This document shows, in pieces, positions 1-55,750 of a stretch of 55,750 nt of DNA. The notes below the pieces were generated by a model. It ran no database searches and had not been told where the DNA came from. It worked only from the letters and a program-made list of their open reading frames with translations. Source of the stretch: an uncultured virus (IMG/VR IMGVR_UViG_3300042914_003776) (lineage: Duplodnaviria > Heunggongvirae > Uroviricota > Caudoviricetes); IMG/VR virus record IMGVR_UViG_3300042914_003776, positions 62,001 to 117,750 of that record, one strand, 5' to 3'. Within the stretch, counting starts at the first letter, position 1, and every line of letters starts with the position of its first letter. The translations under genes were made by a program, and so were the position numbers.

Positions 1-187
1 CCATTACTTTCTCCTTACGAGGCTTTCGCCCCGCTCCTTCGCGTTTTCCGCCGTGGGTCATGTACAATCTCCGCCTTTCGTCTACTGAACGAGTTATCAC
101 CGCTATGATGCTGTTGCCCTCGCATGAGTCACAAATTGAAGTGTTGTGTGAATACAACAATGAACCGCATTTCCTACAATTTTTCAT
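1..187 (-). CDS. Small Zn-ribbon protein with HGGKREGAGRKP basic motif (runs off window edge)
   Basis: Manual translation MKNCRKCG..ICDSCE..MTHGGKREGAGRKPRKEKVM; ATGA overlap with upstream gene; no stop before position 1. Confidence 0.65.
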   Translation of the reverse strand, partial: MKNCRKCGSLLYSHNTSICDSCEGNSIIAVITRSVDERRRLYMTHGGKREGAGRKPRKEKVM

Positions 188-342
188 ATTCGACACTCGC
201 TGCATTCTCTTGGCTCTGATAATTCAACAATGTGCCACTCTGTATCGTCGTCCTCGCAATAAAGCAGGGCCGAATCGTGGTCAATAAATGGGCCAACAAA
301 ACTTAATCCGTCTACAAAATTACCATAAACAATTACAAACAT
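184..342 (-). CDS. Hypothetical 52-aa early protein
   Basis: Manual translation MFVIVYGNFVDGLSFVGPF...ECRI; tightly packed between neighbours. Confidence 0.7.
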   Translation of the reverse strand: MFVIVYGNFVDGLSFVGPFIDHDSALLYCEDDDTEWHIVELSEPRECSECRI

Positions 343-343
343 A

Positions 344-505
344 TTATTTTCCCTTTCTCAAAGCCCTTACAGTAAGTCTTAAACTAATCATTGCTAGCTC
401 TGGACTTGGCCCTTGACCGTGACAATTAGCAAACTCGCCACCTAATAAAGTAGCAACATATAAACCGTTCCAGTGACTAAATTGAATGTGTGCCTTGATA
501 TCCAT
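344..505 (-). CDS. 53-aa protein resembling the HicB antitoxin N-terminal domain
   Basis: MDIKAHIQFSHWNGLYVATLLGGEFANCHGQGPSPELAMISLRLTV; RBS AAGGAG; own promoter at 525-552. Confidence 0.6.
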   Translation of the reverse strand: MDIKAHIQFSHWNGLYVATLLGGEFANCHGQGPSPELAMISLRLTVRALRKGK

Positions 506-524
506 TGCTTTCTCCTTTACGATG

Positions 525-552
525 ATTATACACTATACATCGTCACTGTCAA
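525..552 (-). promoter_or_regulatory. Early sigma70-type promoter
   Basis: TTGACA-N16-TATAAT on minus strand. Confidence 0.85.
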
Positions 553-587
553 GGCCCGGAGTTTAATAAAAGATATATTTTTCTTTA

Positions 588-637
588 CCCCCACAAAAGA
601 GGGGGCCCGGCCGGCCCGGCGCCCCCCGTTAGAGGGG
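588..637. repeat. GC-rich repeat element copy A (CCSGG-N4-CCSGG core at 606-619)
   Basis: CCCCCACAAAAGAGGGGG overlapping CCCGG CCGG CCCGG, then CGCCCCCCGTTAGAGGGG. Confidence 0.9.
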
Positions 638-648
638 CTACCTTTTAG

Positions 649-855
649 CTAGTTCTTGGCAACGATCTTTTTGAGGCTCAGCGTTCGATAGCCACCGTTT
701 GCACAATCGACGGTGATATACTTGCCATTAGGGCCGATACCCCTCTTTTCAACTACTCCACTGATAGAACGCAAGATATTGCGATTACCATGCAAAGGAT
801 AAAAAACATCGACCACGCTACCAACTTTAGCACCGATAGCCTTAAAAGAAACCAT
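649..855 (-). CDS. Small SH3/WYL-like protein
   Basis: ORF track; C-terminal GKYITVDC..GGYRTLSLKKI resembles the WYL-domain YRxFxLxRI end. Confidence 0.55.
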   Translation of the reverse strand: MVSFKAIGAKVGSVVDVFYPLHGNRNILRSISGVVEKRGIGPNGKYITVDCANGGYRTLSLKKIVAKN

Positions 856-882
856 ATAAAATCCTTAAAAATAATAAATTTT

Positions 883-925
883 AAACAAAGGATGCGACAG
901 CTACATCTCTGCAACTGTCGCACCC
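883..925 (-). terminator. Intrinsic terminator or processing hairpin
   Basis: 16-bp stem GGGTGCGACAGTTGCA-GAGA-TGTAGCTGTCGCATCC (G-U pairs valid on minus strand) followed by TTTGTTT. Confidence 0.7.
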
Positions 926-940
926 CCACACAAAGAAAAA

Positions 941-1153
941 CTACGCTTCTTTAGTCGCAAACTTTTCAGCCTGATCTTTTCGGTAACGCTCTTGACGCTC
1001 AACAAGGGCTTTAATTAGAGAGTCTAGGCCAGACGCTCCAACCTTAACGGAAACCTCGTTATTCTCGCTGTCACGAAATTCGATTGAATCGTAATTCCAA
1101 CCAATATAGGTCGTAGAAGCATCAAACGAAACCGACTGTTTAACCTTGAGCAT
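941..1153 (-). CDS. Hypothetical early protein
   Basis: ORF track; RBS AGGAG; promoter at 1192-1219. Confidence 0.8.
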   Translation of the reverse strand: MLKVKQSVSFDASTTYIGWNYDSIEFRDSENNEVSVKVGASGLDSLIKALVERQERYRKDQAEKFATKEA

Positions 1154-1191
1154 TTTAGCTCTCCTAACAAAGAAATGAAACTTACACTCTA

Positions 1192-1219
1192 ATTATACCG
1201 GGCGATCAATGATTGTCAA
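1192..1219 (-). promoter_or_regulatory. Early sigma70-type promoter
   Basis: TTGACA-N16-TATAAT; CCSGG in spacer. Confidence 0.8.
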
Positions 1220-1475
1220 ATTTCAGACCGTTAATTTCAAAATACTTTTCGCAATCATTCTTGGAGTCAATCAAGCTCTTTCCGGTGCGTTCCTTATAAA
1301 GTTTAACACACGCAAGCTTACCACGATGCTGACCCTCATACTGTTCTTCAACAGTCAAATAAATAGAATGAGCGGTCACTTCACAAAGCTTAATAATTAA
1401 CTTTGCTACGTGAGAATCCAAGAAAGGGGCAGACTTTGCCGCATTCAATAAATGTCGGATGGCTTCAGTATTCAT
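1206..1475 (-). CDS. Protein with ribosomal L7/L12 C-terminal-like helix motif
   Basis: KLACVKLYKERTGKSLIDSKNDCE resembles bL12 KIxVIKxVRExTGLGLKEAKDLVE; RBS AGGAG. Confidence 0.6.
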   Translation of the reverse strand: MNTEAIRHLLNAAKSAPFLDSHVAKLIIKLCEVTAHSIYLTVEEQYEGQHRGKLACVKLYKERTGKSLIDSKNDCEKYFEINGLKFDNH

Positions 1476-1494
1476 TCGTTTTCTCCTTTTCCTT

Positions 1495-1522
1495 ATTATA
1501 CATTATCGACAGAGGTTGTCAA
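1495..1522 (-). promoter_or_regulatory. Early sigma70-type promoter
   Basis: TTGACA-N16-TATAAT with CGAT in spacer. Confidence 0.85.
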
Positions 1523-1585
1523 GTTCTTTAGTAAAAATCTTACAAGTTCTTTCGGCCCGGCTTGCCCTAATTAATAGGGGGAAAA

Positions 1586-1792
1586 CTAATCTTTTCCAAA
1601 ATAATCTATGCTATCGTTATTGTGCGTTAACCCCTGCTTGGTCAATTCTCCAACAACATCGATAATCCCTTGATCTCGGTAAAGTCTTACCAAATAATCC
1701 ATACAAAATTGCTTCCATTCGTCAACACTTATTTCCCCGGATAGAAACAATCTTCGAACGTCGTCATAACTTGACCTATCATTCCATTTCAT
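1586..1792 (-). CDS. Hypothetical early protein
   Basis: ORF track; upstream CACAAAGGGG leader. Confidence 0.75.
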   Translation of the reverse strand: MKWNDRSSYDDVRRLFLSGEISVDEWKQFCMDYLVRLYRDQGIIDVVGELTKQGLTHNNDSIDYFGKD

Positions 1793-1809
1793 TTCAATTC
1801 CCCTTTGTG

Positions 1810-1998
1810 CTAATAATCGTACTGACCGTGATCCCAGTCATCGCCGCCCATGTAATCCTGCCATTCCGTATATTCGTCCGGCTGGCCGTCGTCGTAGTTC
1901 TCGTTGGCTTCCTCGTCGCCCCAAAACTGGGCCATTTCCTCGGCGGTCAACTCTGGGCCATTGAATTCATCGCACTGAGACTTTTCAAAACTAGACAT
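1810..1998 (-). CDS. Highly acidic small protein (FExxQ[CS]DE family, copy 1)
   Basis: 20 D/E and 1 K in 62 aa; own promoter and ACACAAAGG leader. Confidence 0.8.
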   Translation of the reverse strand: MSSFEKSQCDEFNGPELTAEEMAQFWGDEEANENYDDGQPDEYTEWQDYMGGDDWDHGQYDY

Positions 1999-2044
1999 TT
2001 TAATTCCCCTTTGTGTCTTTTCTATTAATCCTGCTGACTGTTTT

Positions 2045-2072
2045 ATTATACAATATATATCGTCCTTGTCAA
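2045..2072 (-). promoter_or_regulatory. Early sigma70-type promoter
   Basis: TTGACA-N16-TATAAT. Confidence 0.85.
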
Positions 2073-2109
2073 GTGCCCGGCTGAAATAAAAAAAAGAATA
2101 TTTCTTTTA

Positions 2110-2174
2110 CCCCACCAAAAGAAGACCCCCCATTAGAGGGGGCCCGGCCGGCCCGGCGCCCCCCGTTAGAGGGG
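2110..2174. repeat. GC-rich repeat element copy B (core 2143-2156)
   Basis: AGAGGGGGCCCGGCCGGCCCGGCGCCCCCCGTTAGAGGGG identical to copy A. Confidence 0.9.
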
Positions 2175-2190
2175 ACTTACCCGACACCAC

Positions 2191-2952
2191 CTATCTGGAG
2201 TAGCTATGTTTGACCCCCTCCTTTTTGAGTACCTTGAGGGCCTCGGATGCTTCTGAACCCTTTGGCTGTACCCCATGAATGAGGAGCCCGAAACTGGTGT
2301 ACCTCGTTTGGGGGTTGGCTGCGTGTTCATCGGTATGATCGATTTCCAAGCCTAGTTCAGTGGCTTGTTGTACACTGAACACAACTTTAGCATATCTTAG
2401 TTTATACTGTTCGATCAAGTAGTCCTCTCGACCCCCCTCGCTGGCGGTAAGCACTAGATTCTCTGGAATGTCATACAATCGGTTAACCCAGTATCGTACA
2501 CTCTTGGTGTAAGCGTAGAATAAGCGGCCCGGGTTGTTTCGAGCAACTTCAATCCAAGCGTCAAAATAATCTTGGTTGAAAAAATCACCGGCAACATGAA
2601 TCCGGCATACCCCTAAATCGTGGGGCATGCTAGACTGAATCGATTCGATCATCTCGGCTTTAGTTAATGGCCGTAAAGCGTCGAAATTGTGCTTGCGTGA
2701 ATTGTAAACGTTAGTGTATACTACTTCCTGCGAAGCGGAAAAGCAGCGGAGTTGAGTAGCCGGGCCATCTTTGATAGAACGTTTACCGTCTTTTAAAACG
2801 GCTTTAGATAGGCAATCCTTAGCGAATGGGCAAGAGTAGCCCGAAAGCAGGTCTAATGAATAAACCTTTCGGCCATCTTCCAAGTAAACAGCGATAGATT
2901 CTACTTCGGCAAGTGCTTCGATCTTTGCATTAGCTGGGCTGAATTTTAGCAT
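2191..2952 (-). CDS. GP88-like (Cys-cluster, radical-SAM-like) phage protein
   Basis: SCPFAKDC..CFS Cys motif, RIHVAGDFF and FYAYTKS motifs recalled for the phage gene-product-88 family. Confidence 0.7.
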   Translation of the reverse strand: MLKFSPANAKIEALAEVESIAVYLEDGRKVYSLDLLSGYSCPFAKDCLSKAVLKDGKRSIKDGPATQLRCFSASQEVVYTNVYNSRKHNFDALRPLTKAEMIESIQSSMPHDLGVCRIHVAGDFFNQDYFDAWIEVARNNPGRLFYAYTKSVRYWVNRLYDIPENLVLTASEGGREDYLIEQYKLRYAKVVFSVQQATELGLEIDHTDEHAANPQTRYTSFGLLIHGVQPKGSEASEALKVLKKEGVKHSYSR

Positions 2953-2989
2953 TTCTTTGTTCCTTTGTGTTATTGCCTTTGACTCTCTT

Positions 2990-3017
2990 ATTATACAATA
3001 TCGGCAACCGTTGTCAA
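2990..3017 (-). promoter_or_regulatory. Early sigma70-type promoter
   Basis: TTGACA-N16-TATAAT with CGAT. Confidence 0.85.
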
Positions 3018-3061
3018 GTACTTAAATTTATTTTTTATAAAATCCTGCTGACCCTACTAAT

Positions 3062-3220
3062 GGGGGATACGCTAGAAAAAAACTTTTTTGATTTTATTTT
3101 ATACCCCCCGAAAGAGTGTACCCAGATAGACACCCCCCAAAAGAGGGGGCCCGGCCGGCCCGGCTCCCCCCTTCGGAGGGGTATCCCACCACAAGATACT
3201 ACCCCCGAGAGAGGAGCCCA
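3062..3220. repeat. GC-rich repeat element copy C, long form (core 3150-3163)
   Basis: AGAAAAAAACTTTTTTGATTTTATT A/T tract, several Cn-N4..6-Gn boxes, CCCGG CCGG CCCGG core. Confidence 0.9.
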
Positions 3221-3225
3221 CGCTA

Positions 3226-3387
3226 CTATACCGCTAAATCGCTGACCCCCATATCGGATTCGAACTGGTGGAAAAATGCTTCGTTGTAAATCGCCGTCGA
3301 TTCGATGAAGGCTTCCAGCTCCAAGAGGTCTTCTTGGGTTGGCATGTAAACTTCGTCGCACTGCTGAGTTTCAAAAACGTTTTCCAT
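3226..3387 (-). CDS. Acidic small protein (FExxQ[CS]DE family, copy 2)
   Basis: Start moved to MENVFETQQCDEV, downstream of promoter 3431-3458; 13 D/E, no K/R. Confidence 0.8.
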   Translation of the reverse strand: MENVFETQQCDEVYMPTQEDLLELEAFIESTAIYNEAFFHQFESDMGVSDLAV

Positions 3388-3430
3388 TTTCCTAATCCTT
3401 TGTGTGATAGAACGTCTTTCGTATGTCTCT

Positions 3431-3458
3431 ATTATACAGTATCGGCCCGGTTTGTCAA
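3431..3458 (-). promoter_or_regulatory. Early sigma70-type promoter
   Basis: TTGACA-N16-TATAAT; CGAT and CCSGG in spacer. Confidence 0.85.
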
Positions 3459-3463
3459 GAACT

Positions 3464-3658
3464 TTATTGAAAAATCTTAGTTGGAGTCCAGAATTTTGGA
3501 CGGGCTCGGAACGGCCCTTCTTCGTCACAGAACATCATTCCATCGGGGGTACAATAATTCCATTCGCTGAAAATTTCATACCACTTTACCCAACCTTCAT
3601 CGGTTAGAATTGGCGACCCGTCTTTTGGGGCGGTTTCAATTGGTTGAATATCAATCAT
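3464..3658 (-). CDS. DUF551-like small phage protein
   Basis: QPIETAPKDG start and PxxW end typical of this family. Confidence 0.75.
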   Translation of the reverse strand: MIDIQPIETAPKDGSPILTDEGWVKWYEIFSEWNYCTPDGMMFCDEEGPFRARPKFWTPTKIFQ

Positions 3659-3689
3659 TTTCCAGTCCTTTTTCTGATTAGCTGATTAT

Positions 3690-3717
3690 ATTATATCTTA
3701 TTTATCGGCCTTGTCAA
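3690..3717 (-). promoter_or_regulatory. Early sigma70-type promoter
   Basis: TTGACA-N16-TATAAT. Confidence 0.8.
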
Positions 3718-3770
3718 GACTAAAATTTAGCTGAATGCCAAAATCTCAGTGACTATTACCTATCCCAGCC

Positions 3771-3942
3771 GCCCCTATTTATAGGGGTGTTACACACCAC
3801 AAAATTCTGCTGACCCGGAAATCCTACTGACCATTCACCCAAAAACACGCCCCTATTTATAGGGGCGCTACACCCGCCCGCCCGAGGCCCCCCGCTAGGG
3901 GGGTCAGGCCACCCAGTCGGGGGGGATAGCCCCCCTTTCGAG
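3771..3942. repeat. Non-coding repeat block D
   Basis: GCCCCTATTTATAGGGG(T/C)G(T/C)TACAC at 3771-3795 and 3849-3873, two AATYCTRCTGACC boxes, further Cn/Gn boxes. Confidence 0.8.
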
Positions 3943-3946
3943 CGTA

Positions 3947-4282
3947 CTACTCAAAGTCATCGGCGTCGATTATACCTGCACGGATGGCCACCGTAACGAA
4001 CGCGATTTCCTTTCGGTATACCATATCCTCATCGATATTGTATTGGATATCGCCTTCTGGATTCGCTTCAAGCTGGGCCCGGTAATTTGCTACCCGAGCA
4101 GCTTTTTCGTTTTTGTGTTGCCTATGCTTGGAAGTCTTTTTTGTGGCGATACCTACCGCCTTTGCGAGAACACGTAGCGAACGAATACTACCGCCTTTCG
4201 AACGGTATTCAGCTTTCAAGTGCTTGTTGGCAAGGCCGAAAGCGTTTTCAATCGCAATGTCTAGTTCTGTGAAATCGTACAT
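3947..4282 (-). CDS. Hypothetical early protein with basic core
   Basis: Start moved to MYDFTELD after ACACAAAGGAAAAAAA leader. Confidence 0.8.
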   Translation of the reverse strand: MYDFTELDIAIENAFGLANKHLKAEYRSKGGSIRSLRVLAKAVGIATKKTSKHRQHKNEKAARVANYRAQLEANPEGDIQYNIDEDMVYRKEIAFVTVAIRAGIIDADDFE

Positions 4283-4321
4283 TCTTTTTTTCCTTTGTGT
4301 GAGATAAACTTGCCTTACACT

Positions 4322-4520
4322 ACTATAACCGCACAAACTAAACAAGATTAACAGGTCCGATTTATATTTTGTGATAAAAAGATTTTTTGATTGTCGTAAG
4401 TTGTTATATCGCATAGACTTGTAGCACGAAATTATTTTACAACTTTTTTTTGGCACGATATTTGCAATAGATATAGTATAAAAGGGGGGGGAATATAGAA
4501 AAAACTTTTGTGATTTTATT
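4322..4520. repeat. Duplicated regulatory block copy 1 (similar to 5774-5972)
   Basis: Shared ACTATAACCGCA..AAGATTAACAGGTC.GATTTATATTTTGT, TCGTAAGT..ACTT palindrome, TGGCACGATATTTGCA. Confidence 0.85.
4450..4466 (+). promoter_or_regulatory. Sigma54 (RpoN) -24/-12 promoter
   Basis: TTGGCACGATATTTGCA matches YTGGCACG-N4-TTGCW with GG-N10-GC spacing. Confidence 0.8.
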
Positions 4521-4733
4521 ACACACCCCCCTAACGGGTGGTCTCACATATACACCCCCCAAAAGGGGGGCCGGGAGCCCCCGGTCCCCCCGTTAGAGGG
4601 GGTATCCCCCCTTCTGGGCTACCACCCCCCCCGTTCAGGTGGTTTTCAAAAAAATAAGAAAAGTTTTTTTCTGGAGCATCCCCCGATAGAGGGACGCCCC
4701 AAAGAGTGGCTGGGTTGCCACCCCCCTTTCGGG
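4484..4733. repeat. GC-rich repeat element copy E (core CCGGG AGCC CCCGG, 4571-4584)
   Basis: Same box, core and A/T-tract architecture as copies C and F. Confidence 0.85.
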
Positions 4734-4946
4734 CTACATGGCTTGGATCTTTGCCAACCCCACTTCTAGGTTAGTTCGCAAGAGGCGGTAATCGTCTTGG
4801 CTTAAATAAACCTGTTCGCCTACTTTGTTGAAAACGTCGTGAGTTTCGTAGCTTCGTTCTTCCTCATGTTCTAAGGTAGATACCACGGTGAAACCGTTGG
4901 TTAGGTTGTACTTGATTGTTCGTTCATTTACTTTTTCTACTAGCAT
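4734..4946 (-). CDS. Hypothetical protein, paralogue of 6172..6390
   Basis: LVEKVNERTIKYNLTNGFTVVSTLEHEEERSYE aligns with LIETIANRATKFTFKTGWYVIVTTEWDDDRYYE. Confidence 0.8.
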   Translation of the reverse strand: MLVEKVNERTIKYNLTNGFTVVSTLEHEEERSYETHDVFNKVGEQVYLSQDDYRLLRTNLEVGLAKIQAM

Positions 4947-4983
4947 CTTTTTTTCCTTTGTGTTAGTTGCTTTCTACTCTTCT

Positions 4984-5011
4984 ATTATACCTTATCGGCC
5001 CGGCTTGTCAA
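4984..5011 (-). promoter_or_regulatory. Early sigma70-type promoter
   Basis: TTGACA-N16-TATAAT; CGAT and CCSGG in spacer. Confidence 0.85.
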
Positions 5012-5017
5012 GAGACT

Positions 5018-5155
5018 TTAAAGATATTTTAAAGCTTTTTCTGCTTGGGCCTTTAATCCCTCAAAAAGCTTGCGGGTTTCTTCGCTAATTCCTTCTTGCG
5101 ATAGAAGGTCTTCGATGGCTTCGATTGCTTGTTTGATGTTTTTGTAGTAGTTCAT
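5018..5155 (-). CDS. 45-aa helical protein
   Basis: Manual translation MNYYKNIKQAIEAIEDLLSQEGISEETRKLFEGLKAQAEKALKYL; ACACAAAAGGA leader. Confidence 0.75.
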   Translation of the reverse strand: MNYYKNIKQAIEAIEDLLSQEGISEETRKLFEGLKAQAEKALKYL

Positions 5156-5270
5156 TTTCTTTTTTCCTTTTGTGTTTTGTTTTGTTTTGTTTCGATCAAG
5201 CCACGTTAGGTTTGTTATCGGCTTTCGCCTTCCGTTTTAGTCAAGCAACTTTTTGTTTTTCCTTTTCTTT

Positions 5271-5298
5271 ATTATACCTTATCGGCCGGGCTTGTCAA
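5271..5298 (-). promoter_or_regulatory. Early sigma70-type promoter
   Basis: TTGACA-N16-TATAAT; CGAT and CCSGG in spacer. Confidence 0.85.
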
Positions 5299-5315
5299 GT
5301 CTCTTGAGTCATTTT

Positions 5316-5468
5316 TTAGAAGAAATTTAAAATTTCTTCCAAGGCAGCTTCTAGTTCTTCCGACATCCCCGATTCAGGGGATTCTTCGTTCACTTCTTCA
5401 ATCCAGATCAATTCGATTTCGACCGATTCTAGTACTTCATCCGATTGTAGATTCTCAAAAACGTTCAT
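5316..5468 (-). CDS. Acidic small protein (FExxQ[CS]DE family, copy 3)
   Basis: Manual translation MNVFENLQSDEVLESVEIE...EEILNFF; 16 D/E, no K/R in 50 aa. Confidence 0.8.
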   Translation of the reverse strand: MNVFENLQSDEVLESVEIELIWIEEVNEESPESGMSEELEAALEEILNFF

Positions 5469-5505
5469 TTCTTTTTTCCTTTGTGTTATTGTCTTCGTTT
5501 TCTCT

Positions 5506-5533
5506 ATTATACTCTATCGACCAACTTTGTCAA
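5506..5533 (-). promoter_or_regulatory. Early sigma70-type promoter
   Basis: TTGACA-N16-TATAAT with CGAT. Confidence 0.85.
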
Positions 5534-5539
5534 GAGACT

Positions 5540-5734
5540 TTATTGAATTTCTTCAAATTTCTTTTCGAGATATTTTAAATCGTTTGAACGATTTCTGCAA
5601 TTTCTTGGCGATCCCTCACCGTATGCAATCCAATACTTCTTTGACAATGCAAAATATTCTTTTTTACCATTGCCAGCTTCTACGATGCTAACCTTAACAC
5701 CACTTTTTAAAACTTTGCTTTTTAGAATGTTCAT
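5540..5734 (-). CDS. Basic 64-aa hypothetical protein
   Basis: Start moved to MNILKSKV after AAGGAAAAAAGAA; the upstream part of the tracked ORF crosses non-coding repeats. Confidence 0.75.
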   Translation of the reverse strand: MNILKSKVLKSGVKVSIVEAGNGKKEYFALSKKYWIAYGEGSPRNCRNRSNDLKYLEKKFEEIQ

Positions 5735-5773
5735 TTCTTTTTTCCTTATTTTAAACTTTTGTTCTCTTCTACC

Positions 5774-5972
5774 ACTATAACCGCAGAAAACAAATAAGAT
5801 TAACAGGTCTGATTTATATTTTGTTGCAAAAAGATTTTTTCGTCGTCGTAAGTCATTGGTAGATAACAACTTATGATTCGAAATTATTTTTAAAATATTT
5901 TTTGGCACGATATTTGCACTGCTTGTAGTACAAAAGGGGGGTATTGCAGAAAAAAACTTTTTTGATTTTATT
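5774..5972. repeat. Duplicated regulatory block copy 2
   Basis: See 4322-4520; inverted repeat TCGTAAGT 5846-5853 / ACTTATGA 5869-5876. Confidence 0.85.
5902..5918 (+). promoter_or_regulatory. Sigma54 (RpoN) -24/-12 promoter
   Basis: TTGGCACGATATTTGCA identical to 4450-4466. Confidence 0.8.
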
Positions 5973-6165
5973 GTGACCCACCCAGAAGAGGGGGTATTTG
6001 AGAGATCCCCCAAAAGGGGGGTTCCGGGCCGGCCCGGCCCCCTCGTTCGGGGGGATATCCCCCCTTTCAGGCTACACCCCCCCATTCGGGTGGAGTTTAG
6101 AAAAAAACTTTTTTCTTTTTTTTCTCGTACCACCCAGAAGGGGGATCACCCCCCTTCCTAGCGTA
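5936..6165. repeat. GC-rich repeat element copy F (perfect palindrome core CCGGGCCGGCCCGG, 6024-6037)
   Basis: AGAAAAAAACTTTTTT on both sides of the core; multiple Cn-N-Gn boxes. Confidence 0.9.
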
Positions 6166-6171
6166 CCACCA

Positions 6172-6390
6172 CTATCCAGCAAGTTTTTCCAACATTTTTA
6201 ACGTCCATGCGGGGCCACTAGGAAGCGGGTGCATTTCCCCGGCAGGATTGTAGAGGGTGCATTCTTCATAGTATCGGTCGTCGTCCCATTCTGTGGTTAC
6301 GATAACATACCATCCGGTTTTAAAGGTAAACTTTGTGGCTCTGTTTGCGATGGTTTCGATGAGTTGGATAGAAGAAGTTTGTTCGTCCAT
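6172..6390 (-). CDS. Hypothetical protein, paralogue of 4734..4946
   Basis: ORF track; conserved leader and promoter. Confidence 0.8.
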   Translation of the reverse strand: MDEQTSSIQLIETIANRATKFTFKTGWYVIVTTEWDDDRYYEECTLYNPAGEMHPLPSGPAWTLKMLEKLAG

Positions 6391-6425
6391 TTTTTTTCCT
6401 TTGTGTTTGTGTCTCGTATGTTCTT

Positions 6426-6454
6426 ATTATACCTTATCGGCCCAACCCCGTCAA
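6426..6454 (-). promoter_or_regulatory. Early sigma70-type promoter
   Basis: TTGACG-N17-TATAAT with CGAT. Confidence 0.8.
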
Positions 6455-6483
6455 GAGTTGAGCCGAATTTTTTTTTATTTTTT

Positions 6484-6681
6484 TTATCTTACAATGGCCA
6501 ACTTTGGAACTAGGCTTTTAGGCCCTTGTCGAATGTCAATTGCGGTTCCGTCCTTGCAAACTAGCATGATAGGAATCATCCAGTAGTCCTCTCCATCATA
6601 TTCAATCAAGAAAACATACTTGGTTCCGGCGTCAAGAGCAACTTCGTTGAGACCTACGGTGAACATGTTTAGCTTTTCCAT
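6484..6681 (-). CDS. Hypothetical early protein
   Basis: ORF track; conserved leader. Confidence 0.8.
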   Translation of the reverse strand: MEKLNMFTVGLNEVALDAGTKYVFLIEYDGEDYWMIPIMLVCKDGTAIDIRQGPKSLVPKLAIVR

Positions 6682-6722
6682 TTTTTCTTTCCTTTGTGTG
6701 AAACTGTCTTTCGTATGTTTGT

Positions 6723-6751
6723 ATTATACAATATCGACTCAACCCCGTCAA
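6723..6751 (-). promoter_or_regulatory. Early sigma70-type promoter
   Basis: TTGACG-N17-TATAAT; flank AACCCCGTCAAGAGTTGAGCCGAATTTTTTT shared with the 6426 promoter. Confidence 0.8.
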
Positions 6752-6779
6752 GAGTTGAGCCGAATTTTTTTTATTTTTT

Positions 6780-6956
6780 TTATTGGAACATATCCATTGC
6801 GATTGCGTGAAGTTCACAAGAATAGTTGTTCGTCAAGTAATCGCATTCCGCATCCGTCAATGGGCGATTTTCGACGATATGCCAGCCACCCCGGCAGAAC
6901 ACGGTATCATCGGCAGGTTCTAGTTCTAGGTCGATAACTTGGTTGATTGTAATCAT
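6780..6956 (-). CDS. 58-aa acidic hypothetical protein
   Basis: Manual translation MITINQVIDLELEPADDTVFCRGGWHIVENRPLTDAECDYL...MDMFQ. Confidence 0.75.
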   Translation of the reverse strand: MITINQVIDLELEPADDTVFCRGGWHIVENRPLTDAECDYLTNNYSCELHAIAMDMFQ

Positions 6957-6999
6957 TTTTTCTTTCCTTTGTGTTTGAAACTGTCTTTCGTATGTTCTT

Positions 7000-7028
7000 A
7001 TTATACCTTATCGACCAATCTTGGTCAA
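7000..7028 (-). promoter_or_regulatory. Early sigma70-type promoter
   Basis: TTGACC-N17-TATAAT with CGAT. Confidence 0.8.
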
Positions 7029-7033
7029 GAGCT

Positions 7034-7195
7034 TTAACCTAAAATTCCGTTTTTATTTTTAACCACTTCAACTAAGTAGCTATAGCTCTTGCTGGTATGA
7101 ACCGTACCATCCGCACAGCGAGCAATAAAATATTGCTGCTTTGTTCCGCGCAATCGGCACTCGATTTTCCAAACTAGTTTTTCTGTACTAAACAT
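7034..7195 (-). CDS. 53-aa hypothetical protein (first gene of the early array)
   Basis: Manual translation MFSTEKLVWKIECRLRGTKQQYFIARCADG...; conserved leader. Confidence 0.75.
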   Translation of the reverse strand: MFSTEKLVWKIECRLRGTKQQYFIARCADGTVHTSKSYSYLVEVVKNKNGILG

Positions 7196-7233
7196 TTTTT
7201 TTCCTTGTGTGAAACTGTCTTTCGTATGCTCTT

Positions 7234-7261
7234 ATTATACTCTAATTATCGCCATTGTCAA
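7234..7261 (-). promoter_or_regulatory. Early sigma70-type promoter
   Basis: TTGACA-N16-TATAAT. Confidence 0.85.
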
Positions 7262-7293
7262 TAGGAAACTTTATTTTTTATTTTTTTATTTTT

Positions 7294-7500
7294 CTAGTAT
7301 ACGGCCATATACTGTAAAAATGTATATCGTATTCTATTGTAAAGTATATTTCAGTATACCTATAAACCGCTGTACATAGTGTACAACCAGTATCATATAT
7401 CGTTGTACATAGTGTACTGGCATACCCCTAGTTTTTCGTTCACCCCCCCTGTCTAGCGACCCCCCGCCGGGGGGTGGGGTGGGTATTGCATACCAAGTCG
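7294..7500. repeat. Iteron-like GTA(T/C)A repeats plus GC-rich box; candidate genome end or origin
   Basis: TGTACATAGTGTAC at 7371-7384 and 7404-7417; many GTATA/GTACA; CCCCCCGCCGGGGGG at about 7460-7474. Confidence 0.55.
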
Positions 7501-7505
7501 CTAAT

Positions 7506-8450
7506 TTATATAGATAAAAAACCACCCTTAGCAACACAATGATCCTTATAGTATCTAAAAACAGCAGTATGGCCAACAATTGCTATATGGTCGGCTATTT
7601 CTCTAAAAGTTTTTCCTTCTTCCACCATTGATATAATTAGGTCTTTATATGGTTCCAGATTAGATTTTGCTTTTTTATATTTGTTTATAGCATTGTGCTT
7701 TGATGTAGAAGACTCTAAATGCTCTGGATTGCAGCATTTTCTATTATGGCATTTGTGATGAACTAAATATGGATAATCATTATAATGATAAGCATATGAA
7801 ACCCTATGACATAAATATTGTTTTTTATCATAGATAAAATAACCATAACCCTCTTTTGTCGCTTTTTGCCACTCCCAGCATCCATTATCAACCTTGATTA
7901 GATTTTTATCTACTTTATTTAAATATAGCTCTTTTAATGGAAAATCTGAATCTTGTTTATTTTTATTGTAAATAACGTCTTCGTGCAAAGAGATTATAAT
8001 TTCATGCTCTTTTTTTAGCAGCTTTTCCGGTGAACATTCTTCTATTATATAAAATAAAAAATCACTACCTATATTAAAATCTGTTTGCAAGCCTTTATTA
8101 TAATGATTATTTTTATTTAATTCTTTAAAATGTAGTTTTAATCTTTGTATTACATCTTCTGATGAGCCTATATACGCCTTATATAAATCATTTCTACAAA
8201 TAACATAAAGCCCACAGATAACTCTTGTTTCGTCTAAAGATATTTTATGCTTTAATAATTTAGATATATTTTTGTTTTTTACTTTATAATCTAGCCTGAT
8301 TGATCTTAGTTGACTTTTTGATATTTGATATTTTTCGCATATCTCTTTATTTGATAGCCTGCCATAGTTCTCTACAATTTCTTGGGCTTTATCGTGTTTT
8401 AAAGTATTTCTTTTTTTATATAAGGATTTTTTGCCTTTTGGTCTAGCCAT
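7506..8450 (-). CDS. GIY-YIG plus HNH (His-Me finger) double-nuclease homing-type endonuclease
   Basis: GLY..YIGSS..RL..H (GIY-YIG) and CWEW..GYG..HRVSY..HHKCHNRKCCNPEHL (HNH); start moved to MARPKG with AGGAG RBS. Confidence 0.85.
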   Translation of the reverse strand: MARPKGKKSLYKKRNTLKHDKAQEIVENYGRLSNKEICEKYQISKSQLRSIRLDYKVKNKNISKLLKHKISLDETRVICGLYVICRNDLYKAYIGSSEDVIQRLKLHFKELNKNNHYNKGLQTDFNIGSDFLFYIIEECSPEKLLKKEHEIIISLHEDVIYNKNKQDSDFPLKELYLNKVDKNLIKVDNGCWEWQKATKEGYGYFIYDKKQYLCHRVSYAYHYNDYPYLVHHKCHNRKCCNPEHLESSTSKHNAINKYKKAKSNLEPYKDLIISMVEEGKTFREIADHIAIVGHTAVFRYYKDHCVAKGGFLSI

Positions 8451-8487
8451 ATAATATCTCCTGTAAAAAAGGGGGTCTGCATATAGA

Positions 8488-8493
8488 TACACA
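8488..8493 (-). promoter_or_regulatory. Putative late promoter motif TGTGTA
   Basis: Same motif as upstream of structural operons. Confidence 0.5.
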
Positions 8494-8585
8494 AAAAACT
8501 ACCTAGCACAACAAGCTCCTTCTTTTCAATATGTTATGCCCCTACTATTAACTGCATCCCCTTTCTGCTTTTTGTGCTATGCTCG

Positions 8586-9020
8586 CTAACTGTGACCCGG
8601 CTCTGTAGGCTTCCTTAAAAGCGGCATCATTGCTTCTTCTGGGGTACGATTACCCTTCTTAAAGTTGCAATCTCTGCATGCACACACCAGATTTTCCCAA
8701 GTGTTTCTACCGTTTCTACTTTGAGGCAAAACGTGATCTAGAGTTAAGTGTTCAGGCTTTTCACAGCCACAGTACTGACACGTATAATTGTCTCTTAAAA
8801 ATACGTTACGTTTATTAGGAACGAACCTCTTATTTCTTTTAACGTACTTCTTGACCATAACTATCTTAGGAACTTGATAGTAGTCACCCCCGGCACTTAA
8901 AATAGGGTTTGGCCAAAATTCAATAGCTTGAACTACGCCTTTTAATAAAAGGACCATTCCTTTCTGCCAGCTACTAATAGTGATGACAGAATAATCCAAA
9001 TTAAGTATAGTTGTTCTCAT
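8586..9020 (-). CDS. HNH endonuclease (McrA/HNH_5-like)
   Basis: RDNYTCQYCG..LTLDHVLPQSRNG..WENLVCACRDCNFKKG. Confidence 0.92.
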   Translation of the reverse strand: MRTTILNLDYSVITISSWQKGMVLLLKGVVQAIEFWPNPILSAGGDYYQVPKIVMVKKYVKRNKRFVPNKRNVFLRDNYTCQYCGCEKPEHLTLDHVLPQSRNGRNTWENLVCACRDCNFKKGNRTPEEAMMPLLRKPTEPGHS

Positions 9021-9044
9021 AATTTTTATCCTTTTTCTGTATTT

Positions 9045-9056
9045 AGTGTATATTAT
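9045..9056 (+). promoter_or_regulatory. Putative late promoter motif (GTGTATATTAT)
   Basis: GTGTAW motif upstream of the plus-strand operon. Confidence 0.55.
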
Positions 9057-9084
9057 AAAATAGGTTTATATAAAGGAGAAAATA

Positions 9085-9294
9085 ATGCATAATATAATAC
9101 CGCCCGGCGAATATGTTGTCAAGGGCACTGAAGAATTAAATAAACAAGTGGCCCGGGAATTAGATATTCCTGACGAACCAAAACACACCACCGCACAGCT
9201 TTTCGAAGAAGGAGAGGAAATTGGAAGTAGACGACGAAACCCTACAGAAGATAATAAAGATAGCGAAGGCACTAGCTCCAAAGTACACATTTGA
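9085..9294 (+). CDS. Hypothetical protein overlapping the sigma gene
   Basis: Strong RBS AAGGAG; 74-nt out-of-frame overlap with 9221..9706. Confidence 0.55.
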   Translation: MHNIIPPGEYVVKGTEELNKQVARELDIPDEPKHTTAQLFEEGEEIGSRRRNPTEDNKDSEGTSSKVHI

Positions 9295-9706
9295 TTGTCA
9301 TAGTAAAGAAGATATCGAACAAGAAGCAATCATGATGGGCATCGAGGCATTGCCCCGGTACGATTCGGCTCGGCCCCTTGAAAACTTTCTTTACACCCAT
9401 ATTAGCAACCGGCTAAAAAATTTCAAGAGGGATAATTATTTTCGGCCAAATTCTGAGGGCGAACCCGAAAAGGTTCAGCAAAGTAAGAAGAATATTCTAG
9501 ATGCCGGGTCCCTAAACGAGGGGGCTATCTACTTTGAGCCCGACTTGGATGACTATCTAGACAGCCGAGAAGCTGTAGAAAAAGTCCGGGCAGCCCTGCC
9601 AGCTTCTTATCGTAAAGACTATCTGAAGCTATGTGCCGGGGTAAGAGTGTCGGCCCATAGAAAGCAGGAGATTTATTCTTTAATTAAGGAAATTTTAGAT
9701 GGCTAG
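9221..9706 (+). CDS. Phage sigma70-family sigma factor (region 2)
   Basis: EDIEQEAIMMGIEALPRYD..LENFLYTHISNRLKNFKRD; TTG start with GGAGAGG RBS. Confidence 0.85.
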   Translation: MEVDDETLQKIIKIAKALAPKYTFDCHSKEDIEQEAIMMGIEALPRYDSARPLENFLYTHISNRLKNFKRDNYFRPNSEGEPEKVQQSKKNILDAGSLNEGAIYFEPDLDDYLDSREAVEKVRAALPASYRKDYLKLCAGVRVSAHRKQEIYSLIKEILDG

Positions 9707-10493
9707 TTTAAAGACCGGGCGTTTCTCAATATCCGAAATAGGCTATATTAGGGCGAACGTAGATCGGCAAAGCGTAGACGAGATAGCCGGGCATCTTAAC
9801 CGGGACCCCATATCGGTCCATAACTGGATCGCTAAAAATGTGGGGTTTTCATCGGGCGAAAAAAGGGAGGCTGAAGTCCATCAAGAACTCAAGGGGCGAC
9901 CATATTATAAGGAACTCGCCAAGCAGTTTTCAGAAGATGAGCTGGCAATGTTTGAGTTTCATTTTAAAAAGATGTGGGCCCAGTTCAAAGATGACGTTTT
10001 CCATACCGAAGAGATGCAAATTATCGACTTGGTAAAATTAGAAATATTAATGAACCGCATACTCCGGGGCCAGCAGGAAACAGTAGAAAAGATATACCGG
10101 CTTGAGGACGAGCTTCAAGACGCAGAAAGGGCCGACGATAAAGATACGGCGATGGCTCTGGAAAGACAGATTGCCACGCTCCGGGCATCACAGGAAACGA
10201 TGTCCCGGGACTTTAAAGATTTGCAGGCCCGTAAATCTGCTTTATATAAAGATCTAAAGGGTACGCGCGAACAGCGTATTAAGGCGATTGAAGATCATCG
10301 CCAGACATTCCCAACTTTAATTACCAAAGTAATGACGGACCCTAAATACCGGCAGGATATGGCCACTTATATCGAAAAGATGCGGCTGGCTACGGAAAAA
10401 GAAAGGGCCCGGTTATCTGAGTTAATTTCCTATGAGGACAATATACCAGATAGACCATTGTTAAACTCTGACTCTACAATGAAGGACGAATAA
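9699..10493 (+). CDS. Putative terminase small subunit (N-terminal HTH, coiled coil)
   Basis: SVDEIAGHLNRDPISVHNWI HTH-like; lies upstream of the large terminase. Confidence 0.5.
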   Translation: MASLKTGRFSISEIGYIRANVDRQSVDEIAGHLNRDPISVHNWIAKNVGFSSGEKREAEVHQELKGRPYYKELAKQFSEDELAMFEFHFKKMWAQFKDDVFHTEEMQIIDLVKLEILMNRILRGQQETVEKIYRLEDELQDAERADDKDTAMALERQIATLRASQETMSRDFKDLQARKSALYKDLKGTREQRIKAIEDHRQTFPTLITKVMTDPKYRQDMATYIEKMRLATEKERARLSELISYEDNIPDRPLLNSDSTMKDE

Positions 10494-10495
10494 AA

Positions 10496-10744
10496 ATGAC
10501 ACCAGAAAATTTTATATATTGGATACAGGGATTTTTTGAAATACAAGACCCAAAAAATATTACTGAACAACAGGTCCAGATTATTAAAGACCATATAGCA
10601 CTAGTGCTAAAAAAAGATACGCCGCAATATACGCTAAATTTTATTAAGAGCGATTCATCAGAAATATATTGCTTAAATCAGAAGCCTCCTCTACCAACAA
10701 ATCCAGTAAATAACATTGTATTACCATTCGGAGGATCTTGTTAA
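10496..10744 (+). CDS. Conserved phage hypothetical protein
   Basis: MTPENFIYWIQGFFE start; operonic position. Confidence 0.75.
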   Translation: MTPENFIYWIQGFFEIQDPKNITEQQVQIIKDHIALVLKKDTPQYTLNFIKSDSSEIYCLNQKPPLPTNPVNNIVLPFGGSC

Positions 10745-11820
10745 TGAAAACAGCCATAATATACGGCGTCACCGGGCAGGACGGGTTTTATTTAACCCAA
10801 GAATTACTAAGGCACAATTATCAAGTAGTTGGTGTTACGCGAAGATCAAGCACTAATAATACCACTAGATTGACCCCTTTTCTTACCAACAAAAATTTAA
10901 CGCTTATAGAGGGCGATGTAACCGACTGTTTTTCTATAGCGAATTTAATAAACAAATATAGGCCCGACGAAATTTATAATCTTGCTGCACAGTCCCATGT
11001 GGCAACCTCGTTTGTCCAGCCTTCTTTGACTTGGGATATTACGGCCGGGGGATGTTTAAATATACTTGAGGCGATACGAAATGTTAGCCCGGGTATTAAG
11101 TTTTATCAGGCTTCTTCAAGCGAAATGTTTGGTAAAAATTATACGACCGCAGCCGATGGTAAAAAGTATCAAAATGAGGACACTCCGATGATGCCACAGT
11201 CGCCATATGCTATTGCCAAATTGGCGGCACATCACTTGGTAAGAAACTACCGGGACTCCTATGGCACCTTTGCATGCTCTGGTATTCTCTTTAATCATGA
11301 GAGCGCTCATAGGGGTGAGAATTTTGTTACCAGAAAGATTACCAAGTGGATAGGGGGATTGTGTGCCCTATCAAGAGAAAATAACGATATAGTATTTTAT
11401 GATGATTATATATTGTGCGGCAATACTAAATATCCAAAGCTAAGACTAGGCAACCTAGAGGCTAAAAGAGACTGGGGACATGCAAAAGATTACTGCCGGG
11501 CCATGTATTTAATGCTACAACAAGATACCCCGGACGATTATGTTGTTTCTACCCAAGAAACCCACAGTGTTAAAGAGTTTTTAGATACGGCCTTTAAGGT
11601 GGCTCATTTGGGCGATTATAATAATTATATTGTTATAGATCCCGCTTTTTATAGACCAGCCGAGGTTGATTACTTATTGGGAGATTCTACTAAAGCTAGA
11701 ACAGTTTTAAAGTGGACCCCTGAATATGATTTTGCTTCTTTAGTAGAAGAAATGGTGGAGCACGATATACATGAGGCAGAGAAGACAAGATTCGGAATTG
11801 CGCAAGTCAGTTCTCGTTAG
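10744..11820 (+). CDS. gmd: GDP-mannose 4,6-dehydratase
   Basis: GVTGQDG, EIYNLAAQSHV, QASSSEMFG, SPYAIAK, GILFNHES..RGENFVTRKI, RDWGHAKDY, RPAEVDYLLGD; ATG at 10744. Confidence 0.97.
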   Translation: MKTAIIYGVTGQDGFYLTQELLRHNYQVVGVTRRSSTNNTTRLTPFLTNKNLTLIEGDVTDCFSIANLINKYRPDEIYNLAAQSHVATSFVQPSLTWDITAGGCLNILEAIRNVSPGIKFYQASSSEMFGKNYTTAADGKKYQNEDTPMMPQSPYAIAKLAAHHLVRNYRDSYGTFACSGILFNHESAHRGENFVTRKITKWIGGLCALSRENNDIVFYDDYILCGNTKYPKLRLGNLEAKRDWGHAKDYCRAMYLMLQQDTPDDYVVSTQETHSVKEFLDTAFKVAHLGDYNNYIVIDPAFYRPAEVDYLLGDSTKARTVLKWTPEYDFASLVEEMVEHDIHEAEKTRFGIAQVSSR

Positions 11821-12022
11821 AGATAAACATACGTGCCAGCTTTGTTTTAAAAAGAAAAGGGCCCGGTATTTACAGGTGCACCATATCAGGATGTGGTCTA
11901 GGTCGGCCCATTTAAGATTTGAGCCGGGCAACTGTATTACGTTATGTATTCCTTGCCATAAATCAATTAGGGGCAAAGAACATCATTACGAAAGTTATTT
12001 TATGAGGATTATTAATGAGTGA
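11771..12022 (+). CDS. Small HNH endonuclease (packaging-associated type)
   Basis: RDKHTCQLC..VHHI..RFEPGNCITLCIPCH. Confidence 0.88.
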   Translation: MRQRRQDSELRKSVLVRDKHTCQLCFKKKRARYLQVHHIRMWSRSAHLRFEPGNCITLCIPCHKSIRGKEHHYESYFMRIINE

Positions 12023-12509
12023 ATATATAATATTGAGAGACACTAGAGAAAAACAAGGCTGGGATTTTCCCCGGGACAATTTGTGTCTGGGAGTTGAGGA
12101 TGTTGCCCTAAAGACCGGGGACTACACTATGAAAGGATATGAAAACGTAATTTGTATAGAGCGTAAAAAGGAAGTATCCGAAATAGCTGGAAATATTGGT
12201 AAATATAAAAAAAGATTTGAGGCCGAACTACAGAGACTCACAGCCTTTAGATATTCATATATTATTTGTGAATTTAGTTTACAGGACATAATAGATTATC
12301 CAAAGTTTTCACATATACCACAAAAGAGAAGACAGAACATAGTTATTACCGGAAAGTATGTCCTAAAATGCCTAATAGAATATCAGCTAAAATATGGCGT
12401 ACATGTTATGTTTTGCGAAAATCCTGAAAACGCCGCCCATTTTGCCCGGAGCCTTATGAAAAGAATACATGAAATGCTAGAGAAAGAAAATGATCTCAAT
12501 AGAAAATAA
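12015..12509 (+). CDS. ERCC4/XPF-domain nuclease
   Basis: DTRE..LKTGDY..IERK motif. Confidence 0.85.
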   Translation: MSEYIILRDTREKQGWDFPRDNLCLGVEDVALKTGDYTMKGYENVICIERKKEVSEIAGNIGKYKKRFEAELQRLTAFRYSYIICEFSLQDIIDYPKFSHIPQKRRQNIVITGKYVLKCLIEYQLKYGVHVMFCENPENAAHFARSLMKRIHEMLEKENDLNRK

Positions 12510-14472
12510 ACTAAAAGATGCTTGGCTAAACATAGAAGTTAATGAAAACGATCTATTTAATCCTTTATCTATATTAGACGAAGTAGAAGACGTTGAGCAA
12601 TATATAGAGCGCATAACTTGGTTAATGGCCCAGCCCGAGTATTTTTCTTTTATTACAAAATATGTATTAAATCTTGAGCTTGCCCCTTTCCAGTATGTCG
12701 TTTTACAGGAAATGTGGAATAAAAAATTTCCAATGCTCATCGGTAGCCGTGGTATGTCTAAGTCTTTTACTATGGCTGTATACTGTATATTAAGATGCTT
12801 GCTTATGCCACGTAGAAAAATTATCGTGGTCGGTGCGGCTTTCCGCCAGTCCAAAGTTATTTTCGAATATATGGAAACGATTTGGAAGAATGCTCCGATA
12901 TTAAGGGATTTGTGTGATAAAGATAGCGGGCCTTCTAGAGACATAGATAGGTGCGTTCTTAGGATTAACGGTGGAACTATTACCTGCCTACCTCTGGGCA
13001 ATGGCGAAAAAATTAGAGGTCAGCGCGCTAACGACATTATAGCCGACGAATTTGCTTCTATACCGAGAGATATTTTTGAAAACGTTGTAGCGGGTTTTGC
13101 GTCAGTTTCAGCTTCGCCAATAGAAAATATTAAGCTAAAAGCATCAAGGAAAAAGGCCAAAGAGCTTGGTGTTGTGTGGGAAGACCATTTAGAGGATGCT
13201 GGAACTATACATGCCACAAACCAGATTATATTATCAGGTACAGCATACTATGAATTTAATCACTTTGCCCAATACTGGAAAAAATATAAAAGCATTGTAG
13301 AGACCAAGGGCAACTATAAAAAACTAACAGAAGTATTAGGCTCTCCACCAAGCCCAGATTTTAATTGGGCAGATTATACAATACTAAGAATACCAGTTAA
13401 TTATTTGCCGGAAGGATTCATGGATGAAGCTCAGATAGAGCGAGCTAGGGCCACTGTTCACTCCGGCATCTTTCAGATGGAATATGGCTCAGTATTTACC
13501 TCAGACTCTCAGGGCTTCTTTAAACGCAGCTTGATTGAGTCTTGTTGCGTGTCAAACGATAATCCTATTAAGCTACCAAGCGGAGACGTTTTCTTTGAGC
13601 CACTGCTTACGGGCAGTCAGCAGAAACAATATGTTTATGGAGTTGACCCAGCTTCGGAAGTGGATAATTTTAGCATAGTCGTATTAGAAATAAATGACGA
13701 TCATAGAAGAATAGTTCATTGCTGGACTACTAATAGGCAAGAGCACAAAAATAGGGTCAAGTCTGGGCTAGCAGAAGAGGATGATTTTTATTCTTATTGT
13801 GCTAGAAAAATACGTAATCTAATGAAGATATTTCCCTGTAGAGAAATCGCTATGGACTCTCAGGGTGGCGGTATAGCGGTCATGGAAGCACTGCACGACA
13901 AAGATAAGATCAGGGACGGAGAACTACCGATATGGCCGACAATAGATGCAGAAAGCCCAAAGGATACAGACGACAATCCGGGCCTACATATATTAAAAAT
14001 GTGCAACTTTGCTAAAGCAGACTGGCTTAGCGAAGCTAACCACGGTCTGCGTAAAGACATGGAGGACAAAGTCCTTCTTTTCCCATATTTTGATGCTGTT
14101 AGCTTGGGCCTATCATCAGAATTAGATAATTTAGAGAATCGGCTTTATGATACAAGAGAAGATTGTATTTTAGAAATAGAAGAACTTAAAAATGAATTAT
14201 CTATGATTGTAATCAGCCAAACACAAAGCGGCAGAGAACGATGGGATACGCCTGAAACTAAAATAGGTATAAATAAAAAACTTAAACTAAGAAAAGATAG
14301 ATATTCTTCTTTACTAATGGCCAATATGTCGGCTAGATCTAAGCCCTCTGTTAATGTGATAGAGTCTTATACATGCATAGGCGGATTTGCTCAATCTTAT
14401 AATTCTAATGATTCTGATGATAGCGATGAAGACCTATATTATGGACCCCAGTGGTGGTCGCCAGAATACTAA
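12490..14472 (+). CDS. terL: Terminase large subunit
   Basis: Walker A-like GSRGMSKS, IRGQRA, Walker B IIADEF, RNase H YGVDPA and KDRYS. Confidence 0.93.
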   Translation: MISIENKLKDAWLNIEVNENDLFNPLSILDEVEDVEQYIERITWLMAQPEYFSFITKYVLNLELAPFQYVVLQEMWNKKFPMLIGSRGMSKSFTMAVYCILRCLLMPRRKIIVVGAAFRQSKVIFEYMETIWKNAPILRDLCDKDSGPSRDIDRCVLRINGGTITCLPLGNGEKIRGQRANDIIADEFASIPRDIFENVVAGFASVSASPIENIKLKASRKKAKELGVVWEDHLEDAGTIHATNQIILSGTAYYEFNHFAQYWKKYKSIVETKGNYKKLTEVLGSPPSPDFNWADYTILRIPVNYLPEGFMDEAQIERARATVHSGIFQMEYGSVFTSDSQGFFKRSLIESCCVSNDNPIKLPSGDVFFEPLLTGSQQKQYVYGVDPASEVDNFSIVVLEINDDHRRIVHCWTTNRQEHKNRVKSGLAEEDDFYSYCARKIRNLMKIFPCREIAMDSQGGGIAVMEALHDKDKIRDGELPIWPTIDAESPKDTDDNPGLHILKMCNFAKADWLSEANHGLRKDMEDKVLLFPYFDAVSLGLSSELDNLENRLYDTREDCILEIEELKNELSMIVISQTQSGRERWDTPETKIGINKKLKLRKDRYSSLLMANMSARSKPSVNVIESYTCIGGFAQSYNSNDSDDSDEDLYYGPQWWSPEY

Positions 14473-14475
14473 TTC

Positions 14476-14481
14476 TGTGTA
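14476..14481 (+). promoter_or_regulatory. Putative late promoter motif TGTGTA
   Basis: Intergenic, upstream of portal. Confidence 0.6.
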
Positions 14482-14533
14482 TAGAATTATGTAATGGTAT
14501 TACTAATTCAATTACAGGGGTTTTAATCAAATT

Positions 14534-16576
14534 ATGAATAAGTCACCAGAAGATCAAGAGTTTTTTAGAAGTTATGGCTCCAAAGAAATTGTTGATGCTT
14601 ATGGCTCAGTAGAAAGAGCAACGGCCTATAGAGACAGAACATTTATTGATGTTGAGCCAAGTCGCTCCGTTAGGCCCGGATTTAATAAATCTGATTATTA
14701 TTCCTTTAGATCATCAGAAATTATACCTTCTCAACAAAAGAAGATCATGAAGCAGTCGATGGATGCTTATGATAGAGTTGGTATTGTAAGAAATGTAATC
14801 GACCTCATGGGAGATTTTGCGTGTCAGGGCATTACTCTTGTTCACGAAAATAAAACAATAGAAAAATTTTATAGAAGATGGTTTTCCGAAGTAAATGGTA
14901 TAGAAAGATCAGAAAGATTTTGCAATTATCTATTTCGTCACGGAAACCCAATAGTTAGACGATCCACAGCTAAAATTTCTGCTAAAAAAGAAAAAGAACT
15001 GAGAGCTTCAGCCGCCGAAGATATTTACCCGGAAGAAGTAGATGTAAAAAAGCGAGAGATTCCGTGGAGATATGAATTCTTAAATCCTACAGCCTGTGAC
15101 TTTAAGAAGACCGGGGTAGGCCAATATAAGCTTGTAATGAATCTAAGCTCAAGCACCGTCCAAGATCTAAAACGACAAAACAATGTTTATGTTTTATCTG
15201 ATAACTTGCGTAAGAATATTGAAGCAGGGCAAAACTATATCGATTTAGATACAAACTCTGTCTCTATATATCATTACAAAAAAGACGATTGGCTATTATG
15301 GGCTAATCCTATGATTTACGCAATTCTAGATGATATTTTCATGCTAGAAAAAATGAAGCTTGCAGATTTGGCGGCTCTAGACGGGGCTATTTCTAATATT
15401 CGCCTTTGGACTCTGGGAGACCTAGAACACAAGATTGCTCCAAAGAAAGCTATATTAAATAAACTAAGAGATATATTAGCCAGCAATGTCGGTGGCGGTA
15501 CTATGGATCTTGTATGGGGCCCCGAACTTAAATTTACCGAAAGCAACTCCCAGATTTATAAATTCTTGGGCTCTGAAAAATACCAACCTGTTCTTACCTC
15601 AATTTATGCCGGGCTCGGCATACCCCCAACACTCACCGGGGCGTCTGGGTCTAGCGGCGGATATACCAATAATTATGTTTCTCTTAAAACATTAATTGAA
15701 AGATTAGAATACGGCAGATCTGTATTATTAACCTTCTGGCAGAAGGAGCTAGAAATAATAAGAAAAGCTATGGGCTTTAAAAAAGCGGCCCAGATTCACT
15801 TTGATTCTATTATTTTATCAGACGAAGCATCCATGAAGAAACTAATGATCGATCTGGCTGACAGAAACATCATTAGCAATGAAACATTGCTTGAACGAAT
15901 GAGAGAAATGCCAGAAATAGAAAAAATCCGTGTCAAGCGGGAAGAGAAGGCTAGAAATGAAAATAATGATATGCCAGATAAGGCTAGTCCATTTCATAGT
16001 CCACAGCACGCTAAAAAGATTGCTGAAATATCTGCTCAGAGGGGCGCACTAGATAAGCCTTATTATGACAAGTTAGAGATTCCATATAAGGAGCCGACAG
16101 TGCCTCAAGGTGGCGGCGGTCTTGGTAATCCTGCAAAACCAAAGGATAACCCATCTCCATCTGGTGGTCGCCCCCTGAACAGTAAAGACACAACCAAAAG
16201 AGCTACTAAGGTTGTTCAGCCAAGAAGCAAGGCCGACATTGCTATGTGGGCTGTTTCTGCACAAAAACAAATAGCCGATATCTTAAATCCTTTTATCTTA
16301 AAACATTTTGATAAGAAAAATTTAAGGGCTATGACCAATGAAGAAACACGCCAATATGAAAACCTTAAATTGTCAGTTTTAGCCAATATTGAGCCTTTTA
16401 CCAAGATAGGCCCGGAAAATGTTTATGAGGCTATTAATCTAAATAAAACTTATTCTAAAGAGTTTTCAGACATGGTAAAAACAAAGGTAGAAGAGTTTAT
16501 TTCTGATAATAATGAAAAGCCAAGCTTTGAACAAATGAAGCATATTTATGCTAATTGTTATGCCGAATTAACTTAA
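14534..16576 (+). CDS. Portal protein
   Basis: Follows terL; YDRVGIVRNVIDLM and IYAGLGIPPTLTG portal-like motifs. Confidence 0.85.
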   Translation: MNKSPEDQEFFRSYGSKEIVDAYGSVERATAYRDRTFIDVEPSRSVRPGFNKSDYYSFRSSEIIPSQQKKIMKQSMDAYDRVGIVRNVIDLMGDFACQGITLVHENKTIEKFYRRWFSEVNGIERSERFCNYLFRHGNPIVRRSTAKISAKKEKELRASAAEDIYPEEVDVKKREIPWRYEFLNPTACDFKKTGVGQYKLVMNLSSSTVQDLKRQNNVYVLSDNLRKNIEAGQNYIDLDTNSVSIYHYKKDDWLLWANPMIYAILDDIFMLEKMKLADLAALDGAISNIRLWTLGDLEHKIAPKKAILNKLRDILASNVGGGTMDLVWGPELKFTESNSQIYKFLGSEKYQPVLTSIYAGLGIPPTLTGASGSSGGYTNNYVSLKTLIERLEYGRSVLLTFWQKELEIIRKAMGFKKAAQIHFDSIILSDEASMKKLMIDLADRNIISNETLLERMREMPEIEKIRVKREEKARNENNDMPDKASPFHSPQHAKKIAEISAQRGALDKPYYDKLEIPYKEPTVPQGGGGLGNPAKPKDNPSPSGGRPLNSKDTTKRATKVVQPRSKADIAMWAVSAQKQIADILNPFILKHFDKKNLRAMTNEETRQYENLKLSVLANIEPFTKIGPENVYEAINLNKTYSKEFSDMVKTKVEEFISDNNEKPSFEQMKHIYANCYAELT

Positions 16577-16588
16577 AAATAAATTTTT

Positions 16589-16594
16589 TGTGTA
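16589..16594 (+). promoter_or_regulatory. Putative late promoter motif TGTGTA
   Basis: Intergenic, upstream of protease gene. Confidence 0.6.
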
Positions 16595-16622
16595 TTAAGA
16601 AACGTATACATTTATTAAAACT

Positions 16623-18059
16623 ATGAGGTTAAAAATGGAAATTTTTCAAAAAGAGATAGAAGACGGTTTGGCTCAAGCTATAGCTTCGCAGTCGTCCGTT
16701 GCTTATTTATCTCCGGCAGTCAGTGCCAAAAAAAGCTTCCATTTAAATGAAAGGTCCGTTGCTCACATTGTTAAAGCCGCCGAGCTTGATAATGAGAACC
16801 AAATGGACCTTTTTTATTTAACATCTGTTCTTGTCAGCACCGGCTGGAATAAAAACGACGACATATTTCTAGCAGAAGAAATGTGGGCGGCTCGAAAAAC
16901 CCCGGAAGACAAACAGTTTAATTATATGCACAATGAAAAGGATATCATCGGCCATATTACGGGTAATTATGTTGTTGATTATATGGGCGACTTAATACCA
17001 GACGATATGGATCTAGCAGATATTCCTGCCGATTTTAATATTATCACTAATGCTGTTATTTATAAGACTTGGAGTGATAAAGAACTTAGAGACAGAATGA
17101 GAACCATCATTGAAGAAATTGAGCAAGGTGGTAAATGGCATGTTTCTATGGAGTGCCTGTTTCCAAGATTCGACTACGCCCTACAAGATAGTAAGGGCAG
17201 TATGAAACTGGTTAACCGGGAAGAGTCAACAGCATATTTAACAAAACACCTAAGAGCCTACGGGGGTTCCGGTGAATACGACGGTTATAAGCTTGGACGG
17301 GTTTTGCGCAATTTATCGTTTTCAGGTAAAGGCTTGGTAACAAAACCCGCTAATCCTCGCAGCGTTATATTAAATGAAAAATCTGTTTCTGAAAATATTA
17401 AGGAGAAACAAATGGATATTGAAGAACTGAAGGCCAAACTAGCTAAAGCTGAACTTGAGCTAGCAGAAGCCGCAAAGATGAACGAAGAAATGAAAAAGAA
17501 AATGGAGCAAAAGAAAGACGAAGAAAGCAAAGCTACTCTAGCCCAGCTAGAAGAATACAAAACAGCTATTGCTGAAAAAGATCAAACTTTGGCTTCATTG
17601 CAAGAGCAAATCAGCAAGCTATCGCAAGAGCTTACAGACACCAAGGCATCTTTTGATGCTCTAAGGACTGAAAAAGAAGCTACTGAAGCTAAGTATCAAG
17701 ATATGCAAAAGAAAATGAAAATGGAAAAGAGAAAGGCTCAGTTGGCGGAAGCTGGCGTTGAAGAGTCTGATCTAGAAGAAACCTTGGCTTCAGTTGAAGC
17801 TTTGGATGACGTAGGCTTCGATAAAATCGTAGCTATGATGAAAAAGAAAATGGCAAAAGAAAAAATGAAAGAAGTTCCTGCTAAGGCTAGCGAGTCTGCT
17901 GCGGAAGACATTTTGGATGATGCCGTTGAAAGCAATAAAACTGTTGCGTCTGTTATCAACGAAACCGAAGATGATGACGCTTCTCAAAAACTAAGATCAT
18001 CTGCTGCTGAGTGGCTAGGCGGTTGCTTTTCTACTCTTGGCAAAAAAACTAAAAAGTAA
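16623..18059 (+). CDS. Prohead protease-scaffold fusion
   Basis: NKNDD..H..IIGH, VSME, FSGKGLVTKPA protease motifs; C-terminal E/K coiled coil; start may be 16635. Confidence 0.8.
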   Translation: MRLKMEIFQKEIEDGLAQAIASQSSVAYLSPAVSAKKSFHLNERSVAHIVKAAELDNENQMDLFYLTSVLVSTGWNKNDDIFLAEEMWAARKTPEDKQFNYMHNEKDIIGHITGNYVVDYMGDLIPDDMDLADIPADFNIITNAVIYKTWSDKELRDRMRTIIEEIEQGGKWHVSMECLFPRFDYALQDSKGSMKLVNREESTAYLTKHLRAYGGSGEYDGYKLGRVLRNLSFSGKGLVTKPANPRSVILNEKSVSENIKEKQMDIEELKAKLAKAELELAEAAKMNEEMKKKMEQKKDEESKATLAQLEEYKTAIAEKDQTLASLQEQISKLSQELTDTKASFDALRTEKEATEAKYQDMQKKMKMEKRKAQLAEAGVEESDLEETLASVEALDDVGFDKIVAMMKKKMAKEKMKEVPAKASESAAEDILDDAVESNKTVASVINETEDDDASQKLRSSAAEWLGGCFSTLGKKTKK

Positions 18060-18077
18060 TAAATAGGAGATATAAAT

Positions 18078-18557
18078 ATGGCTCTAAAAGGCGATAGATA
18101 CGAACTACAAACCGACATTTCTTTCTTCATGAATGAAGTTGCCGAGCGAGGCGGTATGGCCGTGTTAAGTACTGGTGGTTCCGGTGCTGCTATGGATCAA
18201 AGCCAAGCTTTGGTTACATATGCTTCAACTGGTTCTGGTAAAGTTCCTGTTGGTATTTTGCTAAACGATATGGTCAATATTGACCTAACTCGTCAGCACA
18301 TTAATTGGTACAAGAACGAAGTACAGAAGGGCGGCAAGGTAACTTTGCTACGCAAAGGCTATGTTGTTACCAACAGAATTCAGGGCGCTGCTCCTGCTGC
18401 TGGTAATGCAGTTTATGTTGCTCATAGCGGAAACCTATCAGCAACAGACCTTGTTGGTCAAGGTACTTCGCTCGTAGTTGGTACTTGGATGTCAAGCCCA
18501 GACCAAGATGGTTACGCTAAGGTTGAAATCAATCTTCCTGTAACCCGTAGACAATAA
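18078..18557 (+). CDS. Capsid decoration/cement protein
   Basis: Position before MCP; Gly-rich beta protein with PVGILLND. Confidence 0.7.
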   Translation: MALKGDRYELQTDISFFMNEVAERGGMAVLSTGGSGAAMDQSQALVTYASTGSGKVPVGILLNDMVNIDLTRQHINWYKNEVQKGGKVTLLRKGYVVTNRIQGAAPAAGNAVYVAHSGNLSATDLVGQGTSLVVGTWMSSPDQDGYAKVEINLPVTRRQ

Positions 18558-18585
18558 TTATAAAATATAAATAGGAGAATATAAC

Positions 18586-19593
18586 ATGGTTAAAAGCGTA
18601 GAACGTCCAAGCGACGAACTAATTGATCTATACAAAAGATCTGGTAGCGCAGACAAGTCTGTAGCTATCGAAGCACAACGCGAAATCGCAAAAGCTATCG
18701 AAACCCCTCTTCGTGAAGGCGTTTTGTTTGGCGATGTGATTGGCGGTATTTATCAGCCAATGCCTCTAGAAGCTAATGCTTCTCCAGAGTTTCCATTGGA
18801 CTTGCTAGCTCCGGGCACCGAATTGGAGCATGTGGCCTATACCAACCCGGGCCACGGTCGCATCCCTGAAAAATCAGTGGAAAGCGACTACGTTATGATT
18901 CACACCTATGGCATCACTTCATCGATTGACTTCTTGCTAAAGTATGCTCGTCAAGCAAACTGGAATGTTTTGCAACGCGCTATGCAAGTTATGGAAGCTA
19001 GCTTCGTCAAGAAGATGAACGATGACGGCTGGCACACCTTGCTAGCTGCTGCTGTGGATCGTAACATTTTGGTTTATGACGCCGATGCGGCTGCTGGTCA
19101 GTTCACCAAGAGACTTGTTTCTCTTATGAAGACCGTTATGCGCCGAAACGGTGGCGGTAATAGCGTTACAGCTAAGGGCAAGTTGACCGATCTTTATATG
19201 TCTCCAGAAGGCATTGAAGACGTTCGCAACTGGGGCGTTGATCAGTTGGACGAAGTTTCTCGTAGAGAAGTTTACGTTGCTGCTGACAACGGCGGTCCTT
19301 TGGCTAGAATCTTTGGTGTTAACTTGAACGAATTGCTCGAATTGGGCGACGGTCAAGAATATCAAGATTACTTTGTAACCGATCTAGGTGGCGCTCTTGA
19401 AGGATCTGACGTTGAATTGCTAATTGGTTTGGATAAGGCTCGTACAACCAGCTTTATCATGCCAGTTCGTGAAAACGTTCAGGTATTCGAAGACGAAACC
19501 CTACATCGTCAACAAAGACAAGGCTATTACGGTTGGGCAGAACTAGGATTCGGCGTTTTGGATAATCGCCAAATCATTGCTGGTTCTTACTAA
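18586..19593 (+). CDS. Major capsid protein (HK97-fold)
   Basis: 335 aa, strong RBS, followed by terminator; C-terminal QGYYGWAELGFGVLD. Confidence 0.88.
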   Translation: MVKSVERPSDELIDLYKRSGSADKSVAIEAQREIAKAIETPLREGVLFGDVIGGIYQPMPLEANASPEFPLDLLAPGTELEHVAYTNPGHGRIPEKSVESDYVMIHTYGITSSIDFLLKYARQANWNVLQRAMQVMEASFVKKMNDDGWHTLLAAAVDRNILVYDADAAAGQFTKRLVSLMKTVMRRNGGGNSVTAKGKLTDLYMSPEGIEDVRNWGVDQLDEVSRREVYVAADNGGPLARIFGVNLNELLELGDGQEYQDYFVTDLGGALEGSDVELLIGLDKARTTSFIMPVRENVQVFEDETLHRQQRQGYYGWAELGFGVLDNRQIIAGSY

Positions 19594-19606
19594 ACCAAAA
19601 ACAAAG

Positions 19607-19635
19607 AAGCGGGGTTGCAAAGCCCCGCTTTTTTT
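19607..19635 (+). terminator. Intrinsic terminator
   Basis: AAGCGGGGTT-GCAA-AGCCCCGCTT followed by T run. Confidence 0.92.
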
Positions 19636-19670
19636 GTTGTATAATACTGCGGTTATGCCAAATATATTTT

Positions 19671-19676
19671 GGTGTA
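19671..19676 (+). promoter_or_regulatory. Putative late promoter motif GGTGTA
   Basis: After terminator, before fibre gene. Confidence 0.6.
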
Positions 19677-19698
19677 ATTAGTAGCAGGGGGACTACTA

Positions 19699-22410
19699 AT
19701 GACGAATCCAAGGTATGGCTACGTTCTAACGACCGACGATGAGGGCCGGGTAATCTGGTCATCTATTAATGAAAATAATATACTTCCTTCGCAGTCTGGT
19801 AAAGCTGATTATGTTTTATCTACAACCGGAAGCGGTATTTATTGGAGGCTTCCGAGCGCCTCTATTTCTATAGCTAATACAACCGCCAATCAGACATTCT
19901 ATCCAGTGCTTTCTAGTGGCGATGGTTCTACAACGGGCGTATATGTCAGAAGTTCTCCCTATGCTTTTTCTTTTAACCCAAATCAAAATCGTTTATATAC
20001 AGAAAATGCGACCGTAAATACTATTACTGTGGGCAGCGGTAATTCTGGTGGCATAGGTCAGCTATCTTGGAATCCTGATGATGGCACTTTAGATTTAGGC
20101 TTGCTGGGCGGTAATTCTACCCTTCAAGTTGGTCAAGAATTAATGATCCGGGTTTTTAATGATGAAAATAATCAAATTAATGATGGTCAAGTAGTATCTA
20201 TTAATGGCGCTCAGGGACAGAGGCTTGCTATTTTAAGAGCCGTAGCTTCTGGTGCTTATTCTGCGGCTCATGCTATTGGTATTGCTACTGAGAATATTCC
20301 ATCTAAACAATTAGGTTTCATTACTGTTTTTGGAGTAGTTAGAAATCTAAATACATATATTGACGGAAGTTCTGAAGGAAGGGAAATATTTTTATCGCCA
20401 ACTACGCCGGGCGACTGGACAGTAACTCGCCCTTCAGCCCCTAATCATGCTGTTTCAGTAGGTTTTATTCAGAGAGAGCATCCAAACGCTGGCAGTATTT
20501 TTGTTAGGGTTCAAACAGGCGATCACTTAGAATACCTGCATGATGTTTTATTAACCTCTCCCGCCAGCGGAGATATTATAAGATATGATTCATCTAATCA
20601 GGTTTGGAAAAATAGCCCGCTTCCATCTGGTGGTATTTATACTGCCGGTAGTGGCTTAATATTAGAAGGCTCTCAATTTAGAGTTCATGGCACTGGACAA
20701 TTAAGTGAGCTAAGATTAAGAGCTAATGCTAGTAACTATACAGCTATTATAGCGTCCGGGCTAAATACTAATTTGACTTTTATTTTACCATCAGGCTATG
20801 GATCTAATAATCAGGTGCTAAAGACAAATGGGGCCGGAGTTTTAGACTGGACTACCGTATCAACAGGAAGTACTTACACGGCCGGGTCTGGCTTAACTTT
20901 AGTCGGCTCAGAATTTAATCTTGCTGGAACTGGCGTATTAGATAAATTAACTGTTACAAATAAACAATCATCTAATATTCCTTTTATTGTAAGATCAGCC
21001 GCCGCTCAGTCTGCCAATATTCAAGAGTGGCAAAATTCAGCGCTGGGCGTTTTAGCTAGCGTAGACAAGGATGGTAATTTTAGCAATTCAGCGACTGGGG
21101 CTTTTAATTTTGTACAGCTTAATAGTACTTTGGCGGCGCAGTCGGGCATACTTTTTGTAAATAATAGTAAAATAGTATCTACGGCACCAAACTTAATATT
21201 TAATAATTCTAATTTAGCTTCACCGAAACTAACATTCCGGGCATCTGGCACTATAACGCCCGATATTTCATTAAATATACTTACTACGGCTAGTGGCTCT
21301 ACTTCTGGCGTACAAACATTATCTTTCGAGGGATCGGCCGGGCAGTTATTTTCTATTACCGATGTTTTAAATAGCGGCACCATATTTAGTGTAAACGATA
21401 TTTCTGGCTTACCTTTAATTGAGGCTGATGCAAGCGGCCTAGTTAGATTGGCCCGGTTTGGAACTGATGTTGAGGTTTATGCCCCGCTTGAATTAATGCC
21501 GACCGGAACCACATCGGGTAGAACTAATGAGCTTAGATTTTATGAGCTTGCTGCTAGTGGCTCAAACTATGTAGGATTTAGATCACCCGATTCTTTGGCG
21601 GCTAATCGTATATGGGTTTTGCCTACTGGCGATGGCTCTGCCTCTCAGGCCCTAACAACAAATGGGGCTGGTGTATTAAGCTGGTCAACGCCGTCCGGAA
21701 CTACCTATACGGCTGGGTCTGGCTTGGCTTTAACGGGAACTCAGTTTAGTTTGGGTGGCACTGGCAATATTAGACAATTAAGATTTTTGTCTTCTGGTAA
21801 TGCTAATTATATTTCTTTTACATCACCCGCCCTATCGGGTATTACAAATTATATTTTACCTACCGGCGATGGAACTTCTGGACAAGCTTTACTAACTAAT
21901 GGCTCTGCGACTTTAAGCTGGGGCCTGCCAGTTCCTACCAGCGGCACAGCCACAGCCCTTAATAGTGTGGCCATAACAACCAATGCAAACTTTTATCCAG
22001 TTCTATCAAGCGGCACCGGGCCCAACGCTTCTTCCATAGATTTAGCTTTAACTTATAATCCTAGCACCGACATGCTTACAGCAAGCGGTATTACGGCAAC
22101 TAGGTTTGCGGGTCATCCTAGCTCAATTATTACTGAATCTACCACATCTCGCACTCTACAGGCCGGGGATAATGGCGGCGTAATAATGTGTACTAATAAT
22201 AGTGGAGCCACCCTAACAGTCCCAACAGGTCTTCCGGTAGGATTTTCTGTCGGCGTTATGGCTGCGGCTACTGGGGTTGTATCTTTTACAACATCTGGAA
22301 CTACCTTAAATCATAGACAAAGCCATACTAAGCTGGCGGGACAATGGGCTATGGGAACTGTAATACAAAGAACGACCAATAATTTTGTTTTAGCTGGGGA
22401 CACTGCCTAA
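19699..22410 (+). CDS. Fibre protein 1 (head/tail fibre)
   Basis: Three YTAGSGL.L.G..F...GTG and three LP.G.G...Q.L.TNG repeats; S/T/G-rich. Confidence 0.8.
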   Translation: MTNPRYGYVLTTDDEGRVIWSSINENNILPSQSGKADYVLSTTGSGIYWRLPSASISIANTTANQTFYPVLSSGDGSTTGVYVRSSPYAFSFNPNQNRLYTENATVNTITVGSGNSGGIGQLSWNPDDGTLDLGLLGGNSTLQVGQELMIRVFNDENNQINDGQVVSINGAQGQRLAILRAVASGAYSAAHAIGIATENIPSKQLGFITVFGVVRNLNTYIDGSSEGREIFLSPTTPGDWTVTRPSAPNHAVSVGFIQREHPNAGSIFVRVQTGDHLEYLHDVLLTSPASGDIIRYDSSNQVWKNSPLPSGGIYTAGSGLILEGSQFRVHGTGQLSELRLRANASNYTAIIASGLNTNLTFILPSGYGSNNQVLKTNGAGVLDWTTVSTGSTYTAGSGLTLVGSEFNLAGTGVLDKLTVTNKQSSNIPFIVRSAAAQSANIQEWQNSALGVLASVDKDGNFSNSATGAFNFVQLNSTLAAQSGILFVNNSKIVSTAPNLIFNNSNLASPKLTFRASGTITPDISLNILTTASGSTSGVQTLSFEGSAGQLFSITDVLNSGTIFSVNDISGLPLIEADASGLVRLARFGTDVEVYAPLELMPTGTTSGRTNELRFYELAASGSNYVGFRSPDSLAANRIWVLPTGDGSASQALTTNGAGVLSWSTPSGTTYTAGSGLALTGTQFSLGGTGNIRQLRFLSSGNANYISFTSPALSGITNYILPTGDGTSGQALLTNGSATLSWGLPVPTSGTATALNSVAITTNANFYPVLSSGTGPNASSIDLALTYNPSTDMLTASGITATRFAGHPSSIITESTTSRTLQAGDNGGVIMCTNNSGATLTVPTGLPVGFSVGVMAAATGVVSFTTSGTTLNHRQSHTKLAGQWAMGTVIQRTTNNFVLAGDTA

Positions 22411-22769
22411 TGTTTATTAATCTTATTCGCGGCACATTAAGGCCCGGCACTGCTGCCTGTGTTAACATAACGGTAAATACAACTAACGAAAGTCTTACAT
22501 ATTCTGAAAATCAATCGTTTACACTCAATGCTGGTGTATTAACTGGTAGTACTCCAATTACGTATCAGTGGCAAAGAAAATACCCCGCTGGATCATTTGC
22601 GGATATTAGTGGGGCTACAAGTGCTAGCTATACCGAATCATCGGGTCTAACCGTGGCTCAAAGCGGCACCGAATATAGATGTAATGTATCCAACGCTTGT
22701 AGTAGTGCAACAAGTAGAGTAATAACAATAACAGTTTTAGCCTCGCCACCGCCCGGCGGAGGCTTATAG
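22410..22769 (+). CDS. Ig-like domain virion protein
   Basis: ITYQWQ..ISGATSASYT..YRCNVSN I-set-like pattern. Confidence 0.8.
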   Translation: MFINLIRGTLRPGTAACVNITVNTTNESLTYSENQSFTLNAGVLTGSTPITYQWQRKYPAGSFADISGATSASYTESSGLTVAQSGTEYRCNVSNACSSATSRVITITVLASPPPGGGL

Positions 22770-22779
22770 GAGATTTATA

Positions 22780-23229
22780 ATGGCTCAATTTTGTGTTGGA
22801 ATAGCGGACGAACAAGTTCAGTTAGTAATAACCTCACTTTGTTCTTTATATAAATATGTACCCATTGTGCCCAACCCTGACCCCTATAATCATCCAAACC
22901 CAGCTTTCGACCCAGCTCAGGAAGAAGGCCCGGATAACTTGAAGTCCATTCCTCAGTTTTTACCAAATCCAGAATATGTCGAGCCTACTGAAGAATCCAC
23001 TGTTGGGGATGTATTGAGTGGTCCGCCCCAGTTTATTTTAAATCCTGACTGGAATCCGCCAGCAACAATTCCTAATCCAGAAAGCCCGTATCACTTTGTT
23101 AATAGAATGGTTCGTAACTGGATTACGGAAAATGTTAAGGCGTATCAGGCTCAAGTTGCCGCAGAAGCCGCTAGACAGGCTGCTTTAGAGGCTACACAGG
23201 TGGAGATTACTGATCCTTATGTCAGTTAA
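22780..23229 (+). CDS. Proline-rich hypothetical virion protein
   Basis: ORF with AGGAG RBS; repeated PNP motifs. Confidence 0.75.
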   Translation: MAQFCVGIADEQVQLVITSLCSLYKYVPIVPNPDPYNHPNPAFDPAQEEGPDNLKSIPQFLPNPEYVEPTEESTVGDVLSGPPQFILNPDWNPPATIPNPESPYHFVNRMVRNWITENVKAYQAQVAAEAARQAALEATQVEITDPYVS

Positions 23230-23908
23230 TTATAACCCGGCTACGCCAACAGACGGGCTTGTTCTTTGTTTGGACACGGCGAATCGCAGAAGCTACCCCG
23301 GGTCTGGAACTACTTGGTTTGACCTTAGCGGCAAAGGAAATAATGGCACACTAACTAACGGCCCTACATTAAATACAGGGTTTGGTGGCGGTATTAGTTT
23401 CGATGGGACGGATGACAGAGCTACCTCGACAATGTTTCTGCAATCAAGTTTTCCATACTCTATTAGTGCGTTTTTTCGCACTACAAAAACTTCGGGCATC
23501 CAGCGCATTACAACTCTACATAAAGCAAATACCAATTTAGGTTTTTTCTCTTTGCGAATTAGTGATGGCGGGGCAATAAGCGCCAATGCTTACGCTGATA
23601 CTGGTAATGAATCATTTGCAGTTGGATCAATAATATCAACAAATATTTGGTATCACGCAGTTGCTGTATTTGCATCTGCTACTGACCGCAAAATTTATTT
23701 AAACGGCAAACTTGAAGCGACAGACACTACATCAATTGCAATACCAGCAACAATTGACTACGCAGGATTTGGGTCGATCAATTGGTCAACAGGCCATATA
23801 CAGTATTTTCAAGGTCAATTAGACGACATACGCATCTACTCCCGCGCCTTATCTCCATCTGAAATATATCAATTATTCTCCTCTAAGCGTGGGAGGTTTA
23901 ATGTATGA
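23219..23908 (+). CDS. LamG/ConA-like lectin protein A1
   Basis: GLVLCLD..SYPGSG..WFDLSG..WYHAVAV..YLNG..DDIRIYSRALS. Confidence 0.88.
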   Translation: MSVNYNPATPTDGLVLCLDTANRRSYPGSGTTWFDLSGKGNNGTLTNGPTLNTGFGGGISFDGTDDRATSTMFLQSSFPYSISAFFRTTKTSGIQRITTLHKANTNLGFFSLRISDGGAISANAYADTGNESFAVGSIISTNIWYHAVAVFASATDRKIYLNGKLEATDTTSIAIPATIDYAGFGSINWSTGHIQYFQGQLDDIRIYSRALSPSEIYQLFSSKRGRFNV

Positions 23909-24651
23909 GCATCTATTCTGGGCCTAACACCGCCCAATCCGGGCTAGTCCTGCATATCGATGCCTCTAATCCTCGCTGCTACCCGGGCTCTGGCTCTACT
24001 TTGTTTGACCTGAGTGGGCAGGGTAATAATGGCACACTATCTAATAGCGCATCTTTTACTAATAATTCATTTTATATAAACCAAACAGATGCCAATATTA
24101 ACTTACAATCTAACGCTAGTATTGCTGATTTCTATAAAAATAATACATCTCTTACTTTAGAAGTGCTTATAAACAAAACTTCTATTACTAGCGCGACAAG
24201 TGGCTATAATTTGGGATTTGTTTTATTTAATAATAATGATTCTGGATGGGTGTCGGGATGGTCTGTAGTTATTAGAAATGCTATTGCAAATAATAATGAT
24301 GTATTGTTTCAAATAGGGTATAATAGTGTTTCTGATTCTAGATATATTTGTCCCTTTGGCGCATTAGATAATACTTGGGTGCATATATGTGTTACACATT
24401 CTGTTATTAGCGGAAATTCATCTGCTGGGTTTTATAAAAATGGATTACTATTAAATAGTTACAGCGGCACAATATCTAACTTTTCTAGTTCTGTAAGTTT
24501 TGCAAATAGAATAGGTAGAAATACCGAGATTTCTTATCAGGGGCATAATTGTGCTGGATATATATCTTGTTATAGAATTTATAACAGAGTTTTAACACCT
24601 GTAGAAGTTTTTCAAAATTATAGTACTGTTAGAGGGAGGTATGGACTATAA
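23905..24651 (+). CDS. LamG/ConA-like lectin protein B1
   Basis: Same conserved termini; WVHICVT..YKNG..IYNRVL. Confidence 0.88.
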   Translation: MSIYSGPNTAQSGLVLHIDASNPRCYPGSGSTLFDLSGQGNNGTLSNSASFTNNSFYINQTDANINLQSNASIADFYKNNTSLTLEVLINKTSITSATSGYNLGFVLFNNNDSGWVSGWSVVIRNAIANNNDVLFQIGYNSVSDSRYICPFGALDNTWVHICVTHSVISGNSSAGFYKNGLLLNSYSGTISNFSSSVSFANRIGRNTEISYQGHNCAGYISCYRIYNRVLTPVEVFQNYSTVRGRYGL

Positions 24652-25328
24652 TGGCACTTAATCATTCGCCCTCGATTGTGACTAATGGGTTGGTCCTCTA
24701 TCTGGATGCGGCGAATCGCCGTAGTTACCCCGGTTCCGGCACAAGCTGGTTTGACTTGAGCGGGAATAACAATCACGGAACATTAACTAACGGGCCCACT
24801 TTCAGTTCCGCGAATGGCGGCGGAATTGTGTTTGATGGAAGTAATGATTATGTTGTTTCAGCAAATAACACCAATATATCTGGATCGGCAGCAAGAAGTT
24901 TATGTGCATTCTTTTATTTAACAAAATCTTCTTCAAATTATATCAATGTCATTAAAATAGGGAATAGTAATAATAATGCAGCATTGTTTGAAATTCTATT
25001 ACAGCAAAACAGTATTGTTGGTCATTTTTGGGGAACAAATCAAGCTTTTGCTGCTGATTCTAAAAAAATATTATTAAATAATTATACTTATGTTGTTATG
25101 ACTTATTCGGGCTCTATAGTTAATGCATACGTGGACGGGTATTTTATTTATAGTGGTATTTTTAATCTTAACACATCTAATACTCAATTATTCTGTGGGC
25201 TAAAAGAATATTATGAGCACGAAAACTATCAGGGCTCACAATTTATGGCACACCTGTATAACAGGGCTCTATCTCCCGCAGAAATAGTTCAAAACTACAA
25301 TGCTATTAAAGGCAGATTTGGACTATAA
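24651..25328 (+). CDS. LamG/ConA-like lectin protein C1
   Basis: Same conserved termini; YVDG..LYNRALS. Confidence 0.88.
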   Translation: MALNHSPSIVTNGLVLYLDAANRRSYPGSGTSWFDLSGNNNHGTLTNGPTFSSANGGGIVFDGSNDYVVSANNTNISGSAARSLCAFFYLTKSSSNYINVIKIGNSNNNAALFEILLQQNSIVGHFWGTNQAFAADSKKILLNNYTYVVMTYSGSIVNAYVDGYFIYSGIFNLNTSNTQLFCGLKEYYEHENYQGSQFMAHLYNRALSPAEIVQNYNAIKGRFGL

Positions 25329-25335
25329 TCTATTT

Positions 25336-25341
25336 TGTGTA
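25336..25341 (+). promoter_or_regulatory. Putative late promoter motif TGTGTA
   Basis: Intergenic, before adaptor gene. Confidence 0.6.
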
Positions 25342-25372
25342 TATCTTATTAGCCCCAATATAGGAGACACAT

Positions 25373-25870
25373 ATGGCTTGGACTACAGACTTAGTATTAT
25401 TCGTTCGTTCCCTAATAGGGGATTTGGACGCTACCAAATATAATAATGATAGGATTAAGCAGGTCATCGCCGTTTCTGCCTACCAAATGCTATCGACTAC
25501 CACTTTTTTAAATGAATATACTGTAGATATTAGTTCAGTATCGATTAGCCCGGACCCTATGGAAGATGTGGATTTTTGCTTATTAGTAGCATATAAAGCC
25601 GCTGTGATCATTATAGGGGGCGAAGTTAAAAATGCCTCTAATCAAGCTATTTCTTATAGAGAGGGCCCTAACTCGCTAGATTTGGCCGGGGTAGCCGCTG
25701 CTCTTCAGGCTCTTTATAAACAATTGTCGGCAACTTTTGAAGACTTGCTGAATGGTTATATGATGGAGCAAGGCAGTGCAAATGGTCAAGCTATATTGGG
25801 ACCATACTCGCCGGGCAGTGATTTCATTGCATTTTTCAGGGGTCAAGATCACAGAAGTAATAACCTATAG
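25373..25870 (+). CDS. Putative head-tail adaptor
   Basis: VRSLIGD..Y.ND.I N-terminus typical of gp15/gp6-like adaptors. Confidence 0.6.
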   Translation: MAWTTDLVLFVRSLIGDLDATKYNNDRIKQVIAVSAYQMLSTTTFLNEYTVDISSVSISPDPMEDVDFCLLVAYKAAVIIIGGEVKNASNQAISYREGPNSLDLAGVAAALQALYKQLSATFEDLLNGYMMEQGSANGQAILGPYSPGSDFIAFFRGQDHRSNNL

Positions 25871-25879
25871 GAGTTTTAT

Positions 25880-26101
25880 ATGCCAGACGTAGCAAAAAAA
25901 ATTATTAACGCTAACCCACAAAGGGGCGGCGGGATTGTATCAATGGCCGGGGCCAAGGCTCTTTCGGCTTCTGAAAAAATTAGTGCAAACTATGAAGTGG
26001 GCGTGCCTGTTCAAAAAGACCAGCCCGTGACCGTTATCGAGGCCCGGCTAGATACTCGTCTTGATGATGTAAGATACTATTCAGGCGATTCTTCTAGCTA
26101 A
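25880..26101 (+). CDS. Hypothetical protein
   Basis: ORF with AGGAG RBS. Confidence 0.7.
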   Translation: MPDVAKKIINANPQRGGGIVSMAGAKALSASEKISANYEVGVPVQKDQPVTVIEARLDTRLDDVRYYSGDSSS

Positions 26102-26114
26102 TTAGGGGTTATCA

Positions 26115-28010
26115 ATGGGTGCTACCAGTTTAGATTTATCACAAATAAAAACCGATGCTCTGTCTACTGCTAGCACCTTTCGTAGTTTAATTGGGCTGGG
26201 CAATGTTAATAATACGAGCGATGCTAATAAGCCCATTAGTAGCGCTACCCAGAGCGCCTTAGATGGCAAGCTGTCGCTTTCGGGCGGGACTTTAACAGGG
26301 GCTTTAAGTGGTACAAGTGCTACGTTTAGTGGTGTCCTTACTGTCGGTACAGTTGGATCAACATTAAATCGTATTGCATTTGCATCTGGCCCTAATGGTG
26401 CTGCTGGTGCTTATGACATTGTTCAAACATATCCAGAAGTAATTTTATTTAGAAGGAATCAAATTGGTTTTGCAAAATTAGAAAATAGTGTGACTGAATC
26501 TGGTTCCTATACCGGTGGATTGATGCTTACCGGAGGCGGTATATCTTGGGCAACAAATTCAACAGTCGCAAACGGTCAAGATACTCCCAATCTTTGCATC
26601 ATGCGTGATGCCGCAGATGCTCTTGCCCTTCGTCGTAGCACCAACGCCCAAACGCTTCGTATCTACGGCACCTACACCGATGCCAGCAACTATCGCAGAT
26701 TATACATATCCTCTACTACAGCAGGTGCGTTTACTCTCGGCGTAGAAGGAGCAGGGACGGGGGCGAGTGGGAATACGCTGACGGTTGCTAACGATCTAAA
26801 TATTTCTGGTTTGCAGATTACGCTAGGTGACTCTACTCATTGGCTCTATAATAGCGTCGGTACTGGCTTCGGGTTAATGTTTAGTGGATTTGGAAGCAAA
26901 TTAACTTTTAATGGCAATTTTATATTAACAGGTCGTTATACTAACCACGAACTGTATGTAGGACATCAAAACGCCAGAATAATATATGGTACACAATCGT
27001 ATACAAACACTGATACTAATAGAGTTATTGTGCAAGCGGTAGATGGGTTGCATATTAGAAATACGCCAGCAACAACAAGTGCAACGGCGTTTTTGTACAA
27101 CACCTTCACCGATGCCAGCAACTACATCCGTCAATCGCTCTCATTCACCACCTACAGCAGCACAGTTCACGCACAGCATGTAGTCGAAGGTGCTGGCACT
27201 GGGGCGGTCAACGTACCGTTTGTTATTACGCCAAGGGGTGATGGGGCTTTCATTCTGGGTCGAATGGCTGACGGAACAATCGCGGGCGGCAATCTGAGAG
27301 GTCGACTTGCTGTTGATTTGCAAATGGAACGTAGCTTTGCCAATGAAGTAGCTAGCGGGCAATACTCGGCTATAATAGGAGGGGCACAGAGTAGAGCAAG
27401 TGGATATGCTTCACTGGCGTTTGGTATTCGTGCTGTTGCAACTGGTACGGGAGCCGTAGCGATTGGCTCGGATTTGACTGCATCGGGTAACGAATCAAAC
27501 GTTATAGGAACTGACTCGGAGGCAACAAGCTTTCAATCAATGGCACTTGGTAGAGGTGCCAAGTCAGTCGTGTCAGGTCAGATAGCCTACGCCGCATGGA
27601 AGTTTTCTAGCAGAGGAGATGCTCAAGGTAGCATTTATATTTTGCTTGGAAAAACAACTAACAATACTCCAGCTTCATTGTTTTGTCAGACATGGAATAG
27701 TAGCAGACTATTGATACCATCTGGAAAACTCCTGCTGTTCACTGCAAAGATTGTCGGCGTTAAATCAGACGGCACTGCCGCAGCAACGTATTATCGCAAA
27801 GGCTGTATCGAGAACGTGGGCGGTACAACGATGCTCGTAGGCAACATAGAAACAATAGGCACAGACCACGAAGACAATCCTTTAACCGATGTTTCTATTA
27901 CGGCGGATAACACTAACGACGCCCTTGATATTAGCGTTACCGGGATAACGGGCGAAACTTGGCGGTGGGTCGCGGTTGTTGAAGGCGTAGAAGTAGCTTA
28001 TGGAACATAG
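26115..28010 (+). CDS. Fibre protein 2
   Basis: GLGNVNNTSDANKPISSATQSALDGK fibre motif; YadA-head-like A.AIG repeats. Confidence 0.82.
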   Translation: MGATSLDLSQIKTDALSTASTFRSLIGLGNVNNTSDANKPISSATQSALDGKLSLSGGTLTGALSGTSATFSGVLTVGTVGSTLNRIAFASGPNGAAGAYDIVQTYPEVILFRRNQIGFAKLENSVTESGSYTGGLMLTGGGISWATNSTVANGQDTPNLCIMRDAADALALRRSTNAQTLRIYGTYTDASNYRRLYISSTTAGAFTLGVEGAGTGASGNTLTVANDLNISGLQITLGDSTHWLYNSVGTGFGLMFSGFGSKLTFNGNFILTGRYTNHELYVGHQNARIIYGTQSYTNTDTNRVIVQAVDGLHIRNTPATTSATAFLYNTFTDASNYIRQSLSFTTYSSTVHAQHVVEGAGTGAVNVPFVITPRGDGAFILGRMADGTIAGGNLRGRLAVDLQMERSFANEVASGQYSAIIGGAQSRASGYASLAFGIRAVATGTGAVAIGSDLTASGNESNVIGTDSEATSFQSMALGRGAKSVVSGQIAYAAWKFSSRGDAQGSIYILLGKTTNNTPASLFCQTWNSSRLLIPSGKLLLFTAKIVGVKSDGTAAATYYRKGCIENVGGTTMLVGNIETIGTDHEDNPLTDVSITADNTNDALDISVTGITGETWRWVAVVEGVEVAYGT

Positions 28011-28018
28011 GAGATAAC

Positions 28019-29317
28019 ATGACACAATTCGCACCAATCTGGAATTCTTCCGGGGTTAGCTTTAACGCAATCCGGGCCAATGTGACTGATATTGCTAGTT
28101 CGGGCACTTCTACCCTGCTGGATCTTCGTGTCAATAATTCCGGGGTTTTCTCTGTTGATAAGACGGGGGCTGTTGTCTACGGGGGTGGGACTAATTTAGG
28201 AAGCACGCTGGATGGCAAGTTGAGCCTGACCGGGGGGACTCTGACAGGAGCATTGAATGGAACAAGTGCCAATTTTAATACATCGGTTCAGGTAGGTAAC
28301 GCAATAATAAGTAGCGGTATAGTGCTTGGTGGATGGGGGATTGTCTTAGGTGGTTATAATTTTTCTGCTTATCAAATTACTACTACGGGTGGTCGATGTT
28401 ATTTATTTAACAATTTTAATGTCGCTAATAACTTTGGCTATACATTCTCTGCTAATACCGCAGGTAATGGCGCTGAAGAATTTGGGCTATACCGCAATGG
28501 GTCGCATACCTTAATGCAAGTGGGCGGAGCAAATGCCCAACGCTTCAATCTCTACGGCACTTATACCGATGGCTCCAACTATCGCAGATTATACATATCC
28601 TCTACTACCGCTGGGGCTTTTACGTTAGGAGTTGAAGGAGCGGGAACGGGTGCGAGCGGTAATACGCTGAACATCGGCCCGGGTATTACTATTGATCGTG
28701 GTGGTTTTCTCATAAGTGTTGAATCTTCGCTTATATTAGCCACCACAGTATTACAGTTAAATTCAGACACAGGTCAGTTACGAGGGAGAAATGGTCGAAT
28801 AATTCTCTCTGACAATGCAACTGGAAGCACTTTTGATTTATTGAGATTTGGTGGGATTACCAGTTCTTTCCCCGCCATTAAGCGCAATGCTGCTGCAATC
28901 AATTTTCGCCTTGCCGATGATAGTGCCGATGCCGCAATAACAGCAGGCAATGGGACTTTTTCCGGAGCTTTATCTGCTGTAACCAAGTCCTTCTTGATCG
29001 ATCACCCCACACAGCCGGGCAAGAAACTTCAGTACGGCAGTTTAGAATCGCCCTATCACGGCATCAGACTAACAGGCCGGGCCCAGCTTGTAAACGGCTC
29101 TTGCGTAGTCGAATTGCCGGGCTATGTATCGGCCCTAGTCCATGACGATATTAATATTCAGCTTACTCCGGTGGGTAGAAATGTGGTCTGGGTCGAGGGG
29201 CACGATTTAGAGTCTAATACATTTACGGCCCGGGGCGATCAGGACGGCATGTTCTACTGGTCATTTACCGCCGTAAGAAAAGATATTGAGCCGCTTGAGG
29301 TAGAGCCGTGGGCATAA
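28019..29317 (+). CDS. Fibre protein 3 with C-terminal intramolecular chaperone-like domain
   Basis: KSFLIDHP..KKLQYGSLESP..IQLTP C-terminus. Confidence 0.8.
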   Translation: MTQFAPIWNSSGVSFNAIRANVTDIASSGTSTLLDLRVNNSGVFSVDKTGAVVYGGGTNLGSTLDGKLSLTGGTLTGALNGTSANFNTSVQVGNAIISSGIVLGGWGIVLGGYNFSAYQITTTGGRCYLFNNFNVANNFGYTFSANTAGNGAEEFGLYRNGSHTLMQVGGANAQRFNLYGTYTDGSNYRRLYISSTTAGAFTLGVEGAGTGASGNTLNIGPGITIDRGGFLISVESSLILATTVLQLNSDTGQLRGRNGRIILSDNATGSTFDLLRFGGITSSFPAIKRNAAAINFRLADDSADAAITAGNGTFSGALSAVTKSFLIDHPTQPGKKLQYGSLESPYHGIRLTGRAQLVNGSCVVELPGYVSALVHDDINIQLTPVGRNVVWVEGHDLESNTFTARGDQDGMFYWSFTAVRKDIEPLEVEPWA

Positions 29318-30033
29318 TATATAATTCGCTTACACCAACAGATGGGCTAGTATTATCACTAGATAGTGCCAATCGCCGTAGCTATCCGGGGTCTGGAAAT
29401 ACTTGGCTCGATTTAAGCGGAAATAATAATCATGGAACTTTAACGGGCGGCGTAACTTATAACGGATTTACCATGAATTTTGATGGAATAGATGACAGAG
29501 TTATAACACCTATCACTCAAACATATTCCCTGTTTACTTTGTCGTGTTGGTTTTTAAATAGTCAAGATTTAGCAAAAGATAATAGAACATTAATAAGCAA
29601 AAACTCTTATTATGCTAATACTGAAAATGATTGGCCTATTTCTTTATCTGTTGGTAGTGCTGGTACTGCTATAGGCATTGTTATAACTTCCGGAACGAGT
29701 TTTTTTGTAACGACGCCAAGCACTGGTTCTGCTATATCTACTTCAATAAGCGGCCTAGGAAAATGGTTTCATGCTGCCGCAACATATGATAGAAATAATT
29801 TACGTTTATATATTAATGGTATATTAACTAACTCTACCGCTAATACTATAGCTTTACCAAATAACACCGGAAGAGCTTATACTATAGGCAGAGCCCCTTT
29901 TGAAAGAGATGGTGGATTAAATAAAACAGCGTTCAACAGTTCTATTGATGATGTTCGTATTTATAGCAGGGCCCTTTCCGCAGCCGAGATTATGATCTTA
30001 TTTAACGCCAAACGCAGGAGGTACGGCCTCTAA
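29308..30033 (+). CDS. LamG/ConA-like lectin protein A2
   Basis: GTG start; conserved termini. Confidence 0.88.
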   Translation: MGIIYNSLTPTDGLVLSLDSANRRSYPGSGNTWLDLSGNNNHGTLTGGVTYNGFTMNFDGIDDRVITPITQTYSLFTLSCWFLNSQDLAKDNRTLISKNSYYANTENDWPISLSVGSAGTAIGIVITSGTSFFVTTPSTGSAISTSISGLGKWFHAAATYDRNNLRLYINGILTNSTANTIALPNNTGRAYTIGRAPFERDGGLNKTAFNSSIDDVRIYSRALSAAEIMILFNAKRRRYGL

Positions 30034-30740
30034 TGGGACTATTACACTCACCCCTCGCCCCTACTGATGGGCTTGTATTATGTTTAGACTCGGCTAATCG
30101 CCGTAGTTACCCCGGGTCTGGTAATACTTGGTTTGACTTAAGTGGTAATGGTAATAATGGTACATTGATAAATGGTGCTAGCTATAATGGACTTGCTATG
30201 AATTTTGATGGAGCGGATGATAGGGTAAATGTTTTAAGAATATCTCAATATGAATCTACGAGATTTTCTGCATCTTGCTGGATACTACTTAACCCTACGA
30301 CAGAAAATTCTAACAGGTCTATTTTCGGTTCATTTGCATTTGATGGAACAAATTTTACCGGAGGATGGATAATAGGCAAAAGACGATCTGATGCAACTGA
30401 TGGTAATGCAAACAAATTGTTTTGGATATATAAAACAGCAACTACAGCTCTTGCATCTTATTCAATTGATTTAGCTCAAACTAGAAGGTTTTTTCATGCT
30501 GCCTTGACATATGATGGATCTAGGTTTATAGGATATATAAATGGGATACAGCAATTTTCTGATGCTCAAACTTATATTCCAAATACTCAAAGAAATTTAT
30601 CGGTTGGAGGAAATGATTGGGGCGGATTCGATGTTAACCATTCTGGCCTGTTGGATGATTGCCGCATTTATAATCGTGCTCTGAATGCAGTTGAGGTAGG
30701 CGCTCTTTTTAATGCCAAGCGCAAGAGGTACGGCCTATGA
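30033..30740 (+). CDS. LamG/ConA-like lectin protein C2
   Basis: Conserved termini. Confidence 0.88.
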   Translation: MGLLHSPLAPTDGLVLCLDSANRRSYPGSGNTWFDLSGNGNNGTLINGASYNGLAMNFDGADDRVNVLRISQYESTRFSASCWILLNPTTENSNRSIFGSFAFDGTNFTGGWIIGKRRSDATDGNANKLFWIYKTATTALASYSIDLAQTRRFFHAALTYDGSRFIGYINGIQQFSDAQTYIPNTQRNLSVGGNDWGGFDVNHSGLLDDCRIYNRALNAVEVGALFNAKRKRYGL

Positions 30741-31438
30741 GCATATTCTCTGGTAAAGATCCAAACTGGGTAGCTAAAAGAGGCACAGTCACAAACGGGC
30801 TTGTGGGCCACTGGGACAGCATGGTTATGTCGGCGGCAGACCGGGCTGGTAATAGGTGGCTTGATATTAGTGGCAATAATAATCATGGCACATTAGTCGG
30901 CGGGGCGAGTTTTGATAGAATTGGTTGTAGTTTTGATGGGTCGAATGATTATGCGAGCTTTGGTTTTGGTGGCATTGGGAAATTAACAAATTCTCAAGCA
31001 ACTGTTTCTGTTTGGGTTAATCCTGCAACTGTTTCGGTTAGGCAAGCTATTATTGCGGATTGGAGTTCAGGAGGAATAGCAGAGTCGTTTGCATTACAAA
31101 TTTCTTCAGTAGGTAGAATTGGTATTTTTGTAAGAAGTCAAACAGCCATAATCCAAGAAACATCTATAGACTCAATCTCTACTAATACTTGGACTAATTT
31201 GATTGCTACTGCGGGGAATAACGGATTATATGTCTATAAAAATGGTGTTCAGGTTTATGCAAACGCAACGTCGATACCCTTAACTAACGGAATTACAACT
31301 TCAATCGGGCGAGCAGGAGCGCTTGATGGCTTGTATTATCAGGGTCAAATTGATGATGTCCGCATCTACAATCGCGCCCTATCAGCCGCAGAAATATTAA
31401 GAAACTTCAACGCAACCAGAGCCCGGTTTGGTGTTTAG
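30737..31438 (+). CDS. LamG/ConA-like lectin protein B2
   Basis: GLVGHWD..WLDISGNNNHGTL..DDVRIYNRALS. Confidence 0.88.
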   Translation: MSIFSGKDPNWVAKRGTVTNGLVGHWDSMVMSAADRAGNRWLDISGNNNHGTLVGGASFDRIGCSFDGSNDYASFGFGGIGKLTNSQATVSVWVNPATVSVRQAIIADWSSGGIAESFALQISSVGRIGIFVRSQTAIIQETSIDSISTNTWTNLIATAGNNGLYVYKNGVQVYANATSIPLTNGITTSIGRAGALDGLYYQGQIDDVRIYNRALSAAEILRNFNATRARFGV

Positions 31439-31443
31439 GTGTA
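31438..31443 (+). promoter_or_regulatory. Putative late promoter motif GGTGTA
   Basis: Directly before RBS of fibre 4. Confidence 0.5.
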
Positions 31444-31465
31444 TATCATAAAAGGAGGACTTTAA

Positions 31466-33757
31466 ATGCCACAAGATATATTAATTACGCCAACAAGCGG
31501 CGAGCCACAAATCCTTTTTAGAGGTAGTGGGGCCCTAGATACCGCAATACAACTTAATGTACTTTCGTCTTATCAAAGTGCATCTCGGTCCGGCACGGCC
31601 CTAGTCTTTGAAGGTACAGAGGGGCAGTTGTTCGCTATTACGGACAACCTATCTAGTGGCGTTATTTTTGCCGTTGGAGATGTGACGGGGCTTCCTCTTG
31701 TTAAAGTAGACGCTAGTGGGGATGTAACACTAGCCGAGTATGGTCGTTTTGTGGGTGTAGGCACGGGCGTACCCAGATTTCACCTAGATGTCCGGGGCAC
31801 TGGAAACTTCAGTACTGCCGTTGTGACCAATAATGCCACCGTTAACGGAAACTTGGGCGTATCAAACAGTAGCCCGGGCGCTAAGGCCCATATTAATACT
31901 TTAGTAAGCACAAATAAGGGCTTAATAGTTCAGGGGGCCGCTGCTCAATCGGCCAACTTGCAGGAGTGGCAGAATTCGGCCGGGGCCGTTATTGCTTCTA
32001 TCGATAAGGACGGGGATATCACGGCTCCTACCGGGACCTTTAACTTTGTCCAGCTAACTAGCACATTGCCCCGACAGTCCGGGCTGTTATTTTTAGATAC
32101 CGGGGGCTTCCTTAATACCTCCCCCAACCTAATATACAATTATTCGAACTTGGCCTCGCCCAAATTGGCGTTCCGGGCCTCTGGTACTACAACCCCTGAT
32201 ATTTCTCTTAATATACTAACGACCGCAAGTGGGTCCACTTCGGGCGTACAAACCCTGTCTTTTGAAGGGTCGGCCGGGCAGTTATTCTCTATCACTGACG
32301 TATTAAACAGTGGTACTATCTTCGGGGTTAACGATATATCCGGGCTACCTATATTAGAGGCTGATGCCACCGGGCTTGTATCTCTGGCTCGCTTTGGTAC
32401 GGGTATTGAGGCGTATAGGGCTATAAATGCGAGAGAGGGTGTAAACACTTCTTTAATTTCGTCAACCGGAAACGTGAGACTAAATTCTACATTATTAACG
32501 CTTAGCGGTACAACATCTTCTTTTCCAGCAATTAAACGCAATGCTGCTGCAATCAATTTTCGCCTTGCCGATGATAGCGGAGATGCAGAAATTACGGCTG
32601 GTACAGGCAGATTTAGTGGTGCGATTTATAATGTAGGGCCAATATATAATACGAGTAGTGCAAGTAGCAATGTTTACGCTATGTATGCTAGTCAGTATGG
32701 CTATGCATTTATGCGTTTTGATAATTGGAAAACAATTACTTTCAATGCTGGTGAGTCTACTGCCTACGAGCATTCAATAAGTATTGCAGGCTGGAGATTA
32801 AATACAAATAGCAATGGAAGCGCTTATTTACATACTGATGCCGCTAATATATTTGCACAACGCAATAGCACCAACGCCCAAACGCTTCGACTCTACGGCA
32901 CTTATACCGATGCCTCCAACTACCGCAGACTCTACCTATCCAGCACTACAGCAGGTGCGTTTACTCTCGGCGTAGAAGGAGCAGGGACGGGGGCGAGTGG
33001 GAATACGCTGAATTTTTCAGTTACTAGTGGAGTTAACCAATTAGCGATTTTGCCTGACGAGATACGGGCTAGTAGTTCCGGTGGCAATAACTTAATCAGA
33101 GTAAACCAAAGTGCTGGTAATTCTGCTATTGCTATTGGTCATAATTCAAGTCTAGTCGCACAGGCTACTATTGTTGGTGTAGGATCAACCGGAGATGCAT
33201 TTATGAGCATAATTGCCATAGGTACATCTAACAATGTCACCGGTGGGGCTTCTGTATGTATAGGCCGTGAAAGCTCAGTAACGGGCCATGAGTCTATAGG
33301 TCTGGGACGGGGGATAAATCTAGCTCGTTCTTGTACTTTGGGATATTCTATTGGTTCTGGCAACTATAATGATACAACAACCATAGCGAGTATCGTAACA
33401 ACAGATAACACTCCCACAACATTAAAATGCAGATGGTATGGAGGAACAAATAACTTTATTATTCCGTCTGGAAGAGCGTTGTTTTTTGTAGCACATATTT
33501 GTGGCATTAAATCAGACGGTTCTGCTGTTGCAAGTTATATAAGAAGAGGATGCATAAAAAATATAGGTGGTACTACTTCTTTAGTTGGAACTATTGAAAC
33601 CATTGGAACAGATTACGAAGACAATGCGGCAACCGATGTTGCCATTACAGCAGACAATACCAATGATGCTTTGCAAATTGATGTTACCGGTATTACAGGC
33701 GAAACTTGGAGATGGCAGGCTTCTGTAAAATCGGTTGAAATGATCTATGGAACCTAG
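31466..33757 (+). CDS. Fibre protein 4 (mosaic of modules shared with fibres 1-3)
   Basis: Shared protein and DNA blocks, see findings. Confidence 0.82.
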   Translation: MPQDILITPTSGEPQILFRGSGALDTAIQLNVLSSYQSASRSGTALVFEGTEGQLFAITDNLSSGVIFAVGDVTGLPLVKVDASGDVTLAEYGRFVGVGTGVPRFHLDVRGTGNFSTAVVTNNATVNGNLGVSNSSPGAKAHINTLVSTNKGLIVQGAAAQSANLQEWQNSAGAVIASIDKDGDITAPTGTFNFVQLTSTLPRQSGLLFLDTGGFLNTSPNLIYNYSNLASPKLAFRASGTTTPDISLNILTTASGSTSGVQTLSFEGSAGQLFSITDVLNSGTIFGVNDISGLPILEADATGLVSLARFGTGIEAYRAINAREGVNTSLISSTGNVRLNSTLLTLSGTTSSFPAIKRNAAAINFRLADDSGDAEITAGTGRFSGAIYNVGPIYNTSSASSNVYAMYASQYGYAFMRFDNWKTITFNAGESTAYEHSISIAGWRLNTNSNGSAYLHTDAANIFAQRNSTNAQTLRLYGTYTDASNYRRLYLSSTTAGAFTLGVEGAGTGASGNTLNFSVTSGVNQLAILPDEIRASSSGGNNLIRVNQSAGNSAIAIGHNSSLVAQATIVGVGSTGDAFMSIIAIGTSNNVTGGASVCIGRESSVTGHESIGLGRGINLARSCTLGYSIGSGNYNDTTTIASIVTTDNTPTTLKCRWYGGTNNFIIPSGRALFFVAHICGIKSDGSAVASYIRRGCIKNIGGTTSLVGTIETIGTDYEDNAATDVAITADNTNDALQIDVTGITGETWRWQASVKSVEMIYGT

Positions 33758-33803
33758 GAGTTTTTATGCCCAAAGCTGTTTTGAAATTAAATAAGGCCCA
33801 AAT

Positions 33804-33809
33804 TGTGTA
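33804..33809 (+). promoter_or_regulatory. Putative late promoter motif TGTGTA
   Basis: Upstream of 33829 gene. Confidence 0.55.
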
Positions 33810-33828
33810 ATCCTATTAGGAGGACAAC

Positions 33829-34233
33829 ATGGCTACTCAAACATTAGAATTTTCTGCCGGGACCGGCTTAACACTAAACTGTAAAATATTTGCTTTGGGC
33901 TCAAATACCATTGTAGCTACTGCTATCGCTACAGAGAAAACCAATGACCAAAACAGATATACGGTTGCTTATACCGATCTTCCGGCTGGGGCCTATAGAC
34001 TGAACGCCTTTGTTGGGTCAGCGCCCGGCTTTGCTAATGAGGTTTATGATTTAACCTTAACTACGGCCACCTTTTATCCTCGCTCAGAATATTCAACCAT
34101 ATCAAGTGATGTAACCAGTATTAAGAATAATGTGGATGCTATCAAGGCTAAAACCGACAATTTACCGGCAAGCCCAGCTTCTACGGCAGATATTACATCG
34201 CTACAAAATAACGCACCAACGGAGGTCTTTTAA
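33829..34233 (+). CDS. Hypothetical virion protein
   Basis: C-terminal AIKAKTDNLP..DITSLQNNAP.E.F shared with 34816..36504. Confidence 0.8.
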   Translation: MATQTLEFSAGTGLTLNCKIFALGSNTIVATAIATEKTNDQNRYTVAYTDLPAGAYRLNAFVGSAPGFANEVYDLTLTTATFYPRSEYSTISSDVTSIKNNVDAIKAKTDNLPASPASTADITSLQNNAPTEVF

Positions 34234-34823
34234 TGACACTAGTAGAATTAGTAAATTCTGGAAATTATTCATCTATAGAAGAAGCACATCAGGCAATTAC
34301 GGCCAAAAACATTCCAGTAGCCGACCCAGATAGATGGGACTGGGCCGATATTAATGACCTATTGGGCCCGGTTGTAGCCGACCAAATGCTACAGTTTCTA
34401 GAGACCCATAGCATGCGCTCTATCGCCCTTCAGTTGGGCGGTGACGGGGTTGTTATGTCAGACCCCAGAGTTCAGGAAGTTTTAAAGCAGATGGGCACCC
34501 AAATTCCGGGCGCTTTAACTTTGGTTCAAAAAACCCTGTCTTATACTTCTTTATATGAAATGCACGGATTGCCAGAGCCTACTATCCATGAAGTATCAGA
34601 TGCTTGGAATTGGGTTGGTGTAGAGCCAGATTCTTGGGGTGATGAAGTTTTATTAACGCTAAATAAACAGGCTGATAACTCGGTCAATTGCTTTATGAGG
34701 GTTACTAAAGTTGGCTTTAAAGATGGCAAGGAAGTTGTGAGAGATACCCCAGCCGTAACTGTTAATGATAACATGCTGAATCATGCTGTTTTATCTTTAG
34801 TAGAAAGGTTTATAAATGGCTGA
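34233..34823 (+). CDS. Hypothetical protein
   Basis: TAATG coupling to upstream gene. Confidence 0.75.
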   Translation: MTLVELVNSGNYSSIEEAHQAITAKNIPVADPDRWDWADINDLLGPVVADQMLQFLETHSMRSIALQLGGDGVVMSDPRVQEVLKQMGTQIPGALTLVQKTLSYTSLYEMHGLPEPTIHEVSDAWNWVGVEPDSWGDEVLLTLNKQADNSVNCFMRVTKVGFKDGKEVVRDTPAVTVNDNMLNHAVLSLVERFING

Positions 34824-36504
34824 TAGATGGGCAGTAGCTACGGGAAACTGGAGCAGCACAGCAACGTGGAATGGTGGTACTCTGCCTACTGCGGCTGACG
34901 ATGTTTTTGCTGACGGATTCACGGTTACGATAGACCAAGATGTGACCGTGCTTTCTATCCGCACTACACAACGTAGCGGCGGAACAAATGGAGGCACTTT
35001 CAATTGTTCTACCAGCCGAAATATTATTGGTAATATTGTTTCTGGAAAAGGTACCGGATTAACATTTTCCGCTGCTTCGCCAGCGATACTAAACATTACT
35101 GGCAGCATAATAGTAACAGCTCTTGGGAACGACAATAGCTTTCTTAATTGTAAAGGTTTAGTGGTAACATCTACCGGAACCGTTAATATTATTGGAAGCG
35201 CTTCGGCATCAGGCTCAAATAATAACGCACACGCTATTGATTTAAATGGATCAAGCGTATTAAATTTAACTGGGTCAGTTTATGGGGCTGGAAGCGGAAA
35301 TTATGGTATTTTAATGTCTGGTTCTAGTATTGTATCCATAACCGGTAATGTATACGCCGGATCTAATCTTAATGGTCATGGTATTCAAATGTCTTCATTT
35401 GGTAGCCTGACTGTTAACGGCAATGTTTATGGAGCATATCAAGGCACTGCTTATGGCATAAATGCGACATCAACCACTACGATAATTATTAACGGGACTG
35501 TAGACGGAGGGGGAACCGCCGGAAATAATGCGCCCGGTCATGCGGTTGTTACTTCTGGAGCATTGACAATCATAGGAAATATTATTGGAGGATTATCTAC
35601 GTCAAATAATAGTATTGGTGTTGTTTGTAGCGGTACAACTGTAATAAGTGGCAACATAACAGCAAATGGCTCTGTCGGAGTTTCTGTAGTCGGCGGAGCG
35701 ATAACTATAAATGGTAACATAACTGGTGGATCATTTGCGTCTGGCTTAATATCTACAACGTCATCAACAGTATTGCATAACGGCAACTCTACGGCTTCTT
35801 CAAATGGTTTTTGCGGCTTGGTTGCAACTAAATCTTTAATTAAATCAACTGACATAGTTCAGCATACATATCGCGTTAATAGCTCTGGTTCTCCCGGCAT
35901 AGCTCGTTCCCTCTACACCGGCGGTCAAAACTTAGGTCAACCTTCCGGCATTCATGTTCGTGCTGGTCATACTTACGGTGTGTCGAATGAATTTGTCGGC
36001 ACTCTTATAGTTCCATCGGCCCAATTTGTATCTTTGGGAACTCCCGTTGATAGCGGCGTTGGCAGTTTGCAGTATTTAAGTTCGTCAGACTTACAAGCGG
36101 CCCTAGCCCCTAACTCGCCCGTTATGGCTCAAAGAAGCGACGATGATACAAAGGCCCTAACCTTTTCATGGCCAGCTTCCGGGGCATCTATCATTGGACA
36201 AAAATCTATTGATAATGCAGCATATGTCCCGGTCTCTGGGGCTATTAGTTATTTACGCACAGAGAACGCCCGGCACTATTATACTCTTGCCTACAGTCCT
36301 TTTGATAGAACCACGCAAGAATCTACTATTAGATATAAAATGGACGACGGTACATATACTAAATATTTTAATTTAAGAATTATGCCATCTACTAATGCTG
36401 AGGTAATTGCTATTAAGGCTAAGACTGATAATTTGCCCCCGGACCCAGCTTCGGCTTCTGATATTACTTCACTTCAGAATAATGCACCTATGGAGGCGTT
36501 CTAA
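34816..36504 (+). CDS. Gly-rich beta-helix adhesin-like protein 1
   Basis: GNWS..TW.GG..P...DDV N-terminus; repeated I.GNV.GG. Confidence 0.78.
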   Translation: MADRWAVATGNWSSTATWNGGTLPTAADDVFADGFTVTIDQDVTVLSIRTTQRSGGTNGGTFNCSTSRNIIGNIVSGKGTGLTFSAASPAILNITGSIIVTALGNDNSFLNCKGLVVTSTGTVNIIGSASASGSNNNAHAIDLNGSSVLNLTGSVYGAGSGNYGILMSGSSIVSITGNVYAGSNLNGHGIQMSSFGSLTVNGNVYGAYQGTAYGINATSTTTIIINGTVDGGGTAGNNAPGHAVVTSGALTIIGNIIGGLSTSNNSIGVVCSGTTVISGNITANGSVGVSVVGGAITINGNITGGSFASGLISTTSSTVLHNGNSTASSNGFCGLVATKSLIKSTDIVQHTYRVNSSGSPGIARSLYTGGQNLGQPSGIHVRAGHTYGVSNEFVGTLIVPSAQFVSLGTPVDSGVGSLQYLSSSDLQAALAPNSPVMAQRSDDDTKALTFSWPASGASIIGQKSIDNAAYVPVSGAISYLRTENARHYYTLAYSPFDRTTQESTIRYKMDDGTYTKYFNLRIMPSTNAEVIAIKAKTDNLPPDPASASDITSLQNNAPMEAF

Positions 36505-38411
36505 TGGCAGATAAATGGCCTTTGGCAAATGGTAACTGGAGTAATGCGGCAAACTGGAATGATGGAACCAAACCTCAGTCTGGTGATGATGTTTATGCCG
36601 ATGGTAAAATACTTACCATTGATGAAAATGTTAACATCGGCACAGGAACGTTGAGAACATCTCAAAGAACTGGAGGCACTACTGGCGGATCATACAGCGT
36701 GACAGCATCGGGTTTATCTATAACTGCGAATATGGACTTCTTAAGTACAGGACTTACATATTCTGGCACTGGATTACTGACAATAACCGGAAATTTATTG
36801 TACAGAGGTGCTGGAGTAACAAACTCCTCTAGTGGCACACTTACTTTGATTGGAAATGTTTCTGGATTAAATACTGGTTATATCAATATATATGGGTTAG
36901 TTAATAGTTCCACTGGAACCGTTAATGTAATTGGTAATGTAACTGGTGGAACAACTAATAGTGGTAGATCGGTTGTCAATTCCAATGCGAGTGGAACGAT
37001 AAATGTTACAGGCACACTCAATGCAGGTGCAACAGGAAATAATACCAACGCTGTGTATTTGGATGCTGGAACAGCAAATATCACTGGAAATTGTTTTGGC
37101 GGTGGATCGGTTGCGGGGAATACTTGTTCTGCCGTGACTAATAATGGTGGTGGAGTAGTCACTATAAACGGCAATGTTACGGGTGGGCCCGGAGTAGATG
37201 CAAAAGGTGTTATCAATTCTTCTAGTGGGACGGTAATAATTACAGGCAATGCAACAGGTGGTAGTGGGTCTACGGCATACGGCGCAAGCAATCAATCTAT
37301 AGGGGTATTGCGAGTTTACGGTGCTGCAATTGGTAACGATCACGGGCTAGGTTTTTCAACCAATAATGGTAATGCAGGGGTTTTCGGTTACGGGATCAAT
37401 ACGGGCACAGTGCAAGCTACTACCACGGTGCGAGCTATTCAGTATGGAGCAAAAGGTCAATCTCCAACAATTGGTTTAGTGCAGTTAGACACGACGGTTT
37501 TAGCCAACAGTTTCGCCAAGTTCCGTACTGCCCCAACATCATTTACTGAATACACCTTCGGCCCTCCTGAAAATATCGGCGGTCAGCCAGCAGCGTCTAA
37601 TGTGCGATTGGGTACGGTCTACAACTTCGGCAACACCACTGGAACATGCGCAGTTCCGCCTTCCGGCTCTGTTGCTTTGGGCGTACCTGTCGATAATACA
37701 ACGGGAACAGCTATATTAACAGCCGCAGACTTTAATAATATTTTATCTAGCGCTCTTCAGCCAAATGGTCCTATCGTAGTAGAAAGAAGCAAAGAAGACA
37801 CTAACGGTATTACATTCTCATGGCCCGTATCTGGGGCTACTATTTCTGGTCAAGTAAGCAAAAATAATGGGGCTTACGTTAATACGGCCGGGGCTATTAC
37901 TTTCTTACGTACAGACGGGACACGCCACTATTATATACTGGCATACAATGCAGCAGATCGCCCGGCGGCAGAAGGTACGGCCCGGTATAAACTGACAGAC
38001 GGAACTTATACTAAATATTTCACCCTTAGAGTTGAGCCTTCTTATGTGGCTAATGTAAGTGTTACGCCCGGCTTTGTAACTCAAGAAGATATACCAAATA
38101 AAAATAATTTAGAAATTTTTACCTCCGAACAAGACAATATTACAGTTAATATATATGAGTCGGATGGATATACGCCACTTAGCTTGACCGGAGTTACCCC
38201 GGAATTTAGGGTTTCCGACCTTAATGATATTCTTCTTTATACAATAACTTCGGGGAATATTACTGTGGGTGGCCCGGACAATAATCAGATTACATTCGCT
38301 AAAACTCTTCTTACCACAGATGATTTTGAGGGTAAGTGGAGCCTGCGAGACATGGCGACCAATGCTAAAGTTTTAAGCACCGGCAGATTTAAAGTAACAT
38401 ATGCACCATAG
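36504..38411 (+). CDS. Gly-rich beta-helix adhesin-like protein 2 (paralogue)
   Basis: Same N-terminus and TFSWP.SGA..RHYY.LAY..DGTYTKYF block. Confidence 0.78.
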   Translation: MADKWPLANGNWSNAANWNDGTKPQSGDDVYADGKILTIDENVNIGTGTLRTSQRTGGTTGGSYSVTASGLSITANMDFLSTGLTYSGTGLLTITGNLLYRGAGVTNSSSGTLTLIGNVSGLNTGYINIYGLVNSSTGTVNVIGNVTGGTTNSGRSVVNSNASGTINVTGTLNAGATGNNTNAVYLDAGTANITGNCFGGGSVAGNTCSAVTNNGGGVVTINGNVTGGPGVDAKGVINSSSGTVIITGNATGGSGSTAYGASNQSIGVLRVYGAAIGNDHGLGFSTNNGNAGVFGYGINTGTVQATTTVRAIQYGAKGQSPTIGLVQLDTTVLANSFAKFRTAPTSFTEYTFGPPENIGGQPAASNVRLGTVYNFGNTTGTCAVPPSGSVALGVPVDNTTGTAILTAADFNNILSSALQPNGPIVVERSKEDTNGITFSWPVSGATISGQVSKNNGAYVNTAGAITFLRTDGTRHYYILAYNAADRPAAEGTARYKLTDGTYTKYFTLRVEPSYVANVSVTPGFVTQEDIPNKNNLEIFTSEQDNITVNIYESDGYTPLSLTGVTPEFRVSDLNDILLYTITSGNITVGGPDNNQITFAKTLLTTDDFEGKWSLRDMATNAKVLSTGRFKVTYAP

Positions 38412-38420
38412 GAGTATATA

Positions 38421-38747
38421 ATGGAAATTAAAGTAGAACTTACGCAAGAGCAACTTTGGGGTGTACACTACGTACTACAATATGTGGTAAACCCGCCTAT
38501 TATCAAAGAAAACGAGCAGATTACAGAACAAAATAAAGATAAGCCAGTTGAAGAACAGGCTGCTCTAAAAAATCTTCACACCGAAGAAAGCTATATTCAA
38601 TTTGTTGTTGGTATGGCTACTGATGATTATTATAAGCAGCTATTAAAGTTTAAAGAAGATAATGCTTTAAAGATGTTTAATAGTTTATCGGATCAAGAAA
38701 AGCTTGCGCTTGTTGCGCAGCTTCAAATTCCAGACGTAGTTAAGTAA
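38421..38747 (+). CDS. Hypothetical protein
   Basis: ORF with AGGAG RBS. Confidence 0.75.
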   Translation: MEIKVELTQEQLWGVHYVLQYVVNPPIIKENEQITEQNKDKPVEEQAALKNLHTEESYIQFVVGMATDDYYKQLLKFKEDNALKMFNSLSDQEKLALVAQLQIPDVVK

Positions 38748-38758
38748 AGGAGAAATGG

Positions 38759-38911
38759 ATGGTAGTTTTAGAACTAACTAAAGAAGAAGCACAACAGCTA
38801 TTAGAACTTTTGGACGTTGCCACTAAGGCCGGGGGCTTGCAAGTAGCACAGGCTGCTTTACCTCTAGCCGGTAAGCTAGTACAGGCTTCACAAGAGAAGA
38901 AAGATGGATAG
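38759..38911 (+). CDS. 50-aa helical protein (fibre-associated type)
   Basis: Manual translation MVVLELTKEEAQQLLELLDVATKAGGLQVAQAALPLAGKL...; AAGGAG RBS. Confidence 0.75.
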   Translation: MVVLELTKEEAQQLLELLDVATKAGGLQVAQAALPLAGKLVQASQEKKDG

Positions 38912-39122
38912 ATTTTCCCATTTTCAGGTAGCTTGTAGTAGATTTGTCAACACCATATTTCTTGGTGATTATGATGAAATGTTGTCTTCTAGGGTTTACC
39001 GGGAAAGAAACTGGTTTGGTATGTTTATTATCGATACCATTTTCTTTTGGGAAAAGAATCATTGCCGGGCCAATTACGAGTGGGAGCTAGAGGAAAAAAA
39101 GAAATGTTCAATTTTTCATTAA
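38904..39122 (+). CDS. Hypothetical phage protein
   Basis: DEMLSSRVYR..IDTIFFWEKNHCR; overlaps neighbours operonically. Confidence 0.7.
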   Translation: MDRFSHFQVACSRFVNTIFLGDYDEMLSSRVYRERNWFGMFIIDTIFFWEKNHCRANYEWELEEKKKCSIFH

Positions 39123-39622
39123 ATTCTTCTATATTTGAACCGTTTAATCAAGCGGCCCAGCTTCTTTTTGAGAGAAAAGCCACGTTGGTATTTCCTGAAA
39201 AAAGAGAAGAATGTCCAAATTGTTATCTAAATACCTTTGGAACAAAGACCCGCTCTGTGAGTATATACAAGCAGGGCGGTCCTTATCCGTTCGATGACGG
39301 TATGCCTTGCCCATATTGTGAAGGTAAAGGATATAAGCAAGTAGAATTGAGTGAAACCATTCCCATTCAAATACTTTGGGAAGTTCAGTCTTACTATAAA
39401 AAAATGCTACCGATAGAGATTCAACAGGGTTCGATTCAAACTATCGCCCGGTCTATTTATGCACCCAAGCTAGAAATGGCTAAATACTTAATACCTAATG
39501 ATGGTGGCATAGAAAATTTAGACATTAAAAAATACGAAAGATTAACTCCAATGTACCCTCTGGGCTTTAAAGATAACCCGGTAAAATATATGGTACATTT
39601 CTGGAAACAAAATGGTTCTTAA
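39104..39622 (+). CDS. Putative head-closure/neck protein with Zn finger
   Basis: CPNC and CPYC; start moved to ATG 39104 (GAGG RBS). Confidence 0.6.
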   Translation: MFNFSLNSSIFEPFNQAAQLLFERKATLVFPEKREECPNCYLNTFGTKTRSVSIYKQGGPYPFDDGMPCPYCEGKGYKQVELSETIPIQILWEVQSYYKKMLPIEIQQGSIQTIARSIYAPKLEMAKYLIPNDGGIENLDIKKYERLTPMYPLGFKDNPVKYMVHFWKQNGS

Positions 39623-40229
39623 AATTTTTCTTACCGAAAGTGATGCTAGAATAGAGGCCAAAATATTAAGGGCCATTTCGGAAGAAGCAAATCTAAGTTT
39701 TCCTAAAAAAGCTAATTTAATAACTAATATATTCTCCCGGTCGGCCTATGATGCTATCTTGGGTTGCCCAGAAATGATTTCTGTTAGTAGCGGCCTGTTA
39801 AAAATAGATTTTGGCTTGAACTTTGACCCCGTTGCCGCTATAGCAAATGCCGTAGCTCAAAGTATAATTATAAAGTTTAAACCATTTAATATTAAACTAA
39901 CTTCGGGCGGCTATAATATTCGTGTTCAACCTCTGGACTATTTAAATCTTTTATCTTTACCAGAGGCCGTAGTTATAACCGAAAAAGGGGTTTCGCTGCC
40001 TTGGCTAGATTGGCTTCTAACTTATGGAGACAGCATTATAATAGCTGATTTTGGTGTAAAATACAGTACGGGCAAGGGTAGAGCGGGCGGCGGATATATG
40101 TTACCTACAGAGAGGCCATTTAGTGTTAATGCCGCATATTCTGGAACCGTAGATGATAATTTTATCACTAGGGCTATCATGAATCAAATTCCTAGCATAG
40201 AACAAGATTTAATTAAGGCGTTAAAATGA
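39612..40229 (+). CDS. Putative tail completion/neck protein
   Basis: Position; C-terminal NFITRAI motif. Confidence 0.55.
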   Translation: MVLKIFLTESDARIEAKILRAISEEANLSFPKKANLITNIFSRSAYDAILGCPEMISVSSGLLKIDFGLNFDPVAAIANAVAQSIIIKFKPFNIKLTSGGYNIRVQPLDYLNLLSLPEAVVITEKGVSLPWLDWLLTYGDSIIIADFGVKYSTGKGRAGGGYMLPTERPFSVNAAYSGTVDDNFITRAIMNQIPSIEQDLIKALK

Positions 40230-41167
40230 ACGATTTAGTAGGTTTTAATAAATCACAAGAACCCTCAATAAGTAATATCCTACTAGATAATTTCATTAAC
40301 TTATATGACTGGGGCTTTCTAGATAAAGGCGGTTTTGTAAATAATAATATACCATCGTCAGGAATGTACGGTGGAGAAAAAACAAGACTTAGGCCAGTTC
40401 AAGACCCTAACTATACCACCGGGCAGGTATGGCAAGCCCACAGGCCAAACTGGGTGTGGGAAACGGGAGTATCTGTAGGTTCTCCGATAAACATTAGTGG
40501 AGTTTTTGTTACCGGCGTTTTCAGACCTGTAGGCAATACTACCCAACCATATCATATTGATTATGTTAACGGCCGGGTCGTATTTAATAGTCCCATTTCT
40601 GTTTCGTCAAATGTAAGAATTGAATATTCCAGCAAGTGGATTAATGTTATCCCGGCTCAGGGCGTACCGTGGTTCCGAGAGATTCAGCAGGGCTCACAAA
40701 GAGCGGCAGGACAGTTTGAGTATTTTGCCTCTGGTAACTGGGCCCAGCTAGGACAGACCCGTGTTCCTTTGCCCACAATAGCCATAGATGTGTCGCCCCC
40801 AGCCAGCTTAAAACCTTTCCAGTTGGGCGGAGGGCAGTGGGTTAATAATGATATACTGTTCCACGTAGTTGCTGAAAATGAGTGGGAATGTACCAATATT
40901 TTAGATAAAATTATTTATCAAAACGATAGAACGATTAGCCTTTATGATGTTGATCAGTCAATTAGGTCTGGCGTGGCACCACTAGATTATAGAAACTCGC
41001 TAACGCCCGGCGCCTTGCCTAGTGGCTTATATCCTAATTTAATAAATAAATTTAAATATTTAGACTGTTATATAAAAGATTCAAAATTAACCGGTAAAGT
41101 AACACAACTTTCGCCCGATTTATATGTGGGAACCGTTAGATGTACTACAGAAACGAGACCAATATAG
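40226..41167 (+). CDS. Putative tail terminator-like protein
   Basis: Position before tail tube; LPTIAID..PFQLGGG. Confidence 0.55.
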   Translation: MNDLVGFNKSQEPSISNILLDNFINLYDWGFLDKGGFVNNNIPSSGMYGGEKTRLRPVQDPNYTTGQVWQAHRPNWVWETGVSVGSPINISGVFVTGVFRPVGNTTQPYHIDYVNGRVVFNSPISVSSNVRIEYSSKWINVIPAQGVPWFREIQQGSQRAAGQFEYFASGNWAQLGQTRVPLPTIAIDVSPPASLKPFQLGGGQWVNNDILFHVVAENEWECTNILDKIIYQNDRTISLYDVDQSIRSGVAPLDYRNSLTPGALPSGLYPNLINKFKYLDCYIKDSKLTGKVTQLSPDLYVGTVRCTTETRPI

Positions 41168-41171
41168 TTTT

Positions 41172-41177
41172 TGTGTA
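41172..41177 (+). promoter_or_regulatory. Putative late promoter motif TGTGTA
   Basis: Intergenic, before tail tube gene. Confidence 0.6.
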
Positions 41178-41225
41178 TATTTTTATACCAAGCCTATAGG
41201 TTTTTAAACATGGGAGTTAACTCAA

Positions 41226-42266
41226 ATGCCAAATAATAGAATATTTTATGCTTGTCAAGCGGTGGCCATCGCTAAGACAGGCTGGAGCAGTGGAGCCGAA
41301 TTTAAGATCATGAAAGGTGTTCAGTCTGTCGGCCTGAATACTAATTTTACACTAGAGCAGGTTTTCGAGCTGGGGCAAGTAGAGCTTTATGCTAACGAAG
41401 AAGAAATTGCAGAAGTAGAAGTAACCATTGAAAAAGTTATCGATGGTGAACCTTTGCTTTATTTGCAAGCTGTTGGTAATATTGGTAAGACAAGTATCGT
41501 GGGAGCATCTAATAGTCGTGCTGACGTTTACTTAGCTATTTACGAAGATAATATTACCGGTATTGCTGCTCAGACGCCCGGTAGTGTTGTAATGTGCTCT
41601 GGTATGTTTGTAAGTTCTGTTTCTTACACCTATCCAGTAGATGGTAATGCTACTGAGTCCCTCACTCTGGTAGGAAATGAAAAAGTATGGAATAACCAAG
41701 TTCCAACTATTGTAGCTAATGCTATTACTAAATTTGTTGAAGATAATACTGAAGACAACGATTTTGATGGCACTGACTTTCCGGTTTCTGGTATTGTTCG
41801 TCGAGCAAGAGTGAATATTCCACAATGCATTATTCCGCCAGAAGTTTGTACCCAAAGACATCAAGGCGTTACTACTGTTGGAGCATCAACATTCCCTAAT
41901 AGCGGTATTCAAAGTATTACTATTAGTGCCGACTTCGGTAGAGAAAACCAGTTGGAATTGGGTCGATTTGGTCCATACAATCGATATGCAACATTCCCAT
42001 TCGAAGTTACTTGCGAGTTTGAAGTTAATGCAACTTCAGGCGATTTAATCTCGGTATCTGGTTTCGGTAGAAACTTAACCGATAGGTCAATCGTGATTCG
42101 TGACTTGGCGGGAACAGTGATTAACTTGGGCGGTAAGAATAGATTGACTTCTATCGCTTACAGCGGTGGAGATACTGGTGGTGGTATTGCTACTATCACT
42201 TATTCTTACTCAACATATAATTCATTGAATGTTGATCATGGTGGTGTTAATGCAACGTATTACTAA
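41226..42266 (+). CDS. Major tail tube protein
   Basis: Two tube-like halves (GVQSVGL..EQVFELGQ / GIQSITI..ENQLELGR). Confidence 0.75.
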   Translation: MPNNRIFYACQAVAIAKTGWSSGAEFKIMKGVQSVGLNTNFTLEQVFELGQVELYANEEEIAEVEVTIEKVIDGEPLLYLQAVGNIGKTSIVGASNSRADVYLAIYEDNITGIAAQTPGSVVMCSGMFVSSVSYTYPVDGNATESLTLVGNEKVWNNQVPTIVANAITKFVEDNTEDNDFDGTDFPVSGIVRRARVNIPQCIIPPEVCTQRHQGVTTVGASTFPNSGIQSITISADFGRENQLELGRFGPYNRYATFPFEVTCEFEVNATSGDLISVSGFGRNLTDRSIVIRDLAGTVINLGGKNRLTSIAYSGGDTGGGIATITYSYSTYNSLNVDHGGVNATYY

Positions 42267-42306
42267 TCTGCGATAGCCATTAGGCGAGTAGATTTAGGAC
42301 TTTAGG

Positions 42307-43350
42307 ATGGTTTTGGAAAATAAAATAAACAGTTTACTATATAGAATTATAAAAGGCCGCTTACGCCTGAGCGTGGGCGGTCTTTCTTTAATTATACAAG
42401 AACCAAATTCTGATTTAATAGAAGAATCTTATGAAGTATATGAATCTGTTTACAACGAACACTACGGAAACGGTGACTGGGTAGAAGATGAATTAAAACA
42501 ACATCTTGTAGAACAAGGACTTTGGACACCACTAGACGATAAAGAAATAGAAAAAATAAATAAAGAAATTGAAGACATAAAAGTAGAATGTTTTCAGAAT
42601 TTTTTTAAAACCCGGGAATTGGTTCAGTTAAAAAGAAAAATTTTATTAAAACAAGAATCGGCCAGCGAGATATTGGGCCGTAAACATTCTTTAGATCATT
42701 TATGTTGTGAGAATGCGGCAGAAATGACCCGGCAAAACTGGCTACTCTCTAAAAGCTGTTTTTATAAAAACTGGGAGCCCATAGACTGGACAAATATTAA
42801 CTTTAGTAAAATTATGGATTTTTATAAAGAAAATATTATTGATCACTCTACTATCAGAAAGATTGCCCGGGGAAATGTTTGGCGCACCATCTGGGTTTCT
42901 AGCAAAAAGATAGACCTCTTCGATAGGCCCGGTATTGATTTAACTAGAGACCAGCTTACTCTTTGTTCTTATTCAAATATGTATGACTCTGTCTACGAGA
43001 ATCCTGAAAGCCCTAATGAAAAAATTATTGAGGATGACGATTGTCTAGACGGTTGGTTTATATTCCAAAGACGCAAGCACGAAAAAGATAAAAAGCTTCA
43101 AGAGACCGAAAATCTTATTGCTAATCCTAAAATTAAAAACGCCAAAGAAGTTTTTGTTATGGCAAAAAATAAACAAGAGGCTGAATCCATTAATGATTTA
43201 AACAATGAATTATCAAAAGCGATTGTAGCCCAAAGGAAGAATATTATTAAAGAAAAAGGTTCTGCAAAAGATACTGATTTCTTTGATGTACAGACAGATT
43301 TACAGATGGAAAGGCATCAGGCATTTATGAATAAAATGAAAGGAAGATAA
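42307..43350 (+). CDS. Putative tail assembly chaperone
   Basis: Between tube and tape measure; P.EKIIEDDDCLDGW motif. Confidence 0.55.
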   Translation: MVLENKINSLLYRIIKGRLRLSVGGLSLIIQEPNSDLIEESYEVYESVYNEHYGNGDWVEDELKQHLVEQGLWTPLDDKEIEKINKEIEDIKVECFQNFFKTRELVQLKRKILLKQESASEILGRKHSLDHLCCENAAEMTRQNWLLSKSCFYKNWEPIDWTNINFSKIMDFYKENIIDHSTIRKIARGNVWRTIWVSSKKIDLFDRPGIDLTRDQLTLCSYSNMYDSVYENPESPNEKIIEDDDCLDGWFIFQRRKHEKDKKLQETENLIANPKIKNAKEVFVMAKNKQEAESINDLNNELSKAIVAQRKNIIKEKGSAKDTDFFDVQTDLQMERHQAFMNKMKGR

Positions 43351-43694
43351 TGGACGATTTTGATGAAATGTTAAAAGTGTCTTTAGAGCGAAAAAGACTA
43401 AAAGAGGAAGGGTTAAAGGATGTTTCAAAAAACAAACTTTATCAAGTATCAAAAAAGAAAATTTTGACTACTATGATTGGGGCCCTAGATTCTATAGAAA
43501 AGAATTTTGGTTTTTTGTGGAGCGATTCTGAAAATATGACATCGCAGCAAAAACAAATGCGTTCGATTTATGACCAAATCCGTTCTGAAATTTTAGATAA
43601 GGGAAATACCCAAATCAGAAATTTAGAAGCAGAGTTTTCTAATTATGATATTGTTTTTAGAAAATATAATACAGTTATTCCGTTTAAGAAGTAG
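43350..43694 (+). CDS. Hypothetical protein
   Basis: TAATG coupling. Confidence 0.75.
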   Translation: MDDFDEMLKVSLERKRLKEEGLKDVSKNKLYQVSKKKILTTMIGALDSIEKNFGFLWSDSENMTSQQKQMRSIYDQIRSEILDKGNTQIRNLEAEFSNYDIVFRKYNTVIPFKK

Positions 43695-43707
43695 GAGAGG
43701 ATAAAAG

Positions 43708-44586
43708 ATGGCAAAAGTAGAAACAGTTAAGAGTAAAGATTTAAGTGGCGCAGAAGTTGTTCTTGTTGTAAAGTCGCCTTCGCCAAAAAATTTCAGAGAT
43801 GCACAAGTTATTTACAATAAAGCTCTCAGAACAGCCTTGGAAGGTGGTTCTATTTTAAGACGCAAGCTTAATGAGTTCTTGACCGAACAAAAAGTTTGGG
43901 ATTCTGATAAAGAAAATAATTATCAAAAAATCCTAAAGGAAATTTCGGATCACGAAGACACAATTAAGGCTGGGGGTATTTCTCTCAAAAGAGCCAAAGA
44001 AGTGGCTCTAGAGCTTAGGGACTTGCGATTAAAGCTAAGAGAGCTATTGTCAGAGCGACAAACTTATGATGCTACTACGGCAGAAGGTCAAGCTGATAAT
44101 ACTCAGTTTAATTTTTTGGTTTCTGTCTGCACATTTAAGGAGGATGGAAATTCTCTAATGTGGTCTAAGCTAGAAGATTATGACAATTCCCGAGAGCCCT
44201 ATGCCGCAGACGCCGCATCCACGCTCGCTAAGATGATTTATGATCTTGATCCAGATTACGACAATAATTTGGTAGAAAACAAATTCTTGAAAAAGTTCAA
44301 GTTCGTGCGAGATGACTTGCGATTGGTTAATAAGGATGGCCACCTAATTGATGAAGATGGTCGTCTGATTAACGAAAACGGTCGATTTGTAGCCTACCGA
44401 GAAGATGGAACTCAGTATTTTGTTAATCGTGACGGCGAAGAAGTCGATGAAAGCGGAGAAAAGAAAATTACCGTATTGCCATTTTTGGATGATGATGGAA
44501 ACCCTATCGTAGAAGAAACGGTAGCCTCAGCATCAGAGCCAGAAAAGGTAGAAGAAAAAACGCAAGATGAACCAGAAAATGTGTAA
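43708..44586 (+). CDS. Putative tail assembly chaperone
   Basis: Directly upstream of tape measure; repeated (N/D)x(D/E)G.LI hairpins. Confidence 0.55.
   Translation: MAKVETVKSKDLSGAEVVLVVKSPSPKNFRDAQVIYNKALRTALEGGSILRRKLNEFLTEQKVWDSDKENNYQKILKEISDHEDTIKAGGISLKRAKEVALELRDLRLKLRELLSERQTYDATTAEGQADNTQFNFLVSVCTFKEDGNSLMWSKLEDYDNSREPYAADAASTLAKMIYDLDPDYDNNLVENKFLKKFKFVRDDLRLVNKDGHLIDEDGRLINENGRFVAYREDGTQYFVNRDGEEVDESGEKKITVLPFLDDDGNPIVEETVASASEPEKVEEKTQDEPENV
44580..44585 (+). promoter_or_regulatory. Putative late promoter motif TGTGTA
   Basis: Overlaps stop of upstream gene, before tape measure. Confidence 0.5.
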
Positions 44587-44613
44587 TTAATAGCGGGGAT
44601 AGTGTGTTTTGTA

Positions 44614-44656
44614 GGGCAGTCCATGTATAGGTATTATATGTGGTCTGCCTTTTTTT
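44614..44656 (+). terminator. Terminator-like hairpin upstream of tape measure gene
   Basis: GGGCAG TCCA TGTATA..TATATG TGGT CTGCC followed by T7. Confidence 0.6.
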
Positions 44657-44672
44657 ATAGGAAGAAAAAACA

Positions 44673-47600
44673 ATGGCAAATTTCGTTTTAACTGCTCAAA
44701 TAGCTTTGCAGGCACCTAGAAACGTTAATCAGGTTGTTAGTCAGATCAGAAGGCAGCTACAAGGAATTAGTGTTAACATTAAAGTAAACGCTAATACTCA
44801 AGCTCTTAATAATACTAATGCACAATTAGCGACTACTACTAAATCGGCAAGAGCGGCTGAAAAATCTATTTCCGATCTTGGTAGAAGTCTGGGACTTGCC
44901 GCTAGACGTTTTGGGGCTATTGCCATTGCCACAGGAACCTTTTTAAGTTTAAGCCGGGCCATTAAATCGTCTCTCGGGGATGCTATAGAGTTTGAACGCC
45001 AGTTTGTTAACTTATCACAGGTTACAGGAAAATCCGTCAAAGACCTAAGAGATATTTCGCAGGAAATTACGCGACTATCTACCGGGCTGGGTGTTTCATC
45101 CGACCAACTGCTTAGAACCTCTGTTATATTAGCACAGGCGGGCCTAGAAGCTAGAAAAACTAAGGCTGCTCTTGAGGTATTGGCAAAAACAGAGCTTGCA
45201 TCTTCTTTCGATAATATAGAAAACACTACCGAAGGTGCTATTGCTATCTTGAGCCAGTTTAGAAAAGAAGCTGCTGCTGCTGGTGGAGACGTTGCTTATT
45301 TAGAGAGGGCCTTGGGCGCAATCAACGATGTTAGTAAAAGATTTGCGGTTGAGTCTGCTGACTTGGTTGCTGTTATTCGTCGCTCTGGTGGTGCGTTTGA
45401 GGCTGCTGGTGGCTCATTAAATGAATTATTGGCCCTGTTTACCTCTGTTCGTGCTACAACCCGCGAATCTGCTGAAACGATTGCTACCGGCTTGCGTACT
45501 ATCTTTACACGTATTCAAAGAGTTGATACGATTAGACAGTTGCAGGAGTTGGGCATTGCGCTTCAGGATGCAGAGGGTAAATTCGTTGGTCCATTTGAGG
45601 CTATCAAGCGTATTTCTGAGGGTCTTTCTGGACTGGACCCTAGAGACTTTAGGTTTGCCGCTATTGTGGAAGAGCTTGGTGGATTCCGTCAAATCGGTAA
45701 AGTTATTCCTCTTATCAAACAATTTGCCGTAGCTCAAGATGCGCTAAATGTTGCTCAAGGGGCTTCAGGAAGCTTGGCAAAAGACGCTGAGATAGCACAG
45801 CAGTCTTTAGCTAATCAAATATCGAAGGTAAAGCAAGAATTTCAGGCATTAATTAGAGACTTTGTTGACAGTAGTGGTTTTCAGTCTGTAGCTAGGGGCG
45901 CTCTAAAATTTGCAAGTGCATTGATTAGAATCGCTGATGCTTTAGAGCCAATACTGCCCTTAATTGCTAGTTTAGCAGCTTTACAAATCGGAAAAGGCTT
46001 AATACCCGCTCTTGGGGCCTTAACTGGGGTAACTCGTAGAAATCAGGGTGGTAAAATTCATGCTTTTGCTAGCGGCGGTTTTGTACCGGGCGTAGGTAAT
46101 CGTGATACCGTTCCTGCCATGATGACCCCGGGCGAATTTGTTATTAGAAAAAGCAGTGTTAAAAAAATTGGTGCCGAAAATTTACAAAAATTAAATAAAG
46201 GCGGAGCTGTGGATGAATTATCACCCATTAGACCGTCATTGACAAAAAGATATGACTCTGGAGATTTAAATAGATATAAAAATCCTACATATGATACATA
46301 TTCAAAACCAAAAATTAGTAGACAGAGACTAGATTTAGATTATAATAACTCTAGAGCAGAAGCTCAGAAAATTTTTGATAAAGCAGTTGCCAAAAAAAAT
46401 AAATACAAAGATCCGCAGAAAGGGTTAGCAGAAGCTAATAAATATATTAAGTCGCAAACCGGAGAGCTATCGCAAAATTTAGGGGCCGAATTAGATCAAC
46501 CCACTAATCGATCATTAAATAAAATTGCTGGAGCACTAGCAGAAAAACGAGTCAGTGAATTATATAATAATAAGCTAGTTAGAATAGCAGATAGAGATGG
46601 GGCAGATTTTTACGACAAAAATATGGATGAATATATTGAAGTTAAAAATAAAATTGCCACAACAACAAATGATGAATTAACAGCCAAAGCCTTATTGGCA
46701 CACGGGACATCACAGAATTATAAAAATAAAAAATCAGAAAACGTTAAGTCTCTTACGATAAAACTTTTAACAACTAATATAAAAGATATACCAAAGAAAA
46801 ATATAGGAGGAATGATTCAAAAATTTGCCGCTGGTGGTATCGTAGATGTTATTAAAGGTAATCAGCCCGTTGGCATATTAACTACTGATGATAATAGCAC
46901 AGCGCCCTATTCAATAAGACCTGATTATAGCCAATCATTTAAACAACAATTAGCCGTAGCAGAACCAAGCATCATAAAGCAGGGGCAAGAATTACCCTAT
47001 ATTGATGTTAATCAATTTGGCTTAAATCAATCTGCCGAATCTGGTATTGGTAAAAAGCTAAGACAAAACTTAATTTCTAATGCCGCAAATGCAGTAAACG
47101 TTACGGCCGGGCAAATGTCTGATGTCTTCAAGGGCCTCGGTATTGGTGTTAATGCTAAAAATCTAGTGCCAGAATCAGAAGCTAAAAAGGCTATTACTGG
47201 TAGCGTTGTTGGAACCATGTTTGAATCTTTAGTCCGGGGCGTTTCTAATGCTTCAGGTTCAGATCTTAAAGATTCTGGATATTTTGACTTTGTGGGCCCT
47301 ATTTCTGATCAGGCTACGCAGTTATTTGAAAAATCTGGTCAAATTAATGCTAGTCAGTATAAAGATGCTAAGGCCGGGGCTATTAAGGCTCAAAATATTG
47401 CTAGTAAAGTTATAAATCAGGCAGCAGAAGAATATGGCATGCAGGGGGTTATTAAATCCACTGTTGGAACTGCTAGATCGATGGAAGATATAGTGTCTAA
47501 ACTTCCCGCAGGTCTTCGTGCAGATTTTGCGAATCCTGCAAAGGGTGTAACAGCTTCAAAATTAAAACCTTATTACAAAGCTAAAAATGTTGATGAGCTT

Positions 47601-50600
47601 GTAAGACTATTAAGAGATAAAGGTCTTGATATTGAAACTAAGCCAAGAAAAGACGGCGGAACAGATATCTTCGCTAAAAATATTAGCGGAATGGCTACTG
47701 GAGGAGCCGCATCTGATACTCAACCAGCCATGTTAACGCCGGGCGAATTTGTTGTCAATAAGAAAAAAGCCCAAGAGATTGGTTATTCTACTTTACATAA
47801 AATGAATAAAACCGGAAAGATTCCGGGCTATGCCAAAGGGGGCGTAGTGGGATATGCTAATGGTGGGCCAGTTAATCCTAATTTACAACCGCCTAAACGA
47901 CCTCCCGGTGGCGTGCCTTCTATTCCATTAGATGAATTTGCTGCAATGTTTAACGAAATTATTAAAGCTGGGGGAGGTGTTGTAACTTCTGCCGAGGCCG
48001 TAAGAAAAACTTATCTTCAAATGTTATCTAATAATACTAATTTTACTAAAGCAGAAAAACAAAAAATAAATAATCTTTATGCTATTGCAAAAAAAAGAGA
48101 AGCAGCAGAACAAAAATTAATTGACGATTATAAGAAACAACAGGCTGCTATTCAAGACTCTACAGACGCGCAAAATAAACTAAAAGATAGGTTCTCTAAA
48201 ATAGCTAGTTCAGCTCAGCAATTTATATTTTTAGGTTCCGCTGTGGCATCTGTAGCTGCTCAATTTAGCAGTCTTGATAGAGCTACCGCAGACGCCTTGA
48301 CGGAAACGCTGACTTTTGGTTCTACTATTCTTGGTATTGGTGGGACAATAGCAGATTTAATTTTAAGTACTGGGGCCGCTGATATAGCCCTAAAGTACTT
48401 TACTACTTCTGTTACAGCAGCCGCTAATGCTGCTTCTGGTCAGGCGGCTACTGCTGCTAGCGGCGGCGGTTTAATGGCTGGATTAATGAAATTTGCAATG
48501 AATCCTTTGACTTTAGCTATTGCTGCCGCTGCTGCTGCTATTTTAGGAACGATTTATTTCTTTGAAGCGAAAGCAAGAAAAACAGCGGAGCAGTTAAATA
48601 AAGCAGCCGACGAAATATTACAGTCGGCAGAACAGGGCAAGGGGGGATCTTTAGAGTCTTTTGTTGGAACAAGAGTTCAGGCAACTATGGCCGCTCAAAA
48701 AGCTCCTTCTTACGCATTTACAGGAGAGGCCGAAAAACAAAAAGAAATAGACGCAACTAGACAAGCTGCCGCATCTCTATATAACATGACTGTAGCATCT
48801 AGATTATTAGAAGAAAAACTATTGTCTATAGAAAAAAATGTCGGTTTTACATCTTTGGAACAAGCTTCATTATCAATTAATGAAATTGCTAAGGCTTCTT
48901 CCCAAGCAAGTAAAGAGTTTGCCAAATCTTCTCAGGGCTTAATAGGCGTTTCCGGAGGAAAAAGAATAGAAGATCTTTCTGGAATCGCTAAAACAAGCGC
49001 TGAAGATTTTGATAAAGCTATGAAAATTGCCCAAGAGCAAATGTCTTCGACTTTAGGTAAAGGTAATCAAGAATTACAAAAAGCTATAGAAGCAAGTATT
49101 CAAAACTACGATTTTTCTACTGGCCAAAATCCTGTAAAAGATATACTTTCTGGATCATTAGGAAATAATCTTGAAACTTTAAATAAAATTATCGCTGAAC
49201 AAGCTCAGGTTCAGGCACAAGAGGTAGCAGAAAGGGCTAAAGCTACTAAAAACTTTAGCCAAGCTGAGGCTGAAATTGAGCAAATTAGAAAAAATGCGGC
49301 ACGATCTCAGGCCGACAATGTAATAGCCGCAGAATCTCAAATAGAGGCCGCTCGCAAACAAAGAGAATCATCAGCATTGATTACTAAGGCTTTAACCGAG
49401 CAGAAAAATGAAATAATGCAAGCCAATAGTGCTATTAAATTTTTTAGTGCTACGCTTGAAAATATATCACAATATAATAAATCTTTAGAATCAAATATGT
49501 CTCGCCTGAATACGGGTATTACCACCACATCTGTTTCAAACGTTCAGGGTATTGGTAATCTTAACGAAATAATCGATCCAAAAGTATTCAACGATCAGCT
49601 CTCTAAGGCGGTTAAACCTTTTGGGGCTTTTGGAGATGAGGTTAATAAAAACTTAACTTCTACGGCTGAATTATTAGATAAAGCTAGGAAAAAACTTTTG
49701 AATGTTAGCTTTGGAGAGGCGGATATTCAGGCAGCTATTAATGATTTATTTCAAGGAGTAAATATATCTCCTGCTTTAAAATCTGCTATTTCTGGATTGA
49801 TTCAAGATGCCACAAAAGCATCTAGCGAAGGGCTTTCTACTATTACCGCCACAGAGTTTGAAAATATATTTTCTCCTTTAATTGCTCAGTCTGAGCCTTT
49901 TAGAAAGGCTGTTGAAGGATTAATTAATACTCAAAATGAATTGATTAATGCAAATATTGCATATTTGAACGAAATAAATAAAGCTAGACAAGAAGAAATA
50001 GATGGAAAACGTAAACTTGTAGATATTGAAACAAGGCTACAAGAAAGATTGGCTACTGTTTCACAAAAAAGTCTAAGTTCTCAGCAAAAAGAAGCAGCGA
50101 GAAATGCCAGAAGGGGTTTTGGTGCAGAAAATAGGGCTGGACTATTGGCTAATTTCAAACAAGTGTCAGATGATATGAGAACGGCTGGGGAAAATATTAA
50201 AAATTCTACCGATAAGGGAGTTGTTGAAACCACAAAACTTCAAAATGCTCAAGCTAAATTGTCTGTAGAATTTAATAATTTAAAAGGCATAGTAGAAGAA
50301 TTAGCCGACCAAAGCGAAAGAGCCGCAGATGTAATGTCTGAAATAGATAAAGAGCGAGCTAAAAGAGATACGCTAACTAAAATTGTTGAAGACTTTGTTG
50401 TTGGGGGAAATCAAGAGCGTACTAGTATAGCTCAGTCTTTTCAGGGTGTTCAATTTGCTGCCGCTACCGGAAGCCTCCAAGGGCTTGATGAAGAACAACG
50501 AAAAACTACTTTTGGATTATTGAGTCAGTTAGCAGATGTAGACGATAGATTTAAGGCATTAAAACAAAATTTAATTTTTTCTGATGCTGTTAGAATGGGA

Positions 50601-52487
50601 TTAGATCCAAAGGTAGCTAAAGCACTGGCTACACAAACACCAAAAGAAGAACAATTAATTAATGAACTAAGAGCAATATCTAACGAAGAACAGGCGTTCC
50701 AAAATGCTTTAAACGAAAATAGAAGAAAAGAAACAGATGTTTTATCACAAGGGCTTGGTAAACTATCTGGAGAAATATCTAGTTTTCCAGAAAAATTAAA
50801 AAAGGCTTTATCCGATGCCGCGCAAGAAGCTAGAGATGAAGAGGCTAAAATAGCTGAGTCTAGAATTAGTGCAGAAGAAACGGCAAAAAAAGCAGCAGCG
50901 GAAGCACAGAAAAAATCTGAGAAGGAAGCCAGAGACCGAGAAAAAGCTATAGATAGAAGATATGAAGAACTGGGTGTGCAACTTGGTGCTTTAGCCGAAG
51001 CTCTTCGGGCCAAGGCTCTTGAGGAAAAAACAAAACAAGAATCTCAGCCCCCTAAGACAGAAGCTCCTAAAGTAGGGTCTATGTTTGGCGATACTAAGGC
51101 TCAAATGCAAAAAAGATGGGAGGAAAAAGAAGCTCAAAAAGCGACTGGAATTGTAGAGCAAAAACCTCAGCCAGCTTCTACTGGGTCTGTATTTAGTGCC
51201 CAAGATGCAAACCAAAAATATTGGGAAGACAGAAGAAAAGCAAAAGAAGCTCAGGGTAAATCTATGGGTGGTATAGTTTATCGCGCCTCTGGCGGACCAG
51301 CATTTAAGCCTAAAGGCACTGATACAGTCCCAGCAATGTTAACGCCCGGCGAATTTGTTATGCAAAAATCTGCTGTAGATAAATATGGTATTGGTGTAAT
51401 GAACGCTATAAATAATAGTGCTACTTATGCTAGTAAAGGAGCTTTTATCAAATATTTAGCTAAAGGCGGCAAAATAGAGCCGGATTTGGTTCCGAGCGAT
51501 GAGGTTGATGGATCTATTGCTTTTGCTAAGGCCGGAATAAATATGTCGGGCGAAAATATTCAGCGTCACATGAATACTTTAACTGGGCAAAAATCTGATG
51601 CAGCTAGAGACGCTTATCAAAAACTTGTTGAAAAGAATCTTGAACAATCTAGAGCCGCAAGAGCAGAGTCTATGGCTAGACTTTCGCCCGCTGTAGCACC
51701 CGAATTAACAAATTTTAGTCCTTTGCCGAGCGATAATCCAGAACAAATGACAAATCTATTTGATACATCCGCTATCCAAGCCCCAAGTGCATCTAAGTTA
51801 ATAGCAGAATCAATCGAGCAACCGGTTAGCACTAAAGGCTATAGCAAATTTAGAGATCCAGAGTATCAAAAGGGGCAAAGAGCTAAATATGTCAAGCAGC
51901 GACAGGAGCGAGAGGCTAGATCTAGAAAAATTCGTTCCGGAGAAATAGACCCGCGAGCAGAACGCAATGCAGCTATTCAGGAAAAACTAAAAACAAGACA
52001 AGGAAATATAGCTACAGCTAGATATCAAAGACAACAAAGATCATTACCGTCTTATGAAAGAGATGCCGACTGGCAAAATAAACGAATTAATCCGACACAA
52101 TCGCAAGGAGCTATGCAAGGAGCTATGCAAGGAGCGGGCATGGCCCAAAATCCTATGATGGCACAGCAAGCCATGATGCAGCCCGGTCAGCCGATGATGA
52201 ATCCTATGATGGCACAGCAGGCTATGGCTCAGGGGGGTGGCGGAATGGGCGCTCAAGGATTTAATATGGAGCCATTAATGCAGCTAAAACAAACATTTGA
52301 TACTCTTACCGGTGTATTAAATAATATGCAGATGACGCATCAGGTTAATGTAGACGGAGCCCTAAATATAAATGGTGTTAACGCTCCTCAAGTTGCGGAA
52401 GCCATTAAAACTTATTTAGGAGAGTTTATCATTTCTGAAGTTAAGAAGATAATTGATGGTCAAGGAAAACAATTTAAGCAAGGATAA
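44673..52487 (+). CDS. Tail tape measure protein (TP901-type N-terminus) with inserted domains
   Basis: FERQFVNLSQVTG..LAQAG..TRESAETIATGLRTIFTRI; three DT.PAM.TPGEFV motifs; 2604 aa. Confidence 0.92.
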   Translation: MANFVLTAQIALQAPRNVNQVVSQIRRQLQGISVNIKVNANTQALNNTNAQLATTTKSARAAEKSISDLGRSLGLAARRFGAIAIATGTFLSLSRAIKSSLGDAIEFERQFVNLSQVTGKSVKDLRDISQEITRLSTGLGVSSDQLLRTSVILAQAGLEARKTKAALEVLAKTELASSFDNIENTTEGAIAILSQFRKEAAAAGGDVAYLERALGAINDVSKRFAVESADLVAVIRRSGGAFEAAGGSLNELLALFTSVRATTRESAETIATGLRTIFTRIQRVDTIRQLQELGIALQDAEGKFVGPFEAIKRISEGLSGLDPRDFRFAAIVEELGGFRQIGKVIPLIKQFAVAQDALNVAQGASGSLAKDAEIAQQSLANQISKVKQEFQALIRDFVDSSGFQSVARGALKFASALIRIADALEPILPLIASLAALQIGKGLIPALGALTGVTRRNQGGKIHAFASGGFVPGVGNRDTVPAMMTPGEFVIRKSSVKKIGAENLQKLNKGGAVDELSPIRPSLTKRYDSGDLNRYKNPTYDTYSKPKISRQRLDLDYNNSRAEAQKIFDKAVAKKNKYKDPQKGLAEANKYIKSQTGELSQNLGAELDQPTNRSLNKIAGALAEKRVSELYNNKLVRIADRDGADFYDKNMDEYIEVKNKIATTTNDELTAKALLAHGTSQNYKNKKSENVKSLTIKLLTTNIKDIPKKNIGGMIQKFAAGGIVDVIKGNQPVGILTTDDNSTAPYSIRPDYSQSFKQQLAVAEPSIIKQGQELPYIDVNQFGLNQSAESGIGKKLRQNLISNAANAVNVTAGQMSDVFKGLGIGVNAKNLVPESEAKKAITGSVVGTMFESLVRGVSNASGSDLKDSGYFDFVGPISDQATQLFEKSGQINASQYKDAKAGAIKAQNIASKVINQAAEEYGMQGVIKSTVGTARSMEDIVSKLPAGLRADFANPAKGVTASKLKPYYKAKNVDELVRLLRDKGLDIETKPRKDGGTDIFAKNISGMATGGAASDTQPAMLTPGEFVVNKKKAQEIGYSTLHKMNKTGKIPGYAKGGVVGYANGGPVNPNLQPPKRPPGGVPSIPLDEFAAMFNEIIKAGGGVVTSAEAVRKTYLQMLSNNTNFTKAEKQKINNLYAIAKKREAAEQKLIDDYKKQQAAIQDSTDAQNKLKDRFSKIASSAQQFIFLGSAVASVAAQFSSLDRATADALTETLTFGSTILGIGGTIADLILSTGAADIALKYFTTSVTAAANAASGQAATAASGGGLMAGLMKFAMNPLTLAIAAAAAAILGTIYFFEAKARKTAEQLNKAADEILQSAEQGKGGSLESFVGTRVQATMAAQKAPSYAFTGEAEKQKEIDATRQAAASLYNMTVASRLLEEKLLSIEKNVGFTSLEQASLSINEIAKASSQASKEFAKSSQGLIGVSGGKRIEDLSGIAKTSAEDFDKAMKIAQEQMSSTLGKGNQELQKAIEASIQNYDFSTGQNPVKDILSGSLGNNLETLNKIIAEQAQVQAQEVAERAKATKNFSQAEAEIEQIRKNAARSQADNVIAAESQIEAARKQRESSALITKALTEQKNEIMQANSAIKFFSATLENISQYNKSLESNMSRLNTGITTTSVSNVQGIGNLNEIIDPKVFNDQLSKAVKPFGAFGDEVNKNLTSTAELLDKARKKLLNVSFGEADIQAAINDLFQGVNISPALKSAISGLIQDATKASSEGLSTITATEFENIFSPLIAQSEPFRKAVEGLINTQNELINANIAYLNEINKARQEEIDGKRKLVDIETRLQERLATVSQKSLSSQQKEAARNARRGFGAENRAGLLANFKQVSDDMRTAGENIKNSTDKGVVETTKLQNAQAKLSVEFNNLKGIVEELADQSERAADVMSEIDKERAKRDTLTKIVEDFVVGGNQERTSIAQSFQGVQFAAATGSLQGLDEEQRKTTFGLLSQLADVDDRFKALKQNLIFSDAVRMGLDPKVAKALATQTPKEEQLINELRAISNEEQAFQNALNENRRKETDVLSQGLGKLSGEISSFPEKLKKALSDAAQEARDEEAKIAESRISAEETAKKAAAEAQKKSEKEARDREKAIDRRYEELGVQLGALAEALRAKALEEKTKQESQPPKTEAPKVGSMFGDTKAQMQKRWEEKEAQKATGIVEQKPQPASTGSVFSAQDANQKYWEDRRKAKEAQGKSMGGIVYRASGGPAFKPKGTDTVPAMLTPGEFVMQKSAVDKYGIGVMNAINNSATYASKGAFIKYLAKGGKIEPDLVPSDEVDGSIAFAKAGINMSGENIQRHMNTLTGQKSDAARDAYQKLVEKNLEQSRAARAESMARLSPAVAPELTNFSPLPSDNPEQMTNLFDTSAIQAPSASKLIAESIEQPVSTKGYSKFRDPEYQKGQRAKYVKQRQEREARSRKIRSGEIDPRAERNAAIQEKLKTRQGNIATARYQRQQRSLPSYERDADWQNKRINPTQSQGAMQGAMQGAGMAQNPMMAQQAMMQPGQPMMNPMMAQQAMAQGGGGMGAQGFNMEPLMQLKQTFDTLTGVLNNMQMTHQVNVDGALNINGVNAPQVAEAIKTYLGEFIISEVKKIIDGQGKQFKQG
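52104..52230 (+). repeat. Coding tandem repeats (QGAM, NPMMAQQAM)
   Basis: CAAGGAGCTATG x2 plus a partial third; AATCCTATGATGGCACAGCA x2. Confidence 0.8.
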
Positions 52488-52490
52488 TAG

Positions 52491-55400
52491 ATGACTAATA
52501 CAAAAGAATCATTAGGACTGCACACGATATCAGACGGGCCCGTTGGAGGAATATATTCTAGGACGGGCCAATCAAACCTCGTTCTTCAGGCTTCTTCGGT
52601 TGGAACGCCTCATTTTACCAACTGGGATGCTGGGCTAACCTCGTTAGAAAATACCACTAAAGAACGATTTGAAGCTAGAACAGCCACTCGGTTTTTGGAC
52701 GATTATTTGTCCGAAAAAGGCAATTATAAAATAAGATTTGGGGCAAAAGATATTAAGATTGCAGACAATCTGGCGGCTGTATCTTATCCAGAGTACACCG
52801 ATATTAACAAGTCGATTGTCAAAATATTTGATACTAATCTTTTAACATATCACACTGGAATTAAAGTAAACTCATACGATTACACATGTATTGATTGGTC
52901 TTTAGTTTATAATGATAGCGTATTAATGCCCCAAATTAATTTGGATACTTTGCTTAATCCATATGCCGGGTTTCCTAGTAGCACAAATAATCGCTTTGAT
53001 GCCGACCTAGATGGCCTATATATTATTATAGAATATACTGGCTATTATACCCTAGCAGACGCCGACCCATGTGTTTTAGCGGCCCCTTATTATAATTCTG
53101 TTTTAGATGGCAAAAGACAAATACTAAAATATAATTCGAATGAAAACTCTTTGCTCGCTGGGGAATATACTATTGTAGACTTTAGTGCAGGTAGCCCAAC
53201 TTCTAAAAAGATGGTATTGGCTAGGATTGGTCACACATTAGATATTGGCCCAACAGAATTCTTTTCTGCAAATCTAGCAACTTTGGATGTCGGCGGATTT
53301 GGATTTATTGGATGTAATATTTATTTACTTCGTTATAAACCCGTTATAGAATGTGGAAAAGTAGATCTTTATACTAAAAAAAGAGGACAGATCACTTCTT
53401 ATGATTCTAATGGGAAGTTGGTTTGTCTAAAGCACAATTTACAAAATGGCGATATCATAAAAATATCTGGGGCAAAAAATTCTAAAATTAATGGAATAAG
53501 ATATGTTCAGGTTGTTAATGATTCGACATTTATTATTTATTCTACTGCGGACCTAACTGTAAGAGTTGATTCTTATTACGAAGGACTACCGGAATGGACT
53601 GCGTGTGGCAATATTTATGATTCAGAATCTCAGGCTTGGGACTATTTAGGCACATTAACATCCCCAGATGGTAGGAATGGATATTGTTTTGAGCATCAAG
53701 AATCAATATCAAATGTTGGTTTTCATAGTTTTTATAAAACAAATACGCTGGGCGATAATTTTAATAATGTTTCTACTTTGGACCAATTACTAGAATTAGA
53801 TTTTAGTATGACTAGCGGCATACTTACTAACTTTTACAATTTTCCTATTTTTTCATATGGTTCGCCAACACGGGCACCGTCTGTAGACGCTTTCTTAAAT
53901 TCTATAAATTTTGATCAGGGATTATTAAAAAGTACGAATGTAGCTAATGAATATGCTCCATCTCCGCTAGATAGCGTTTGGGCCGGGCCATATAATTACC
54001 TTAATTCTTTTAAATTTGGTCACTCTATAGACTTAGTTAAATATCAAAATAAATATGTATTAGCCGTAGGAGAAAGGGGCTTATCTTCTATACCAAATCT
54101 AAACTTTTCTTTTCAGCTTCCGGTAAGCCCTATATATGGTAAAGTATTTTTATTTAATATTTATATGGATTCTAATGGACAGATAGAAAATTTGTCTTAT
54201 CCAGATAGACCTGTAGAATTTGACTCTAAGTATTATGCTTATACTAATGATTCTAGTATTGCCAAGCCGCCATATTTAACGCCCGGTAATAATGTTTCTG
54301 GATTCTATAGGTCTCTTTCTCACTTTACACCAATAGATTTTGCCGATAAACAATATAATTATTACTACGGAACACTGACGCACACAAATGGCTCTGTTAC
54401 AGGGGCCACTGACTCAGAATACTTCTTTGATTATTGTAATGATGAAATGCTTGGGGATTCTAATCTTTATAGAAGAATAGAATATCTGAATGGTATGGAC
54501 TACTGGTATGGCTCTATGGTTTATTCTTTATTAGATTTAGATAAAAATGGAGCACTGCCAGAAGACCCAGTTGGGCTAGACTATAATGCTGGCGGCTGTA
54601 GGGATGCATATTTTACCAATATTAGCATACCAAAATTTTTATCAAATACTAGTTTTGTTTACAGTAATCCCCCTATATATCACCGGGGAGGATTTAACGT
54701 TTATCCATACGTAGATAACTTTGGCAAGGCGGTTGCATTAGATGTATCAGGCAATGATATTTATCTTTTATCTTCTTCTAAAACTAAACCAATTGTAGAA
54801 AGACCAAATTATAGCGATGGTCTACCATCAGAAATAGAAATAGGCGATGGCCCCGGCTCTTGCTCTAATGATAATTTAAATAAAACTCATTGTGGATATA
54901 TTCACGTTTTTAAGAACGGAATAAAGATTCAAAAAATATATGAAACAGAAGCCTATACTTTACCTAGCGGCAGACACTATGGATTCTATTACAAGGCTGA
55001 TAAATTTGCTTCATCTATGTATGCTAAAGGCGGCGAGCTTGTTTTTGGCCAAACAAAACCTATTGATTATCATGATTCCGCATCTAATCAGCTAGAAACA
55101 TCTAAAATTTTTATATACAAAAGAAGTGGCGATCTTTATTATAAAATAAATACTATACAAAACTCTAAAAATAATAACTTTTCTTTTATTAATGATTTTT
55201 CTTTTCCGGATCAGAAAGAATTCTTTTTAAGAGACGGAAACGAGTTTATGGTATTTAGCGGTGGCATATTATCAGGCACAGATATTAGCGGCTTATATTA
55301 TTATCCGCCGGATAGATTTGGTAATTATTTTAAATACAACGGAAACATTTTAGTTGCTAACGCTTTCGATATTTATAATGAGGACGGGGAGTATCATGCT

Positions 55401-55750
55401 TCTAATAATGACATTTTCACCGGAAGATCTAATGAGTTTAATCGACCAATAGATTATTTACATGTATACGAAAAAAATAGTAACGGATGGGATTTTGTAA
55501 CCAAGATAGCCCCGGCTTTTGACGAATTTGATGCATCTTATTCTTATGCAGACATACTTGGTCCAAATATTTATCATTCTATTAGAACATTGGGTAATAG
55601 AAATTATTCTAATAGCTCGTTTAATTCTAGAACTTGGGATATTGATTTAACTGGATGCTATGATTTAATTAATGATAGAATCTTGTTAAAAGATCCATTA
55701 AGCTATTCTGTTTTTCAAAAAGAACCAGATTATATTAATTCTTCCAGAAT
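52491..55750 (+). CDS. Large tail/baseplate protein with FG-GAP-like propeller repeats (truncated by window end)
   Basis: ATG at 52491; frame spot-checked (FKFGHSIDL..VLAVGE, NFGKAVALD) and open at the end; not every codon verified. Confidence 0.75.
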   Translation, partial: MTNTKESLGLHTISDGPVGGIYSRTGQSNLVLQASSVGTPHFTNWDAGLTSLENTTKERFEARTATRFLDDYLSEKGNYKIRFGAKDIKIADNLAAVSYPEYTDINKSIVKIFDTNLLTYHTGIKVNSYDYTCIDWSLVYNDSVLMPQINLDTLLNPYAGFPSSTNNRFDADLDGLYIIIEYTGYYTLADADPCVLAAPYYNSVLDGKRQILKYNSNENSLLAGEYTIVDFSAGSPTSKKMVLARIGHTLDIGPTEFFSANLATLDVGGFGFIGCNIYLLRYKPVIECGKVDLYTKKRGQITSYDSNGKLVCLKHNLQNGDIIKISGAKNSKINGIRYVQVVNDSTFIIYSTADLTVRVDSYYEGLPEWTACGNIYDSESQAWDYLGTLTSPDGRNGYCFEHQESISNVGFHSFYKTNTLGDNFNNVSTLDQLLELDFSMTSGILTNFYNFPIFSYGSPTRAPSVDAFLNSINFDQGLLKSTNVANEYAPSPLDSVWAGPYNYLNSFKFGHSIDLVKYQNKYVLAVGERGLSSIPNLNFSFQLPVSPIYGKVFLFNIYMDSNGQIENLSYPDRPVEFDSKYYAYTNDSSIAKPPYLTPGNNVSGFYRSLSHFTPIDFADKQYNYYYGTLTHTNGSVTGATDSEYFFDYCNDEMLGDSNLYRRIEYLNGMDYWYGSMVYSLLDLDKNGALPEDPVGLDYNAGGCRDAYFTNISIPKFLSNTSFVYSNPPIYHRGGFNVYPYVDNFGKAVALDVSGNDIYLLSSSKTKPIVERPNYSDGLPSEIEIGDGPGSCSNDNLNKTHCGYIHVFKNGIKIQKIYETEAYTLPSGRHYGFYYKADKFASSMYAKGGELVFGQTKPIDYHDSASNQLETSKIFIYKRSGDLYYKINTIQNSKNNNFSFINDFSFPDQKEFFLRDGNEFMVFSGGILSGTDISGLYYYPPDRFGNYFKYNGNILVANAFDIYNEDGEYHASNNDIFTGRSNEFNRPIDYLHVYEKNSNGWDFVTKIAPAFDEFDASYSYADILGPNIYHSIRTLGNRNYSNSSFNSRTWDIDLTGCYDLINDRILLKDPLSYSVFQKEPDYINSSR

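Follow-up and report, generated by a model that had tools for sequence, protein, structure and literature searches.

Why should a large lake phage crowd its DNA with one short GC-rich word? The window analysed here (the whole stretch of 55,750 nt) contains 174 CCSGG sites, 81 as CCCGG and 93 as CCGGG, where base composition predicts 37.1, or one per 1.5 kb rather than the one per 1.3 kb given in a preliminary description. CCWGG is absent from the window (0 versus 54.9 expected from base composition). The excess stood when the 5-mer test was run with codon- and amino-acid-preserving shuffles of the 111 coding sequences of G000: CCSGG occurred 210 times versus 61.3 expected (z ~20) and CCWGG 0 times versus 86.9. 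CCSGG was the top 5-mer under every null used. Three dense stretches, previously credited with about 13, about 10 and 9 sites, hold 15, 11 and 11. The coding habits reported earlier were also borne out. Pro-Gly always uses CCC or CCG (64 of 64 pairs in the G000 coding sequences, 38 of 38 in the window's plus-strand ones), including all five LamG YPGSG motifs, the three TPGEF motifs and both sites in the major-capsid-like gene; a sixth LamG gene has no Pro-Gly at all. Arginine is encoded by CGG in 27 of 68 cases after an NCC codon, compared with 92 of 1304 Arg codons overall. The uniform Pro-Gly coding follows from the absence of CCWGG and is no evidence for positive selection.

The bias is genuine, yet it is mainly GCCCGG rather than CCSGG that the phage favours. 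Under the shuffle, the CCCGG excess depended on the preceding base, at 7.3x after G, 3.2x after C, 1.35x after A and 0.96x after T, which is not the flank-independence expected of an NciI/BcnI-type CCSGG site. GCCCGG or its complement makes up 94 of the window's 174 CCSGG sites. In the complete genome G001, it occurs 158 times versus 21.6 in codon shuffles and 33.9 when word avoidance is modelled. The excess is graded (GCC 1.18x, GCCC 1.74x, GCCCG 2.9x, GCCCGG 7.3x), and the avoidance model assigned weights of x9.3 to the hexamer, x2.6 to GCCC and x2.4 to GCCG, with generic CCSGG absent from 30 further fitted terms. The hexamer is asymmetric and sharply bounded, with a weak G at -1 and a weak C at +1. 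The features to which we refer below are as follows.

1-55750, unstranded: dispersed GCCCGG/CCGGGC (94) among the CCSGG sites, CCWGG absent (word counts).
589-637, unstranded: GC-rich intergenic repeat element with two tandem hexamers between two stems (window family D3, L085 family D1).
2126-2174, 3133-3181 and 6006-6054: further copies of the repeat element, with a degenerate copy at 4553-4601.
3431-3458, minus strand: sigma-70-type promoter with the hexamer in its spacer (12/12 consensus match, 16-nt spacer).
4984-5011 and 5271-5298: sigma-70-type promoters, likewise with the hexamer in the spacer.
8586-9020, minus strand: HNH nuclease, a rejected candidate reader.
9100-10420, unstranded: dense stretch of 15 CCSGG sites, with a sigma-factor-like ORF and a 264-aa ORF (word counts).
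18586-19593, plus strand: major-capsid-like gene, both Pro-Gly pairs of which use the hexamer (18811 and 18847).
28040-29240, plus strand: dense stretch in a 432-aa ORF, 11 CCSGG sites, six of them the hexamer (word counts).
31790-32375, plus strand: dense stretch in a 763-aa ORF, 11 CCSGG sites, seven of them the hexamer (word counts).

The hexamer is spread throughout the genome and without direction. Enrichment was found in all six reading frames, including those without Pro-Gly, and in non-coding DNA (28 hexamers versus 2.4 expected, with the repeat element counted in). It stayed at 5-9x over all eight 20-kb blocks of G001, whose GC content ranges from 33% to 41%. Sense copies (89 versus 12.5, 7.1x) and antisense copies (70 versus 10.7, 6.5x) were similarly enriched, so that strand polarity is absent, the two orientations numbered 77 and 85 in G000, and a runs test gave z = -0.05. 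Altogether there are 196 sites in 158.5 kb, about one per kb. The gaps between sites are exponential (KS p = 0.81), indicating random spacing with neither periodicity nor a sign of a required density, and no bipartite partner or A-tract phasing was detected within 40 bases of 209 sites.

Several local features carry the word. Among the 11 perfect promoters at window positions 1-9300, three have a hexamer in the spacer and eight do not; the hexamer is therefore not a fixed promoter operator. Four more copies of the hexamer-bearing repeat element lie upstream of the window, but we rejected this element as the source of the word, given that the word favoured by G006 has no such element among its eight non-coding sites. 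The HNH nuclease was rejected as reader as well: it is carried by 11 of 27 records, including the L352-L368 group, which shows no excess.

Part of the CCSGG excess is displacement by CCWGG avoidance. The preliminary description had held that its proposal would fail if such avoidance explained the excess entirely; we found that it accounts for about 37% in G001, the remainder being mainly GCCCGG. With 29 avoided words modelled, G001 still has 256 CCSGG sites versus 139 expected. Across 103 CCWGG-avoiding loci of other phages, CCSGG reached 1.68x and the hexamer 1.47x; many of the control loci in this work are near-duplicates. The displacement itself is evident, the loss of CCWGG pushing every Pro-Gly into CCS-GG and lifting CCSGG approximately 1.7-fold, and the agent that purges CCWGG from the genome is probably a restriction-type pressure.

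Outside the window, an orphan restriction-like nuclease of 165 aa, encoded at L090:6488-6985, accompanies the avoidance: the 101 loci that carry it (1.11 Mb) hold just 2 CCWGG sites, a link confounded by a shared host. Its residues D59, D69 and K71 are invariant in 32 of 32 aligned sequences (active site D-x-K). NhoI was the top match in both PDB searches, a modest one each time, with TM 0.48 and rmsd 8.0 in one and Z 8.7 and rmsd 4.8 over 129 residues in the other, where DpnI and Hjc scored Z 7.2-7.4 (a margin of 1.3 Z over DpnI). The BisI/NhoI orphan endonucleases, as described in PMC11347163, are small PD-(D/E)XK proteins with no partner methyltransferase, a fold that the 165-aa nuclease, an orphan as well, may share; but they have a PD-QXK active site (Q-x-K) and the word GCNGC, whereas the word missing from carriers of the 165-aa nuclease is CCWGG. 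As a reader of the hexamer, this nuclease seemed specific at first (present in 2 of 27 records), but 74 carrier loci held 160 hexamers versus 83 expected and L467 held 3 versus 1.5, and it is not a sufficient cause.

Relatives were fetched with the major-capsid-like gene as query. The sister phage G011 (72% nucleotide identity) contains 57 hexamers versus 8 expected. In a site-by-site comparison (58 and 50 sites), 16 stand at shared positions versus about 10.6 expected from occupancy, synonymous sites being not fully saturated at this distance. Of the 58, 17 stand where the partner's peptide forbids the hexamer, and at many sites the partner genome is 2-4 changes away, transversions among them. 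Our searches returned no relatives between 72% and 100% identity, and the population variants from four runs (40 of 529 differences listed) came mostly from distant relatives. More broadly, words built on a GCC(S) core turn up elsewhere in the phage family. G006 favours CGCCGT (166 versus 30 expected) and L253 favours CGCCC (35 versus 9.7). CGCCC is also in weak excess in capsid loci (85 of 119, 1.26x) and in near DnaE loci (20 of 23, 1.58x), compared with 1.05x in 59 mixed phage loci. The top words of L217, L257, L261, L266, L290, L294 and L316 were set aside as codon-pair or avoidance effects, since they occur mostly in one or two frames.

An excess beyond chance and beyond CCWGG avoidance makes a DNA reader a fair inference. 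To this extent the earlier idea of selection through a reader is supported; its CCSGG methylase and methylase-linked repair are not. The pattern is suggestive of a DNA-handling protein, probably encoded by the phage itself, that recognises the hexamer. We favour, with a probability of about 0.42, two superimposed processes: the CCWGG purge, and a small per-site advantage of GCCCGG with a phage replication or recombination protein as its reader. The pattern of the second process is plain from the counts. In this process, GCC(C/G) with its extension GCCCGG, a compact and non-palindromic word, would gain a small advantage, equal at every position and orientation and shifting the odds of codon choice by a factor of about e^2 to e^3; with an equal small advantage, new sites would continually appear and be replaced across the genome. 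The exponential spacing, with no required density visible, counts against a reader of this kind.

We infer that the most likely reader is phage-encoded. The phage encodes DnaE, DnaQ, DnaB, DnaG, SSB, RecA, an exonuclease and an ERCC4 nuclease, and the DnaG primase, which is encoded at L090:8821-9897 in G001 and has Toprim and DNAG_N domains and primases as top structural matches, is our lead suspect, though a doubtful one. It would initiate on a C/G-only triplet in the hexamer (GCC or CCC), with its zinc-binding domain reading the 3' flank. Aquifex DnaG is described as initiating on CCC, GCC and CGC (PMC2532735), and T7 primase as reading, in addition to its pentanucleotide, a 3'-flank dinucleotide (PMC12839067). 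Primase initiation sites resemble the hexamer in their C/G-only core and graded flanks, but under simple theta replication they would be polar, and the hexamer shows no lagging-strand polarity; recombination-dependent replication would make both strands lagging template. Triplets made of C and G alone are hardly rare at a GC content of 38%, and the need for selection is therefore not obvious. A limited literature search listed no genome in which primase sites are 7-fold in excess throughout. Another phage protein, such as a nuclease that nicks DNA or acts on junctions, or a bias in heteroduplex conversion, is a somewhat less probable explanation.

We weighed these possibilities against known signal words. 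HIP1 and the alternate HIPs of cyanobacteria are described as short GC-rich words, strongly over-represented in all frames, about one per kb, in which the first-position G matters most and single-site function is not evident (PMC4390886, PMC5861425), much as here. Unlike HIP1, the hexamer is non-palindromic, randomly spaced with fast site turnover, and favoured by the phage but not by its candidate host, and searches with PF00145 and PF01555 revealed no cognate methyltransferase in the phage genome. Chi in phage genomes, according to PMC3784561, is similarly non-palindromic and over-represented (median O/E 2.5-3) and is thought to act in DNA-end processing. However, Chi is common to phage and host and enriched in the latter, whereas the hexamer was enriched in no host-like sequence counted, is unpolarised, and belongs to a phage with its own RecA and exonuclease.

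The best-surviving alternative, although an unlikely one, is that a host factor reads the hexamer, either as a Chi-like signal calming an AddAB/RecBCD-type nuclease or through a HIP1-type methyltransferase-directed repair ratchet. Chi is reported as over-represented in phages without recombinases or RecBCD inhibitors (PMC3784561), and the hexamer's density is near the one per 1000 nt of the HIP model, whose G-meC rule agrees with the G before C (PMC4390886). The signal is also patchy on the primase tree (31 primases, each with 5-23 kb of DNA), so that a host factor fits equally well: G001 and G011, whose primases are 68% identical, share the hexamer, the sister lineage G002 lacks the signal, and CGCCGT is common to L342 and G006, which are not sisters. 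In addition, G006 encodes a 294-aa C5 methyltransferase. Against this, host-like DNA shows no enrichment in the genome stretches that we counted: 39 hexamers versus 53.7 (0.7x) in G016, a candidate and not a confirmed Pirellulaceae host (counted over 128 kb of coding sequence, ~2% of this single genome), 1179 versus 1208 (1.0x) in 36 pooled Pirellulales-like loci, and 0.3-1.5x over 79 host-like loci. The top words of G016 are others ((G)AAGCGG, ~2x), and reach just 1.2-1.5x in the phage. Its sole PF00145 gene is, from its motifs, presumably Dnmt2-like, and Vsr was absent from five of five host-like MAGs, all incomplete. Finally, a repair ratchet should drain the one-off neighbours of the hexamer, but most of these are at or above expectation.

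It is improbable, in our judgement, that there is no reader and that a context-dependent mutation spectrum of the phage DnaE/DnaQ and repair glycosylases slows the decay of GCC-centred words. The excess is indeed graded, symmetric and random in position, and the phage owns a polymerase, an Ogg-like glycosylase and a pyrimidine-dimer glycosylase. Yet a 5-7x excess of so sharply bounded a word demands that nearly all six positions be protected or favoured together, and the 2-4 changes, transversions included, that separate many partner sites from the word speak against it. All six one-position families of the hexamer remain 2.4-3.3x over the shuffle, and single-base conversion therefore cannot account for the excess.

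Pure displacement, in which GCCCGG is what is left once CCWGG and numerous further restriction sites are avoided, is largely refuted already and very improbable. It does explain its ~37% share of the CCSGG excess and the frame-specific top words of L290, L294 and L316, and CCWGG-avoiding relatives over-use TCCCGG ~2-3.5x; but the hexamer stays at 158 versus 33.9 with the 29 avoided words fitted, is enriched in non-coding DNA and in frames free of Pro-Gly, and reaches just 1.47x in the 103 avoiding loci.

The original proposal of a CCSGG methylase with Vsr-type repair, or a CCSGG reader, is barely credible: CCSGG leads the 5-mers in every null, but A- and T-flanked CCSGG lies at or below the avoidance baseline of 1.68x. 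Searches for the enzymes themselves, as the preliminary description had suggested, found neither PF00145 nor PF01555 in G000 or in five records including the complete G001, and no Vsr in G000 or among 161 scanned ORFs (ORFs <75 aa and parts at the edges of the 20-kb blocks being incompletely covered, and PF03852 not run as a family search on G001), and we set aside a phage methyltransferase or Vsr as the cause. VSP bias (Dcm/Vsr) acts at one base, drains T-neighbours and raises the C-containing word in all frames. Here the C-containing word is likewise raised in all frames, but the effect is not confined to a single base, and CTCGG and CCCAG, the words one C-to-T change away, show no depletion (1.2x and 1.1x).

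The reading that we prefer, a phage protein favouring GCCCGG on top of a CCWGG purge, may extend to a wider one, possible if speculative: large Planctomycete phages may write their own signal word independently of the host, a phage replication or recombination protein favouring a word built around GCC(S), with flanks that change from lineage to lineage (GCCCGG, CGCCGT in G006, CGCCC in L253), while the orphan nuclease would cut host CCWGG, the phage being protected by the absence of that site. Chi and HIP1, the signal words compared here, are the cell's own, Chi in phages being borrowed from the host. In the present case it is a phage clade that sustains the word, at a 5-7-fold excess and without a similar preference in its candidate host; the words preferred by distant relatives are akin to it but not the same. 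The per-site advantage could be tiny, and the hexamer need not be an essential signal. If the link between the nuclease and CCWGG is causal, this would be a restriction enzyme against which its carrier is protected solely by lacking its site. These phages offer a natural series for tying the specificity of one protein to a genome-wide bias, a link still sought for HIP1, and do so in a genome of 158 kb where candidate genes are few; the specificity of unstudied phage enzymes could also be read from composition alone.

The window is the final 55.75 kb of a 117,750-base record (G000). A capsid search retrieved the complete genome of the same phage (G001; 158,520 bases with terminal repeats), which is 100% identical to G000 across all of the overlap and allowed us to study the whole genome. 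The window contains terminase, capsid-like, LamG and tape-measure genes, while DnaE, DnaQ, DnaB, DnaG, SSB, RecA, an exonuclease, nucleotide enzymes, many glycosyltransferases, two DUF1501 genes and one DUF1559 gene are encoded outside it.

Features of the phage genome (L-numbers denote fetched stretches)
Window 589-637, 2126-2174, 3133-3181, 4553-4601 and 6006-6054; L094:7374-19883: GC-rich stem-loop element
Window 23219-25328 and 29308-31438: six LamG-domain genes, as two triplets
Window 10738-11820; L089:4737-20000; L091:9232-13361: GDP-mannose dehydratase, many glycosyltransferases and three small-molecule methyltransferases
L001-L003 region, G000 about 44.5-50.4 kb: run of small ORFs from a 12-base repeat, read as Gln-Val-Trp-Asn-type units
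L090:871-5557: DnaE interrupted by an intein-like region, with a separate NUMOD3/DUF559 endonuclease ORF inside that region
L090:6488-6985 (G001, outside the window): 165-aa ORF between the exonuclease and DnaQ genes, 376 homologues
L091:19632-L092:3656: two DUF1501 genes and one prepilin-like DUF1559 gene, planctomycete-captured, 36-39% GC, the hexamer GCCCGG in each

The dehydratase, glycosyltransferases and small-molecule methyltransferases probably serve surface glycans. Among the glycosyltransferases, one gives a short match to the TcdA/TcdB catalytic-domain family. Copies of the stem-loop lie in the early region alongside strong promoters whose spacers are 16 nt long, a setting in which the complete relative G002 has 10 copies of a different element. 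Related-strain contigs join across the LamG triplets, which suggests shuffling, and PhoH bears a LAGLIDADG insert.

The CCSGG excess claimed by the preliminary description for this AT-rich phage is real: the window holds 174 sites, with 15, 11 and 11 in the three dense stretches it had named. CCWGG, which it had not noticed, is indeed absent from the window and from G000 (267 CCSGG). Under a shuffle keeping amino acids and codon usage, the G000 coding sequences contain 210 CCSGG against 61.3 expected, and no CCWGG against 86.9. The reported coding of Pro-Gly as CCC/CCG holds in 64/64 pairs, although not as a separate signal, since it follows from the absence of CCWGG.

To apportion the excess, we built a maximum-entropy codon model from the coding DNA of G001 (141 ORFs; 3 of 144 were removed as low-complexity). 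The prediction is 70 CCSGG from codon usage alone and 139 once 29 words that are avoided or depleted are included, whereas 256 are seen; avoidance, raised earlier as a possible full explanation, thus covers about 37% of the excess and leaves the remainder. Natural controls agree: 103 of 188 other phage loci, many of them close kin of one another, have at most one CCWGG, and their CCSGG count is 1183 against 704 (1.68x). Restriction avoidance also leaves a strong mark on G001 as a whole: many 6-base palindromes, together with a few asymmetric words, are missing or almost missing from it.

The favored word proved to be an asymmetric hexamer, so that the original observation is confirmed and its word corrected. 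The base preceding CCCGG sets the excess in G001 coding DNA (G, 158 vs. 21.6 under the codon shuffle; C, 51 vs. 15.7; A, 26 vs. 19.3; T, 21 vs. 21.8). GCCCGG was the first term taken into the model (158 vs. 33.9), with final weights of x9.3 for the hexamer, x2.6 for GCCC, x2.4 for GCCG and x3.6 for CCCCGG; generic CCSGG was not chosen among the 30 terms, several negative ones of which look to us like Shine-Dalgarno avoidance. Enrichment occurs in all six frames, and the hexamer occupies 15-49% of permissive amino-acid contexts, compared with 0-16% in G002. Its excess is steady at 5-9x across all eight blocks despite varying GC content, and extends to 23 kb of non-coding DNA (28 vs. 2.4 in shuffles, the repeat element contributing part). 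Spacing is exponential, the flanks are weak only, and we found no second half-site at a distance. Orientation appeared somewhat uneven in 10-kb bins, yet we detected no bias and the runs test was null. Such a constant, additive, orientation-free per-site advantage is the pattern expected of weak selection or biased conversion, which composition is unable to separate.

A sister phage, G011, retrieved through a primase 68% identical, shares the word (57 vs. 8). Aligned orthologues of the two phages (56.6 kb, 72% identity) carry 58 and 50 sites, of which 16 are shared; occupancy predicts about 10.6, and synonymous sites fall slightly short of saturation. The hexamer can face opposite ways at one and the same Pro-Gly in the two phages, and 17 of 58 sites lie where the partner's peptide would rule it out. 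Density is therefore maintained while positions turn over. With G011 left aside, one of 188 other loci reached a z of 3 for the hexamer. In a screen for any word enriched across frames, 40 of 156 loci had a word at z of at least 4, and only this phage, G011 (L387), L253 and the distant relative G006 (L346) reached 6. L253 favors CGCCC and GCCCG; G006 (L374-L381) favors CGCCGT (166 vs. 30, 6/6 frames, weight x10.9), does not avoid CCWGG, encodes a 294-aa C5 methyltransferase and lacks GCGC in coding DNA. A weak CGCCC excess runs throughout the phage family and is absent from mixed phages and host-like DNA.

The 165-aa ORF does not explain the hexamer, which occurs in its carriers at only 160 vs. 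83. This ORF was assigned no Pfam or PHROG family; its predicted structure (pLDDT 87) has a PD-(D/E)XK fold, with NhoI as the best solved match at modest scores, and close viral models are labeled restriction endonuclease, suggesting a putative orphan restriction-like nuclease. CCWGG is missing (0 vs. 780) from 74/74 loci with enough coding DNA among 75 new carrier loci. All 101 carrier loci (1.11 Mb) hold two, both in L484, an outlier at 29% identity; three gene-content groups outside this phage family (8, 5 and 2 loci) have none. Background absence is 6/50 in mixed phages and 69/89 in this family. That G002 avoids CCWGG without the gene counts against a causal link. CTCGAG is likewise missing from 101/101 carrier loci, and both absences could stem from a common host group.

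The proposed CCSGG methylase is unsupported, given the asymmetric word and the lack of C5 or N4/N6 methyltransferase matches in G000 or G001. Methylase-linked repair fares no better: summing the four bases at any single position still leaves 2.4-3.3x, which means that the excess cannot come from a Vsr-like change confined to a single base. T-neighbors are not depleted, the forbidden CCWGG excepted, and no Vsr match appeared in G000 or among 47 + 114 scanned ORFs.

A serious rival would be a Chi-like signal or a ratchet of the HIP type at work in the phage's true host, outside the candidates sampled (PMC3784561, PMC4390886, PMC5861425). Like Chi and HIP1, the hexamer acts as a dispersed favored word, but it departs from each in the defining features that were put to the test. 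The host is probably a planctomycete, judging from captured genes: the DUF1559 protein of the phage shares 68-69% identity with proteins from 4/5 genomes of one genus, in which one record is titled Pirellulaceae, and the next-best match is 62% among 401 genomes of that genus's family. Host-like sequence does not favor the hexamer (0.3-1.5x in 79 loci; 1179 vs. 1208 pooled over Pirellulales-like loci; 39 vs. 53.7 in fetched stretches of G016, a candidate Pirellulaceae host). G016 (L422-L441, L117, L392, L416, L445) over-uses (G)AAGCGG about 2x, a word that resembles the Chi words of Firmicutes. One Planctomycetota locus (L144, 66% GC) has no CCWGG in 19 kb, in contrast with the other 78 host-like loci.

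We found no paper on the hexamer or this family's bias in mostly non-subscription text, which does not establish absence from print. With a core common to the lineages, lineage-specific flanks and candidate hosts not favoring the word, the evidence points to a conserved phage protein as the hexamer's reader. Aquifex DnaG initiates on CCC, GCC and CGC (PMC2532735), and T7 primase additionally reads a 3'-flank dinucleotide (PMC12839067). Three observations count against the phage DnaG primase: the sites show no polarity, they are spaced at random, and the word is distributed patchily when 31 primases are placed on a tree. Yet this primase would be the most economical suspect for the conserved reader.

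Follow-up and report, generated by a model that had tools for sequence, protein, structure and literature searches.

The window, the whole 55,750-nt stretch of DNA analysed here, carries a series of noncoding elements that share a single orientation, are confined to the early region and are conserved across a large phage family. Each follows a stop codon and precedes an A/T tract, which is the upstream part of a sigma70 promoter on the minus strand, and the layout runs from stop codon to box, G+C-rich linker, second box, A/T tract, sigma70 promoter, ribosome site and small gene. In window positions 1-10000 eleven minus-strand promoters match the consensus at 12 of 12 positions. Among the window proteins scanned left of 7200, 17 of 18 gave no Pfam match. 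The features are as follows:

525..552, minus strand: sigma70 promoter of consensus sequence (TTGACA-16-TATAAT), which drives ORF 505-344 and is served by the 589 element.
589..637, minus strand: short element with distal box 622-637, core 606-619 and proximal box 589-604 (pitch 33), 11 nt past the stop of ORF 855-649 and 36 nt ahead of the -35 at 552.
1565..1580, minus strand: stand-alone box with one mismatch and no core, upstream of the promoter at 1522.
2126..2174, minus strand: short element with boxes 2126-2141 and 2159-2174 and core 2143-2156, after a GP88-family gene (2952-2191) and 53 nt ahead of the -35 at 2072.
3051..3181, minus strand: extended element with boxes 3133-3148 and 3166-3181, core 3150-3163, degenerate boxes near 3104 and 3051 and an A7CT6 tract at 3076-3089, 115 nt ahead of the -35 at 3017.
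3772..3924, minus strand: core-less box cluster (boxes 3772, 3850 and 3888, degenerate box 3909), upstream of the promoter at 3717.
4322..4357, minus strand: putative second promoter class with a weak -35, a conserved GACCTGTTAA motif and a TATAGT -10, preceding ORF 4282-3947; it is repeated near 5775-5809 and present in 5-6 copies in the relative L221.
4397..4421, no strand assigned: TAAGT-N15-ACTT palindrome, of the type that stands in for boxes in other family members.
4450..4465, plus strand: sigma54-like -24/-12 site pointing into the long element 4484-4700.
4484..4700, minus strand: long element with boxes 4555-4570 and 4586-4601, core 4571-4584, extra degenerate boxes 4526 and 4626 and A/T tracts on both sides.
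5849..5873, no strand assigned: TAAGT-N15-ACTTA palindrome.
5902..5917, plus strand: sigma54-like site pointing into the long element 5935-6165.
5935..6165, minus strand: long element with boxes 6006-6021 and 6038-6054, core 6024-6037, extra boxes 5978 and 6077 and A7CT6 tracts at 5950-5963 and 6101-6114.

The five cores reported in the initial annotation, each a CCSGG-N4-CCSGG pair, lie exactly where it placed them: those at 606, 2143 and 3150 share the sequence CCCGGCCGGCCCGG, while the core at 4571 reads CCGGGAGCCCCCGG and that at 6024 reads CCGGGCCGGCCCGG. Four further cores lie to the left of the window (G000 55245, 56754, 58805 and 60990), and the complete 158,520-bp record G001 contains the same nine and no others. 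Since the 117,750-bp assembly has nine CCSGG pairs at a 4-nt gap and at most one at any other gap from 0 to 19, the recurrence of the core is not due to chance. CCSGG is the better parse, fitting 9/9 copies, but not the sole one, as GGSCC-N4-GGSCC fits 6/9. All nine cores fall within 12.8 kb of the 158.5-kb genome, which bears out the proposal of a platform repeated within one early region. An exact core search of viral contigs returned seven loci, five from the studied phage and two chance G+C-rich matches, while a pattern search of metagenomes gave 40 loci, of which 8 resembled family members and 32 did not.

The pair itself proved to be a property of one lineage. It had been proposed as the conserved unit, with both CCSGG words and their 9-bp pitch kept as the spacer changes; the latter holds (spacers CCGG, CGCG, CGAG, CCAG and GGCT), and the pair fills the linker in 14/14 elements of the studied lineage, yet it occurs in 0/57 homologous elements of other relatives. 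Homologous elements lacking the pair, the finding named at the outset as able to refute the proposal, are thus present outside the lineage. A single CCSGG is kept in 36/57 of the other-lineage linkers, against 12.5 expected from shuffles, and lineages C-F have any CCSGG in 0/9. Genome-wide, GCCCGG is found 142 times versus 17.4 in codon-shuffled genes, an 8-fold excess, and CCWGG is absent from all 158.5 kb (0 versus 107 expected in genes). The 319 CCSGG sites are spread over both strands and the whole genome, and an approximately 3-fold excess of CCSGG is also seen in G009, G010, G012 and G013. Part of this excess is compensation for the loss of CCWGG; compensation alone was rejected, as it accounts for non-G contexts (98 versus 54) and not for GCCCGG (151 versus 20 in that count), and a Chi-like polarity of CCSGG/GCCCGG was ruled out by the absence of strand bias. 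The CCSGG pair is the linker sequence of the studied lineage, mirroring its genome-wide GCCCGG excess, and a factor specific to the lineage may use it as an additional site.

Two of the functions originally suggested rest on the pair. The first is a methylation-sensing or CCSGG/GCCCGG-reading switch, in which a host methyltransferase would mark the site and a reader would govern the neighbouring promoters or replication, much as SeqA acts at paired GATC. The constancy of the pair in the lineage amid varied spacers, the four of five pairs in the relative L240 that the search pattern did not demand, the GCCCGG excess, the presence of CCSGG at or in 6/28 early promoters and its retention in other linkers all speak for such a switch. 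We nevertheless judge it improbable: besides the absence of the pair from other lineages, of CCSGG from the C-F linkers and of GCCCGG from the core at 4571, and the partly compensatory nature of the CCSGG excess, G001 encodes no C5 or N6/N4 DNA methyltransferase (Pfam scans included). PF00145 and PF01555 had no match in G001, G009 or G010, and one C5 enzyme, its specificity not assigned, was found in one of two host-group genomes scanned. The second, a decoy for a two-site CCWGG restriction enzyme, is, together with an injection or replication signal, very improbable. The missing CCWGG and the observation that CCWGG enzymes of the EcoRII/PspGI group contact the CC:GG halves alike, as far as PMC2577355 and PMC2770665 describe, would suit a decoy, and the region is probably the first transcribed, as would suit a signal. 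However, a phage without CCWGG has no site to protect, so the decoy is unsupported, CCSGG is dispersed throughout the genome, and the elements track promoters rather than one locus.

The unit common to the family is instead two direct-repeat 16-bp boxes (sense CCCCTC-N4-GGGGGG) with a G+C-rich linker. The flanking boxes had been described as palindromic Cn-N4..6-Gn; the palindromy stands, whereas the variable form gives way to one fixed 16-bp unit, C4-N8-G4. Measured from the first C through the last G, boxes span 16 nt in 86/147 and 15-17 nt in 126/147 register-free cases, and boxes occur without any core at 1565, 3772, 3850 and 3888. The pitch between boxes is 31-34 bp in 41/74 elements and 36-37 bp in 29/74; at 36-37 bp the second box would face the opposite side of the helix. 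Helical phasing from box to -35 was not significant (p 0.08, de-duplicated distances).

Such boxes could act as RNA instead. In this reading each early transcript would end in a pair of short G/C hairpins, with a 4-nt loop on a 6-bp stem that includes U-G, and these would bring about termination or attenuation with no need of a U-tract, or else shield the transcript end, in the manner of the PeSL (promoter-early stem-loop) cassettes of T4-type phages; we regard this as possible, if rather unlikely. CCCCTC-N4-GGGGGG is found 55 times on the transcribed strand and 8 times on the other, a strand bias such as an RNA hairpin would show, and in this orientation the imperfect box gives a U-G wobble, not a C-A mismatch. 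Sense RNA folds better for single boxes (123 versus 32 of 161) while DNA parameters show no such bias (84 versus 63), GNRA/UNCG loops number 22 in sense and 8 in antisense among 161 copies that are not independent, and a stop codon lies within 20 nt in 25/73 elements by a rough ORF rule. A PeSL G/C stem-loop terminated transcription in a lacZ assay, as reported in PMC2839356. Stem positions 5-6 pair within the box 234 times versus 218 +/- 3 when permuted, a difference that the choice of register may inflate and that, like the strand bias, counts against protein binding to duplex DNA.

Several properties speak against hairpins. The minimum-energy prediction is one long hairpin in 71/74 elements, not two short ones, and this long fold was rejected as a selected structure because distal and proximal boxes show no co-variation; covariation of the box hairpin is likewise absent on alignment A1 (0.053 versus 0.064 shuffled), at odds with the within-box pairing count above. 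C4 and G4 are kept where any stem would do, an argument that is partly circular as boxes were selected on C4/G4, and the boxes are interchangeable with a mismatch-rich TAAGT site. The linker, with 83% G+C, is no more self-complementary than shuffles (mean z -0.16). At least five T residues follow within 8 nt of the last box in 10/74 elements (at least five A in 25/74), so that the canonical intrinsic terminator, a hairpin with an immediate U-tract, is not the form these elements take, and a separate predicted terminator lies upstream in 9/74. A U-tract was required in mycobacterial work, as far as PMC3993855 reports. Rfam at gathering score gave 15 matches, all tRNA in L010 and L011 and none at the elements.

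Comparison with relatives ties the elements to promoters and to gene exchange. All five pairs in L240 are orthologous in position to those of the studied phage and are preceded by different upstream genes, linking the element to its downstream promoter rather than to the gene before it. In box-less relatives the same slot holds 15 tandem TAAGT-N15-ACTTA pairs with G+C linkers, at six loci, and box-TAAGT hybrids occur at two. The TAAGT site is of fixed length, rich in mismatches and present in host genomes (7 versus 0 in the control, five genomes), as expected of a protein site. The hosts are probably planctomycete bacteria, and sigma54 is encoded by 5/5 host-group genomes. Sigma54-like sites, whose spacing TGGCAC-N5-TTGC we take to fit the -24/-12 consensus, are found in G007, G008 and G011 at 4-7 nt from the proximal box; in relatives their predicted start falls inside the G/C box, and some form overlapping opposed arrays. 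Since related phages fill this slot with other motifs, the head of each early cassette seems to be an exchangeable control module.

The PeSL-like cassette-boundary character suggested for the elements was also supported. Genes are replaced between orthologous elements relative to L240 and within the G009 group, comparisons in which the divergence is too great for crossovers to be located, and alignment blocks end within 8 nt of the distal edge in 10/115 cases versus 1.45 expected, as conserved islands would give under any model. These observations, the RecA-like protein encoded by the phage and the PeSL precedent (PMC2839356 and PMC4122927, as far as they describe it) would suit elements that are chiefly recombination sites or homology arms for early cassette swapping, with secondary effects on transcription. 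We consider this quite improbable, as the genes of box-less early promoters, which are the majority, differ too, and homologous exchange needs neither strict orientation nor a set distance to the promoter.

The data presented above lead us to favour, with a confidence somewhat short of even, the view that the elements are platforms for sequence-specific DNA binding, by which early cassettes are insulated or silenced. This choice follows from the fixed box length and two narrow pitch classes, the scarcity of T-runs and upstream terminators, the lack of linker self-complementarity and of co-variation as a long hairpin, and the TAAGT pairs and hybrids in the same slot with sigma54-like neighbours and a host sigma54; the 36-37 pitch class and the non-significant phasing count against it. 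In the model, each element would be the upstream head of an early promoter cassette, its 16-bp boxes serving as double-stranded sites for a dimeric sequence-specific protein. Two bound dimers could block read-through from the preceding very strong promoter, turn off the adjoining promoter once the early phase is over, or do both, and a sigma54 closed complex or the protein of the TAAGT site would sometimes sit next to them. Gene swapping may profit incidentally, the conserved heads serving as homology arms much like PeSLs. The protein is probably phage-made because hosts lack the motif: the box pair was found in 2/61 host-family genomes, not above control, and in 0/5 genomes of a smaller set, results that reject a host regulon carrying it. 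A screen for gene presence and absence in three box-bearing versus two box-less genomes yielded P0001, P0002 and P0003. P0001 is nuclease-like by Atlas features (0.90-0.91) and was rejected as the box partner, being also present in a TAAGT-type phage without an exact box in the 19 kb examined; P0002 and P0003 had no PHROG match.

A more elaborate scheme, which we think unlikely as a whole, is that the family uses protein roadblocks in place of terminators. Its heads would be modular, with two sites flanking the G+C spacer (C4-N8-G4 boxes, the host-type TAAGT-N15-ACTTA site, or a mixture with one of each kind), and would insulate and later silence each promoter cassette. Inward sigma54 sites, which trap closed host polymerase, would often strengthen the heads, and a GCCCGG/CCSGG reader, selected in this lineage across the whole genome, would be wired into the spacer.

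No description of the element was found in the open-access literature, and six contig identifiers are absent from the 6 supplementary files of PMC10690425 that were examined. The family is large, with at least 593 capsid-gene relatives confirmed, and the putative capsid protein has no tblastn match among 50,697 GenBank phage records. The elements offer exact, swappable sequences for fishing out DNA-binding proteins of planctomycetes or phages. The sigma54-like arrays call for an explanation that can be put to the test, as does the 8-fold excess of GCCCGG in a phage lacking a methyltransferase.

Among known systems, SeqA binds paired GATC, and HIP1-type sequences are over-represented methylation words. 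Like them, the core pairs short sites at a constant pitch in a genome where that word is in excess throughout, but it is confined to one lineage, and neither a cognate methyltransferase nor a reader was found. Tandem upstream factor sites at strong promoters are exemplified by the Fis sites and UP element at rrn P1 and by paired NtrC enhancer sites. The boxes are likewise two palindromes spaced by some three turns of the helix and followed by an A/T tract and promoter; unlike those sites, they have a motif absent from host genomes and vary in pitch and promoter distance, and the sigma54-like sites, rather than being placed downstream as they would be with an enhancer, overlap the boxes or point towards them. 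We know of no factor with a C4-N8-G4 site.

The closest likeness is to the PeSL cassettes of RB49/phi1, PST/T4 and nt-1/KVP40, intergenic repeats of a hypervariable early region that, as far as PMC2839356 and PMC4122927 describe them, combine a stop codon, G/C-rich palindrome, A/T tract, near-consensus sigma70 promoter, ribosome site and small gene of no assigned function, with G-T pairs in the stem and genes swapped between copies. The present elements likewise have a sigma70 promoter with A/T tract, ribosome site and start codon, adjoin it with a foldable G/C sequence and are concentrated in a hypervariable region among small genes of no known function; the family member L017 even carries the A6-G3-C-T6 type reported for nt-1. 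They differ in that the C-run precedes the G-run, length is fixed at 16 bp, and the boxes come as tandem pairs around a G+C linker; they always lie ahead of the A/T tract and never inside the promoter, can be replaced by the TAAGT-N15-ACTTA site and have sigma54-like neighbours. The carrier is not a T4-type phage, given its unmatched capsid and its DnaE-type polymerase. Whether the PeSL palindromes are RNA terminators or protein sites was left open by their authors (PMC2839356), a question that the present elements could settle.

Each of the five CCSGG-N4-CCSGG cores that the initial annotation placed at window positions 606, 2143, 3150, 4571 and 6024 is present as described. Genome-wide, nine CCSGG pairs were found, all with a 4-nt gap and all inside 12.8 kb, while any other gap occurs at most once. 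The core flanks proved to be a fixed 16-bp palindromic box, C4-N8-G4, directly repeated at a pitch of 31–33 in our phage; the order along transcription is stop codon, distal box, linker with core, proximal box, A/T tract and −35. The two longest copies owe their extra length to an adjoining second module, in which a putative second promoter class accompanies a TAAGT-N15-ACTT palindrome and a sigma54-like site; the relative L221 has five to six copies of this promoter class. The sigma54-like sites (window 4450–4465 and 5902–5917, also loci L201, L202, L205 and L221) face away from the sigma70 promoter and, in relatives, form opposed arrays of two or three within 60 bp, ending 4–7 nt from the proximal box.

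The window comprises bases 62001–117750 of the 117,750-bp virus record (G000), and five loci of the 158,520-bp record of the same phage (G001) are identical to it, with zero mismatches. The early region (window 1–7260) carries minus-strand small genes without known function, with a near-consensus sigma70 promoter ahead of each. Eleven perfect sigma70 promoter matches lie in window 1–10000; 28 early promoters were counted in G000 52000–70000, 20 of them with CGATA between −35 and −10. Past the first early promoter, a gene-free stretch at window 7370–7480, a possible genome end or origin, has a C/G palindrome resembling the boxes alongside two TGTACATAGTGTAC repeats; similar TGTACA pairs come after linkers in L016. 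A 182-nt tRNA match in the early region (L011:7925–8106) suggests an intron-bearing or interrupted tRNA. Elsewhere, minus-strand tandem repeats coding Gln/Val/Trp-rich repeats (G000 44500–51000) dominate k-mer counts, and glycosyltransferases, FkbM methyltransferases and GDP-sugar enzymes form a large cluster (L012:15311–19837, L013:767–10528, window 10738–11820). At L009:7837–11858 the phage also carries host-like planctomycete genes, namely a pair of DUF1501 genes and one prepilin-type gene with DUF1559. Nearly all of their best-matching genome relatives bear the label Planctomycetota, with Pirellulaceae ranking first, which points to a probable planctomycete host.

Relatives' loci were collected by protein homology and by a promoter-plus-box pattern without a CCSGG requirement. 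After removal of redundant loci and, by eye, of chance G+C-rich ones, 74 distinct box pairs from 25 loci remained, our phage's included, with a pitch of 31–34 in 41, 36–37 in 29 and 38–40 in 4; boxes are absent from G012 and G013, two complete genomes of relatives. Linkers were compared in 71 of the 74 pairs, three atypical ones being dropped. The 9-bp CCSGG pair is found in 14/14 elements of our lineage versus 0/57 of others, where a single CCSGG occurs in 36/57 linkers (12.5 expected). Loci L215, L221 and L240 were retrieved by a pattern requiring the CCSGG pair; that requirement does not, however, account for four of L240's five pairs, and these have new spacers. In L222, of unassigned lineage, a CCSGG pair has a box on one side and a TAAGT site on the other. 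All five L240 pairs stand ahead of the gene or promoter that follows them in our phage, while two upstream genes differ, one being replaced by a second GP88-family gene (L240:8021–8791); the element therefore goes with its promoter, and the copies are not neutral recent duplications. The initial observation holds and is extended. The initial interpretation is borne out in part; the family-wide conserved unit is not the paired pentamer.

Usage of CCSGG was compared with synonymous shuffles inside genes. G001 as a whole contains 319 CCSGG and no CCWGG; within genes, the counts are 249 versus 74 shuffled for CCSGG and 0 versus 107 for CCWGG. GCCCGG accounts for 151 versus 20, and the remaining CCSGG for 98 versus 54. 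In four other CCWGG-avoiding genomes, CCSGG words are about 3-fold over-represented, yet their top words do not include GCCCGG; in our phage it ranks first (142 versus 17). Neither a strand bias of CCSGG/GCCCGG nor, in G001, a DNA methyltransferase was found; one report describes CCSGG methylation in a marine genome, with no tie to this host (PMC8919816). The CCSGG pair thus reflects a real lineage-specific preference, laid into a more general element.

In box-less early regions, TAAGT-N15-ACTTA sites with a similar G+C linker occupy the box slot. Fifteen tandem pairs occur in 6 loci, with linkers of about 27–28 nt (the pattern permitted 14–28), and two hybrids combine a box with a TAAGT site. 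Such palindromes also lie at window 4397–4421 and 5849–5873 and in L206–L211. Host-group genomes contain seven versus none in the control, one upstream of a gyrA-like gene and two near integrase- or transposase-like ORFs, as read from translations.

Action of the boxes as RNA hairpins, which we consider somewhat less likely than protein binding, would accord with the 55 imperfect boxes (CCCCTC-N4-GGGGGG) on the transcribed strand versus 8 on the opposite one, with better folding of single boxes as sense RNA (123 versus 32, of 161), and with a stop codon within 20 nt of one third of elements. However, 64/74 elements lack a U-tract, 9/74 have a separate predicted terminator upstream, linker and long-hairpin structure show no sign of selection, a 34-row alignment yielded no covariation, and boxes are exchangeable with the mismatch-rich, fixed-length TAAGT site, itself found in host genomes. 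Folding of the long copies is more stable than in shuffled sequences (z −2.5 and −3.9), as expected of any palindromic-box array. With distances de-duplicated, helical phasing to the −35 fell short of significance (p 0.08). Clusters of U-tract-less hairpins have been proposed as terminators (PMC8355165), and other work reportedly disputes such termination for mycobacteria (PMC3993855). By a small margin we favour a duplex protein-binding head that would insulate or silence the cassette; activation seems a less likely job because the promoters are already consensus. The box pair was not a host motif across 61 genomes sampled, and no partner was found among the phage candidates examined. One candidate, P0001 (L013:16488–16985), is a conserved 165-aa protein with 376 relatives and no match in Pfam or PHROG; among named Atlas clusters, the closest to it (0.90–0.91) are nucleases of a restriction-like or T4 endonuclease IV-like kind.

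We found no description of the element in the open-access literature searched, though supplements of PMC10690425 could hold one. The nearest known system is the PeSL, a composite promoter and stem-loop cassette; two papers (PMC2839356; PMC4122927) describe termination by one PeSL stem-loop in a reporter and PeSL mini-circles, and ask whether a GGGG...CCCC motif binds protein. Our element shares this layout and probably resembles PeSLs in shuffling. Of 115 alignment-block ends, 10 between relatives, some from paralogous blocks, fall within 8 nt of a distal edge versus 1.45 expected, which fits PeSL-type shuffling, yet conservation alone would give them. The two differ in polarity, pairing and interchangeable partner sites, and PeSL phages are T4-type while ours is not. 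We therefore do not file the element as a PeSL, although in layout it works like one.
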